Assembly: GCF_026571515.1 (NCBI RefSeq)
Contig: NW_026862901.1
Location: 1 to 59,623, forward strand
Direction of reading: 5' to 3'
Length of the DNA stretch: 59,623 nucleotides
From: Ruditapes philippinarum
Taxonomy: Eukaryota
Part shown: one piece after another, positions 1-59,623 of the stretch
Numbering within the stretch: the stretch's first letter is position 1
Layout of the letters: every line of letters begins with the position of its first letter
Notes under the pieces: generated by a model
What the model was told of the DNA's origin: nothing
Database searches by the model: none
Seen by the model: only the letters and a program-made list of their open reading frames with translations
Translations under genes and position numbers: made by a program

Positions 1-97
1 GAATTTCAACGACCCAACGCCGGTTTACCACGGTTGATCATGGTTGACTAAACCGTGGCAAACCGGGACACCAAACTGGGACTGTGTAAATGGGGCT
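1..97. mobile_element. Right end of a probable PIF/Harbinger-type non-autonomous DNA element (truncated by window edge)
   Basis: GC-richer block with internal palindromic CCACGGTT/AACCGTGG, ending ...GTGTAAATGGGGCT followed by TAA. The reverse complement AGCCCCATTTACAC plus a TAA target resembles Harbinger termini. The other end is not in the window. Confidence 0.4.
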
Positions 98-487
98 TAA
101 ACCGCCCTGGTATGACTGTATTACTATTAGTACTAGCAAGAAAAAGGTCTTCAAATCAATGAAATTACTATACCGAATTCTGATCGCGACAATATCATAA
201 TACTTTTAAGATGTTGTCAATCAGAGTTATAAATGAAAAAGGGAGACAAAAGAAAAATACTTATCTATTGAGACTTGGATTTCAATTGTATCATTCTAGA
301 ATACGCTTTCTAGCGTCAATATTACATTATATAGCAGCTCAAATCCTCAATATTTAGGTTCATAAAAGAAAACAATTAAAACGAAGATATTTTTTGTTAA
401 ATGGCAATTACAGTACAAATAACTATGAGAGCGTTTTAAATTAAAATACTACTGCTTTTAATCATGATTTTAACATGAATTTATATC

Positions 488-660
488 TTGCGACATTTAA
501 CGGTAGTGTTGCGACATTTAACGGTAGCGGAAATTCGTGCGACATTTAACGTTAACATTGCGACATTTAACGACAAATGATTTTGCGACATTTAGCGGTA
601 TTGGTGCGACATTTAGCGGTAAGTGCGACATTTAGCGGCGTCGCGACATATAACGGCGCC
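488..660. repeat. Eight irregularly spaced copies of GCGACATTTA(A/G)CG(G), likely subterminal repeats of a DNA transposon end
   Basis: Direct copies start near 489, 510, 538, 559, 584, 605, 624 and 643, separated by short variable spacers. Confidence 0.75.
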
Positions 661-1028
661 AAAATCGTTATGATTCACATCATTTACATACAAAAAATGG
701 TTGAAGTATTTAACTTTACATGTATATGTTTAATACTTTAAGAATATATGGAAAATAGGCGCAGAATCAGTGTCTGAAAGTGCATATCAATCATAAGAAT
801 ATAATATTTTGCTCAAAAAGTACAACTAAAATTTCTATAAGCGTATATACCTAATTACACGATTCTACAGTAAAAAATACATTTTAAAGACGACAAGAAG
901 TCACCTTAAGCAACTAGTCAGTATGTTACGAAGTTTGAAATATGTGAACGTATTTCTTTCATATATGTAATCTGAAAGCATAATTTTTGAGAATTCAAGC
1001 AATGATTGCGTACAGACAACATATATTT

Positions 1029-1263
1029 GAGCCGCGCCACGACAAAACCAACATAATGGGTTTGCGACCAGCATGGATCCAGACCAGCCTGCGCATCCGC
1101 GCAGTCTGATCAGGATCCATGCTGTTCGCTTACAAACCCTATAACAAGTAGAGAAACTGATAGCGAACAGCATGGATCCTGATCAGACTTCGCGGATGCG
1201 CAGGCTGGTCTGGATCCATGCTGGTCGCAAACCCATTATGTTGGTTTTGTCGTGACGCGGGTC
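1029..1263. mobile_element. Palindromic MITE, 235 bp, Sola-like termini, copy 1
   Basis: ~100-bp terminal inverted repeats (GAGCCGCGCCACGACAAAACC... / ...GGTTTTGTCGTGACGCGGGTC) and a 4-bp TSD ATTT (1025-1028, 1264-1267). A near-identical copy lies at 10758-10992. Confidence 0.92.
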
Positions 1264-2039
1264 ATTTTTGTTTTACACTTTAAATAAAAATAAATAGTAA
1301 CACCTTAAACATTACCAATTTTCTGTAAGAATCTTAAAGACACTTTATAATTCAGTCTCAGAAATAAATAACTGTGTTGTAAGTTTTGTAGTATGTAATG
1401 TGCTTCTCACGTCCAATTGCAAATTTCACCCTTTCCTTCATTTGTTAAAGGCCCTCGAATACAATAATATAAATACACTGATCTAACATAATATTATACT
1501 ACGCAATATAAATATCTAAGTTAAGGGTAAGTAAATGCTTGGGTAAGTTGAGTTCGGTTATTTCATTAAATTGTCAAAAATCTACTTAGATTAAATCAAT
1601 TCATGTACAAAATTTAAAAAAAAGTAAACTTTGCTTACATATTAAAGTTGCACGCCTCCAGATGAGTCAAAATATTTCAAGAAATTCAATCTTTAGAAAA
1701 ATGTATTAAGATCTAAAATGTATCAAGATGAGTTGACAAAATCAAACTGTGTGGGTTTTTCCGCCCCTGTATATATGTGCGCGCCCGTGTGCAAAAAAAA
1801 GAGTGCGTGCGCGTGAGCGTATGCATGTTTGTTTCTGAGAAGAAAAAATTCAAGTTATTGTAAATAAATTCATAATTATTTCTGACTAGCTTTGTCTGTA
1901 GTGCGCTTTTCAGTATAACGACATGTGATTAAATATTAATGCAAGTATTGCATTATGTGTATTTCTTATACATGTAACACGTAATTATATGTGTACTCCA
2001 AAACTTCGTTTACTGTCAGGCAATTGATCTTTTTTCTGC

Positions 2040-2200
2040 GGCACACTATCTCCATTTCCGGTATCGGAAAAAAAAATGACAACGCTGCTTCCGGAAATTG
2101 CCGAGTAGAAACGAAATACTGTCGTCCGATCAGGCTCTGCGGAAGAAGTTATCGTTCAATCGATTTTCAGTAGTTTCTGTTTAAAATGGTACCCATATGG
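2040..2200 (+). promoter_or_regulatory. Candidate Pol II promoter / transcription start region
   Basis: Local CpG-rich island in AT-rich DNA, with clustered ETS-like cores (TTCCGG ~2056, CTTCCGGAAA 2088-2097, GCGGAAG ~2139) and AAAATGG at ~2183. Plus-strand splice signals follow. Confidence 0.4.
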
Positions 2201-2354
2201 TTTGTTTTACCGCAACAATAATCTAATGTATAAACTTAATGTTTTAGAAAGCTATGAAATTTTCATGTCATAATAGGGAATAATCAGGAGTTTTTTAGAT
2301 CTATGTTTTTGTGATATTGATAACATGTTTAGAGCATGTATGCTATTTCTTCAG

Positions 2355-2467
2355 GAAGCACTAATTCTTAGATATTGATTCGCGTGTGTGAATGCCATAC
2401 AGACTTTAAGAAATCTATGACTAAATTGATTCAATTTTCTTCCGGATTTATCTTTATACCAAAAAAG
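2355..2467 (+). ncRNA. Candidate non-coding exon (113 nt)
   Basis: Acceptor TATTTCTTCAG ends at 2354 and a consensus donor AAG|GTGAGT starts at 2468. All three frames contain stops. Confidence 0.35.
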
Positions 2468-5348
2468 GTGAGTAACTATTCTTTTTTCCTTTTTGAAACG
2501 GTAAAAAATTTTGCCGTTCATATGTTTAATTTTGTTGATAAGGTTAAGATGTCGAGTTGTTTGTTTAATAACTGAATTATATATGTAAAAGATTCATACA
2601 CATATATGGATCTAATAACTTTCTTATCATTGTTTATATATGTATATGAAATCTGATGCATTATGTAGGAGTCAATGTATGAAGTCAACCTGGTATTGTC
2701 CCCATTTTATATATGTTTTAGTTCTTAATAGTATAGTCGCACATTTTTGTTGTCAAGAGTTACCCGATAATTAGGCTTATATGTAGCTGATAATTCATGC
2801 AATATTTATCACTCTGACATAATGCACAATGTCATCTAAGATATACGACTAATGATACATTACATTATTAATTACATTATTTGGATGCTTGTTATACCAT
2901 GTTTTTATACGTCTAATATCATGATCCTAAAAATTAAAGGTATATTACATACATGCATTTCTAAGACGAAATATTAACAAAACAGAATTAATTGCATGTT
3001 GCATAATGAAATAAAAACACTTTTTAATATAGAAAACAACACTTTTGTAAAATAAATGAATGCAACCCATCTTAAGGCTTTTGCAAGGAAAGTCCTATAA
3101 TATATCATTCCTTCCTTTAGACGATGTTTTCTGAAACAGATAATGAATAATAATAAATAATAAGAAACTGTAAGGATTTATAAAAACCTTATAAATGGTC
3201 TATACATATTGACTATAAGGTACAACTAGACTTTTACGTCCAAGAAATTTACCCTTCATCTGTGACAGATGTGATATAAATGAATACTGCTTCAAAAAAT
3301 GACTCATAAATCGCGTGACATTTGAGGGTTTGTCAAATGTACCGGGTTGATTTCAGAAGTAATCTGTTGAATCGTCTGCTTTAAGAGCTTTAGCCGTTAA
3401 AGGGACATTATATAAAGACATATAATGGAATTCAATGGCCATTTTATTGTCTATAATATAGTGTGATTGTACAACAACAAGAGAAGCACTTCGTGATATA
3501 ATTTTGGATCACTGTGATATAATAACTAATTTCAAGCTTGGGAAAAATCTTAGCGATAAAAACACCTTTTTGTATCGTTATTTAGAAAATTGATATCCAA
3601 TGATACAAATGATATAAATGTATTAAAGCCAACACGCAATGTCAGAGCAAAATGTCATTTAAACATTTATATACTTGTGTATATTTGTCGTGGTAGAAGA
3701 TAAGTCTTTGGAAGCTCATGTAATATAACAATACAGTTACATTTATTTACATGTTGATTTCTACAGATTAAGAGGTAAATAAAGAATTTATAGCTTCTTA
3801 TCAATTTGAAAGCTAAAAGTCATCAAATCAATTCATTCCCTACTAATATACAAAGCTTCAGTACAACAACAACATAAACATATATCAGCATCGTGTATAG
3901 TGTATGGACAAACATCAATAAATAAACAAATGGGGGGGGGGGTATACAAGAACAGCATAGTGTGACAGGATTCTATGTAGTTGTAATTAATTGATTTTTT
4001 CCGTGCTTAAAGGAAGAGCTGCAATTAATATCCATGCCGGTGTTAATCATTTGTTTCCTCTAAAGTTTCATAAATTAATGATTACGTGATCCAATACATG
4101 AGTTAGAGAAGTAAATGTGTACATATAATATAGATATATTATGCAAAATAAGCGTTGTTTTAATATACTTATCGGTGATCGAATCTGTGAAAAAAAAAAC
4201 GTTTTCTCGTACATTTTGTATGACATTTGTCTTCACTAAGAAGAAGACCTTGGAAGCGTTTCTACTCAAAGTTCTTTTTTTCTTTTTATGTCAATATATC
4301 TTCCAGAAAATCCAAAGCTATCATTGATCCGTAGATGTGTACCTGTTATTGTCATTTTATGCGAAATTGTCTGTGTTTAATGCTTGACTAGAATTATTTA
4401 TTTCGTTAAATTTACTTTATTTTATAGGAAACTATAATACTATAAGCATTTGAGATTCAAAATTTATTATTTTGGTTTTACACTTCTTGAAACATGGTTT
4501 TATACTACTTGAAACATTTGTCGAATGTTTTGTGGAATATAATTAACAACATCATTGTGTTTAAGTCTTATTTCATATTATTGATAATTGATTTGGTCTG
4601 ATATCGGATACAACAGTATTGCTTGTATTTTGAACAAATTAAATTATTAGGACATTTAGCGTTCGCAATCTTAAGATGCACAGATAAAGCTATTTAGACT
4701 ACACTATAGTCTCCAGATACGAATTATCTGATCATTGGCATATATTATAGGATAAATCATTGACCTCATCTTTAATAGAGATAAATAATTTTCGAGCTTT
4801 TATAACATATTGATTTATTCTTATTTCTTAGAGACTTAAATACATATTTTGTTCGTATTTGATGAATTTACTTGAATTTGGACACTAGCCGAATGTAAAA
4901 AATATATGAAATTGAATTTAGAACAGTCATCTGAAATAGAAAAAAATGTGGATCAGAAAATCATTTTAATCAAATAGATAACCAGGGAACTCAATATTTT
5001 CCTTGCTAATTTTCGGTATTTGAAGGGTACATGTAAAACCCGATGATTGCTTTATTTCTTACCATTTCAAAGACTTTGTCACTGGTAAGGTTAAACTGTA
5101 TGTTTTTTAGAATTATTTCAACATCTCCAAAAATGAAATCTATACTATATACCATAAAAGTGAGGAAATAAATCACATGTCAAATGTACTCTTTTAGAAC
5201 GTCGGGGATGAGATCTCCGGTAATCTGTTATCGTCTGCTGCAACAGCTTCAGTCGTTAAATAAACATAATTTTAAGACATAATGGAACCTAATAGCTATT
5301 TTATTAACTTTCATGATGTGTTCGAGGTTTTGCTAAGATAATAGTTAT

Positions 5349-5792
5349 ACGACAATGCGGCTACGATATGACGACAATACGGCTACAATAATACGACAAT
5401 GTGGCTATGATATGACGACAATACGGCTACAATAATACGACAATGTGGCTATGATATGACGACAATACGGCTACAATAATACGACAATGTGGCTATGATA
5501 TGAACGACAATACGGCTACAATAATACGACAATGTGGCTATGATATGAACGACAATACGGCTACAATAATACGACGACAATGTGGCTATGATACGAACGA
5601 CAATACGGCTACAATAATACGACAATGCGGCTATGATATGACGACAATACGGCTACAATAATACGACAATGTGGCTATGATATGAACGACAATACGGCTA
5701 CAATAATACGACAATGTGGCTATGATATAATACGACAATACGGCTACAATGAAACGACAATACGGCTACAATAATACGACAATACGGCTATG
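5349..5792. repeat. Minisatellite of alternating ~22-bp variants (44-bp dimer)
   Basis: ACGACAATGTGGCTATGATATG alternates with ACGACAATACGGCTACAATAAT for about 20 monomers. Confidence 0.95.
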
Positions 5793-5930
5793 AAAATACG
5801 TGGATGTCTTTACTTTACAACCGCCTGAGTATTTGACCTTTACAGTGCAAATTGGCTGGTTGGCTAAGCAATGGCTTAACTTGGATGAAATATAGTCAAT
5901 GAATAGTTTAAGTTGTTTACACAACAAAAG

Positions 5931-6062
5931 AACACATGGTTTAATGTTTGATAAATTTAACACATGGGTTTGTTGTTGATAAATTCACATGGTTTTGTTT
6001 TTGATTAATTCAACACATGGTTTTGTTTTTGATAAATTCAACACATGGTTTTGTTTTTGATA
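5931..6062. repeat. ~28-bp tandem repeat, about 5 copies
   Basis: Units of AACACATGGTTTTGTTTTTGATAAATTC with variants. Confidence 0.85.
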
Positions 6063-8244
6063 CAATGTGTGAGCAATTGTCCCAGAAAAGGGGCGAAAAT
6101 TTTAACTGCTAAAAGGAGAATTATCCAATGTGGTCTGAACTTAAATAGTTTTACATTTGGTTCAAATATTCTTAAAATTATATATTTTTCTTGAGAAAGT
6201 ATCAAAAGCAGAACGGTTAAATTCCATTGTTTAACCCAATGTTATTATCATCAAACTATTCAATTGGTATACATAAGACATTTTCTGCTCACCTATTATG
6301 TATTGGGTGGTTTCAAACGCAAAAATGGTGGTCAACATTTTTAAAATTGCGCAGTTGTACTAGTAAATTTTAAGAACCATTACACTAAACAATCAATGCA
6401 ATATGAATATATCTATCAATCCTCCACCGTCTTAAATATTAGATTGTTACATACATCGAATAAAACTTCTACACATATCATACAGGCTTCAAACTATGCA
6501 ATCAATAAACAACATTGAAAGACTTGGTATATAAAGTTACAGAGCGACAGAGTTGTGCAATCAATCAAAATTTCTCATTAACGTAATTGATGTCAATTCT
6601 AATGAGAATTCGTTAATAATACGATAATTTAATTATGAAAACAAATCAAACACAACTGCAGTTATAATAAAGGATTATAGACATTTTGAAGTTGTTAGAG
6701 GATTTAGATATTTAAACAGTTCGCGGTTGTTTTGCTTATACCAAACGTTTAATTTTCCGGCTTTTATTTGTATAATGTTTTGTTGATTGATGGGTGCTTG
6801 ACAGTTAGCAAGATTTTTTATACTCTTGCACTCGATGAATGATAGAATTGTTGCGTGGGAAGGTCATGTGATACTACTTGATACATTCTATTGTACTTTT
6901 ATCGTTTATTTGTCAATTACAGTAAAATATGATTATAATATTATGAGGCGTGATTTCCCCGGGATTGACTTTTAGGTAAACAAGGGCATCCGTAATGGAT
7001 TATTTTTGTGTTTCATACCCCTGCTATTCTATGAACTGTAGGAAATACATACAACTATTTATTGTGAAGGAACCCAATTTTATTGACCAATTTCACCATC
7101 TGATATTGCACTGTTATAATTCTCAGAAAATTAGCAATTATATTTAATTGCTTTGCTGGTATATAACAAAGATCAATCTATTAGGACAAGTAGCGTCCGC
7201 AATCTAAAGATGTATCAGATATTCCCTGATAGGGGGCGCTATATAGTCCCTAGGTATGAATAATATTTAATTAATTAGTTTTATTTGTGAGAAGTATAAA
7301 GTTATCAGTCTTATATATAGTGATGAATGTTTCATCGATTTATATTAGCTTTACTGGTATCGAAGCAGTTTCCGATAAAAATATGAGGTTATTTAAAATT
7401 TTCCCAAATACCACGTCTCCAATTTAAATAAACTTTTGATATGACTAAGTACGTACAGGCCACGCTTTGTTATTGTAAATAAAAACCGGATTCCTAAAGT
7501 ACGCATGCGCATTACAAAAGGGGCTCCAACGGGAGGTGTAAATTAGCCTTAATTGACGCGCTAAAGAAGCAGTTTCCGACACATTTTTTTAATCGTTTAT
7601 TTTGCGGGTTTTTAAATCGGTATCGATATTTATTTTATTATAAGACTTTTTGAAGACCTATTTAGGCAAATAGTATTATTTTATATAGGGGTTTAATATG
7701 AAATATTCAGAAATTCTGATGAGATTAAATATGACATATGCAGTGATTTTTCGCCGAAAATATCATTACGTATTACAGTGAACTCGACAGTTCCGGGTCG
7801 TCGACAATTCCGGGCCACATTCAGAAAAATATGTTTATTATTTGGAAATGATTTAGTATTTCATTAATTTTATAATGTGTGATGAGAAAATTTAAATACG
7901 GATACATGTATACATAAGAAAAAGAATACTTGTTATTCATTTTCACTCATGGTCATTGAAACAAGACTAACTACTTTCCACGGCCGTATTTTGTATGTTA
8001 GTACCCAGAGTGTAACTTTATTGTATTCATGAATAACACATTAATTTACAAGGAAATATCTATCTAAATAAATTCTTTCTGCATAAATGTTATCTGCAAC
8101 ACATATAAAAAGAAAAAAATTCAATTTGTAACAGAACATGAATAAAAATATCCAACATACTTTAAGCATAAACTTGCCGTTTTATATTAAATAAGTGAAA
8201 TAAAGTTTATTATTTTGTTCTCAGTTCTTCATATATTGTGTTTA

Positions 8245-8672
8245 TCATTCTTCCTCATAGAAACGTGGGAAGCAGGCTTTGCAGTACCACTGCACATCAT
8301 CTTCATCCAAACTCTCTCTCTCAGAAGTTTCTTCTCGCTCTCACTCAAACATTCGAAATGATACCAACCAGTTATAACACACAAATCATTATCACATCCA
8401 TACCACTCGACACCATTTTGCTCATCAAACACTCTTCCTCTAACACCACACACACCACACGTATACTTCCTATCAGCTAACTTTCCAAATTTCTCCTTCC
8501 TCTCTCTTTCTCTTAACTTCTCTTGTTCCCTTTCATTTTTCTCAGTCTCTCTTTTCTGTTTCTTTGCTGCTTTCAGCTCATCTTCAGCTATCTTCTGTTT
8601 GCGCTTCATCTCCCTATCTTCTTCTCTCTGCTTCTTCTCTTCCAGTCTTTTCACTTCTGCATCTTCACGTTC
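8245..8672 (-). CDS. Transposase exon 5: charged coiled coil plus PHD finger (contains frameshift)
   Basis: K/E/R-rich run, then CGVC...WYGCDNDLC...WYHFEC. Removing 2 nt from the GA tract continues ...DVQWYCKACFPRFYEEE*, completing C4HC3. Confidence 0.85.
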
Positions 8673-8891
8673 CTGCAATTATTGGAAATTCGAAAAGTCA
8701 AACTAATTACATTTTCATTTTAAAACTAAAATTTGTGGGTCTTAAATTTATAATAATATAAAAAATCATGTGATTTAAACAACATAATTATAATACACTG
8801 TTATAAAAGATGACTGGAATTTAACAAAATTCTACACATCATTTACTATAAATCTGTATTGGTAAATATAATATTTGATTTAAAAGTATAC

Positions 8892-9565
8892 CTTTAATAT
8901 TTCAAGCATTTCATCTCCAGATAAAACTCGAGCACTTGTCACAGCCTTGCTGGGTCTCTTTTTTTGAGGCATTGGTTTTGCAGGTGGTGGTACCAAAATA
9001 TCGGCCAAAGAGGCAGGAACCACACCTCTTTTCACCAGTGGGTTTTGCCCAATAAACTGCCCACATGTCTCACATGTAATGGTAGGATTATCTCCTCGTT
9101 CTTCCACAGGGAAAGACGGGGGTACCAGCTGACTGGTGTCAATTGCATCTGGATTGACTGGCATTATACCAGCCAATCTAAATGCATCCTTAACAGTGCT
9201 GGGGGCTGTCTGGTCTATGGCATAGCTTAATAGTACAGGCAAACGTGACTTGCCGATGCTACAGCCAGGACGTGAAAAGCTGACGCTTGACGCAAGCCTT
9301 GACACCTTGTCTTTCAAAGGCCCTATTACTTTCACATCCAAAGGCTGTAGATAATGTGTGGTATGGGACGGCAGTCCTACAAGCACCACATTCTCTTTCC
9401 TAGCAGCCTCCACTAGTGGTAATGATATGTGAGACTCGTGGTTATCCATCAACAGAATCACTGGACGCTCTTTACCACAATTGGGCACGAATGCTTTCAC
9501 AAACCACTGAAGAAATAGTTCCGTATCCATATACCCACTATCAGAGGAACTAAAAAGCCATGAAC
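8892..9565 (-). CDS. Transposase exon 4: DDE_1 core
   Basis: SGYMDTELFLQWF...LLMDNHESH...LPSHTTHYLQPLD...AFRLAGIMPVNPDAI. Acceptor CCTTCAG, donor AAG|GTATAC. Confidence 0.9.
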
Positions 9566-9831
9566 CTGAAGGAAAATGCGTGAAAAATATTAAATATAAT
9601 GTAGGTGTAAAATCAATTAACAAAAATAAGTTACTTATCTTTTTTTATAAATGGCTTTTATGATTTTTTACGTGAACACGAAACATTGTATGTCATGAGC
9701 TTAATATTAAGAGGATAAAAAACACTCCGTCGATACATCTGGTAACACATTAGTATATTATATTGTGTATTAAAATGAGTGCAAGTACAATGTAGATATT
9801 TTAAGATATATATTGTTAAAGATATTTTTAC

Positions 9832-10045
9832 CTGGTAGACCATCTTTGTAGTTCCGGTGCGGGAAACCACCTTTAAATATGACCATGGTAGGTATAAAAC
9901 TCCCATCGGCTGACACACACAAATGGGCAGTTACATGGTCATTTGTCATGTTATTCTGTTGAAATACATGACCAGACTTTGGCCCTATAACCCTCTCTCT
10001 TGCACACTCTTTTCCCGACCACCCCGTCTCATCACAGTTGTACAC
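9832..10045 (-). CDS. Transposase exon 3: first catalytic D (YNCDETG)
   Basis: VYNCDETG...HVTAHLCVSADGSFIPTMVIFKG. Acceptor TTTAAG, donor CAG|GTAAAA. Confidence 0.88.
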
Positions 10046-10429
10046 CTTAAATAAATATTGTTTTACAATAACAACGATAAACGTGATTGCAGTACGTTGA
10101 TTTAAATCCGCTAAGTCTCTTAAATACTTCTTTACAATATATTAAGTTTAGTCGGTATTATTTTAATATTTTAATTAAATAAGCTGCCCAAAACGGATAT
10201 AGAATAGTCGGCAAAAGCTGAAGAAACAAAAATTTCTTTGTAAACGGATCTAATTAAAAGAAAACGCATACTAGAGCTGAATATATACTTTTTTTATTTA
10301 ATAGTATTTACGTCTAACACTTTGTTAAAACTTTACTCGGATTTGCCGTCCGGTGCATACGATTTACAAAGGGTATCTTTATATAGAATATTCTGTTTGA
10401 AAAGTAAGTATTGCTATCTCTCAACACAC

Positions 10430-10637
10430 CTGGGATGGTTTGTCCATGACGTTATGCTTTTCCAACATATCTGACCAAAATTTGAAAAATCACTAGCAAC
10501 CGTCTTATTGGACATCCTGTTTCTGCCTCTGTCCCGGCTCTCCGGCTTCCGAAACGCAAGCTGCGGATAATCAGCAATCAGTTTTCTGAACCACTCGTCA
10601 CTTGGACCTTTACACAAGTTGAAGAGCGAACTGCGTC
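10430..10637 (-). CDS. Transposase exon 2 (contains -1 frameshift)
   Basis: GPSDEWFRKLIADYPQLAFRKPE... Restoring one T gives DFFKFWSDMLEKHNVMDKPSQ, which splices in frame to VYNCDETG. Confidence 0.82.
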
Positions 10638-10757
10638 CTGTAATGAAACATTAAAAAACGTTACTTTTGACTATATGGCTATATCTCGGATTTTCATAAA
10701 GAAAATTATGTTATGTTTATATTAAGATTTCATTAGTCCTTATAATTATATACATAT

Positions 10758-10992
10758 GAGCCGCGTCACGACAAAACCAACATAATGGGTTTGCGACCAG
10801 CATGGATCCAGACCAGCCTGCGCATCCGCGCAGTCTGATCATTATCCATGCTGTTCGCTATCAGTTTCTCTACTTGTTATAGAGTTTGTAAGCGTACAGC
10901 ATAGGTTCTGATCAGACTGCGCGGATGCGCAGGCTGGTCTGGATCCATGCTGGTCGCAAACCCATTATGTTGGTTTTGTCGTGACGCGGCTC
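10758..10992. mobile_element. Palindromic Sola-like MITE, copy 2, inside a transposase intron
   Basis: Same TIRs as 1029-1263 with the central spacer in the opposite orientation. GAG...CTC termini and TSD ATAT (10754-10757, 10993-10996). Confidence 0.92.
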
Positions 10993-11165
10993 ATATATAT
11001 TTCATTGAAATGATAATTTGATTTGATATGTGTGAGACACTATAGCAACTGATATTGTTATGAGAAAAAAAGAGTTATTTTGATCATTCTAATGGGGACA
11101 TATTTAGTTCCACCTGAATGTAGGAATATGTTAATGTTCAAACAACTAGGTTTGAAATTACATAC

Positions 11166-11451
11166 CTGAACGTTTCACAATTTCCTGGACATAGCATCTC
11201 ACCATCCTTCTTGTAAGAGGAAACCCCTGTCCAGCCATGTACAATACAAAATTTACCAATCCATCCGTCTCCTCTTTTGTCAGTTGCTTTTCTGGGCCCT
11301 TTTTCGTCCTTACATCCGGATTTTTCACGTGGTCATGCACGGTTGTTCTTGGCACATTAAATTCTCGTGCAGCCTTAGATATTGATAATTGTTTTCTTTT
11401 AACAGCCGACACGGCTTGCATAAGATCGTCATCATTGTATTTTTTTGGCAT
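11166..11451 (-). CDS. Transposase exon 1: HTH_psq and start of CENP-B-type HTH
   Basis: MPKKYNDDDLMQAVSAVKRKQLSISKAAREFNVPRTT...GFPLTRRMV. The ATG is directly preceded by a T-rich tract and AG, implying an upstream 5'UTR exon. Donor CAG|GTATGT. Confidence 0.88.
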
Positions 11452-12602
11452 CTATAAAAAAAGAATAAATGACTTTTTAACATATGGTGAGTAAAATCGG
11501 CATGACAAATATCAAAGATCAAATTCAAATTGACTCCGTTTTTATTTTATAATTTATTTTTGTTAATCATCCTAAACACCCCATAAGGTGCCCCAGAATA
11601 AAAATAACCTTCTTTACGGGAAACAACCTACTGTTCAAGTACAGACTATGATATACAGAGTTGCCTCCCTTTGTTAGAAAAATTGGGCAGCGGTTTTCCT
11701 ATTTTATGCCTTTTTCGCTTTTATTTTTCAGATCTGTTGGTCAAAAACGACGAAAATACAAAGTTTTAGTTTATATTGATTGATTATTATGGATTTTAAT
11801 GATTTTTGGCGACTTTTGAAAAGTCGTCTGTTTTACGCCGGCAAAGGGGGAAAACTTGTCTTAATTAGGGCCTAATAGAGTTATCCTTTGCGCATGCGCA
11901 TTAGTAGCACGTGAAATCCCCCATGCGAAAAATGTAAACACACCTGATTGTAAAATCTAAAGGTAAGAACGAATATATCTAATGTTTACCTCTGACAGTA
12001 GAAATTCAGTCGAGCGTTTCCTTTGATGATAGCGTTCTGGAAAAAGCCGTACCTTCAATTTTGAAGAGTTGCGATAAACGAAAATAACCGTATTGTCGGA
12101 TACTACTAGCCGACGGATACTGCTTCGATACCAGTATGTTTGTGACCTACATTTGACCGTTTAATTTAACTCTTTTTCTTTTTTTTGTTGAATCAAAAAT
12201 AACTGTGCTCCATCATTTATTCCTAAACAATGACTTTACCTATAAAGGCGAACGTCATATTTTTAGATAATAATGAAGTTAACTTTGTTTTTACTTGAAT
12301 TCAATTAAATATCATTTCACTTTAAATATTGTGACAAAAATATATAAAGTTGAGCCCTTGTATTTCAATGGAGAAAATACCATTATAAACTCCTTCGTAT
12401 ACATGTATAAGTATTGTATTGAATTTCAAACACTACTCAAAATTGATATCTTGTAAATAAAATAAATTATGCTTCAATGAATAAGAAATAAGGCTGATTA
12501 ACAAAACAATGACTAATGATTTTTTAATGTGCATCATTTAAAAAAATGTCTACTCACAGAAATGCATGTTACATTGATAAGATACCTTGTATGTATGAAT
12601 AA

Positions 12603-13169
12603 CTCCCTTGTGGATGAGGGGGGATTCCCTTCAAGTGTCGAGGCTTTTTGTTTGTTTGTTTTGGGTTTTACGTCACATCGACACAATATAGGTCATATCG
12701 CGACGTTCCAGCTTTTACTGGTGGAGGAAGACCTCAGGTGCCCTTCCGTGCATTATTTCAGGCACGAACGGGCACCTGAGTAGAACCACCGACGTTCTGT
12801 AAGCTAGCTGGATAGCTTCCTCACATGAAAGAATCGAAAGTCCCTGTCGGGATTCGAACCCACTGCGGTGAGGGGCAAGTGGTTTGAAGTCAACGACCTT
12901 AACCACTCGGCCACGGACGCCCCTTCATGTGTCGAGGCATCAATATTGCAGCGACCGTTTATCCCTGCGTAAGTGGTTGTAAGAGGCGGCTAAATGAGTT
13001 CGAATTACTAGAGTCTAAGTATGTATCTCTTAGCTCCAGCAGGTGAGGTGGTTTTGACCTCTGGTGTTGCTTTAAGTTAGATTAGGCAAGTTCACCTTTC
13101 CTTATTCAATGCCATGTGACGTATATTGTGTTGGTGCACCGTATAAAACAAACAAAACAAGCAAGAACA
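12603..13169 (+). mobile_element. SINE-like retroelement (family shared with 33177-33439), interrupted by a younger SINE
   Basis: 12-bp TSD ATGTATGAATAA (12591-12602, 13170-13181) and an (AAAC)n-like tail. Colinear with the 33177-33439 copy once 12645-12938 is removed. Confidence 0.85.
12645..12923 (-). mobile_element. tRNA-derived SINE (V-domain-like body), full length
   Basis: Head GGGGCGTCCGTGGCCGAGTGGTT (A box)...GGTTCGAATCC (B box), (AAAC)n tail, 15-bp TSD TTCA(A/T)GTGTCGAGGC (12630-12644, 12924-12938). The V-domain resemblance (GGTGGTTCTACTCAGGTG...TTCCTCCACCA) is from memory. Confidence 0.9.
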
Positions 13170-13620
13170 ATGTATGAATAAAGTATATCCCTTTGCTTGT
13201 TTTTAATCTCTTTAAATTCATTGACTTGAAAATGTTTGCTATAAAATAAATGATTCATTGCTACCGGCTATGGAACGATAGTTAATTAGTTATTATCTGA
13301 ACTTATTCACGAGGTATTCAGTATTTTATCAATTTTTATACATTCACCACATCTGAAGACAAGTTAATAGCACATTTTATAGACCATTGACAATACAGAG
13401 TGCAACTTTTTCCGAACTGTTATTTTTATGTATATTCAATAATTCTATCTCCAATAATTTCATGGAATCAGACGTCATTTAGTAATCTCAAACAGTGACT
13501 TACTCTAAATCGTAAAGGTCAATTGGATGTTGTTTACCGCTGGTTTTGATTAATCATTCATATAGTATAAATTCCCTCCTAATTGTTACAATATCTAAAG
13601 AACGATTTTCAACCATTAAC

Positions 13621-14080
13621 CACAGGGAAAAGGCGTTTTGATCTGATATTATCCCCTACCTGATTCCCCCTCCCCTCCCTCCAGTCACTGTTACAACCCC
13701 CAAAAATATGATCTAAAGTCATTTTCCACATTTAGTACTCATAACAACAATAATATGACACTATTACACAATTTTCATTATACCTCTAGAGTATTAGTTA
13801 TACAAGGGTAACAACTCTTTCGCCCTTCCAGTGCTTTCATTATAACAAAGTTTACATTCAATGTCATAACTCAGCCAAGTCTCTTTATATTTGTAAAAAT
13901 TTGGTCTCGATCAATAGAGTATATGTATACATGTATGTATGCAATGACATGTGGAAGTTATGAATACTAAATGTGGAAATTGACTTAAGAACATATTTTT
14001 GGGGGTTCTAACAGTGACTGGAAGGAAGGGGCGGGTGTCAGGTAGGGGATAATGTTAGATCAAAGCGTCTTATCCTTGTG
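13621..14080. mobile_element. MITE with ~125-bp diverged TIRs, CAC...GTG termini
   Basis: 13621-13745 is the reverse complement of ~13957-14080 (e.g. TTATCCCCTACCTGA / TCAGGTAGGGGATAA; CCAGTCACTGTTA / TAACAGTGACTGG). No clean TSD. Confidence 0.8.
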
Positions 14081-14150
14081 ATATTGACAATATAATTAAT
14101 TTCTTCATTTTTGATGAAAATGTTTAACCACTTGTGCGAATAAAAATCAT

Positions 14151-17100
14151 TGCCAATGACAATTTGTCAATAATAACTCTTAAACGAACATAAACATACA
14201 CAATATTTCAAATTCTGAAAAAGTAACATAAACGTGTTGTGAATAAGGCTTTGTGGTTATTTTCTTTTTATTTCGTTTCTTCTTCTTTCATTCATTTGAT
14301 GTTGCTTTATAATCGTTTTAGAAATTGTATATCATATTTAAAAGTATATATTGCAAATATGTTACATTTATATGTGCCAAGATAATTAAGCGATAAATTC
14401 CTGTGTATTCGTTTTGACAATTTATCATTTGACTTTGATTTGTTACAATAAAGGAATAATTAATCAATCGATCATTGTTCGCCCTTACTTTTATCATTGT
14501 GTGTAGGCTTTATAGAAAGTTAGGCGGTACATGAGGAACAATAACAAGGAATATAACATAACAGTACAATCCCACTGAATGTACATCTTGTATCTGTTAA
14601 ATAATAATGTAAATCAATAAAATAATGAGAGACTGTGCAAATAAAGAGACACGATAGTTTCCTGTACATCTGAGTCTTTAGAAGGAGACAATGGGATATA
14701 GATGGAGCTAGGACATATAGGAGGTCAAACTCTTGGGTCGACAATGATGTGTCATAGAAATACATTGTTCTGAGCAGATATTATTTAAGTATACGGTTAC
14801 CAATGTAAATGATGTTCTATCTATAGATGGTTTTCCCCTCGTATAGTTGTAAAAACGTCAAGTAGACTCGCGCGGAGACATCTTAGCTACGTTATTTGAC
14901 TGAACCATAATTACATAATACTGAAAGCAATATACAAAAGTATTCATTTGATATTGTTCATACTCAAGATTAATATATTGTCATATTTTTCTTTGAATGT
15001 CATTAGCGTACAGCATATACATGCAGAATGGTAATTCACTTTGCAAATATTCCTTTTGCGCAAAAGAAACATTTGGGAAGAGCGTAAATTTTAATAAATT
15101 GACATAAATGTTAGAAGATGAGTGTGCTGTTTTCAAGGGAATACATTGTAAATAAATTACAATTTGATAAATTCCTTGCAGTTATTTCTTTGAATCTTTT
15201 TAGCATATTACCATTTGTAACCAAAACAAGTATAACGGATGACAGGATAAACGTCAATGTAAGCTAATATTCGTGACTAGCATCCAGTTTCGTTCGTCAT
15301 GTCCGTTAATTAACAAAAGCACCCAACATGAAACGAGTAGTTTTCAGAAAACCATTTAAGGAGTGACTTGGATGTGTTTTTTTTTAAATTGAAGACTGGT
15401 AAATTTCTGATTGGTTAGAAATATTACCTGTGACACATTCCCTTTGCTGATCGTATATGACTTTGGCTTTGGTGCCTTTTGAGTCCCCCTCCCCTTACCC
15501 TCTTGTTTTAGCCCCACTGGATGCTTTACAATCATTTCTCAACCAAAAGCAGCATAAACAGTTCTACTTCAGTATTAAACTTTTGATATAACTAGATTAG
15601 CAAGCGACATTAAATATGACCAATGTCATTGACACAGTTGAGAAATATATAGGCAACTTTAGGTTATGGACCATGCTATCAGATAAATATATTATTTATC
15701 CCAGTGGAATTTGCCTTGTCGGATCAATAACTACATACAACTCAGATGAACACAATCGTAAAATTCTGAAACAGAGTAGGTGATTGTAGAAATAGTACTC
15801 CCAAAGGTGGCGTTTGTAATAAAATATAAATTGTGCGTTATACTTTGAGAAAATGTTAAAGCTTCTAGGAGGAGCGACTTTTTTCCTCTAATATTAAATA
15901 TTATCTCTCTCTGTTTTAAAAGCGAAAGACAATGTTTAAATACAATATTACATATATCATACAATAAAAACCCAAAAGAAAGTTAATACGGTAAAGTTGG
16001 CAATGTTCTCGTTTTAAGTGTGCATTTTCATGATCGATAGTGGTAAACTTATCCCCTTGGAGACCTTTGCAGTTGATGATGTAACTGTTTAAACGATGGT
16101 GATCCGCATCTTAATATTCTTACTAAAACTTGAATCAAACTGTGTCTATAATTGTGTTAAATATTGCCAAAGGAGTCGTCTTTGCCTTTGTTAATCTTTA
16201 AAAGACTGTTCTTGTAGACAGAAAAAATGCTTGAATTTTACAAACAAAGGTACTGAAAACGGACTTTATTTCTTATATTTCTAACTTCATATCAAATGTT
16301 TAATAAACTCAACAGATACTTTTTTAAAAGAAAAGCAATATGAAGTAAAAATCATCCTTGTAATGAATTCAAATGATTTCATAGATCATAGCTTTATAAT
16401 TTGTAGAGGGAGAAAAGTAATGTATACGGGACAGGGGTGTTGGAATGTTATCATTAAGACATTATAAAAGCATTCTGGGAAGGGAGAAGTGAAGATACCT
16501 GTAAAGCAATGAAAACAAAATTCAACAGACTTGATTTGTTTGAGTTGTTCATGAGAGAAAATGAAAAGTGCAAAGTTTCTCGCACCCTGTCCCTCTAGCG
16601 TCGGCCTAAGCAGTATTTAACTTTAAATACTTAAACATTCTATATTAATGATCCGGAATGAGAAGGAAAATATAACAATACTAAGATGAAGTACGAAGCG
16701 ATTCTGCCAAAATACAGCAAGAATAAACTCATTTCTCAAATAGAGCTGATGTAATGACCAACTTGTGTCTGTTTCATGTCTAATGTTACATGTGTTATCT
16801 CGGATTTGGCATAAGTCAACATTGTAAATGATTTATTTGGATCAAATTGAAGTAGATGTCGGCCTTCCAGAACTTATGTCAGCTGAATCAAGACAAAATA
16901 TATTAATGTCAGCGTTCATGATTTGGCAAGGCATTTTTCATTCCATTTATGGTATGGCTTCTATCATCTTTTTATATAGATTTTTATTGTTTTAGAAATC
17001 GTTCGGCCGGAAGTTAACGAATTGACATCGTTCACTTTCGGTTACATCGGGATATAAAGTAGTTCTAAGTAGTTCTCTGAAACTGTTTTAAAATGTTTTA

Positions 17101-20100
17101 TATTTGGACACAAAATAAATAAAATCAACTGAACTTTTTAAAAGTGATTAGAATTAAAATGTTAGAAATACTATTATTGTCGTCCAAAGTTTAAACATAT
17201 TAATTTAAGCTCGATTGAGAAACAAGTTCTTGCAACTTATATTATTATAATAATATTACTTTCGAGTCCGCTTCCTGGAACCAACCAATACTGGTGTCAT
17301 ATGAAGAAACATGGTCGTGACCCGAGTAGATCTCTAGGCCTACATATTGAAAGAATTAATGTACTGAAAAGATCGGCCTTAATTAATAAAACTAGCTTTT
17401 TCTACAGCAACATTGTGTCAGATGTCAAATAAGCTTTATTCTAATTTGTTATTCTTTCATTTATTTACTTGAAAAAAGCGTAATAAATAATGATTATTAA
17501 ATCATGTCGACTTCTTCGATTTGAATTATATATTTTTGTGTCATATATTTGATGAGTTCTTGTTGTTTTGTCAATTGTTCTTCTTCATATGAAAATACAT
17601 TCTTTGATGTACATTCTTTTCCAATAAATAAAAAAATGATTAAATTTTGTTCCTTATCATTGGTAATAAGTAAAACCACTTGTTTGTTATCATGATTGCC
17701 ATTTCAATATTAAAACCTTTTTTTTTAAAAAAAAACATCTAATGTTAAGTAATAAATCCTTTGTTAATAAAATGCCTTTATAAGCATTTAATGCTTTCAA
17801 ATGATCATTTTTCAGCAGTGTATTGTGTTATTCATTATTGTATGTAAATTTTGTTTGTTCAAAATGTTTAAATAAAATATATTGACACTTAAGATAGTCA
17901 TTTGACACAATGAGTAGCAAAGCTACGTTTATATGACCGTTGTAGGCTTTCTATTCTGCAGTGCGCTAATCAGATTATCTTCTCCCACTCAAAGACTCAA
18001 AATTCCACCATATGACATTTTATTTTTAAACTAACTTTTCTTTATCTGTTATCTTGTCGCTGCTTATTTTTTATTTGTATCATTTATTTTATTTTCTTTA
18101 TATTCTGTTTGCTTCCTTGTTGGTTTTTTATGTCCCCTTCGAGGAAAAGGCGGAATATTGTTTTGCTAATGTCGGTCTGTCGGTCTGTTTGTCTGTCCGT
18201 CGGTAGACCATATGGTTACCGTTGATGATCTTAAAAACTATTTATCTCAAAGTCTTCATATATCACATACTGATGGACCATAACTAGTAAATGACCCTTA
18301 TTGACTGTGGGGTTACTAGGTCAAAGGTCAAGGTCACAGGGCCCTTAAATCTCAGACTGGTTTCCGCTCATTATCTTAACAACTAGTCATCACAAAGTAT
18401 TCATATTTCATAAATTAGTCAGTTGTAGTAGATGGTCCCTGTAGATTTTAGGGTCACTAGTTCAAAGGTCAAGGTCACAGAGGCCTTAAATGTTAGAATG
18501 CTTTCCGTTTATTATCTTGAAAATCATATTATCACTAAGTCTTTATATTTCACGAATTAATTGGTTATAAGTAGTAGATGACCCTTATCAATTTTGGGGT
18601 CCTTTGGTCAAAAGTCAAGGTCACAGGGACCTTAAATTTGTCTGTCTGTCTGTCCGTTGGTAAACCACATGGTTTCCTACAGTTTATCACAAAGACTTCA
18701 TGTTTCAAACACTGATACAAATAAATAGTAGATGACACCTATTGATATTTTGATCACTAGATCAAAAGTCAAGGTCAGAAGGGCCTTAAACGTCAGAATG
18801 GTTTTTGCTCATTATCTTAAAAACTATTTATCACAAAGTCTTCATATTTCAAATATTGACTAGTGATATGTTGTAGATGACTCCTATTGATTTTGGGGTC
18901 AATAGTTCAAAAGTCAAGGTCATAGGGGCCATAAATGTCAGCATGGTTTTCGCTCATTATCTTGAAAACTATATATCTCATTATTTTTTTCCATAACTGT
19001 ACGTACACTTGCATGTATGACAAAATTACCAACAGTATGAGTCAAGGGCTAGGAAGGAGGCATATCATGTATGTCGTTCGACATTTCTTGTTTTCTTTGT
19101 TTTATTGTTGTTGTTTAGTTTTGCTTTTATTTCAAAGTGTAATTTGAATGAATAATGTGTCAATTTTACATTCATCTCAACTTTATGCATTTGCAGGTGG
19201 ATCATTTTCATAATTGATACATTTGCTAGAGTCACTAGAAATGTTGTTATCTCAGTGAGAGATCACGAGTTATTTATTCAATACCACCAACTGATCACCA
19301 TTTTATGTAAATTGATGATAAATGTAATAATTCATATACCGCATTTATTTCTGAACCATTGGCAATATAGTATATATCTACATGGCGTATCTTATCTGAA
19401 ACATTGTATAATTCTAATATCAATATAAAAATTATTGTTTACCAGTGTTAAAATCACACAATTTCATTGCACTGTATCACTACTTAATATTAGCTATTTG
19501 CATTTTATCATTTATTTTTGTCATGTATTTTAATGACTTTTAATAGTTATTTGTCATTGGTGGTGTGTTACAACATTATGAAAACACATAAGACAAAACG
19601 TTGACAACGTTTTTCTTCCCTAACTATTTATACTCCATTTATTCTAGTGATGTAAATTGTGAAATGACATCAGAGTTTATTAGGTTTACATGCAAATGCC
19701 CCAGTGGTCTGATGAATAAAGTCTAGTTTCCAACTGGGAAGTGAATTATGTAGCTTCATCAAGCGGTATAATGTGATTTTACAAAGTAGAATGTACTGGA
19801 TGTAACATAAACATATCTTTTATATGTCTAAGTACTTAGTGACATACCAATACTCAATGTAAGGTTTTTCAAATTAATCTTTTACACTTGCACCTGTTGA
19901 CATGGACGGGGAAAACTGGAAACAATGTTCTTGGTCTATGTAAAAAGTGCTTATATTCCTTGATGTCCATGTTTAAATTCTATTTCCCTATCTACGCTTA
20001 TTTTTTCAAATTTACTTGTCAATTTCTTATCTTACAAAACCTTTCTTCTTTAGGTGGAAAGTTACATTAATTTGATATGGAACAGTGATTTAATAGCGAA

Positions 20101-23100
20101 CAATGGTTTAATAGCGAACAGTGTTTTAATGGGCAGAATCAGTTATCAGCAGGTTAAAGGTTTAAGTCCTTGAACATAAATGCTGTTATAACCGTACATG
20201 ATGGCATTTCAGGCTCAAGAACATAAAATATTATAGTTCCAACAAATTTGTTTTGCAAATATACTTCTTTAAAATGTTGACTTGCTTCATTTTGTTTATA
20301 ATGAATATTCATTTGTTATACGAGCATCATTACATTTCAAATCTTGTTTGAAATAACCATTTACATGTGTACATGGCATGGGTGAGCATTTGTTATTTAT
20401 ATTAAATATCTGATAAAATAAAAAATACAATAAGAAACTGTAAACATAGCATGATATTAAGTTTAATCAACGTGATAAACGTGCTTTCTTATCAGAGACT
20501 GAAGTTCACCATGTAATGGGTTGTAATGCATATTTCTATAGTATTTATCCCCATTAAGTTTTATTTAATGTGTATGATTTTTTAACAATTTTATTGTTCC
20601 CAGATTGCTCACTGTGTAAAGACATAGAAACAGGCTATATTGAAGTGAAAATATGTAGGTTTCAGTCTACATGTATATATCATACAATAACATTTATATG
20701 TCCTAATGGTATTTGTCTTGTCTGAATGCACGAGACTCATAAAGGTAGAATAAGGATCAAAATTGTAATCAAATTCTGAAACAGAAGTTATTTTCTCAAT
20801 TTGATTGCAGGAATTGATATTCCCAAAGATCGATTTTGTAAGTTTTTATTACCGGAAATTACAAGATGCTTTTTATGCGTTCATCTTTCTGTCTTAGTGA
20901 AAATGAATTAACTTTTAAAAAAATGGTTGTATATACTTCTGCTTAGAAGCAAACTATGATTAATCTATAAGAAATAAAACCAACTCTTTTTTACATGGAA
21001 CTTATTTGTTGTTTGTGAGGTTATATGCCGGGAAAGGCCTACATCGAAACTTATTATATGAGTCAAATAAATGTTGTATATTGATTGAATAAAAATATTA
21101 ATGTATAAGCTACAAATCAATGAAGTCTTAAAATCATAAAATGAATAAAAAAAACTGTATTGAAAGCGTACACTTTATAAGAAACAATAAGAGAATCAGA
21201 ATCAGTCGATGACAGATTCAATATTGCCTTCTGAAACCAAATATTAAAATATTAAAGCTCATTATGCGCTAGAAATGCTGCTTTGTTCACATTTTGCTAC
21301 TTTTATAACAAAAATCTGGAAACAAAGTGATCCCTCGGTAGCATTAATCACAACACAATTACATAAGAATTGTAGACTCGGTTTAATTGAGTCTGTACAT
21401 GAGGGATAATGAATAAGTGCAATATCCCTCCCGCCCTCTAGCACCTCTTGAGCGGAACTCCATTCTCAACACTTAATAGTGCTGGCATTAATGATCCCGA
21501 AGGACCAGAAAAATATAACAACACTGTCTCAGGGAAAGTGGTATTTTTGTCTACGAATTTCTGCTTTCAAGCAATTTCTATTATATGGAACATTAAAACT
21601 AATCACTCTCAGCGACGCAGCTTCAAATCTGTTCCAATATCTATTATAAACACTTAATAACTGCACACTTATCACCGGGACAACGTTTAGTTCTATTTGT
21701 GTAAATTATGAGTATCAGAACCCAGACAAAATTAATAAATGTATGAGATTTAGACAAGCTATCACATTAGTCTGGAATATTCAACAGGTTCCAAAGATCT
21801 AGTCTACAGATTAAGCAAATTGCGCCAAATTATTTTTTTTACAGACGACAAACGCCCGTTGAGATTAGAAATGGAAATGTGTCTACCAAAAGATAGAAGC
21901 AATATGGTGATTGATGTATATTATACTTATTCAAATCGACACGAATTGTTTAAACCTTGGCTTTTTTATATGTCATGTCTGCAAAATGTCAATGTCTCAG
22001 TGAATATGAAAAATAAAAAAAAAAGTATTTATTACATGTACGAGCATCTCTAAAAAGTTGCTCTTTTACTTTAAAGGAAAAAATTATTTTCGGAGATTTA
22101 AAAAATCAGTTTAGTCACTCAAAAATTAATCATCTAAATGTATTTTTGAAGTTGTACATCAATCTAGTTCAACTTGTTGTATATGCTCATTATGTTAACT
22201 TGTTTTAAGTAAGTTCAACCATCCATGTCTTTTTTGTATTTGTCACGTGTAAAATGTATATACATTTTGTATTTAATTGTATCATGTAACAAGAAGCATA
22301 ACTTGTTGACATTACTCAATAATGAATCCTCAATCTTAAATCTTAAGAAAAGAACATCCACCAGAAAATGTGCGATAATCAAGTCGATAATTAATTCAAG
22401 CTCAGTATTTCTTCTAAAATTTATCTTTCAAGGCAGTGTAGATTTCTCCAACATGATCTGAAATTCAATTAGTATTGAGCGGAGATTAGATTCAAGCAAT
22501 GTAAACATGTAATAAATATCTCTCTCGTGTTTATTCCAGAACATGCACCTTTTTAGAACATGTTTCAATTACTTGTTTTCTTGTATGCTTAGTGTAGTAG
22601 TTTGTTTACTATTTAAGTTACTTTGTCCTTGAAACTGGAATGATAAACATGGTGAAGTGTCTTTGTTGGAAACAAGATTATTACCGTCCTGTAATTCTTG
22701 ATTTAATAAACTTTATTGTCTGTTTACGTCAACAGAATATTAATGTCACCATCCATGTCGTGGTAATATATTAGTCGGCACTGTTCGTACTTCAATCAGT
22801 ATATATTTTGAAATATTCCTTAAAAATGAAGGCCGGCTTCGTGCAGATTGAATGATATGTAGCTATATTTTGATTATCTTAAATTGGTATTATAATAATG
22901 ATACATTTTACTACCAGTGAAAGTCTGGTTAAAACTTTAATTTAAGAAATAGCCACAAGGGTATGGAAACACTGTCATTGTATTTAGTTTGAAACTGTTG
23001 GGTTTCGAAAGTTGGTACACTCATAACTTTTACAACCAGTGAAAGTCTGGCTAAAACAACAAATTAAGAAATAACCACAAGGTTATTGTATTTAGTTTGA

Positions 23101-24295
23101 AACTGTTAGAATATATATGTGTATATTCCTAAGTTAACCAACGACAGCTTCGAAGAAACACAGCAGAGAATCTGTCACAACAGAATCGATTAGAAAAACA
23201 TAAAAAAAACTCACGTTAAAAGGTAGCTTATGTATCTGCATTGCTTCAATTAAATAACAATTGTTTAGACAAATAATTGTATTTGATGTTGGTTTTATTA
23301 GTCGTAATACTATACATTAAAATCCATTTCTAAAAAAAATAATAATTAGCATGGTATCATTTAAAATTCCATTTCTATTTTTTTTACTTATCTTAATTTT
23401 TATTAGTATTATGTTGCTGACAAACAAAGAATTGACCGATAAAACAAGCGGTATCTTGAGGTAAAATCAAACATATTCAACATGAATATATGGAAACGAA
23501 ATGATAAATTACCAGTATATATAGTTTAGGTTTACGACCCATCTTATCAGATCATCATGTAACATGGAACTGTTCCTGTCGAATCAATAACGGCGATGGA
23601 ATCAGCTGGAGATAATACAATTATTGACACTAACATAAATGCTAAAACAGAATTAGTGCTTCCATAATTGATTGTAGAAATATTATTCCCAAAAGAAAAT
23701 TATTGTAATATTATATTAGCTTACATGACTAAAATCAATAAAAATAATGACATCTGGAAGTAGAAGTGACATAGTAACTAAAATATAGTAATTTAATACC
23801 ACGGCCGCACTAAATAAATGTGTTTTAAATAGAATGTTATAACGTTTTTTGCATGCTACATTGAAGCTGTTTTACTATTTTATCCTATTTAAAGTATAAA
23901 GTTTCACATAAAATAGATGAATGAAACGAATGTGATCCAACAGTTTTTTAAAGTTCAGAATTCATTGCTGAATATTTTATTTACAGTATATTTCAGTCTC
24001 ATTCATTCATATGAACAATTATAAATCAAACATAAAAAACTTATAAAACTATACTTTAAGACACTTTGATTAAATCTACATATATGACAAACAAATATTT
24101 ACATACATATATATTAAGAAGTTAGAAATTAATCTAGATTAAAAGTCACCATATAAGCATAGTTGGAGACATAAACATGTACATGTCATTGAAAAATAAA
24201 CAGCTATTTTACCAAAGATAATAATATCAGGATCTTAATTTATATTAAAAGCACAAGCAACAAAAACTATTTGACATGTACAAAAACAGCCTGCC
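14151..24295 (+). repeat. Tandem segmental duplication, unit 1 (~10.1 kb)
   Basis: Colinear with 24296-37147 at many anchors: 14460/25540, 15610/26580, 16550/27510, 19190/29140, 20600/30780, 21550/34400, 23582/36430, 24230/37080. Confidence 0.95.
18127..19092. mobile_element. Helentron-associated (HINE-type) non-autonomous element carrying a tandem satellite array
   Basis: Starts in a T-run, has a (GTCT/GTCC)n microsatellite and five ~140-bp-spaced units containing TCAAA(G/A)GTCAAGGTCA, and ends with palindrome ATGTCG-TT-CGACAT then TTCTTGTT. Absent at the matching position of unit 2 (~29020). Confidence 0.85.
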
Positions 24296-25212
24296 TGACA
24301 ATGACAATTTGTCATAACTCTTAAACAAACAAAAATAAAGATATACAACTTTTTACATTCGAAAATTATAATGTTGTGAATAAGGGTTCGTGGTTATTTT
24401 CTTATTTTTTTTTATTTTGTGTCTTCTTCTTACATGCATTTTAAGGTTTTTATATTTCTGTTAAAAAGTTTGAATGTTGTTAATTTACTAATTGTTACAG
24501 TTTTAATTCTTTGAAAAGGTTATTTCAGATAACGTACACTTGCGTACACCTAACCTTACTATGTATTATATTCCTTGCAAATTATAAACTCTTCAATTGT
24601 TGTTCTATAGAGAAATAGAAAAAAGGGAAATAAACAAAACAGTCACAACTGTATAAGCACAATTGGGTCGACAACTTATACATCTATTTAATATAATATG
24701 CTGTTTAATACACATTAAACGACAAAACATCATGTTATTATCACTTGTGTTATATGACAACTCAAAGAAACGTATTGATATATTTTCACATTGTTTTACT
24801 TTAATTCAGACTCATTTTAGCGGCAATATTAATTTCTTTCAATTGATTTATTTGAAGTGACTTTTAGTAATATTTTTGTTCACCAAACATTCATATATTA
24901 ATGTTTTTTATGTATTGTTTTGGATCTAGTAAGTGTCATATACTATTGGTTGTTTCAATGTTTTGCATGTACATGTTGTAAAAGATTCAATGATTGACAA
25001 GGAGTATGACTTCTAAGGGATTACACTATTTCATTCATATGTATAATAATTATACTCTGACAATGCCAAATATACCTAACGTATTGTATAGTACATTTCT
25101 CTCTTCTCTTTACTTTTAATACGTATGTACCAAATGCAACACAAATCAAATAGAAAATGAATATCATTTCATTAGTTTGACCATTCTATATTGAAATTAG
25201 AAACATAATATA

Positions 25213-25455
25213 CTGAAACAAAAAAGAAACTTTCTCCAAGTTTCAATGTAGATATGTAAGTACAGTTTTTCAATCCTTTTGAAACTCGATTTTTACGTTG
25301 AATAAACATATCGGGCTTTTATACGGGGATTAGCTGACCGATTTTGCAAACAAAACGAGTTTTACAAGCTACTACATGTATATAAGTGTGTACATCTAAG
25401 TGGTACCCTTGAACAACTGGCACATACTTTGCGAAAGTTTTTTTTTTTGGTTCAG
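25213..25455. mobile_element. Tc1/mariner-type MITE, 243 bp
   Basis: TA|CTGAAACAAAAAAGAAACTTTC ... GAAAGTTT(T)nGGTTCAG|TA: imperfect TIRs with a TA TSD. Confidence 0.65.
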
Positions 25456-28400
25456 TATATATCCTCCAAGATAACTTAGCTATAAAAAATATATATTCGT
25501 TTTTATTTGGCTTTGATTTGTTGCAGTCGAGGAATAATTAATCAATCGATCATTGTTCGTCCTAATTTTTATCATTCTGTGTAGGCTTCATAAATAGTTA
25601 GGCGATACATCAAGTACTCATGTGGAATATGATAAAAGGTCATTACCAACAATAACAAAGAACATTCCATAACAGTACAATTCCACTGAATGTGCATCTT
25701 GAATTTGTGAGATTAGTAATATAAATCAATAACATAATGAAAGAATGTGCATATAAATGACACGACTGTTTCCTGTACATCTGAGTCTTTAGATGGAGAC
25801 AATGGGATATAGATGGAGCTAGGTTGGATCGACAATGATGTGTCATAGACATACATTGTTCTTTGCAGACAAATTACAACATTTCAAATGGAAATGATGT
25901 TCTATCTACAGATGGTTTTCCCCTCGTGCAGTTGTAAAAACGTCACGTAGACTCACGCAGAAAAACATTAGCTACGTTATTTGACTGAATCATAATTACA
26001 TAATACTGAAAGCAATAGACTAAACTTTTTATCTGATATTGTTCACTTATTGTCTAATATTTCTTTGAAGGTTATTAGCGTACAGCATGTACATGCATAA
26101 TGGTTATTCACTTTGCAAGATTCCTTTTGCGCGAAAAAAAAACATTTGGGAAGAGCGTAAATGTTAACAAATTGACATAGTATTAAAAGATAAGTGTGCT
26201 GTTTTCAAGGGAATACATTGTAAATAAATTACAATTTGATAAATTCCTTGCAGTTATTTCTTTGAATCTTTTTAGCATATTACTATTTGTAACCAAAACA
26301 AGTATAAGGGATGACAGGATAAACGTCAATGTAAACTAATATTCGTGACTAGCATTCAGTTTTGTTCATCATGTCCGTTAATTAACAAAAACACATTCCT
26401 GTGACACATTCCCTTTGCTATTCGTATATGACTTTGGCTTTGGTGCCGTTTGAGTTCCCCTCCAATTACCCTCTTGTTCTGTGCCCCACTGGATGCCTTA
26501 CAATCATTTCTCAACCAAAGCAGCAAACAGTTCTACTTCAGTATCACCCTATTGATATAACTAGATTAGCATGCGACATTTAATATGACCAATGTCATTG
26601 ACACAGTTGCAAAATATATAGGCAACTTTAGGTTATGGACCATGCTATCAGATAAATATATTATTTATCCCAGTGGAATTTGCCTTGTCAGATCAATAAC
26701 TACATAAAACTCAGATGAACACAATCGTAAAATTCTGAAACAGAGTAGGTGATTGTAGAAATAGTACTCCCAAAGGTGGCTTTTGTAATAAAATATAAAT
26801 TGTGCGTTATACTTTGAGAAAATGTTAAAGCTTCAAGGAGGAGCAACTTATTTCCTCTAATATCAAACATTAAATCTCTCTGTTTTAAAAGCGAAAGACA
26901 ATGTTTAAACACAATGAAACATATATCATATAATAAAACCGTAAAGGAAAGTTAATACGGTAAAGTTGGCAATGTTTCAGGCTTGTTTTGAGTGTGCATT
27001 TTCATTATGGATAGTGGTAAACCTATCCCCTTGGAGACTTTTGCAGTTGATGATGTAACTGTTTAGCCGATGATGATCAGCATCTTAATATTCTTACTTA
27101 AACTTGCATAAAACTATGTCTATAATTGTGTTAAAGATTGTCAAAGGAGTCTTTGCATTTGTTAATCATGAAAAGACTGTTTTTGTAGACAGAAAAAATG
27201 TTTGAATCTTACAAACATCGGTACAATACCGACTTTATTTCATATATTTCTAACTTCATATCAAATGTTTAATAAACTCAACAAATACTTTTTAAAAAAC
27301 AATATGAAGGAAAAATCATCCTCGTAATGAAATGATTTCATAGATCATAGCTTTAAAAAATTTAGAGGGAGAAAAGTAATGTATACGGGACAGGGATGTG
27401 TTGGAATATTATCATTAAGACATTATAAAAGCATTCTGGAAAGGGAGGAGGGAAGAACCCTGTAAAGCAATGAAAACAAAATTCAACTGACTTGATGTCT
27501 TTGAGTCTGTTCATGAGAGAAAATGAAAAGTGCAAAGTTTCTCGCACCCTGTCCCTCTAGCGTCGGCCTAAGCAGTATTTTACTTTAAATGTTTAAACAT
27601 TATATATTAATGATTCTGAATGAGAAGGAAAATATAACAATACTAAGATGAAGTACGAAGCAATTCTGCCAAAATACAGCAAGAATAAACTCATTTCTCA
27701 AGTAGAGCTGATCTAATGACCAACTTGTGTCTGTTTCATGTCCAATGTTACATGTGTTATCACGGATTTGGCATAAGTCAACATTGTAAATGATTTATTT
27801 GGATCAAATTGATGTAGGTGTCTGCATTCTTATTGTTATTTGTATAAAGAGAAAATATATAGATGTCAGCGTTCATTATTTGGCAAGACATTTTTCATTC
27901 CATTTATGATCTATATAGTTATATAGTTTTACCAAGATATAAATAAACTGACACATTCACTTTCGGTAACACCGCGATACAAAGTTGTTCTAAAAAGATT
28001 TTTGAAACTGTTTTAAAATGTTTTATGTTTGGACAAAAACTAAATACAATCAACTGAACTCCTTTAAAGAGATAAGAATAGAAATGTTAAAAATACTAAT
28101 ATTGTCATCTAAATTCCTACAAATTTGAAGATTTAATGAACTACAAAGATCAACCTAAATCAATACAAATAGTTTTTTTGCAGGAATATTTTGTCAGATA
28201 TCAAAGAAGCTTTGTTCTAATTTGTCATTCTTAGATTTCCTTTCTTGAAAACAGCATAATAGTTTATCATTATTAAAAACGTGTCGACTTTTTGTGTTTT
28301 TGAATTATACATTTTATGTCATTTTGATGAGTTCTTGTTGTTTTGTTAATTTTCCTTATTAAAAATATAAAAATATCTTTTCAAATACATAAAATAATTT

Positions 28401-30870
28401 TGATTAAATTTTGTTACTTTTCAAGTAAATTCATAGATGCTTAAACAAATACTCACGTGACAAAACACGAACATACATATCACTAATTGAGTGGCTGTGC
28501 ATCTATTCACTGGATTAACAGATATGAAATACAGTTTCACGTTTAAAATAAATTGATGAAAACTGGAAGCGGGTATATCTTGTGTTTTTTAAAAAAATCT
28601 ATACTGACTGGTACATCACGTGACATTGTATAAATAAGCAGGCTGTATAGATAGCACGTGCATGAATACTCAGTGCATCAAAGCTGTGATTTTATATAAA
28701 ATGGGTTAAGAAATATTCAAGCATATTGTATAATCGTTTCATATTATTGCTTAAGTAATGCCGCTTTTTTGTTATATAGATATAGTATCAAAGATAGCCA
28801 TTTAACACATTGAAATTCAAAACCAATACAAAAGAAGTAGGAAAGTTATGTTTATGCTTTGCCTCCTACAGTGTGCTTCCCATTAAATCCAAATCAGATT
28901 ATTTTCTTCCACTCGAACATTTCACCATATGACATTTTATTTTAATATTTCTATATGTTATTTTTATTTATATTAATATTTCTTTTTTTTTCTTTAATTT
29001 TTGTTTGCTTGATTGTTGGTTTGTTTTGTCTTTGTTTTATCTTTATTGTTTTTGTTTAGTTGTTGCTTTTTAAGTGTAATTTGCCAGATCAATGTTTCGA
29101 TTCATCATAATGTTTCCATTCATCTCAACTGTATGCATTTGCAGGCGGATCATTTTCATAATTGATACATTTGTTACAGACACTAGAAATGTTGTTATCC
29201 CAGTGAGAGATCACGAGCAATTTATTCAACAATACCAACTGATCACCATTTTATGTAAATAAATGATAAATGTAATCAATCTTATACCGTATTAATTGAT
29301 GAACCATTGGTAATTTATTGACATTTAATTATTTTATATCATTGTCTTAAACATTGTATGATTCTAGTGATGTTTATCAGTGTCAAAATCACATACTTTT
29401 ATTGCAGTATCTTACTAGTGTTTATTAGCTATTTGCATTTTAACATTGTAGCTGAATTGAACTGTACATCATAGAACACGGTAAAATGACGTGATCTCTG
29501 TAGCCTTCAAGTATTTAAATTTTGTTCACATTTGAAGCAATGATCTGTAAATAAAACTCGTACTTATACCAATGTCAACCAGACACAGGCTTTGTTTAAT
29601 AAACATAGATAATAGATAATGTTAAAGGGATATTTAGCATTTATGTTTTCTTTAACTGTTCTTCCCTAATTATTTGTTTATTTTATAATTACAGATATTA
29701 TACACTTAGAAAATGTAGGCTATTTTAGGCTGACTGCAAAGTAGATCGTTACAAACAAAGTAATAGTGACATTGATATATTATTTCTAGAAGTACCATAT
29801 ACATTCATTCTGTACCATGTATTTCAATGACTATGAAATATTTTTCTCATTGGTGGTTTATTACAATATGAACATTTTATGTTCCTTATTATGAAAGAAT
29901 ATAAGACAAAATAGTTGACAACGTTTCACTTCCCTAACTATTTATTCTCCATTTATTCTAGTGCTGTAAATTGAGAAATGACATCAGAGTTATTAGGTTT
30001 ATATGTAAATGCCCCGATGGTCTGATGAATAAAGTCTAGTTTCCAACTGGGGAGTGAATTATGTAGCTTCATCAAGCAGTATAATGTGCTTTTACAAAGT
30101 ACTGAATGTACTGGATGCAACATAAACATATCTTTTATATGTCTAAGTACTTAGTGACATACCAATACTCAATGTAAGGTTTTTACATTTGTACTAGTTG
30201 CCATTCACGGGGAAAACTGAAAAAATGTTCTTGGTCTGCTTAAAAGAGTGCTTAATATTTTCCCTGGTGTCCATGTTTAAATTCTCTTTCCCTTTCTACA
30301 CTAATTATTTCAAATTTACTTGTCGATTTCTTATCTTACAAAACCTTTCTTCATTGGGTGGAAAATTACATTAATTCAATGGCGAACATTGGTTTAATTG
30401 GTAGGATTAGTTGCCACCAGCAGGATAAGGGTTTAAGTCATTTAACATATATGTTGTTATAACCGTGCATGGCTCAAGAACATAAAATATTATATCTCCA
30501 ACAATTTTGCTTTGCAAATATACTTCCTTGTTATAGGATCATATATGAAATGAAAGGGTACATTGCATGGTTAAGCATTTATATATATTATGTATCTGAT
30601 AAAATCAACGACATAATCAGATTCTTAGAAGATAGAATATTATAAAGTTTAATCACGAGGTGAACGTGCTTTAGTAAAGTAGGTTGTAAATTGTTTGTAA
30701 TGCATATTTTAAAGCATTTATCTCAAACAATTATAAGTAGTTTTCAAATGTATTGTATGATTTTTAACAATTTTATTGCTCCCAGATTGCTCACTGTGTA
30801 AAGGCATAAAAACAGGCTATATTGAAGTGAAAATATGTAGGTTTAGTTTGTATATCATACAATTACATTT

Positions 30871-31967
30871 ATTTATTTTATGCTTTTCAGTGGATTACTG
30901 ATGTATCCGTGAAAATTATATTTGATAATTTCACAGTGAAAATTATCAAAATATAATTTCACACTTTTCAATGACGAAACTACTTTTTTAAGATTTTCCC
31001 CATGTGATACCTCAATTTTATTTTTGCTGACAATTCTGCCAATGTCAGGCTGTGTAAAGAAAAAGCAAAGCTGAAATTGATAAATAACTTAAATGTCAAA
31101 AGTAATAAAAAGAAGAAAACTTACTTCTATTCATTCAAATTCCAATCACCAAATTTCGTCTCTAAATTTTTTTGTTTCATTTTTACAGTCTGAAAAATAC
31201 ATTCCTTCCCCATGCAAAACTGCTCTTGATGACATTTGGGCATATTAAAGTATCCTACGAGCAATAATTGCCGTATGCTTTATGAAAAATTGAAAAGCAA
31301 TGACAGCCATCACTCGAAAAATAAGTAAAACAATCCAGCGTTCCTGAGCAAGCTTCCAAGTTTTCCATATTCCTAGCTCCTTTTTTGAATGTTTTCACAT
31401 CTGTCAACACTTATTTTTTTGTCTGTTACAATCCTCAAATAAGTTTTCTTTCTTATGGAATAATCTGTATGACTAACCAATCCAAATTATATCCCTCTGA
31501 ATCTTACACAATTATTTTCCTCCCATGAAATACACAACTTTAAAAAATGGCTGCCGCTTACATTTTACAAAGCCAGGTCTAATATAAATTCGCAGTAAGT
31601 AACAGAAATATGGATGGATGGTTGGACTTTTTGTCCTACAAGAATTGTTTGTTTTTATTATTAAAACAAGCGATCATTCATATTTTTTAATAAAATGAAT
31701 AAATATCACCGTCATTTAACGTTGATTGGTGGACTTATTTTGGAGATCAATACTTCTTGTTTTTAATGAGAAATTCCGAATAAATGGGGCTCTCAATGGG
31801 GAAAACAGATTTTAATATTAACATTAAAATTATGGAAATTTCGTTTTTACTTGTTTTTAAGCATAAAATAAAAAGAAAATTTGTTTGTTTGTTGTGTAAG
31901 ATGTAATTTTATTTCATCTCGTGAACTTTAAAAACAGCTTTCTCAAACAAACAAACAAATATCCTCT
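30871..31967. mobile_element. 1.1-kb non-autonomous insertion, possibly Crypton-like
   Basis: Empty site ACATTT|ATATGTCC in unit 1 (~20695). Ends ...AAATATCCTCT. The left end TTTATTTTATGCTT is complementary to internal AAGCATAAAATAAA (~31859). Superfamily call is tentative. Confidence 0.6.
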
Positions 31968-33176
31968 ATATGTCCCAATGGTATTTGTCTTGTCTGATCA
32001 ATAAATGCGTGAGACTCACATAAAGGTAGAATAAGAATCAACATTGTAATCAAATTCTGAAACAGAAGTTTTTTTCTGAATTTAATTGCAGGAATTGATA
32101 TTCCCACAGATCGATTTTGTAAGCTTTTATTACCGGAAATTACAAGATGCTCTTTATGCGTTCATCTTTCTGTCTTGGTGAAATGAATATTCTTTAGAAA
32201 AAAAAATCTCTTTTATACTTTTGGATGGAAGCAAAATAAGTTTTAACTATAAGTAATAAAAAGAACTCTTACTTTTTTAATGGAAGTTATTTGTTGTTTG
32301 TGAGGTATATGCCGGGAAAGGCCTTCATGGAAACTGATTATATGTTTCAAATCAATGTTGCTGTCTGGTAGATGTCCTGAAATTCTCTGCTTTTGACACT
32401 GAAAAATTATTGATATCATTTTATTACTTCACCGAAGTTTTTATTGAACTTAGTCTTATGCATTATTCATTATTTTTATTTTTACTCATTTTACTTGAAT
32501 ACAATTAAATACATTCACTGTAACGCTAAAATGTCTTCAGATAGGTAAGGGTCGGCGTTGATGACCATTTCTGTGACAGTAAGGCGTTAAAAAAAGTCTT
32601 TTATTTTGCCATATGCCGGCATCTGTGTAGTTTCCTGGTATTTTTCTTTCGAATCGTTTTTGTTTTGATCAATCTTTTCGTATTTGAAAGACGGACAAAC
32701 ATACAACTCTGCCTTTGTTAATTAATAGGGGTTTCACTTTTTCATAGTAGAATTACATTTTACATTTGTTTCGATAATTACATGGTTATTTTTACAATAT
32801 TCAAAACATTTTGTATGTTAGATAAACGAGGCTGTTATACATGTAGAATATAACTTAAACGAAAGCTACAATATAGATACGAGCTCAAAACATGTCCTTA
32901 TTTATATGTTTTAACATTGCCTTCCGACATTTGTATATCGAATGAAAATATTAATGTATAAGCTACAAACCAATGTAGTCTTAATATCATAAAATGAAAA
33001 GAAGCGTACAATTTATGAGAAACAATAACAGAGTCGAAATCAATCGATGACAGTTACACATTGCATTCTGAAGCCAACATTTAAAGCTCATTACTCATAA
33101 GAAATGCTACTTTGTTCACATTTTGCTACTTTTATGACAAGTCATTTTAGATTAAGCGCTGCATTCTTCAAATGAT

Positions 33177-33439
33177 TTGTTTGTTTGATTTGGTTTTACG
33201 GCGTTTCCAACATATTTTGAGTCATATGGCGCGAAAACAGGAAAGATGATTTTGATAAACATTGGGTGTTACAAATGAAATCAACACCAGTTGTTAAAAC
33301 CATCGCAGCTGCTGGAGCCAAGAGGTGCATAGACGCCAGTTATTCGAACCAATTAAGTCGCCTGTCTCGATCACGCAAGGATAAACGGTTCCTTAAATTC
33401 TGCCTCAATTCATATAGGCAACCCCTCAGCCACGAGGGG
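33177..33439 (-). mobile_element. SINE-like retroelement, 263 bp (family shared with 12603-13169)
   Basis: Perfect 12-bp TSD TCTTCAAATGAT (33165-33176, 33440-33451), (AAAC)n tail, 5' end CCCCTCGTGGCTGAGGGG. Confidence 0.9.
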
Positions 33440-36400
33440 TCTTCAAATGATACGTTTCTAAACTGCTCTCAAACATTTGTTTAAATGTTAAAGTCATAGT
33501 TTCCATTGTGTCCAGAATGTGACATTTGTTTAACGTTAGACCATAACCATAAATCACACAAATAGTTAATATTCATTTATTATTTATAATCTTTGTACAA
33601 TAAAAGACTTATAATTCTAAAACAATTAACCGAAATGATAGAATGTATTTTACGTGTTTACTGAAGAGGAACAATTGTTTTTTAAGTTGATACTATAAAT
33701 CATACAAAAGACGTATGTTTTGTAGTTTATTTAAGTAAAGAAAATATACACAAAGTTATTAGATATAAATATATGTGTAGTTATACATTAAGTAACAAGA
33801 TAATTGTGTATATGCAGTACATAAGACAGGCTTTTACATTATCCCTGATGTATTAGGTGATGAAATAAATCAAACTAAATGAGATGGCGATTGTTTATTT
33901 AGATTCACAACTTTTTCAATATTTAAAGTTGCTACTTTAAAGATACACACTGAAATAGTAAAGCTTTAATAGTCGTGATAGTATGATATCAGTGCAAATT
34001 TTGTGACAATAAAACGTTTTTATAGTAATATATTTTCTAATATGGTGTAGGAATAAAGTACCCAGCATCGTATTGAAAAACAGAATTACATCAGTCTTGC
34101 TTTTTATAAACTTTTCTTAAGTATAGATAAGCATTTACAAAATCAAATCCGTCAAGAACGGTGCAGCCAATTTAGTAAAATACTCATAAGTAGTTATTCG
34201 AATAACCAAAGTAAATACGTTATGATTCATTTGAAATACTGCAATCTTATTGGACAAAACTAGTTTCAAAACTGGTTGTTACAATAATTAAAAAATCTCA
34301 AATACTGTCTCAAAGATTATATAACTCGTTACATTTTAGATTTTAAGATGCACACTATTTACATAGTATATATTATAGATTTCAGGGAAAATGATATTTT
34401 TCGTCTACGAATTTCTGCTTTCAAGCAATTTCTATTATATGGAACATTAAAACTAATCACTCTCAGCGACGCGGCTTCAAATCTGTTCCTATATCTATTA
34501 TAAACACTTAATAACTGCACACTTATCACCGGGACAACGTTTAGTTCTATTTGTGTAAATTATGAGTATCAGAACCCAGACAAAATTAATAAATGTATTA
34601 GATTTAGACAAGCTCTCACATTAGTCTTGAATATTCAACAGGTTCCAAAGATCTAGTCTACAGATTAAGCAAATTGCGCCAAATTATTTTTTTACAGACG
34701 ACAAACGCCCGTTGAGATTCGAAATGGAAATGTGTCTACCAAAAGATAGAAGCAATATGGTGATTGTTGAATAGTATACTTATTCAAGTCGACATGAATT
34801 GTTTAAACCTTGGCTTTTTTATATGTCATGTGTGCAAAATGTCAATGTCTCAGTGAATATGAAAAATAAAAGGGTATGTTTACATATACGAGCATCTCTG
34901 ATAAGTTGCTCTTTAATTTAAAGGAATAAATTATTATCGGAGATTTAGAAAATCAGTTTAGTCACTCAAACATTAATCATCAAATTAAATGTATTTTTGA
35001 AATTGTACATAAATTTTGTTCAACATGTTGTATATGCTCATTATGTTAACTTGTTTAAAGTAAGTTCAGTCATCCATGTCTTTTTTGTATTTGTCATGTG
35101 TGATATGATTATAATTATGTTAATGGTATCATGTAACAAGAAACATAACTTGTTGACGTTACTCAATGAAGAATCCTCAATCTTAAATCTTATGAAAAGA
35201 ACATCCACCAGAAAATGTGCGATAATCAAGTCGATTATTAATTCAAGCTCAGTATTTCTTCTAAAATTTATCTTTCAAGGCAGTGTAGATTTCTCCAACA
35301 TGATCTTTAATTCAGTTAGTATTGAGCGGAGATTAGATTCAATCAATGTGAACATGTTATAAATATCTCTCTCGTGTTTATTTCTGAACATGCACCTTTT
35401 AAGAACATGTTTCAATTACTTGTTTTTTACTTGTATAGTTTGTTAAGTATGAAAGTAAATTGTCCTTGAAAACTTAAAGAAACATCAAACATGATTAGGT
35501 GTCTTTGTTGGAAAGATAACAAGATTATAACCGTCCTGTAACTCTGAAATGAATAAACTCTATTGCATGCTGACGTCAACAGAATACCATATGTGTCGTG
35601 GTTATATCTCAGTCCGCACTGTTCGTACTTCGATCAGTATACGAGTATATTTTAAATATTCCTTAAGAATGATGGACGTTTTTTTCAGATTAAATTATAT
35701 TTAGCGTGGTAATTGCAAGAAGATATAAAAATATATTTTAGGTATCTACAATTGGTATTATAATAATGGTCATTTTTACTAATAGTTAAAGTCTGATTAA
35801 AACTTCAAAAAAGGGTATGAAAACACTGTGATTGTATTTAGGTTGAAACAGTAAGAGTTCATTTTATATTTAATTCATTAGTTATGCAATGTCAGCTTCA
35901 AAGAAACACAGGAGATAATCTGTCACAACATGGTATATTAGGAATAAGAATCGATTAGAAAAATAACAGAGAACTACGTTAAAACTTAATTGCTTAATCA
36001 AATAATTAATAATTGTTCCAAAAGATTGGTTACAAACTAAAACGAATAATTGTATTTGATAAGTTGATTTTAAAAGTTGTGATATTCTACATTAACAGTC
36101 CATTTCTAACAAAATAAATTTAAATTTAACAGACAGCATTTAAATTTCCAGTAAGTCAAAAAACATTCGCGTCATGCTTTTTGTCTTTAAACTTTTTCTT
36201 TTAAATTATTTAATCTTAATGTATGAGTCCAGTCACATGTTGATCAAAACAAAGAAGTTTCCAATAAACAATCAACCGCGTGTTCTGTTGATATTGAATT
36301 ATTCATATTATACATGTACATGAATGTACGGAAACGAAATGTTCAAGCACCAGTTTTTTTATAGTTTAAGTTTACAATCCATCTTATCAGATCATTATGT

Positions 36401-37339
36401 GACATGAACCTATGGAACCGTTCCTTTTAAATCAATAACGGCGATGGAATCAGCTGGAGATAATACAATTATTGACACTAACATAAATGCTAAAACAGAA
36501 TTAGTGCTTCCATAATTGATTGTAGAAATATTATTCCCAAAAGAAAATTATTGTAATATTATATTAGCTTACATGACTAAAATCAATAAAAATAATATTT
36601 GGAAGTAGAAGTGACATAGGAACTAAAGTATCGTAATATCACAGGCTTACAAAATAAATGTGTTAAGAAGAATGTAACAGCGTTTTGGTATGCTTCAATG
36701 ACACTGTTTCGCTATTTGGTCCTATTGAAAGTATTAAGTTTCGAATAAAATAGATGAATAAAACGAAATTTGTTCCAACACTTTGTAGAATCCAGAATTT
36801 ATATATTGTAAAATATTTTAGTTACAGTATACTTCAGTCTCATTCATTCATATAAACAATTATATATCAAACATAAAAAACTCATTAAACTATACTATAA
36901 GACACTTTGATTAAAATCTACATGTATGACAAACAAATATTTTCATACATATATATTTTAGAAGCTACAAATTAATCTAGATGAAAAGTCACCATTTTCA
37001 GCATATTTGCAGACATATATATGCCTAAACATGTATATGTTATTGAAAAATCAACAACTATTTTACTAAAGATAATAATATCAGGATCTTAATTTATATC
37101 AAAAACACAAGCGGGAAAAACTATTCGATGTTTACAAAAACTGCTTGAATATTTTAATCTTTTCGCATTATTTTCTAAGATTCTTAGAAACATAGCAAGT
37201 TGCAAAACGTGAAAAAAAGAAATCGTTTCAACTGACTAAAGACAATATTGGTAAAGAATGAAACTTTACGTATGATTAATAGAGATTAAAATAAAATAAA
37301 TGAAATAGAGAATAAGGCATAATCAACGGCATTTTAATT

Positions 37340-39300
37340 CATAGCATGATCGCTGATTGGCCGATTGTGTTTCTGGGTTATACTTATTGTGACGACAGAA
37401 AAAGTGATAACGATAGAAAACTTCCTATTCAGGTGCTCGTTCATGGGCTCCTTTTTTCCTGGGGTTTCATCTTGTGACGACAGGGTACGTGGTTTTAACT
37501 TTGCCTGTGATAAGCCCCCCTTGTACAAATCAGATAAACGTCGTGTTTCAATGCCCTTTCTATTACACATTTTCTATCTAACAAACTCTTAATTTTAAAC
37601 ACTTCAAATATAAAAGGAAATTTGATATGATTATTTTATTTTACAATTTAAAGCACGCTTGATTTAGAAATGTATCAATTATTTCAACTGGACGAAGATT
37701 TGGATCATATACGTCTTGCTATGATCAATAGAAGGGTTATTGGAACTATGGCAGCGTTTCAGATAATATCGTTCAAGGACATATCTGCTCAGAAAATCGC
37801 CTGAGTTTGCATTTGCAATATTAATGTTGGCAAACACCATTCCGCGAATCGGTTGCAAAGTGTTATTTTACTTCATACATATATTATCCTTTTTATATCA
37901 ATTTGATAACAAAAAAGACAAATCACCAATACTAAAGACGATCAATTTCAGACAGTTATTACTGTACGAAATAAAGTGCAGTCAAAACAACTTGACTCTA
38001 ACACCGAAAAGAATTACAGACGACTTGTTTACAAGAAATGCAAGTCATTATAAAAAAATCATCTGTTATTATACAGTCATATTCGGAATATGATAATAAA
38101 GTTCAGTTAGGAGAGTGCACCGTTTACGGAATGCAGTGCCTACAAGAGACTTTGTAATTTTAAAGAAGCTTATCAGTTATTAATACTGGAAAAAAGTTAA
38201 ATGATAAAGAGTATTTTTTGCCTTAATCACAGTTACGACAATCAAAATTAAAAGATGATTTTCAGGTTTTTAAGAATTTAGGAATAAAGAGTATGTTTTG
38301 CCTGATAAATGTGTTCAATCTTAACACCGCCATCATAAGTATTGTGCAAAGAAATGACTTCGACGGTTACACAAAATTGTTCCAGTGTGAAAACATCATA
38401 AGGGCTTACAATGCGTCTGAGTGATACGAGTTTGAAGAATTCACAAATTATACATTAAATAAATACCTTGCTTTGAGATTAAATTCAGTGTGACGATATT
38501 TAATTCAAGCCTTTTGTATAACAGTTTAAATTATTAAACATTTGCTTTTGTACCATCATTAATAATTCTTTCATCGCTAAATTGAAAATCTGAATTTGTT
38601 ACATTAACCATTTCCTGGTTTGTTTAATAATATATTTCAAATTTATCAATTGTAACTCAATACTTCAACCTTACTTTAAAATGTTTGTTTTATCGCCGGA
38701 AACTGTGATACGTCTACCCTTTGGGTGGATTGCATGATAGTAATTATAAGTAATGAATTTAAAGCAAATATCACAATGCAATTGAGACAATATTAAAACT
38801 TTAATGAACTTTAAGTATTTGTCATAAACAAAACCGATATAATTTTAAAATGGTCGTATTATAAGCAAATCAATAACATTTCAAATAAATGTTATTATCA
38901 TTAACAAACTGGTAAAATTTCAAAATAGATTGTGTTATCAAAAGATATGTCAGCCTTTGAAAAATTATTGCCTTTGGTTATAATTTTAAAACATAACCTT
39001 TGAAAAATCATAACCAAAAACCAAACACACATCCTTTGTAAATGCAGTATATATACCTTAACTAGAAACCTTTTGGGAGAAAGGCAGTATAGTTACACTA
39101 ACAACTTATATAGGCTTAGTGTGTTAATATGGTTGTTTATCAAAGAAATACTTTGTATGTCCCAAATGTATATATTTTGTCGATTCCTAATGAGCTGACA
39201 GATGACAACAGGTCTACAAATGACACAATGATAAAACCCTAGAACAAAATCTGATTGTAGAAATATTACTCCCAAAGGCGCGTATTGTAATTCATGTCAT
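37340..39300 (+). repeat. Older diverged duplication, paralogous to ~42870-45250
   Basis: Colinear anchors at 37345/42870, 37520/43045, 37905/43472, 39070/45025 and 39252/45210. Confidence 0.75.
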
Positions 39301-42300
39301 TCTTGGACTTCGATTCCTGAATATTTTCTCGCTAGGCGTTATTCATTACTGACACTGTGTGAAAAACATATCCATAATTTATGTTAGGAAAAATGCACTG
39401 TATGACAAATATATTGAGGAACTTTATGTGCATGGTTATCGTGAGCAGTCAGGGAATTTTATATCTTAAAATGATTTAGACCTCCGTGTGATTTTGTTTT
39501 GATATAAACTAGTCTTATAAAAATTCATATAACGAATTTGATCATATATCAATTAAACAAAGTTTAGTTCATTAAGCGTTTATAAAACAATATTTTTTTC
39601 AGTGTTATAGTAATACATGTAACGGCATATCAAGCCTAAGGTCGAAACTTCAGAAATATAAATCTGCTCTTGGCAAGTTTGATAACAACATTTCTGCAAA
39701 CGTCTAGTTAGTTCATATGGTAACACTTACATTTCAATGAGTCTGCAAAGTTTTCAATTTGACTATAATTATATGCTCTCAATATCAAGCAAGTTTTCTT
39801 TTTGTTCGAAGATATTGCTATGAGAGCAATTTAACAATCTCATTTGTAAGCGATATTTTACGTGCATGGCTTTTGCGCAACAATAATGAAGTGCAATATT
39901 TAGAAATTTCAATTATTGAAATAGAAAACTTTGTATTGAATATTGAACAACATTGCACATCACAACATTGTATCTTCTATGTCGTTATATTAATACTCAT
40001 TTTATATATTAATGTCATTTTCCATGTTGTCACATCACTTAATAACACCCCCTTACTTTACACGAACTCTTAATATTTGAAAACAATTTTACTTCAATTT
40101 CATTGGGTGATAATAATGGCCAAACTCGAAATAAATTCTTTTAGGAAATTTCTTCCCAGATGTCACTTTGAATTCACGAGGAAACAATTTTATAACTAAA
40201 TTTGTTGCTCCCTGTAGAGATACACAATGCCTGAATGAGGCAAGACAATATTATCTTGGAACATTCATCAAAAAATATCTAAAATCATTTAAATTGCAAA
40301 AGTCTAAATGTTTTGTAGGGCATATAGAAAGAATACTATAATGCAATGTTTTATCGTCATTTCTATCGGAAATCAGGAGTATAGGTGATACTATGTAACT
40401 TAAACGATTTACTTAGTTACTAAATACTTGCCAATCTCCTTAAATTAGCAATTAATTTCAAGAACTATTGTCTATAAAAATGGCTTCTGTGTACCCTGTT
40501 TGGGCGTGTCGGGGCGTGGGGGGCAGGTCCTGTGAACGTTGCCTTTGCCTTGTCTTTATTCTCGTTTGTTATCGATTCTTTTTCTTGTTTAAGTACATTC
40601 GGGCTGTCGATCGATGCTACATTCATGAAGTTCTCAGTTTGATATTTGCTTTTAAGTGCAAATGAATGTCATATTTATTTTGTATTTCGAAAGCATATAA
40701 TTGCAATCATTCATAGTTACATATAACATTTTGTGACTGAAAATAAGAATGTATCTGCTTCAGTTAAACCCATATTCATTAACCACATATTCACTAATTC
40801 CAAACAAAAAGAAACCATCAAATACGCAACAGCAAACAATCAACGTGACAACAAACCAATATTTTTCCACTTGAACTAATGAAAAAGGTAGATACCACAG
40901 AAACTCAACAAGGAAACAAACTAACACAAAAAAGAAACACTAAAGACAAATACTCACGCACTCAAAAACTCAACTCAACACATACAAATATAGACAAGTA
41001 AACGAGTTTCATTTAATTCTTTAAATTCTATGGTTTAACTTACATGTTTTAGACTGGTCCTTGCTGTTAAGTTTATCTCTACTTTCTCTCTAGGACAATT
41101 ATCATCCTTCTATCTTGCTATATTTACACAGTGTTAACAAAGAAATATGACATGCTGAGAGCTTTAATCGTGTATATGCTTGTTAATATTAAAAGCAAAA
41201 TTATATGAACTATTTATATCACAAAGAAACTAGTTTTCAAACAATTTATGATATTATCGTGTAGCTAATATTTTGCAACTTTTTAATAATAAAAAACAGA
41301 AAACGACTTAAATTTAGCTAAGCTGTTGCAAATCCTAGTAACTACAATATGTATCACGTATAAACTCATTGCGCTCTTTTGCAAATTTGACTTAGAAATT
41401 TAAATTTTTCTAAATTTCCAGCAATTTTACTCCCACGTGTCAATCAATTACTGTAATTGAAAATTCAATTTATCACCAGCTTCAAAGAATATGTTTCTTC
41501 AGCATTCCAATGCATATCGTTGATTGGTAATTCATTTCAGTAATGAATATTTTCTTGTTAATTATTCAAAACGGACAAGTAAAAGCAGATCTCTGTGAAA
41601 TGAATTACAAATAAGTTTTTGCAAATCAATGGAAACTAGATTTTATATATTATATTACAGATGGCTAATGTACCTTTTCTGTTGTTTTTAATAAATAAAC
41701 AACATTTTTATCACCACCACGGTGAGCTTATTAAAAACACATGTCCAAGAAAGTGCACTTCATTTTGTGCAAGGATATATCTGTAGGAAATCTCTCGAAT
41801 TTGTAGTTGCAATGAAAACGTTAGTAGAAATGTTTCCACGAAAAAGTATCAAAGTGTAACTGTACCTATGTTTCCCTTAAACAAATAACAAATTCAGTAC
41901 AGAAAGGGAATTAGTGCAAATGAAGTGACATACTAATATGCAGGGAGTTTTATAAAAAGATAATTCATATGAGCAGTTGGATCATCTTTACAACACGTTC
42001 GTTTTAGGACAGCAACTCTGGCGTACAGAACATCTTTTTCACAATATCTAAGCAATTTCCTGTATGTTCTCTCTTTGAAACGATACGCTTCTAGTGTGAT
42101 TTGATATCATTGATATGAAATGAAGAAAAGTACTTCATGACATTAAAGCAATCATAATTATAAGATATTTTAGTTAATCTAATTTCATTATTTCTGTCAC
42201 AATCAGACATATTTACATCAAAGTCATAATAAGTATGACAAAGAACGACATCGATTAAGTTGGTTTATAACAAATATTAGAATTGCTCGAGGTTTGCTGC

Positions 42301-42869
42301 AGATTTTACATATTTCGTTTTATTTTAGAATTAAACTTGATCGTATTAAGTTAATTCCAAATTTTCATTTGAACTAAGTTGTTAACCAATTGTTCATTCC
42401 ACATGTCTTCCAAAAATAAGAAAAACTGTTAAAACGATATAAAAAAAAAGGTTACGGAAACGTTTTAAATACGCAACAATACTCCTGAAACTAGGGCTCT
42501 TGAAACATTATTATACGAATCATTGTATGATATTATTGGTAATGGAAGTGCTTGAATTAGCCATATTTCACATGAATATTCTGTAAATGGCCAAAGCCAA
42601 TTGGTTTTGCTGATATTGCTAATAAACTTAAAACATTTATCATAGACCTTTTAGCAATGGAAATCGTTATTTTTTTGCCCTTTAAAAAAATTATTTATTT
42701 ATATTCATGCAACAAACAATATTTGCGCCATAGTTCGGAGACATATCTATTATTAAAGAATTGCCAGAAATAAATCATAAACCCATAAATGTACAGTGCA
42801 TTAAGTGGAGTGTAGGTATTGGCTTCCCGTACTCCAGTTACCGCCCTGTCTGTCAGGGATAAAAATAGA

Positions 42870-45250
42870 GCATGCTCGTTGATTGGAGGTTTACTTATTG
42901 TGAAGACAGGGAAAGTGATAAAAACAGACAAATCATATTCAGATGCTGGTACCTTGATTAGCTTTATCTGGGGTTCATATTACGACGACAGGGAACGTGT
43001 TTTATTTTGCCTAGGATACAAACGATAAAGACATCGCCCCCGTCGTACAAATCTGATAGCCTCGCGTTTCGATGCTCTTTCTATTGCAAAATGATATTGT
43101 GACTGTGATCAAATATGAATTAATCAAACCATCAGGTTGTTGGAAACTGTTGTAAACAATACTCTTTCATTTTGTTATTTGTTGATTTGTCATCAGCGCA
43201 AGTAAAGCGAACTCTCGACGAATTGGACTATGATAAAACTGAATACTTTTGTGTTTTCGTGAGACGGATTATACACGGCGGACTTCTTAATTTTAAATGG
43301 ACTTATGAAAAGAATATACAGCCTTGCAGATATTCTTGGGAAATAGTTTCTCTCTTTCGGACAATAAGATTCTCTCTTTCGAGCTATTGGCTATTTACGA
43401 TAAAATGCTAAAAGATTTAAGACGAAATATTCATTTGACATGACTTGTATTATGTTATCTAAACTGTCAAAAATAATAAAAAGATAAATTCACCAGTACG
43501 TCGGATTGGTTCTTATTTAAAAAAATGTCCGCCATAAAGCAAAACTTGGAAGTATAAAAGAGTTAGTGCTAGAAAAACAATATTTGACGAGATAACTTGA
43601 CAATAATCACATGAATATAAAGCTTATATTGCACTGGAAAAAAAAACTATGTGAATAATCTTAAAAGTAATGTATACTCGGTTGGCCATGATTCGTTACC
43701 CTGCTAGTTTGATAAACTATATTTCCTTATGACACAAGCGTTCTATGATAAAGAAATTTTGCAGATACATTAAATTTACTTTGATGTATAAAAATATACA
43801 ACTGTTTTCTTTATTAACTGACATTTGTTGAGACTTTCTGGCATACACAGTAAGGGTGTTTGTTGACTCTAGGACAGGGACGAATTTAGGACACCCGACG
43901 ATATATTTCGAATTTGATTTAATATAATTTGTATGTTTTTTATCAATATAAAAATATACATATGTCCAGACAGAATCCCAATAAATGTAATGAATCATTT
44001 TTCTGTCTTTAAAGTATAGGATTCAGGGCTGCTACCACTTAATATTGTAGATTTAACAGGTTACCGATATCTATTTATTTAGATTAAGCAATTTTCAATG
44101 AATTATTCATATAAGTAGAAATGTTCTGTAAAACCATATATTACAATTATGTAAGCATCATCCTGGTAGTATGATGGAGTGAATATGCAAATATCGGGTA
44201 CAGAACTTATTCAAATTAGGAGTGATGAATTGCTTGCGTTTTTATGAGTATCAATTAACGTTATAAATGTTCATAGTAGTTTATAGGTGTTTTGCGTAGG
44301 AATAAAAGAAATCAATGATTTCTGATAATTAATAAGATGATAACATTTACTGAATTGATTAAAATGGTCGTTATACTCAACCATTCACCTTATTTATCAC
44401 TGTCAGCAGACATCACGCACTTTAATCTGATCTTAATTATATAAAACAAATGTATAAACAATTAATAATGAATGATTTGTCTACGTGCTAAATATTTAAA
44501 CATTCTTGATTATATGTAAAATTGTAAAAACGCTGGAAATGGGATATCTTTAAAGAGCAAAAAAAGAAAAGAAAAAAAGAACAGAGCGAAAAGTTAACGA
44601 CTTAGGTCTTTTAGAAATAATGGAAAGTAAATCATCCCTTCCGCCCCCCAGCACCGGCTTAGTGGTAATCACTTATAAATAATATCAGCACTGATAAATA
44701 TTGATCCCGAAGAACCGTAAATAGTATAACAACGCTGATAGAAACACTAATGTCCATTAAGATACATGAAAGTTTATTTAAAAGCAATTTTAGTTACGCC
44801 CATGACAGAATAAATAAATTTTGAAATAAGGTAACAAAACTTGTGACCGTCTGAAAAAAATTGAGTTATCAAAAGGAAAATATTTAACCTTTAAGGTTAC
44901 ACAGTGTAAAAGTATATTATGTTTGATTTATAGTTAAAAAATTCCTATACACTTCAGACTCTTTTAAAATACAAACATATAGTATAACTTTAAATACCGA
45001 CCTATTCATCATATTCAAGTAGTCTTTTGGGGAAATATACAGTATAGTTACAGCAGAAACTTACTTAGGCTAAGTTTAGTAATTGAGTACGTTTTTTTCA
45101 CAGAATCACTTTTGGTGTCCCAATCTTTCTTGTTGAATCAGTAACTATCTGCGTAATTAATTTAGACTTATCTACAAGTCTCGCAATCATAAAACTCCAA
45201 GGCATAATTTGATTGTACAAATGATACTTCCAAAGGTTGGTAATGTAATT
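42870..45250 (+). repeat. Older diverged duplication, paralogous to ~37340-39300
   Basis: Same anchors in the same order and orientation. Confidence 0.75.
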
Positions 45251-47700
45251 TATCTTATTTCTGTACCTCAATTTCAGAATACTTTCACGCCAAACCTTTG
45301 TCATTCCTGAAACCTTCTCAAAAATATATCCATAATTAATTTTAGGAAAGATGTTTGCCGTGGCAAATATATTGTAGAATTTTGGCAATCTTAAAACGTG
45401 TTATTACCTTTAACATGTTATTGTGAATATTAGATATGCCACGGCTGAATAGAAGTCAATACAGTAACTTACCTTATTTCCAATTTCTGTTTTAACAAAA
45501 TTTCCGCCAACATCTACAATCATGAAAAACGTAAGGACAAAAGGTTTATGTGTTCGGTTTTTAGTGAGCAATGGACTCCCATTGTATTGTTACTTGAATT
45601 GTAAACTCAATTTTCAAACAACTTTCATTGAAGAAATTGTACGAAACAAAAGTACAAAAATGAGATTAAAGTCATGTCCAATAATATTACCGATTACAGT
45701 GTCAAATTTTCATATTTTATCGTGAGTTGTTTGACACTAGGCAACAATCGTCTTTTGATATGATTTATATGTGTCTTATCAATTCTGTTGTCTAGTTGCT
45801 TTCCAGAAACATTATGAGATGTCGAGACTAAAATTATGACTGTTACTTTTATGTTATCGCCCGACTTTTATAATTTCCTACAGTTCTAAGTTTGTGTATA
45901 TCATTTCTGAAATGTAGTTGAATATGCGATGATCTAACTTTGTTCTCTACAAAGTAGGAATATTTAGACTGAGAAGATTATATTATGAACAAGACTATTT
46001 GTTTATCTGGAAGCTAGAGAAATTGAAAAATAATTATCTTATATTATCTAATAATTATCGAATTTGACAACTGCTATTCATTTACATTTACAAATTTAAC
46101 ACTACATGTTAATCATTTTGTTAGTATCTTTTTATGGAAGTGTGCAGTTACACAATTCAATCAAAGTACATCTATTAGGTTTTTGTAACCTTCTGAATAG
46201 AAACGTTCAGTTTTAACAGTCGGGGATTTTATTCCTCAAAATTATTTTTGTCCTCTATTATGATTTTGTTCGATACATACTCATCATATTGATATACATA
46301 TGACAAAAGTTACAATTTCAGTTGGTTTTTTTTCTCTCAAACATAAATAAAAAAGATCAATTAATTCGAGAACAAAATATATTTTATAAAGTGAATTGAA
46401 CAAAATAATGCAGATAAATTTGAATGCTTTAGATCATTTTTGTGATATTGACATGTTGATAAAAGCTACAAAAATAGCATTACCTTATACTTCACTATGA
46501 TTAAAACAAGCTCTCACTTTGAACGTATGTGTTTAGTAAGATCAAAAAAAGATCGGTCGGGAAATATATTGGAAAATATGATTTCTTTTGCAAATAGACA
46601 TTTATATTGTAGCAATATTTCACAAGCAGCTCTTTTTGTGCAATAACATGCGAAGTACTTGAACATATCATTGACAATGAAAGACATTCAACTTGCATTA
46701 ACGATGTACATAAAGCTTCTAATATAGAAACAGATAACTTTGAATTAAATATTGAGCAACATTTAAAATATATTGTTGCACCTCGTATTGTGCCATATAA
46801 TATCACATATTGTACCATATTATATCAATTATATTATATCAAACTGGTTGTGCATTATGTTATTTCGTGTCATATTACATTATCTCAAAACACCTCTCAT
46901 AACTTACTCATAGTTGTACTTTAGAGAAGTCGACATAAATTTATTTGAAATATTATGACCTCACTTGCAATGTTTTCTTTCAGTCAATTTTATGTTTTAC
47001 GGCTTCGTAGTTGTCACTTTTAATTTACGAGAAACTAATTATATTATTATCGTCTTCTTTGTTGCTTTGTATGAGAGTAATATATTTGCCTGTAAGAGTT
47101 AGGGCAAAACTATCTGGAAACATTCATCGTAATATTTCTACCTTTACTAATATTGCAAATGCAAAAATTTACGAAGAGATATACCATTTTACAAATATTA
47201 CTAGAATATAAAATTTCATTTATCATAATGGTGTGTTATTGATTTTATTTCTTGATTTAGTAGATACAAGTTAAGTATTATTTTGTTCACATCGAATTGT
47301 CTTCTTATTTCCTTTTGTTTCGTGATTTTGCAATGTCATTTTCATATAACTTTGAAAAAAGAAATGTTTTATCATGGTCTTTGCTCTAAGGCACCTTTTT
47401 ACGTCTTACTCTCATTAACTTATAACTTTTGAACACATTTCGAAACGAGCGTGAAAGCTTCTGTGAAGTGAATTAATTCATCAATTTGATTTTAATAAAA
47501 TTGTATTTTAAAGCATATCCACATTTTTATACAAAACTACACAAAAATTTATGAAAAAGGATTTAATTGTTTTAAAAATTGTGGAAATGACAGAGACTAA
47601 AGGAATCCATAGCAAAATGTTGAAATCGAAGGAAAGAAATTGTCCCAAATGACAAGAACATATAACAACACTGAGACCATTTATAAGGGTTTATGTTTTA

Positions 47701-48003
47701 GCCGCCTCCGTGGTCGAGGGGTTAGAGACTATGACTTCTAATCCAGTTACCTCTCTGGCGTGGGTTTGATCCCCGGGAGATGCTTTGGTAGTTTAGCGCG
47801 GAGGAAGGTAGTCTAGTACTGGTGTAACTCTCCAAGGGGCCGTTTTATCAACGCTCTACGACACGTCGTAGACTAGTTTTTTGTCGCAGACTACGACACG
47901 TTGATTAAACGGCCCCAGGAACGATGGTTAGGAAACTACACGTTTATATGACTGAAATACTGTTGGGAAAAGGCGTAAAATGAAACAAACAAACAAACAA
48001 AAC
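47701..48003 (+). mobile_element. tRNA-derived SINE with nested mini-MITE
   Basis: GCCGCCTCCGTGGTCGAGGGGTT (A box)...GGTTTGATCCC (degenerate B box), (AAAC)n tail, approximate TSD ATGTTT(T/A)A. Confidence 0.8.
47836..47916. mobile_element. 81-bp Harbinger-type mini-MITE inside the SINE
   Basis: GGGGCCGTTTTATCAACG ... CGTTGATTAAACGGCCCC inverted termini with internal CTACGAC repeats. Confidence 0.75.
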
Positions 48004-49159
48004 ATGTTTAATCAACAACATTTTTTAAATAAGCAGTATGATAATTCAAGAAATTAATATAATTTTATTACTTGAACAACGTTTATAGTCTTCCTATCAC
48101 ACTTTATTATATCTGAAAGCAAGTGTAACAGTGCAGTTTTCAAGAAAACTGCAAACACATCTGCAGATGTGATTAGATTTAAAATGCTTCTGCTAAGGCA
48201 GATGCAAGGTTGTATTTACAACAATTGCCCTGTATTACACTGACATTGCAACACGTTTGATGTTGCCTTGTAGGACAATCTTAAAGCATATGATGTTGCA
48301 CATTTCATTTCCATGAAAAAGACAAAGCAGCTCTTCTTTGAATTTGCTTAAAAAGGCTTAAACATCCAATTATGATAATCTCATATTTCCAGCAATTTAT
48401 CGAAATATAAAACAAGAACAAACATATTAATAACGAGCTTTAAAGGAAAATTTCCTTTGACATTTTAAGACATGTTAATGCAGTGTTACCCAGAATTGCA
48501 TTTCATTTATATTCCAATAATTTGCAAACCAGGGAGTTGATGATAGTTGGAAACATTGTTATAAAAATCATTTTAACTTACATATGCTGTCTGGTGAAAT
48601 AACTGTCAGTTTCAAAGTTCTAAAAAGAGGAAATCCAAGAGAGCACCGGAAAGGCATTTTGTGTGTTTATGCTTTGTTCCTATTTTCTATAAGAGACGTT
48701 TTCACAAAATTTAGCTACTTTCTATTTAAACATCATATCTATTAAATTATTGAGTATAACAAATAAATATGGATAAACAAGCCGTAAACACACCAGATAA
48801 CTTATACCAAAAGTTAAATGCATTCCCGTTCAACGAACTTTGATATTACTAGACATAACAAAAGGTCAGTGTTCTTTGTCATAATCAACTTAAACACGAA
48901 TACCTAAAATGTACTTTTGAACAAAATATGAGAATCTAAAGATCTGGGGAAAGGGAAGGTCCCTCACAAACTACAAAAAAAGACAAAATTGCATTAAAAT
49001 TGAAAGCACAGTTGCTTGAACCTTTGAAAAAGTGCAACATCACTCATGAACTGTAGAACCGGCATAAGTGGTAATCAAAGGAATGCAGAATTACTTCTAC
49101 TTTCATAAACATATAATGCTTAGAGGTATTCCCAATGGTATCCGCAATGGATATAAATC

Positions 49160-49510
49160 ATGCTCTGGAGATCAAATTGGTCTCTGGCGGGCACTTAGGT
49201 TGCCTGAACGTGAGTAGTAAAACATCTTATGTAGCATCATCTAGTTATTCTCTAAAATGATATATAAGTCATGACCCTGAGTCCACTTTGATCCCACCTT
49301 AGGGACATTTGCTTACATAGACTAATATAGGAAAAGAGGAAAAGTCTCCTTGTGTGAAACAACAATGCCCAACAATTAGATATTTGGCATGTATTATTTC
49401 CTCCCGAATCTCTACATTTTTTTTTAATGTTGGGTCAAACTGACACTCCCGAGGAGAAAAAGTCACTACATTATTGAAAATTGTGACCTTTCGGGGTGTG
49501 ATGTAGGATC
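49160..49510. mobile_element. Decayed satellite-bearing (HINE-like) repeat fragment
   Basis: Degenerate ~170-bp periodicity (ATGTAGCATCATCTAG...CTCTA versus GGCATGTATTATTTCC...CTCTAC). Confidence 0.4.
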
Positions 49511-50892
49511 ACCACAACTCTTTTGATGTGTTGCATCATAGATAAGCAAAAGTGTTATCACCAAACTTGGCCTTAAGAATCCCTCCTGAGACTTCTATCA
49601 AATGTGCACGTACATTTTTGTTTTGGTTGCAGTGGCTAATATAGGAATAATTGTAGATTAAACTGTATTTAAGTTTCTTACTTATCAGAATAATTATACA
49701 AAATATGTCAAATGCGGTTAATGTAAAACTATTTGCCAATCTGATACATGTACGTTTGAGGCACATGTGTTTTCCGCTGATATTGTGTGTCGATTGAGTA
49801 TGGCGTGTTGTTGGGGAACTGTTAGAAGACTACGTTCAGTGAATTGTTTCTCCCTTGATAACAATTTCTTTTATTTTTACCATAGTTTTCTGTATCATTT
49901 CCATCCTAATTTTATTCTAACATTAACGAGACTATCCACTATTATTACTGTATCAGCCTTGACATTTTTGTACTCAGAAATGTTTTACATGAATCTCGTG
50001 CCAGATCGATTGTCTTGTATAGAAACACCATTTATCAACTCTTCAATTGTTAATTCTGTTTACTTTGTGTAAGGTACGCTCGATACTCATCAAATAAAAT
50101 CCTGTTTACTGATAGTTGACAAAGATATTATTACAGATTATTATATGATTTTTAGAAAATATTTACTGGGTATAATTGATGATTTTAGCATGCGCATTCG
50201 CATTTATTCACTGGCTGAATTTTCCCTATCTAGAATCAGACTCACATTCAGTGACCATAGATCAAATACAACTTAAATTTGATGCATTTAATCTTATGGC
50301 ATATTTCCCGATTCAAAAATCTGTTTACTCCACAATGCATGTAATTGGTGAAAGTTACATTGATAACAAGTTTATGAAATATTGCTCTACTTTTTGTATT
50401 TTCTGATCGCAGATCAGGGAATACAGTGCTGACATTCAATCGCTGGCACAGAATACACGACAAACCTAACAACAAGTACATTGTGGTTCTCAAAACAGCT
50501 TAAAAATAGCGATGTAACAGAAAGAAATATTTTTATTTTGTTACAAGTATCCAACAAATTACAACGCATTCAAAGTTTAATCAGAATTGTCAATAAATGC
50601 ACAATCACAAATTAAGCGGATGAATATCATTTTAATCAATGAAAATGCTATTTAAGCGATGTCGATTTCCGAATACTTCAGAGCGTATTACACTAATAAA
50701 TCTGACTGTCGAATAGTGGAATATATACATGTTGGACTGTTTTGGCGAGAAGATTTTCGCTAAATTATTTACATCAATGTTAAACAACAGGTTTATACAG
50801 GTTAATATCTAGAAATTAATAAGGATTACAAACCTGAAATGAAAATTCCAAATTTAGAATTATTTGATTTTATTCAGGCTTTCTTCGTACAA

Positions 50893-50963
50893 CTTCCCCG
50901 TGGTGCAGGGGTAACTCGCTCGTTTCGAGTGTGAGAGGTCTGGGGTTCTAATCCCAGTCGATG
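50893..50963 (+). pseudogene. tRNA-Pro-like pseudogene or isolated SINE head
   Basis: TGGTGCAGGGGTA...CTCGTTTCGAGTGTGAGAGGTCTGGGGTTCTAATCCCAG aligns by eye to eukaryotic tRNA-Pro. The acceptor stem is broken, and a T7 run follows at 50970-50975. Confidence 0.6.
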
Positions 50964-51674
50964 TAACTATTTTTTAAGTGTCTTGTTTAAGGAAGTATCC
51001 ACGATATGCAAGGATAAAGTGTGGCTGTCATAAAAAAATGAACATAAATGTTTTTTGATGCAACTCTATTCATGCAAAATTCCGTATGTATCAAACTCAA
51101 ACTGTTATAGTAAAAAATCCTAAACGCAGTCGCTGCATCCCGGTGCCCTATAAGATGAATTATAGTATATAAAAATAAACTATTACAGGAAAATATATAC
51201 ATATATACAGTAAGATTTAGATTGCAAAGATCAGAAAATACCACAGAGCTTGCAGCCATTTGATTGTGTTTAATTTTAATCATAGGCTGATTATACAATA
51301 AAACAATTATTGACCAATGATCCATTGATCTCGCTATCGCCTCGGTCAATATGATATTTACTGGTGAATATCACATCATATTAAATGGCTCACTAGTCAA
51401 TTTTTATGTAATATAAAAGCTCGCTCATTTTTTGAACAATTTTGTTTTATCTCTGTATATGAGTCATGCATAAAATGGAAACCAATAATGTCTCCCAAAC
51501 GGAATAAGGTTTTATCATTCCTAAGCTTTGTAGTCACTTGTTATATATACAATAACTGTTAAAAATAAACAGATTATAAATAAAAACGTCGGTTTCTGAA
51601 ATGGATACATCTATTTTCAGTGTGAAATAGACATTTAGTAATACAAATATCTATAATATGTACGATCAAATACA

Positions 51675-51965
51675 TGTAGGTCGAAACCTTTGGGGTTGCA
51701 AACATTGATCATCATTTTTTATCGGTTGAAGCTAGTCTCATAATATGACAAGATGGCAGCCAAAATAATCTGTTTCACTAATAGTTTGAATTAGTGCTTC
51801 TTACAATACTTGATATAGCCAGGCAGACTGATGCTAGTATAATTCAATTTATGACTCTTTGGATGTTATAAAATCATGAATAATTCAGTACAATATGCTT
51901 AATATGGAAACTAGACTTATGGAACCTGTAAAAGTCGTCCGACAAAGTGAAATCAGCTGATGATG
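51675..51965 (+). repeat. Diverged direct repeat of 57505-57805
   Basis: Shared AGGCAGACTGATGCTAG.ATAATTCAATTT and ATGAATAATTCAGTACAAT.TGCTTAATAT blocks. Confidence 0.85.
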
Positions 51966-52039
51966 TGCCTAAATGCAGGAAATATGCGTCATATTTTATG
52001 GTATATGATTTAAATTCAAGTCATGTTGTTTGTTTTGTT

Positions 52040-52462
52040 ATTTTGACACGGTTTTGAATAATATATTTTCGACAATATCAAACTTCAAATTGCACTCGTA
52101 CCTCGTCAATGGCTTCAAATTATGTAGAAATTGGCATAAATGCGTTAGTCACGCAATGAAATATGGTCATATATTCTGTAAAATCAGTCATTAATCGCGC
52201 AAAACGACTAACTTATAACTTGAAACTTAAGTCTTTTTACATTTTTCAAAAACAATTTTAGTACATTTTTCTCAAGTGATTTTCTTAAGATATTATTAAG
52301 GTTCATCTGGATGTTTGCAGCTTTGATCAGATTTTGTAAACGACATTTGATTCTAGTTTGAAGAAAACTTTAACATATGATAACTGTTGTAATTAATGGT
52401 GTACGAGTCAAATTTCAATTTTGATATTGTCGAAAATATATTATTCAAAACCGTATCAAAAT
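52040..52462. mobile_element. MITE with ~60-bp TIRs
   Basis: ATTTTGACACGGTTTTGAATAATATATTTTCGACAATATCAAA is inverted at ~52420-52462. Flanks GTTTTGTT / GTTTTGAT resemble an 8-bp TSD. Confidence 0.8.
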
Positions 52463-54300
52463 GTTTTGATGTTTATTAACCTGGGCTGTAAATGCCGTTT
52501 GCAATGTGTAAATAACTTTCTTTGTTTCCTTAACAATACTTTACTTTTAAATACATTTAAAAAATGTAAATGAAAATAAGCATAAACCTGAAGGCATGCT
52601 GCTTTTGATATCAGGTAAAGAAGTAGCAGTCCGAAATCACAATATAATACTTTTTTAAACATTAAAGTTTATGCAATGCTTCAGAGAACAACAGTCAAAA
52701 CTGTTATTTCAAATTCTGTCATCGCCATTTTTATGATTGAGAAAAATTGAAAATATTAACAAAACAAGTTTTTTTTCCAAACTATATTATTTATACGTGC
52801 TGATGACTTTAAGTGAATGTTTTACTCAGCTTTATGTTATTTGTTCACATTTGCTTGCATAGATATGTGGCCTTTTGTTATTTCGTTTTACAAAAAAGTA
52901 GAAACACCGTTTTCTCCCGAAGATCCATTACAAGATATCTGCAAACATAAATGTTGTAAATGGATTCTCACGAGATTTATGGATTAGATATATTCTTGAA
53001 TGACTTTAAACAAAATTTTATAATGTTGTGGGATATTTCGTTTTTTGTTGTTGTTGTTTTTTTTTGTTGTTATTGTTGTTTTGTTTTTGTTTTTATTTGT
53101 TTGTTTTTTGGGGGGTTTTTTGTTGTTTTTTTCTTTTCAGAAACTGAAGTTATTGTGTTCTAGAAGTTGTTTTATTATTAAAAATCATTTTTAAGATATT
53201 AAATTAACAAACTATTGACTATAGAAAGAATAGATATGTTTCAAATTAATGTTCCTTGAAGGGAATATTTTCCCAAACCGTAGAATTAACTAATGAGTCA
53301 CTGTTCACGTTTTTTAATTAGTTACTCTATTGTTTTTTCTAACTCAGCAATTTTGTTTGGTGTTCACGTTAGTTAGAAGGTTTCCGAATATCCTGGTCAG
53401 ATACATTATATTGAAGGAACAAATTAATTAGACCTGTGGATTTGTTTTATAAGGATTCTGAATAAAATTCTCATACTCATATCAGATATAATGAACAGTT
53501 GTGGAAACGATATAACATTACAACTTCTTATAGTGATATCCGACCAACAGCGAATTTGACAAGAATGTGTACATATTTTATAACATTAAAAGTACATTCT
53601 CAAAACAAAGAAATGTGTTAATTGTAGTTTCTTTCCATTGGTCTATTGTATATAAATCTTAACTCTCAATTCAAAAATATAATGAAAACATTTCAAAATG
53701 ATGTTATGCACATCGCTTGTTTTTTCTTTTGCGAATGAATCAATTTATTAATTGTATTTAAACAAATTGTCTTTCTTAAGAAACTCGAACCTATACATGA
53801 CGATTATTTTACAATACTTCATACATTTTTTATAATTTTAAGAAAACTAAAATAGTTTATAAATTATATAGTAATTGGTAGTTTTGAAATTCTGGAAAGG
53901 AGATAAATCTCAAGAGAATGAAATAAAACAATTAGATTTAAAGCACAGACTCGGTTTTATTGAGTTTGATGGAAAGTGTAATATCTCTACCAAGCCCACT
54001 ACCTCCGGTTCAAGGATAAATTGAAGTATTTGAACCAATGATTTCAAATGACCAAAAATAAAACAACAGAAGTATAAAAAGACTAATAATATTTGTAAGA
54101 TCAATAACATTTTTTTTAAATTACAGTAAGATGAATCATGAAAGTTTCACTTTACTTGAACGAGATAAATGGCCCTGATACCAGCCACTCTTTACATACC
54201 AGCCACTTTATACCTTACATGTTACGAAAGAGTGAAATAAAAACTCCATTACCTGCCGAAAACTCCCATTTGCGTGTATTTCTATACCCTTTAATAGTAG

Positions 54301-54780
54301 TTTGTTTTGTTTTTTTTCGAATAAAATTTGGCTGTTCAAAGCGCCGTGCACCGTAGCTCGCCTTTACCACTACCATTGATAAACTATCAATAACATTGAG
54401 TCTGCAACATTTTTGATTTTGCCGTGTTGGGTTGAACGACCTTTCATATTCCAAGTTTATCATTTTCATTATCACGAAACGTGGTGGTCGTGTAGGCAGT
54501 ATTCACTCCGGATCACTAGTAAGCCACATTGAATTTACCAGAGCACAGTACAGCCCCCCGCATCGTTCCTGAGCAGGCTGTCAAGCAGTTTACCAGTACT
54601 AGTTCCCAACATTTCCGCGAGTAACTGGAACTTCTGTACATGCCAAAGCAGAAGTACAGTGCCAATAACCGTAGTAAAGGTTTCTAATCAATCGTAGCGA
54701 AAGTGATCTGCACCGTCAGGGAATAGAGCCCGGGTCGCCCGATTCACAGTCCAACGCTCTAGCTATTGAGCTAAATGGAC
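54301..54780 (-). mobile_element. tRNA-derived SINE (His-like anticodon region), diverged
   Basis: Minus-strand head TAGCTCAATAGCTAGAGCGTTGGACTGTGAATCGGGCGACCCGGGCTCTATTCCC and an A-rich tail at ~54301-54317. No clear TSD. Confidence 0.65.
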
Positions 54781-56337
54781 TTCTTTCTACGTAACGTATC
54801 ATAATTATTCCTTTATTTTGGCATTAAAATGTCTTTAAAATCTTGTTACACTAATCTGATATTTTTGGAAATTAATTGAATTAAAAACTAACAACAAAGA
54901 CAACTATGACAAGCTTCAAGTTAATATTTTCTTGTGACATTTCAAAAAACATATAAAACTATTAACCCATAATTGCTTTCTTTAATGAATATATTTTCTA
55001 TATTTGCAAAACGGAGATATAATTTCCAAATAAAAATCACTGTGCAACAAATTCAAAATTTGTTTTGCAAAACAATAAATTACCAATTTTAAGCAATTAT
55101 ATTTCCGTATTAACATTTGCATATTGTGTTACAAAATTGTTGTGGCAATTTGTAATGGTAAGATGCTCAACTTAATAATTTTTTTTTTTAATTGAAAAAG
55201 TGATGTAAAATATTGGCACTTGAGTTTGAATTATTTATAATATGATATAATCTACTGCTTTACTCTATTTTGAAATTATTTAAAAAATGTGTATTGTTAT
55301 CTTAGCGATTTAGTTTTCTAGGATTGAAATTTAACAATTATTGGATATTTGTTTCCATGCTACAACTTTGTCATTTACTAGGTAAAAAAACGTAAAATGA
55401 GTCAGACTAGTAATCATTTTATTTGGATTTTTGAAATGAAAAATATACTGCTATTATTTTATATAAAACTTTTAAAAAATACCTTTGATTAATTCTAATC
55501 ACCTTACAGCATTTCTATATGTCATTGTCATGCAGAAAAAACATAAAGTAGATATTTTACATATCGTAAGTGATCTAGACACCCACAATACTTACACTAT
55601 GAATAACGTTACAAACACATAAGTCTCATTTTGGGAAATTAGGTTTCTGCAAAACTTTCACGTTTGACTTGATATGATGACGATTTATGTTATGGTAATG
55701 CACATAAACGTGAATAAGTGCCCTGTTTATAAATAAAGGTTGATAACACGTGGCGTTCTTTGTACAATATGATATCAGATTATGTAAACTGATATTTGAA
55801 AATAGCGGACATTATACACTTGTTTTTTTTACTGTTTACAGAACTGAGCCAAAGTAATGTTACTATAGTCCGTGTTAAAGACCCTGTATGTTGTGATTGA
55901 TATTGTTACTGTGTGTATACCACACTTGCAAAAAATTATATATGTACATAATTATGCAAATAAAACATCGAAGAATATGTAAAATGTGTACTGCAAACAG
56001 TTGTGCACATTATATTTAATCAATAAATTGTATGCATTCATTTCTTATTGGAAAATTTTGACTTAGAATTTATAGAAAATAAATTTCTAATTACCTCCCT
56101 TTATTTACATGAAATGTTAAATTCGGTAATATCTTTATAAATAATGCTTATTGGAACTTACAATATTGACAAATCTTAATTTGAGCATCATATTTATGAA
56201 ATAAAACCATGAACAAAATGTGTTACAGGATCGTATATAAATAATTTGCCTATATTTGTCTTTTCGTTTTGCTGTTGTGGCCATATGTCGTTTACACATT
56301 ACTGTACTTAAAGAGGATATAGTGCTTTATCTCATCG

Positions 56338-56446
56338 ATTCCGACTTCCCTTTGCGGCGTGCACGTCGCTCGGAAGGCATAGGTCACACCAGATGGGTGA
56401 CCTAGTTAGGTCACTTAGCTGGTGTGACCTAACCAACGGCGAGGGG
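56338..56446 (+). ncRNA. HDV-like self-cleaving ribozyme (predicted)
   Basis: P1 ATTCCGA/TCGGAAG; P2 CCCTTTGCG/CGGCGAGGGG; P3 GCG/CGC; L3 TGCACGT; P1.1 GC/GC; long P4 56380-56431; J4/2 ACCAA. All elements are in canonical nested double-pseudoknot order. Confidence 0.8.
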
Positions 56447-56719
56447 TGTGGCCCTAAAGAGAGCTGCTGCTCCCGGAAGAGGTGCCTTTCCTCTATTGTC
56501 AACCATTGTTCAAGAAGCGAGGAATTGGGTCCTAGAGAAGGTCTACGATGAACGACAGCATGAAAAGACCTCCGTCGCGGCTCTACGACATCGACGACGT
56601 TGCAGGCGAATAAGTCCTCCGTTGCAGGCTCTACGACCAGCAATCGTAATAGAGCCCGACTAGTCTGGGACATATGGGAAACCGGCGCCCAGTATAAATA
56701 AAACCTAAAACAACAAAAA
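56338..56719 (+). mobile_element. Short non-autonomous non-LTR retroelement (382 bp) headed by an HDV-like ribozyme
   Basis: Perfect 11-bp TSD TTATCTCATCG (56327-56337, 56720-56730), A-rich tail, GC-rich body, no tRNA A/B boxes and no RT remnant. Confidence 0.9.
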
Positions 56720-57504
56720 TTATCTCATCGTTTGGTGTCTTTTTGACATTATTGCACTTTAACATGATATACAGTTTTATCTTATCTCTTGTCAGTACGC
56801 CATTTTTCTCTCTCTTTTTTTGCGTAATCTTAGTACAGTCTGCTATATGATATATTGTAATAGATTTGTTAGATAACCTTATATCGACTCCTGTAGTAAA
56901 AGCTATACATTATGCATGACCATTTACAATACGAATGATTTATAACTTTACGCTAAAAGAATCGTACATCATGGTCCGTGTAAATACGATGTTTCCCTAA
57001 TATAACTATTTATAGCTAACCATAAAAATTCTACTGTAAACTATCCTCTGGAAGCTTATGTATATATGATTACGTTAACTTTCTATCTAAAATGATCTCA
57101 ATACTGAGCAGCAAATTGTTGGCATACCTGCACTTAGAAATGTAAGATCAAGTGGCTTTAAATGAAACCACCATTTCTTCAACTGTTGATGTTATTTACT
57201 GTACTCGATACATTTCTAATAATAAGGCTTATATAGAAGGGTTTTACGTTTATATTATAACAAAGTCAAATTAAGTAAAAAGTCGGATATTGTTTTGTCA
57301 GTGGTTTATTTGCATCAGAGTAATTAGTATCGATGCTATATTTTTAAGTACACGAGTCATGTATAAAACAGATGTCTAAGTTTTCCTTATCATCATTTAA
57401 CTTTTTAAATCAACAATTTTTATAAAATAATTGTTGATGTGGTATACATATTCGACTGAAATAAGCATTCATTGACAAGAATTATAATTGCTCTCACGTA
57501 CGTT

Positions 57505-57805
57505 TGGGTCGATAACTTTTGGGTAACATTACGTAACTTATCAATTGCAACTAGTCTACTAATATGACAGACAAACAACCAAACTATCTGTTTTTATTAT
57601 GTTTTGAATAAGTGCTTTTCTCAATACTTGATGTATGCATATTTTCTCAAATTAGGAGGAGGCAGACTGATGCTAGAATAATTCAATTTGTGTCTCTACG
57701 GATGTTTTCAAATGATGAATAATTCAGTACAATCTGCTTAATATAGGAGCTAGAGTTATGGAATCTGTAGGATGCATCAATCAAATGAAAGCAGCTGGTG
57801 ATATC
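57505..57805 (+). repeat. Diverged direct repeat of 51675-51965
   Basis: Same shared blocks as the partner, ~5.8 kb apart. Confidence 0.85.
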
Positions 57806-59025
57806 TTAAGCCAGTACAAGCAATCTTTGTCTCATCTTAGTCATATTTCAGTATTATGTCTTGATACAGATCAATAGTCATACAACACGCCTTTGTCTGA
57901 CATTTTAAATCTATGTTCAAAATTTGAAAATGGACTCAATGTGATCGAGATAAAGTTACTTTAAAGTAAGCTATTGTATGGTATCTGATGAATAATTAAT
58001 TAATTATTCAATTTTGGTCGTAAGTTAACAAGAAAAAAGTATTTTTGAAATATGTTTATAGTGCCAGGCTAGGTGGCAATAGCCTGAAATCATAAGACAC
58101 AGATTTGAGTCTCCAGTAAATCTAAGAAGCAATAGTTTGAACTCATAAGCTACTGTTTTGGGTCTTCAGTAAAGATAATCCTACAAAATCTGTTACAGAA
58201 TCAGTTATACGAGTATGTATTCCCATTTGATTTTACTTTTTCATTTAATATCTTCTATTTTAGGATTCTCGATGAAGCATGAGGAATTTTCTTAACGATT
58301 AAACTGCAACTTGTCTGACGCTTTAATGAATTTCTTGTCTACGTGTCTTTTTCATAATGACTTGTATAGAATTGTTGCCTCTTCAATAAATGAGTATCTG
58401 GAAAATGGTGATCTCTTGGAAGCGTCAAAATCTGCAAAATTACATGAAAATTGCAGACTTGTACACATAGGAACATCCATCGTTCTTTTCAAAGATCTAT
58501 TTGAAGATGTCTGCAATCACAAATATTACAATTGACTTCTCAAGAGCATTATGGATCAGATACAGTCTTGGACGAATTTAAACAAACTGCCAGTTTTCAA
58601 TCACACTTAACTTTCATCTTTGATAGTTTGTCTTACATGTAAAACACAGAAATTGTTTTTTGGATTTTATTTTGACCTATAACGTAACTTAAAAAATTAA
58701 TTTAAAGTCACGTTATATAAATGCGTAAAGAAAACATTGTTTGTAAAATAGTTTTGATTTTAATTAATTTTCATTGAAATGAAATATTGTATATGTTGTA
58801 AAAACATAATGCTTCACTGTTACCGTGTTTTAATTAATCACTCAAAGTCGACAATTTTCTACAGCTATAAATAGCTGTAAGCTGTATAAACAATTAAGAA
58901 TTTGATTTTTGAAATCTTCGTTTACATTAATTAAAGATTGCATTTAGAATGAGAAATTTATAAATCAGAAATTTACTTTTAAACGATCTAAATTAAAATA
59001 ATTTAGCCAAGCCTTAAATAAATAT

Positions 59026-59176
59026 TGTTACGCTACGGTCCAGCTATATGGTACCAGGCCCCTTTAATCCTCTTAAAAATGTGGTAACGTGCTCAAGACT
59101 TGGTGACCAATAATCGTACTGGACTGTAGAGAACGATATTGTATTTACGAACAATGAAACGATCACAAATATAACA
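59026..59176. mobile_element. Possible small TG...CA element (solo LTR or short TIR element)
   Basis: TGTTAC...ATAACA ends, flanks ATAT/ATGT, internal inverted pair CTACGGTCCAG/CTGGACTGTAG. Confidence 0.3.
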
Positions 59177-59623
59177 ATGTTCTATATAAAATAGAAATTG
59201 TTAGGGTTAGAGGGACTGATGATACTAGTTTCGAATGACTGTCAAAGTCTATAGATCCATTTAGCTGAAATATGCTATAATGACGTCTGCCAATAGTGGT
59301 CTACTCTGTATAACTCTGTATGGCTAGGACACTGTACTCCACAGTACTTGATAATACTTCCTTACTTCTGGAGGTATGCCAGTTTAAGATAAAAATTGAG
59401 TCACAAAAAAGAAAGACTGTTCACAGTTTACTAATTTTAATTAGTGGTAAACTGTTAATAAATTAAATTGTCAAATATTCAAATAACAGTATTGTAAATA
59501 ACATCAACTCATGTATATAATTCAGTCTTAATAAATATCCGATAGCTATGTCTTACATAGACTTCACATAAATTATTACCGCGACTGCCGTTTAATTTCT
59601 ATTCAAAAATATGACAACGTAAA

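Follow-up and report, generated by a model that had tools for sequence, protein, structure and literature searches.

Conserved non-coding modules multiplied in tandem and a candidate RNA docking site upstream of synaptotagmin-12 in Ruditapes philippinarum

What are the eight short modules that recur in a 59,623-nt stretch of the Ruditapes philippinarum genome (the window), and, if they act through RNA pairing, with what do they pair? The eight core positions given by a sequence-only reading of this DNA (15781, 20802, 23669, 26750, 32083, 36517, 39252 and 45210) are all correct, as is its count of three versions per duplication unit plus two more. An HMM of the eight copies returns exactly these eight matches in the window, all on the + strand. 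Five old types can be told apart: a (15781/26750), b (20802/32083), c (23669/36517), d (39252) and e (45210). With leave-one-type-out HMMs every type was recovered (E 1e-20 to 3e-9), the best background match having an E value of at least 1.4. Types a, b and c lie in a first unit (14151–24293, + strand) that recurs head to tail as a second one (24296–37147, + strand), the two differing at 948 of 7365 aligned sites; the second unit may be a true duplication, with eight module copies in all, or may reflect two haplotypes assembled in tandem, each then having five. Other patches of low divergence occur in the duplication, for instance at 21529–21904. Pattern and DNA-query searches, which give lower bounds for very diverged copies, confine the modules to this one locus of the 1.4-Gb clam genome.

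The modules (dock-complementary core, described below, in brackets) extend over 15674–15831 (15784–15819) and 26643–26799 (26753–26788) for type a, 20677–20854 (20805–20841) and 31953–32135 (32086–32122) for type b, 23541–23721 (23672–23708) and 36381–36569 (36520–36556) for type c, 39135–39301 (39255–39290) for type d and 45095–45258 (45213–45248) for type e. They are motif islands of ~150–180 bp in which the core spacing is nearly fixed (±1 nt) and indels are free elsewhere; TCCCAA/G, for example, is present in seven of the eight copies, against 0.13 expected per 185 nt. The core consensus quoted earlier stands as a majority string, with exceptions in type b (TGCAGGAATT and the end TTGTAAG), in copy 32083 (TAATTGC and CCCACAG) and in type e (TGTAC, TTCC and ATGTAAT). 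The upstream motif is likewise present in a patchy form: type c lacks TCCCAA, copy 20802 lacks ATCAATA, and type d has diverged. ACAAT, proposed as a possible Sox/DM-type site, is found at the homologous place in three of the five types only. In the second copy of type b two otherwise invariant core columns are changed and a dispersed non-autonomous transposon (30872–31945, no strand assigned) cuts the 5′ edge; this copy is probably decaying. Type e, in which 8 of the 41 core columns common to the other four types are broken, forms the weakest duplex with the dock and is probably in decay as well.

The comparison of motif and flank divergence that had been suggested as a check shows the modules to be better conserved: between the recent duplicates they differ at 17 of 453 sites and the flanks at 430 of 2899 (window permutation p = 0.009). 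Among 86 windows, two of the three module windows are the best conserved, and the core of type c has 0 differences in 91 positions between its copies. The haplotig copy of type e is full of 1-nt indels and was not used for judging selection. By these comparisons the eight modules are non-coding elements that have multiplied in tandem and are kept by selection, and their earlier description as selected and non-coding, and as neither a dispersed transposable element nor an intact exon, holds.

The selected feature had been sought in a local stem, said to form in every copy between an upstream 7-mer and TGATTGY. A 7/7 partner (6 Watson-Crick plus 1 G-U) is found in six of the eight copies, and only a 6/7 partner in 32083 and 39252; the chance of an equal partner in a random 67-nt stretch is 0.02–0.08 for the six and 0.35–0.38 for the two. 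The predicted probability of the stem ranges from 0.02 to 0.99 across the copies, its partner in type c occupies a non-homologous column, and its 3′ strand, TGATTG, is fixed whether or not the partner pairs. In a MAFFT alignment none of the 7 pairs is changed on both sides and covariation is no higher than in shuffles, and RNAalifold predicts no pairs. The A-T to G-C compensatory change claimed for type b requires a two-column manual shift of the alignment, while the proposed second hairpins occur in single copies only and are built from unconserved sequence. With no consensus fold, z-scores near 0 and no covariation, the local stem fails as a conserved, selected feature, and a structured small ncRNA family with a local consensus fold was rejected. 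A SECIS-like reading, whose spacing fits types a and d only and which finds no coding gene upstream by eye, was also discarded, as was the nematode piRNA motif CTGTTTCA, which is present in types a and b only. Should the modules act through RNA pairing, the data favour a distant partner at 55608–55652, outside the coordinates of the sequence-only reading, over the local hairpin.

This candidate docking site (55608–55652, + strand) is a unique inverted counterpart of the core. It is complementary, in order, to TTGYAGRAA, TCCCAAA and TTGTAA, that is, to all three invariant core blocks; its second spacer is 7 nt longer than in the cores, and a bulged extension to ~55661 can pair with TGA. The dock region is single-copy. 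The site came out of a planned scan, in which a single tile paired best on the sense strand with each of the four types tested, and the joint duplex energy at the dock (−110.3 kcal/mol) was the best of ~24,100 tiles (next, −99.0), with a Gumbel fit giving p ~0.07 per 59.6-kb strand. The pairing-aware block score at the dock, 51.5, was reached by none of 220 control 5-kb blocks and none of 100 shuffles and still ranks first with G-U counted as mismatch, and the three-block pattern has three matches genome-wide (the dock itself, the same site on the haplotig and an unrelated one) and none for the reversed control; both regex and block scores were devised once the site was known. With a similarity matrix in which TGA is included, the dock stands at chance level (18.7, haplotig 22.6, versus shuffled maxima with a mean of 18.6 and a maximum of 26.8). 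The locus holds several paralogous, conserved tandem candidate selectors and one same-strand site complementary to all of them at the same nucleotides, the latter being weaker by the matrix and Gumbel tests.

The pairing itself can be followed over 155 cells (five types, + strand), of which 110 are Watson-Crick, 20 G-U and 25 mismatches. There are 20 G-U cells on the + strand versus 3 on the − strand, and departures from Watson-Crick pairing are mostly G-U on the + strand. Counted from the cell table as distinct changes, the bias is 7 versus 1 (p = 0.035), a within-genome polarity whose G-U changes have a common ancestry, with five of the seven placed at the edges of blocks. Invariant core columns pair with the dock and variable columns fall in loops. 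Upon cofolding with the flanks, the three blocks are predicted to pair with the dock at P 0.76–1.0 in six of the eight copies; copy 20802, whose local hairpin is the strongest and is predicted to outcompete the dock, favours that hairpin, and type e pairs poorly. For the upstream motif, neither the window nor the next 23 kb offers a partner that exceeds the control. The dock shows low haplotype divergence, but lies within a 2.8-kb low patch, so that this signal is not specific.

The dock lies 10–40 kb downstream of the modules and 17 kb upstream of the first coding exon of synaptotagmin-12 (Syt12), which is found on an overlapping contig. The Syt12 ATG exon starts at an acceptor 8 nt upstream of the ATG, and therefore untranslated exons must lie upstream. 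By eye, a 3′ splice site and a possible 44-nt non-coding exon are predicted at 55818–55885 (+ strand), with AG at 55840–55841, 13/16 pyrimidines, no AG for 36 nt and a GTATGT donor (55886) at the exon end; downstream of the dock, there are thus a predicted acceptor at ~190 nt and the Syt12 ATG-exon acceptor at 17 kb. No donor common to the types was found within 400 nt upstream of the cores, where the best donors score like random sequence by approximate splice weights that could miss non-coding first exons. No variable exon is conserved across the types, and no module was found to adjoin one or its splice site. A microexon reading (YAG...GTAA, 26–27 nt) was rejected, its donors with T at −1 and +5 being poor and credible sites occurring in type b only; so were minus-strand acceptors (TTTCAG/TTTTAG/TTCTAG), three of four of which have another AG 12–20 nt upstream, with no shared donor after them. 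In the bins of five copies, mRNA-seq depth is near background, 0–0.13 in three runs and 0.05–1.6 in a fourth, in samples that may or may not express Syt12; these four runs list no joint in the bins and show no place where many reads begin or end at the modules.

Since the core that the modules share is complementary to a single, unique site downstream, the modules are likely competing RNA-pairing partners. We give a probability of about 0.5 to the reading that they are competing "selector" sequences which would pair with one dock in a pre-mRNA read from the + strand, probably that of Syt12 in its 5′ region; as no variable exons or shared donors were found, the locus is not classed as a dock/selector member. 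According to this model, array and dock would be on one transcript and the selectors would pair with the dock one at a time, each duplex looping out the 10–40 kb in between. Looping could place the 5′ end that adjoins the selector in use near a constant acceptor downstream of the dock, either the predicted one at 55841 or the known ATG-exon acceptor 17 kb on. The choice would be among non-coding first exons or promoters, because mollusc Syt12 proteins start in the ATG exon itself; neither such exons nor transcripts of this kind were found. The local 7-bp stem, which overlaps the first pairing block, could tune each selector, and the rest of the module, including the motif 70–105 nt upstream, may be promoter or exon sequence. 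The array might have grown by duplication of one stem arm, as proposed in PMC6071210. We advance only tentatively the fuller claim that a bivalve dock/selector pairing over 10–40 kb picks among duplicated, purely non-coding Syt12 5′ ends, a choice of promoter or leader and not of protein isoform.

The main rival, itself somewhat unlikely, is that regulatory DNA was duplicated here, the modules being enhancers or alternative promoters that serve Syt12 or some unseen gene, and that the inverted site consists of the same protein-binding motifs reversed or arose by chance. The motif-island architecture, the recurrence of TCCCAA/G, the selection on modules with little RNA and the fact that most of the module beyond the 36-nt core is unexplained by the dock would all suit such elements, and duplication evidence is reported for 18–34% of shadow-enhancer sets in PMC13345019. 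However, the second spacer of the inverted site differs by 7 nt and none of the other parts of the module is present there, and binding by a protein would not account for a G-U compatibility biased to one strand. Moreover, the GATA, Onecut, C/EBP half-site and FOX motifs occur frequently in DNA as AT-rich as this, and only one of the eight copies carries the CTCF core. A bacterial promoter scan was set aside as not meaningful for this DNA. It is improbable that every module makes up, wholly or in part, a separate gene for a small or long non-coding RNA, whose RNAs might pair in trans with the 55.6-kb site of the Syt12 pre-mRNA. Same-strand copies 3–6 kb apart, the selection, the G-U bias and the presence of the local stem in the minimum-energy fold of four of the eight copies (versus 26 of 919 background windows) are consistent with such genes, and short RNAs would be lost by mRNA-seq. 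Against them, Rfam gives no match, either at gathering score or at E ≤5, there is no tRNA, the modules contain neither conserved C/D or H/ACA boxes nor an Sm site nor a hairpin of miRNA length, and read starts or ends do not pile up.

Quite improbable, finally, is that the modules are relics, left by a decayed exon or by a fragment of a transposon and propagated through tandem duplication, with low divergence due to gene conversion and the dock due to chance. The other low-divergence patches in the duplication would fit, and so would the open frames: the claim that no frame stays open is right in that none is open in all types, but type e lies in a minus-strand frame of 100 codons and type a in one of 83 codons. 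The type e frame is open too, with three conservative replacements, in an allele on a metagenome contig, and types d and e align nearly gap-free over ~290 nt. Yet the d–e comparison shows neither codon periodicity nor synonymous excess in any of the six frames, type c carries a frameshift and a stop in the type e frame while its core is unchanged, and the ranking of two module windows as best conserved speaks against decay. A coding exon array was rejected for want of a shared open frame with synonymous excess; Pfam gave no family for 95 open frames, a set that omits the second duplication unit, and a search of the ESM Atlas and representative proteins returned as the only relative one allele of the type e frame. 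A dispersed transposable element was rejected as well, no module copies being found elsewhere in the genome (a lower bound for very diverged copies). Pattern matches on C12292, C12815, C12939, C7620, C15595, C1632 and two metagenome contigs are at chance level by the module HMM, viral contigs gave 0 matches, and a search of sequencing runs listed no RNA run that contains the module. Even on the main rival reading, that of duplicated regulatory DNA, the modules are a family of regulatory elements specific to this locus, under selection and next to a synaptic gene.

As for known systems, the proven dock/selector cases in the literature consulted choose coding exons and come from arthropods, amphioxus and human. 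The closest is chelicerate sDscam-beta, where the selectors of the 5′ variable cassettes lie 43 ± 10 nt after the donor of each coding cassette and pairing is proven by compensatory mutation (PMC9258826). As there, tandem candidate selectors lie upstream and are all complementary to one candidate dock, which in sDscam-beta is in the intron before the constant region, and long, variable distances are bridged by pairing, here as a proposal. Unlike sDscam-beta, the clam array, known from sequence, shows no coding cassette or shared donor, and its candidate host is Syt12 in a mollusc. In Drosophila 14-3-3zeta exon 5 and Dscam1 exons 4 and 9, too, several paralogous selectors are upstream of one dock, and a similar origin by duplication of one stem arm is proposed (PMC4691838 and PMC6071210); those clusters, however, control internal coding exons over shorter spans, whereas only non-coding sequence separates the clam selectors. 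Duplication-born shadow enhancers also form local families of similar non-coding elements near one gene, but predict no single complementary site with G-U polarity (PMC13345019; bioRxiv 10.64898/2025.12.03.692127). A literature search, with subscription journals mostly outside its coverage, found no paper joining docking site, selector, mollusc and splicing, or synaptotagmin 12 and bivalve. If true, the model would extend the dock/selector mechanism to bivalves and to non-coding 5′ ends, and would offer a small birth-and-death series, made up of five types, two of the copies in decay, and a single dock, in which the nucleotides to change in compensatory-mutation tests are exactly defined. Clustered protocadherin promoters with their conserved sequence element (CSE) resemble the array in being tandem paralogous non-coding elements with spacing-sensitive motifs upstream of the constant region of a neural gene (PMC3333863). 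Unlike them, the clam modules have no large variable exon after each unit and carry the CTCF core in a single copy, and a protocadherin-type CSE promoter array was rejected on these two grounds. The opposite orientation of the downstream clam site recalls that of the protocadherin HS5-1 enhancer.

The eight core positions reported by the sequence-only reading (15781, 20802, 23669, 26750, 32083, 36517, 39252 and 45210) are correct, and an HMM search of the window returns these copies only, all on the + strand. They represent five independent module types, namely a (15781 and 26750), b (20802 and 32083), c (23669 and 36517), d (39252) and e (45210); when a type was left out, the HMM recovered it at E values of 1e-20 to 3e-9, against 1.4 or worse for the background. 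Six of the eight copies stem from the duplication of one segment head to tail (14151-24293 and 24296-37147); the two units differ at 948 of 7365 aligned sites. Since this divergence is close to the difference between haplotypes, 14151-37147 may instead be two haplotypes assembled in tandem. The remaining blocks common to both units are dispersed repeats. Genome-wide DNA and pattern searches, which set lower bounds, place the module at this locus only, together with a haplotig copy of type e found with a local HMM. A pattern match on another contig (G000:C7620) is a chance one; at ~18.2-18.6 kb (-) that contig has an open frame resembling, by eye, the first helices of a rhodopsin-family GPCR. 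Two weak same-strand look-alikes of the core, at 41415-41465 and 15405-15445 (+), are perhaps decayed extra copies, perhaps chance.

The modules are real and selected. Between the members of the three recent pairs, 17 of 453 module sites are different (the module being taken as -105 to +45 relative to the core, as bounded by the cross-type alignment), against 430 of 2899 flank sites. Sites are not independent; a permutation with three random 151-site windows gives p=0.009, and modules a and c are the two best conserved among 86 windows. A 375-nt patch free of modules (21529-21904), partly a dispersed repeat, also differs little between the units, by 3-4 changes per 150 sites. Copy 32083, whose 5' edge was struck by a 1.07-kb transposon, has two changes at otherwise invariant core columns; shared core columns are broken at 8/41 in e, 7/40 in b, 4/37 in a, 2/35 in c and 1/34 in d.

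A conserved local stem supported by a compensatory change had also been proposed. This stem can indeed form in each copy; RNAalifold finds no pairs in the aligned copies, and 0 of the 7 stem pairs is altered on both sides. Of 48 folding tests, 46 give z-scores near 0 (the other two give -2.25 and +2.3), and the stem probability is below 0.1 in three copies. The minimum-energy fold contains the uninterrupted helix in 4 of 8 copies versus 26 of 919 background windows, an excess that counts as about one event because a, d and e share the partner by descent. No Rfam family reaches its gathering score and none overlaps a module at E<=5; a tRNA search found none, and 95 open frames gave no Pfam match at the curated cut-off. 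No open frame is common to all types, and both codon periodicity and synonymous excess are absent between d and e. A 100-codon open frame spans copy e (45101-45400, -). Searching 1.84 billion proteins with a profile built from the a and e frames gave one match: a metagenome contig of 2.1 kb encodes an allele of the e frame that differs by three conservative replacements, and no other relative was found.

The downstream sense strand was then scanned for one site able to pair with the a, b, c and d cores alike. A single tile, 55608-55652 (+), is the best for all four types; its reverse complement contains the three invariant core blocks in order, the second spacer being 7 nt longer, and it is single-copy, haplotig apart. 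We refer to it as the candidate dock, and to the cores that would pair with it as selectors. Among ~24,100 tiles on six strands, the dock has the most favourable joint duplex energy (-110.3 kcal/mol; runner-up, -99.0); the energies have a heavy tail, however, and a Gumbel fit puts p at ~0.07 per window strand. When the leading TGA is part of the similarity matrix, the dock scores 18.7, which is chance level (shuffled maxima 18.6 +/- 2.4). Two further measures were shaped after the dock had been seen: a pairing-aware block score of 51.5, reached by 0/220 control 5-kb blocks (max 47.5) and 0/100 shuffles (max 48.5), and a genome-wide three-block pattern, whose hits are the dock, the haplotig copy of the dock and a single unrelated locus. 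Counting G-U as a mismatch lowers the block score to 45.25, again with 0/220 and 0/100 (max 45.0).

Of the 155 block cells in the five types, 110 form Watson-Crick pairs; 20 of the remaining 45 are G-U pairs when the + strand is read as RNA, against 3 for the - strand. Counted from the cell table as distinct changes, these are 7 (+) versus 1 (-) (p=0.035), and 5 of the 7 lie at block edges. In every one of the eight copies the + version of the duplex exceeds the - version in stability by 5-11 kcal/mol, and internal loops take up the variable core columns. When the flanks are folded too, six copies pair all three of their blocks with the dock at P 0.76-1.0; at 20802 the local hairpin beats the dock, and e pairs poorly with it. 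This + strand pattern is what selectors constrained by a single dock should show, and a protein-binding site would not predict it.

Our leading reading, to which we give a probability of roughly 0.5, is a Dscam-like competition between selectors for one dock in the 5' region of synaptotagmin-12 (Syt12). Duplicated enhancers or promoters are a weaker candidate, which accounts for the motif islands, the selection and the missing reads and leaves the G-U polarity unexplained. Regarding those reads, of four RNA-seq runs over 26300-46250, three have a mean depth of 0-0.13 and the fourth has 0.05-1.6 at the bins of 26750, 36517, 39252 and 45210, while the bin of 32083 is swamped by transposon reads; among the minority of rows that were listed, there are no joints or pile-ups of read ends on modules. 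The runs did not sample short RNAs, which leaves room for the unlikely case that each module is a separate non-coding RNA gene, possibly pairing in trans. Least likely, the modules are a relic with a chance inverted match; the dock match is probably real, though not certain.

Syt12 is placed by an overlapping contig, C7416, which carries 40.3-59.0 kb of the window in reverse (76-92% identity), extends past it and bears the gene in the orientation of the window + strand; one exon is 94% identical to the Mercenaria protein across 69 residues, which makes the organism a venerid-like clam. All its coding exons lie at 139-209 kb of C7416 and none in the window. The ATG exon has an acceptor 8 nt ahead of the ATG, and an MSD/MSE N-terminus is common to 5 of 6 full-length-looking mollusc relatives (the sixth is truncated), so one or more untranslated exons must lie on the upstream side, in the direction of the window or within it.

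By analogy with known systems, in the selector/dock reading a transcript starting close to one of the modules would base-pair through that module's selector with 55608-55652, the duplex would loop out 10.4-39.8 kb, and the chosen 5' end would be joined to a constant acceptor. The latter could be a strong candidate site 190 nt after the dock (AG 55840-55841, 13/16 pyrimidines; only 6 sites in 45.5 kb have at least 14) or the Syt12 ATG exon, 17.3 kb after the dock on C7416. In mite sDscam-beta (PMC9258826), a selector follows closely after every 5' cassette and pairs with a single dock, located in the intron that precedes the constant region; the pairing shortens the effective intron, as proven by disruptive and compensatory mutations. 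Two other papers describe downstream docks also for 14-3-3zeta and Dscam1 exons 4 and 9 (PMC4691838) and propose an origin by duplication of one stem arm (PMC6071210). The array would work like these systems, except that the variable exon is the missing piece. We do not assign it to them because no donor is common to the types within 400 nt of the cores (scored with approximate splice weights), no cross-type similarity extends outside the module, and the motif 70-105 nt upstream of the core has no pairing partner above control. The mechanism itself is known; a bivalve example that spans tens of kilobases and lacks a coding cassette is absent from the literature searched and would be new if the pairing holds.

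Faint, poorly aligning similarity occurs 3' of modules a, b and e (16690-16944, 32317-32404 and 45638-45877), with no counterpart found for c or d. Units d and e share a second block (39881-40351 and 46696-47216, ~67%), single-copy except for the haplotig, with open frames of 110 and 103 codons that belong to no family; 8 of its first 10 gaps are multiples of three with MAFFT, and not so with another aligner. On C7416, a 61-kb intron containing a long retrotransposon-like frame separates Syt12 coding exons 3 and 4, and an acetyl-CoA-carboxylase-like exon and a single-exon Toll-like receptor lie farther along. In this 1.41-Gb, 31% GC genome, a G+C- and CpG-rich 380-nt stretch at 56340-56720, missing from the haplotig, is probably a polymorphic insertion. 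A broken pogo/Tigger-like transposon (8229-11451, -; HTH_psq, DDE_1) is interrupted at 10750-11002 by a 250-bp palindromic MITE, with another copy at 1021-1273 and several on C7416. Finally, 5347-5790 and 18228-18971 hold a 22/44-bp minisatellite and a 145-bp tandem repeat, the latter dispersed in the genome.

Follow-up and report, generated by a model that had tools for sequence, protein, structure and literature searches.

[quoted passage not shown] Integration of these elements is not random: their 5' ends lie in sense orientation behind a TATA box, at a distance of about 33 bp from its first T, and their first base coincides with the predicted cleavage site of a ribozyme of the HDV-like type. 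The reading that joins these features, in which a retroposed family carrying a 5' HDV-like ribozyme and a 3' module for a reverse transcriptase is inserted under the guidance of TATA boxes and may thus capture a promoter at each new site, is one that we consider probable, if some way from certain.

Results

The window has a GC content of 31%, and at positions 56338-56719 a reading of its sequence had placed a 382-bp retroposed insert that has a perfect target-site duplication (TSD) of 11 bp on both sides and ends in an A-rich tail (AAAACAACAAAAA). These boundaries are borne out (Table 1), and base 56338, the 5' end of the element, is also the predicted first base after cleavage. The same sequence-only reading had described the element as lacking a tRNA, 5S or 7SL head, which agrees with our searches: ARAGORN found no tRNA in positions 54000-59623, and a permissive scan with Rfam models (E up to 10) gave no match inside the element. 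These results, together with runs of four to five T in the sense strand of family B (a sister family described below), which fit transcription by Pol II and argue against Pol III, rule out a Pol III SINE with a head of this kind.

Table 1. Features of the window copy and its immediate flanks, in window positions
Feature	Position	Strand	Remarks
Weak TATA-like motif, TACTTAAA	56305..56312	+	6/8 vs TATAWAWR; 33 bp upstream of element base 1
Left TSD copy, 11 bp, ttatctcatcg	56327..56337	+	
P1 5' strand, ATTCCGA (consensus CTTCCGA)	56338..56344	+	Compensatory changes vs families B and C
P2 5' strand (56348-56355) and G56356	56348..56356	+	G56356 able to pair with C56437
P3 (GCG/CGC) around L3 (UGCACGU)	56357..56369	+	Invariant in families A, B and C
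P1 3' strand TCGGAAG (56370-56376), P1.1 partner GC (56377-56378), A56379	56370..56379	+	P1.1 formed by L3 bases 2-3 (56361-56362) with 56377-56378
P4, long extended hairpin	56380..56431	+	13 bp plus 10 bp; other sequence in B and C, hairpin still closed
J4/2, A-CCAA	56432..56436	+	Candidate catalytic cytosine C56433; motif C-N-A-A in A, B and C
C56437, bulged G56438, P2 3' strand (56439-56446)	56437..56446	+	
Family-specific body	56447..56664	+	No conserved ORF; no detectable similarity to the family B body
3' stem-loop common to A and B	56665..56692	+	Outer stem CUGGG/CCCAG here
TATAAATAAA, including AATAAA (56697-56702)	56693..56702	+	Poly(A)-signal-like
A-rich tail	56707..56719	+	(CAA)n, (CA)n or A runs in other copies
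Right TSD copy	56720..56730	+	

A DNA search of the clam's own genome (1.4 Gb) yielded 267 candidates, 40 of which were scored as full-length copies, and a 22-nt pattern of the ribozyme core, with at most one mismatch allowed, had 118 genomic matches (0 for the reversed control). A covariance model built from family A scored at least 150 copies genome-wide; across the whole genome only family A was present among 150 scored matches, and no relatives surfaced. We retrieved 90 loci; at each there is a unit of about 380 bp whose identity to the window copy is 82-99%, and almost all family A copies are full length. Removal of duplicated insertions left 79 independent copies, on which the counts below are based (one duplicated pair, L023/L029, remains among them, and the true number is 78). 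Base 1 is the same C in 76 of these 79 copies, and the TSDs, readable in 54, adjoin it, with a length of 10-16 bp in 51 copies and of 8-18 bp overall. The copies end in short runs of A, (CAA)n or (CA)n, and no conserved open reading frame was found inside the element. Family A thus has the properties of a non-autonomous element mobilized by target-primed reverse transcription, that is, a TSD of variable length, an A-rich or microsatellite tail, dispersed copies and no coding capacity, so that the earlier suggestion of a SINE-like non-autonomous family has been upheld, as has the expectation that full-length copies should start at the predicted cleavage site; family A copies do not reach further 5'. 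The flanks consist of unrelated single-copy or repeat DNA and not of rDNA, which rules out an R2-derived SIDE.

Each of the HDV-like helices that had been proposed for the window copy is present in it (Table 1), and all five helices (P1, P1.1, P2, P3 and P4) form in the family A consensus, in the canonical nested double-pseudoknot order. With the element numbered such that window position equals 56337 + n, P1 (CTTCCGA/TCGGAAG) pairs positions 1-7 with 33-39 through seven Watson-Crick pairs, a number reached because consensus base 1 is C and not A; J1/2 spans 8-10; P2 joins 11-18 to 102-109 through eight contiguous pairs (position 16 being C), and G19 can pair with C100 across the bulged G101; P3 joins 20-22 to 30-32 (three pairs) and encloses L3 (23-29, UGCACGU), from which P1.1 pairs 24-25 with 40-41 (two pairs); P4 occupies 43-94, and J4/2 consists of A95 followed by C96, C97, A98 and A99. 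The sequence-only reading had cautioned that the window copy may be impaired, and this possible impairment is confined to that copy: its A at +1 and its T at position 16 are each C in 76 of the 79 copies. The consensus thus opens P1 with C-G and the window copy with A.G, neither of which is the G.U wobble that forms the +1 pair in the HDV and CPEB3 ribozymes.

Several lines of comparative evidence bear on this fold. In a 23-sequence alignment, 96.6% of the cells are paired, as opposed to 26-45% after a shift of the 3' partners by 1-3 columns, and within family A the P2 pair 18/102 is C-G in 28 copies, U-A in 45 and discordant in 6. We note that the G-to-A side of this pair lies outside CpG. 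A plain minimum free energy fold of the first 113 nt is far more stable than those of shuffled sequences (z = -5.8), mostly due to the long P4 hairpin. L3 begins with U, contributes its positions 2-3 to P1.1 and has CG at positions 5-6, and J4/2 takes the form C-N-A-A (CCAA in family A, CUAA in families B and C); we take L3 of family A to match that of the genomic HDV ribozyme position by position, and J4/2 to share its C-N-A-A form as well. An HDV-like descriptor matches 53 of the 79 family A copies, at base 1, and it had no match in random sequence, of which 1.6 Mb at 31% GC and a further 1.6 Mb at 57% GC were scanned, nor, families A, B and C apart, in 436 kb of genuine flanking DNA; the absence of matches in 3.2 Mb of random sequence rules out a fold by chance. 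Of the two database checks that had been suggested, the descriptor search therefore supports the assignment and the search with Rfam covariance models does not, the HDV-type models having had no match at E up to 10 to the window copy or to consensus-like copies of families A and B. Rfam models of the HDV type are lineage-specific.

Family A is part of a superfamily in which one predicted ribozyme core occurs in about 800 copies. A pattern consisting of this core with any P1 3' strand and GCA had 792 genomic matches (the reversed-pattern control had 0), in all of which L3 is UGCACGU; among the 100 matches listed, about 60% are of family B (P1 3' strand GGAGAAG), 19% of family C (TGAGAAG) and 13% of family A. 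Family B, whose members are about 470 bp long, was discovered with the HDV-like descriptor directly after the family A copy at two loci (L032 and L072) and recurs at a third (L088). We note that in most family B copies the repeat extends upstream of the ribozyme. Families A and B were compared through scripted parsing of the helix pairs, as MAFFT misaligned their 5' ends. Family B retains G-GCG-UGCACGU-CGC followed by GC-A, as well as A-CUAA-C, without change, and around these constant parts its helices differ in sequence: P1 is CTTCTCC/GGAGAAG, with three compensatory pairs relative to family A, P2 (CCCTCCAGAG/CTCTGGAGGG) also differs by compensatory changes, and P4 is an unrelated hairpin closed by 13 bp.

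In family C, P1 pairs CTTCTCA with TGAGAAG, again compensatory relative to family A. A pattern containing both P1 strands had 561 matches, in which CTTCTCC goes with GGAGAAG and CTTCTCA with TGAGAAG, with a handful of exceptions among the 100 listed. The P2 3' strand of family C, sought as a contiguous complement, had 0 matches; a relaxed pattern, which left most family C copies uncaptured, had only 8, of the form A-CUAA-U-G-CCGAGGGG, in which CCGAGGGG complements the family C P2 5' strand and follows a bulged G as in family A. Covariation, which had been named as a check on the fold, is therefore present in P1, P2 and P4, both within family A and between the sister families, and absent from P1.1, which is invariant. 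P3, L3 and P1.1, being constant in all three families, speak neither for nor against the fold. Taken with the descriptor results, the compensatory changes indicate that the HDV-like fold is real and under selection, and comparative evidence supports its assignment as a ribozyme well, with self-cleavage predicted and catalysis inferred. A separate scan of metagenomes for the ribozyme core gave three GC-rich bacterial matches, which we judge to be due to chance and irrelevant.

Similarity between families A and B is confined to two blocks: the ribozyme core and a 3'-terminal stretch of about 60 nt with 82% identity. The 3' block has the same order in both families, a stem-loop followed by a conserved AATAAA and then the tail, and the outer stem of the stem-loop is CUGGG/CCCAG in family A as against CUCGG/CCGAG in family B, a difference of one compensatory pair. 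The AATAAA, which in the window copy lies 5 nt ahead of the start of the tail, is kept in both families, and the adjoining TATA part of the motif is found in family A only. The 3' stem-loop is likely to be the recognition site for the reverse transcriptase of a partner LINE, and the 3' end as a whole is laid out as would be expected for an RNA that is recognized by one specific enzyme of this kind and carries a Pol II poly(A) signal. Among the genomic matches we found no LINE with either end of family A: a 22-mer from the 3' end had 112 matches, no more than there are short elements, compared with 118 for the 5' core, and the extra matches are diverged full copies.

We find that the upstream flanks of family A copies do not belong to one repeat family and nonetheless share a TATA motif. 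A forward match to TATAWAWR (at least 7 of 8 positions) starts between -38 and -28 of base 1 in 51 of the 79 copies, against counts of 4-10 in three control ranges; the background, measured on 3,160 flank windows, is 0.124 per equivalent stretch, which gives a binomial P of 3e-27, and we regard the association as statistically secure. The first T of the motif has its mode at -33 and a spread of -29 to -38 (SD 2.5), and information content across the flanks from -80 to -1 is flat save at -34 to -25. The motifs are of the TATAAA or TATATAA type and lie, at a fixed distance, outside the 10-16-bp TSD. At the position equivalent to that of the weak motif of the window copy, most other copies have a good TATA box. 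When the flanks are aligned instead on the left edge of the TSD, the site of the first, bottom-strand nick, the TATA motif occupies -22 to -14, the nick falls about 14-15 bp past the TATA box, and the nick site itself has only a weak preference for G or T followed by A.

Family B has the same arrangement. TATAAA occurs 28-38 bp upstream of its base 1 in 298 matches, as against 1 match at 58-68 bp, and among the listed family B matches with unrelated leaders the TATA distance peaks at -32 to -34. At L032, L072 and L088 a family A copy lies at, or within the first 2-15 nt of, a family B copy and the pair is preceded by a single TATA box, which implies that the same site was used by two insertions.

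Discussion

Where a metazoan Pol II promoter has a TATA box, the start site follows it by about 30-31 bp. Because the spacing of about 33 bp that we observe corresponds to the Pol II distance from TATA box to start, we infer that a new copy of the element would be transcribed from the TATA box of its host site. In the mechanism that we propose, the 5' HDV-like ribozyme would cut off the upstream transcript, such that the RNA that is copied starts at base 1 of the element, and the reverse transcriptase of a partner LINE would take the 3' stem-loop, AAUAAA and tail as its substrate for target-primed reverse transcription. A new copy, placed at the Pol II TATA-to-start distance, would then be transcribed from the host TATA box with a start a few nucleotides upstream of the ribozyme, which would trim this short leader, and the cycle would repeat. 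The sequence-only reading had supposed that the elements are released from read-through transcripts, and this part of it needs to be revised: with copies lying some 33 bp behind a TATA box, transcription would not depend on chance, and the promoter would come with the site.

It is conceivable, and we offer this more tentatively than the mechanism itself, that the promoterless superfamily integrates at Pol II core promoters as such, with bound TBP or the pre-initiation complex, and not any sequence at the nick, serving to read the TATA box. Counted from the first T of that box, the two nicks would then fall at about 22 and 34 bp, on either side of the DNA that melts at initiation, every copy would begin at a transcription start site, and the HDV-like ribozyme would have only a few host nucleotides to remove. 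If true, such complex-guided reading of TATA would be the Pol II counterpart of the targeting of Pol III genes by Ty3 and TRE5-A. Alternatively, the TATA motif might be no promoter but the recognition sequence of the endonuclease or DNA-binding domain of the partner element, comparable to the site preference of R2 and further LINEs with specific targets, with transcription by read-through and the ribozyme acting as we describe. The nick is nearly free of signal and the sole determinant lies about 14-22 bp upstream of it, as a separate DNA-binding domain would give, and the orientation bias is moderate (TATAAA 20 versus TTTATA 7 in family A copies). A check for host genes by way of downstream open reading frames at the insertion sites found few, none of them convincing; the small number of sites with an obvious downstream gene may mean that the targeted TATA boxes are in many cases cryptic and not working promoters. 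Against recognition alone, however, the 5' end falls at the TATA-to-start distance (mode -33), in sense, in family A, in dispersed copies of family B and in the class of family B copies with a conserved leader described below, and a promoterless element with a leader-trimming ribozyme and AAUAAA would gain precisely from such placement. We therefore think it unlikely that TATA serves as a recognition sequence and nothing more.

A short non-coding element with an HDV-like ribozyme at its 5' end and a recognition module at its 3' end, as we propose for family A, is a design already known from NARTc/L1Tc and the R2 SIDEs. In L1Tc and NARTc of Trypanosoma cruzi an HDV-like ribozyme (Pr77/L1TcRz) lies at the start of the element and its cleavage defines +1 (PMC3185411, PMC3383444); the ribozyme of L1Tc, which is experimentally active, has C at +1, and the non-autonomous NARTc carries the same ribozyme as its LINE (PMC3185411). 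A first pair of G.U is thus not universal, since an active ribozyme begins with C (PMC3185411), and family A resembles L1Tc/NARTc both in its C at +1 and in having its predicted ribozyme on the first bases of a short non-autonomous element. In L1Tc, however, the same 77 nt are also an internal promoter, whereas family A has no evident promoter of this kind, and it is the target DNA that supplies a promoter-like TATA box; P1.1 has 2 bp in family A and 1 bp in L1TcRz, and the two elements come from different phyla and have no sequence similarity. In R2 and its SIDEs a 5' HDV-like ribozyme frees the element from a co-transcript made from the host promoter, the SIDEs keeping only the 5' ribozyme and the 3' end that binds the reverse transcriptase (PMC3414825). 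As in R2, whose transcription is thereby driven by a host promoter, insertion of family A is targeted. R2 and the SIDEs use one site in 28S rDNA and are co-transcribed by Pol I, while family A occupies unrelated sites that share only a TATA box, and unlike R2 and the SIDEs it has a TSD of about 12 bp and signals of the Pol II type (TATA and AAUAAA).

The closest analogies for the targeting itself are Ty3 of yeast and TRE5-A of Dictyostelium, which integrate at a fixed distance from a transcription-factor site at Pol III complexes (PMC5911963, PMC6101501). Family A is like these elements in that a fixed distance, and not the sequence at the nick, sets the site, a pattern that resembles guidance by a complex containing TBP; Ty3 and TRE5-A target Pol III genes and have promoters of their own, whereas family A lies at Pol II spacing from TATA and seems to rely on it. 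Family A also shares with the metazoan retrozymes, short non-coding retroelements with a self-cleaving hammerhead ribozyme that have been reported in mussels (PMC7229834), the character of a short non-coding invertebrate retroelement with a (predicted) self-cleaving ribozyme; the retrozymes differ in having hammerheads, tandem repeats and circular RNAs, where family A has single dispersed copies, TSDs and one 5' ribozyme of the HDV-like type.

In the literature that we searched we found no earlier report of a ribozyme-headed element of the HDV-like type in molluscs, and none of a non-LTR element that targets TATA boxes. The ribozyme-headed retroelements known so far rely on an internal promoter, a single rDNA site or fortuitous read-through. 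Insertion at a set spacing from TATA would explain how a promoterless, non-coding element continues to be transcribed after each jump. If confirmed, it would represent a new mode of targeting for target-primed reverse transcription and a natural means of delivering cargo to promoter start sites, and the superfamily would provide a compact and active-looking family of predicted HDV-like ribozymes with natural covariation data.

The family B copies include a class that might point to a different unit of amplification. About 70% of the listed family B copies with TATAAA have one conserved 34-nt leader, TATAAAT(A/G)GCG...GTTGAAA, fused to base 1, and a 26-nt stretch of this leader (two variants) has 298 exact genomic copies, which among the 100 listed are nearly always followed by the start of family B. 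The junction between leader and family B is too uniform for independent insertions, which implies that a larger unit of promoter plus element has been amplified. One could therefore suppose that a larger unit with its own TATA, perhaps LTR-like or retrozyme-like, is the primary element and that the dispersed copies of 380-470 bp are by-products, arising when released RNAs are passively retroposed, and two contigs do have pairs of family B copies in the same orientation, spaced by 3.1 and 3.5 kb; however, passive retroposition leaves unexplained why TATA lies at -33 in the unrelated flanks of family A and of dispersed family B copies, and the upstream flanks of family A contain no leader class, and we consider it highly doubtful that this account holds for the superfamily.

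It seems to us similarly improbable that Pol II, initiating some 31-33 bp past the TATA box, fixes the 5' end of the elements, with the pseudoknot serving protein binding or RNA stability instead of cleavage. The TATA distance alone would predict a start near base 1, the Rfam models gave no match, and RNA-seq has no sign of cleavage: in four runs, whose libraries look unstranded, no pile-up of read starts was reported at 56338. The TATA distance, however, varies from -29 to -38, and yet base 1 is constant, where initiation would be expected to give ragged ends. Moreover, the hallmarks of HDV ribozymes are kept across the families, namely a 7-bp P1 that starts at base 1, the U and CG of L3, a 2-bp P1.1 and the C-N-A-A of J4/2, and the descriptor that captures this fold is without false positives in the random sequence. 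We thus retain a predicted ribozyme as what would define the 5' end. In the same four runs, read depth is about 100 per orientation within the window element compared with 0-2 in its flanks; because at least 150 copies are present in the genome, this depth is about that of the flank background multiplied by copy number. We also observe that the variant frequencies in the RNA-seq reads mirror the genomic mix of copies.

Related families and promoter spacing

The most abundant of the families that share the predicted ribozyme core is family B, which accounts for ~60% of the 792 core copies, a share taken from the places listed. We find that B is a sister element of family A, the ~380-bp non-autonomous retroelement present in the window; it is ~470 bp long and has the same ribozyme core and the same 3' module (a stem-loop, AATAAA and the tail) as A, its P1, P2 and P4 differ from those of A, and its body is unrelated to the A body. 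Family C, to which ~19% of the core copies belong (likewise from the places listed), has CTTCTCA/TGAGAAG as its P1 and shares with A a CUU at J1/2; its P4 differs and its J4/2 reads CUAA.

On many contigs of the window's own genome, a single conserved 34-nt leader that bears a TATA box stands ahead of most B copies and is fused to base 1, the predicted cleavage site. A 26-nt stretch of this leader, in two of its variants, occurs in 298 exact copies in the genome, and among 100 places listed it is nearly always followed by the start of B; after two of the listed leaders there is an A/CA-rich run in place of the B start. Family A carries a TATAAATA of its own 27 nt before its 3' end (window 56693-56700). 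Where A precedes B, this terminal TATAAATA box sits 34 bp upstream of B base 1 (locus L032:1534-1562), and an inserted A copy thus sets up the promoter spacing anew for whichever element follows.

Possible other routes of spread

On two contigs a B ribozyme is paired with another in the same orientation, at distances of 3.1 and 3.5 kb, and these pairs might be direct-repeat units, LTR-like or retrozyme-like, or else local duplications. One and the same A insertion is found on three contigs within a ~1-kb repeat, indicating that other repeats, when they multiply, can also carry A copies along as passengers. At locus L018, 47 nt of flank and the first 238 nt of A have been duplicated locally, and three A copies in the same orientation at a spacing of ~7.4 kb (contig C14110:128606-143526) probably represent a tandem segmental repeat.

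Features of families A, B and C and of the window (C-numbers, contigs of the window's own genome, G000; L-numbers, fetched loci)
Feature	Location	Strand	Remark
Family B element	L032:1562-2040	+	directly after A copy
Family B element	L072 and L088	-	directly after A copy
B leader	C242:54958-55005		example
B leader	C684:4885-4932		example
B ribozyme pair	C1777:5911-9095		same orientation
B ribozyme pair	C1385:267670-271240		same orientation
Family C	C122:180051-180092		example
Family C	C335:74348-74389		example
Repeat around A insertion	L034, L044, L056		~380 bp upstream to ~265 bp downstream of A copy
Weak tRNA-like Rfam match	window 54709-54780	-	24.5 bits, below gathering score of 29

Other features of the window

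The core common to the three families is absent from window 33346-33391. ARAGORN called no tRNA at the minus-strand tRNA-like match, which may be the degraded head of a tRNA-derived SINE. Just upstream of the window's A copy lies an interspersed repeat (56138-56245) whose RNA-seq depth is very high (~2,000-2,700 per orientation, two runs), and copies related to it occur in the flanks of four fetched loci (L041, L062, L064 and L078).
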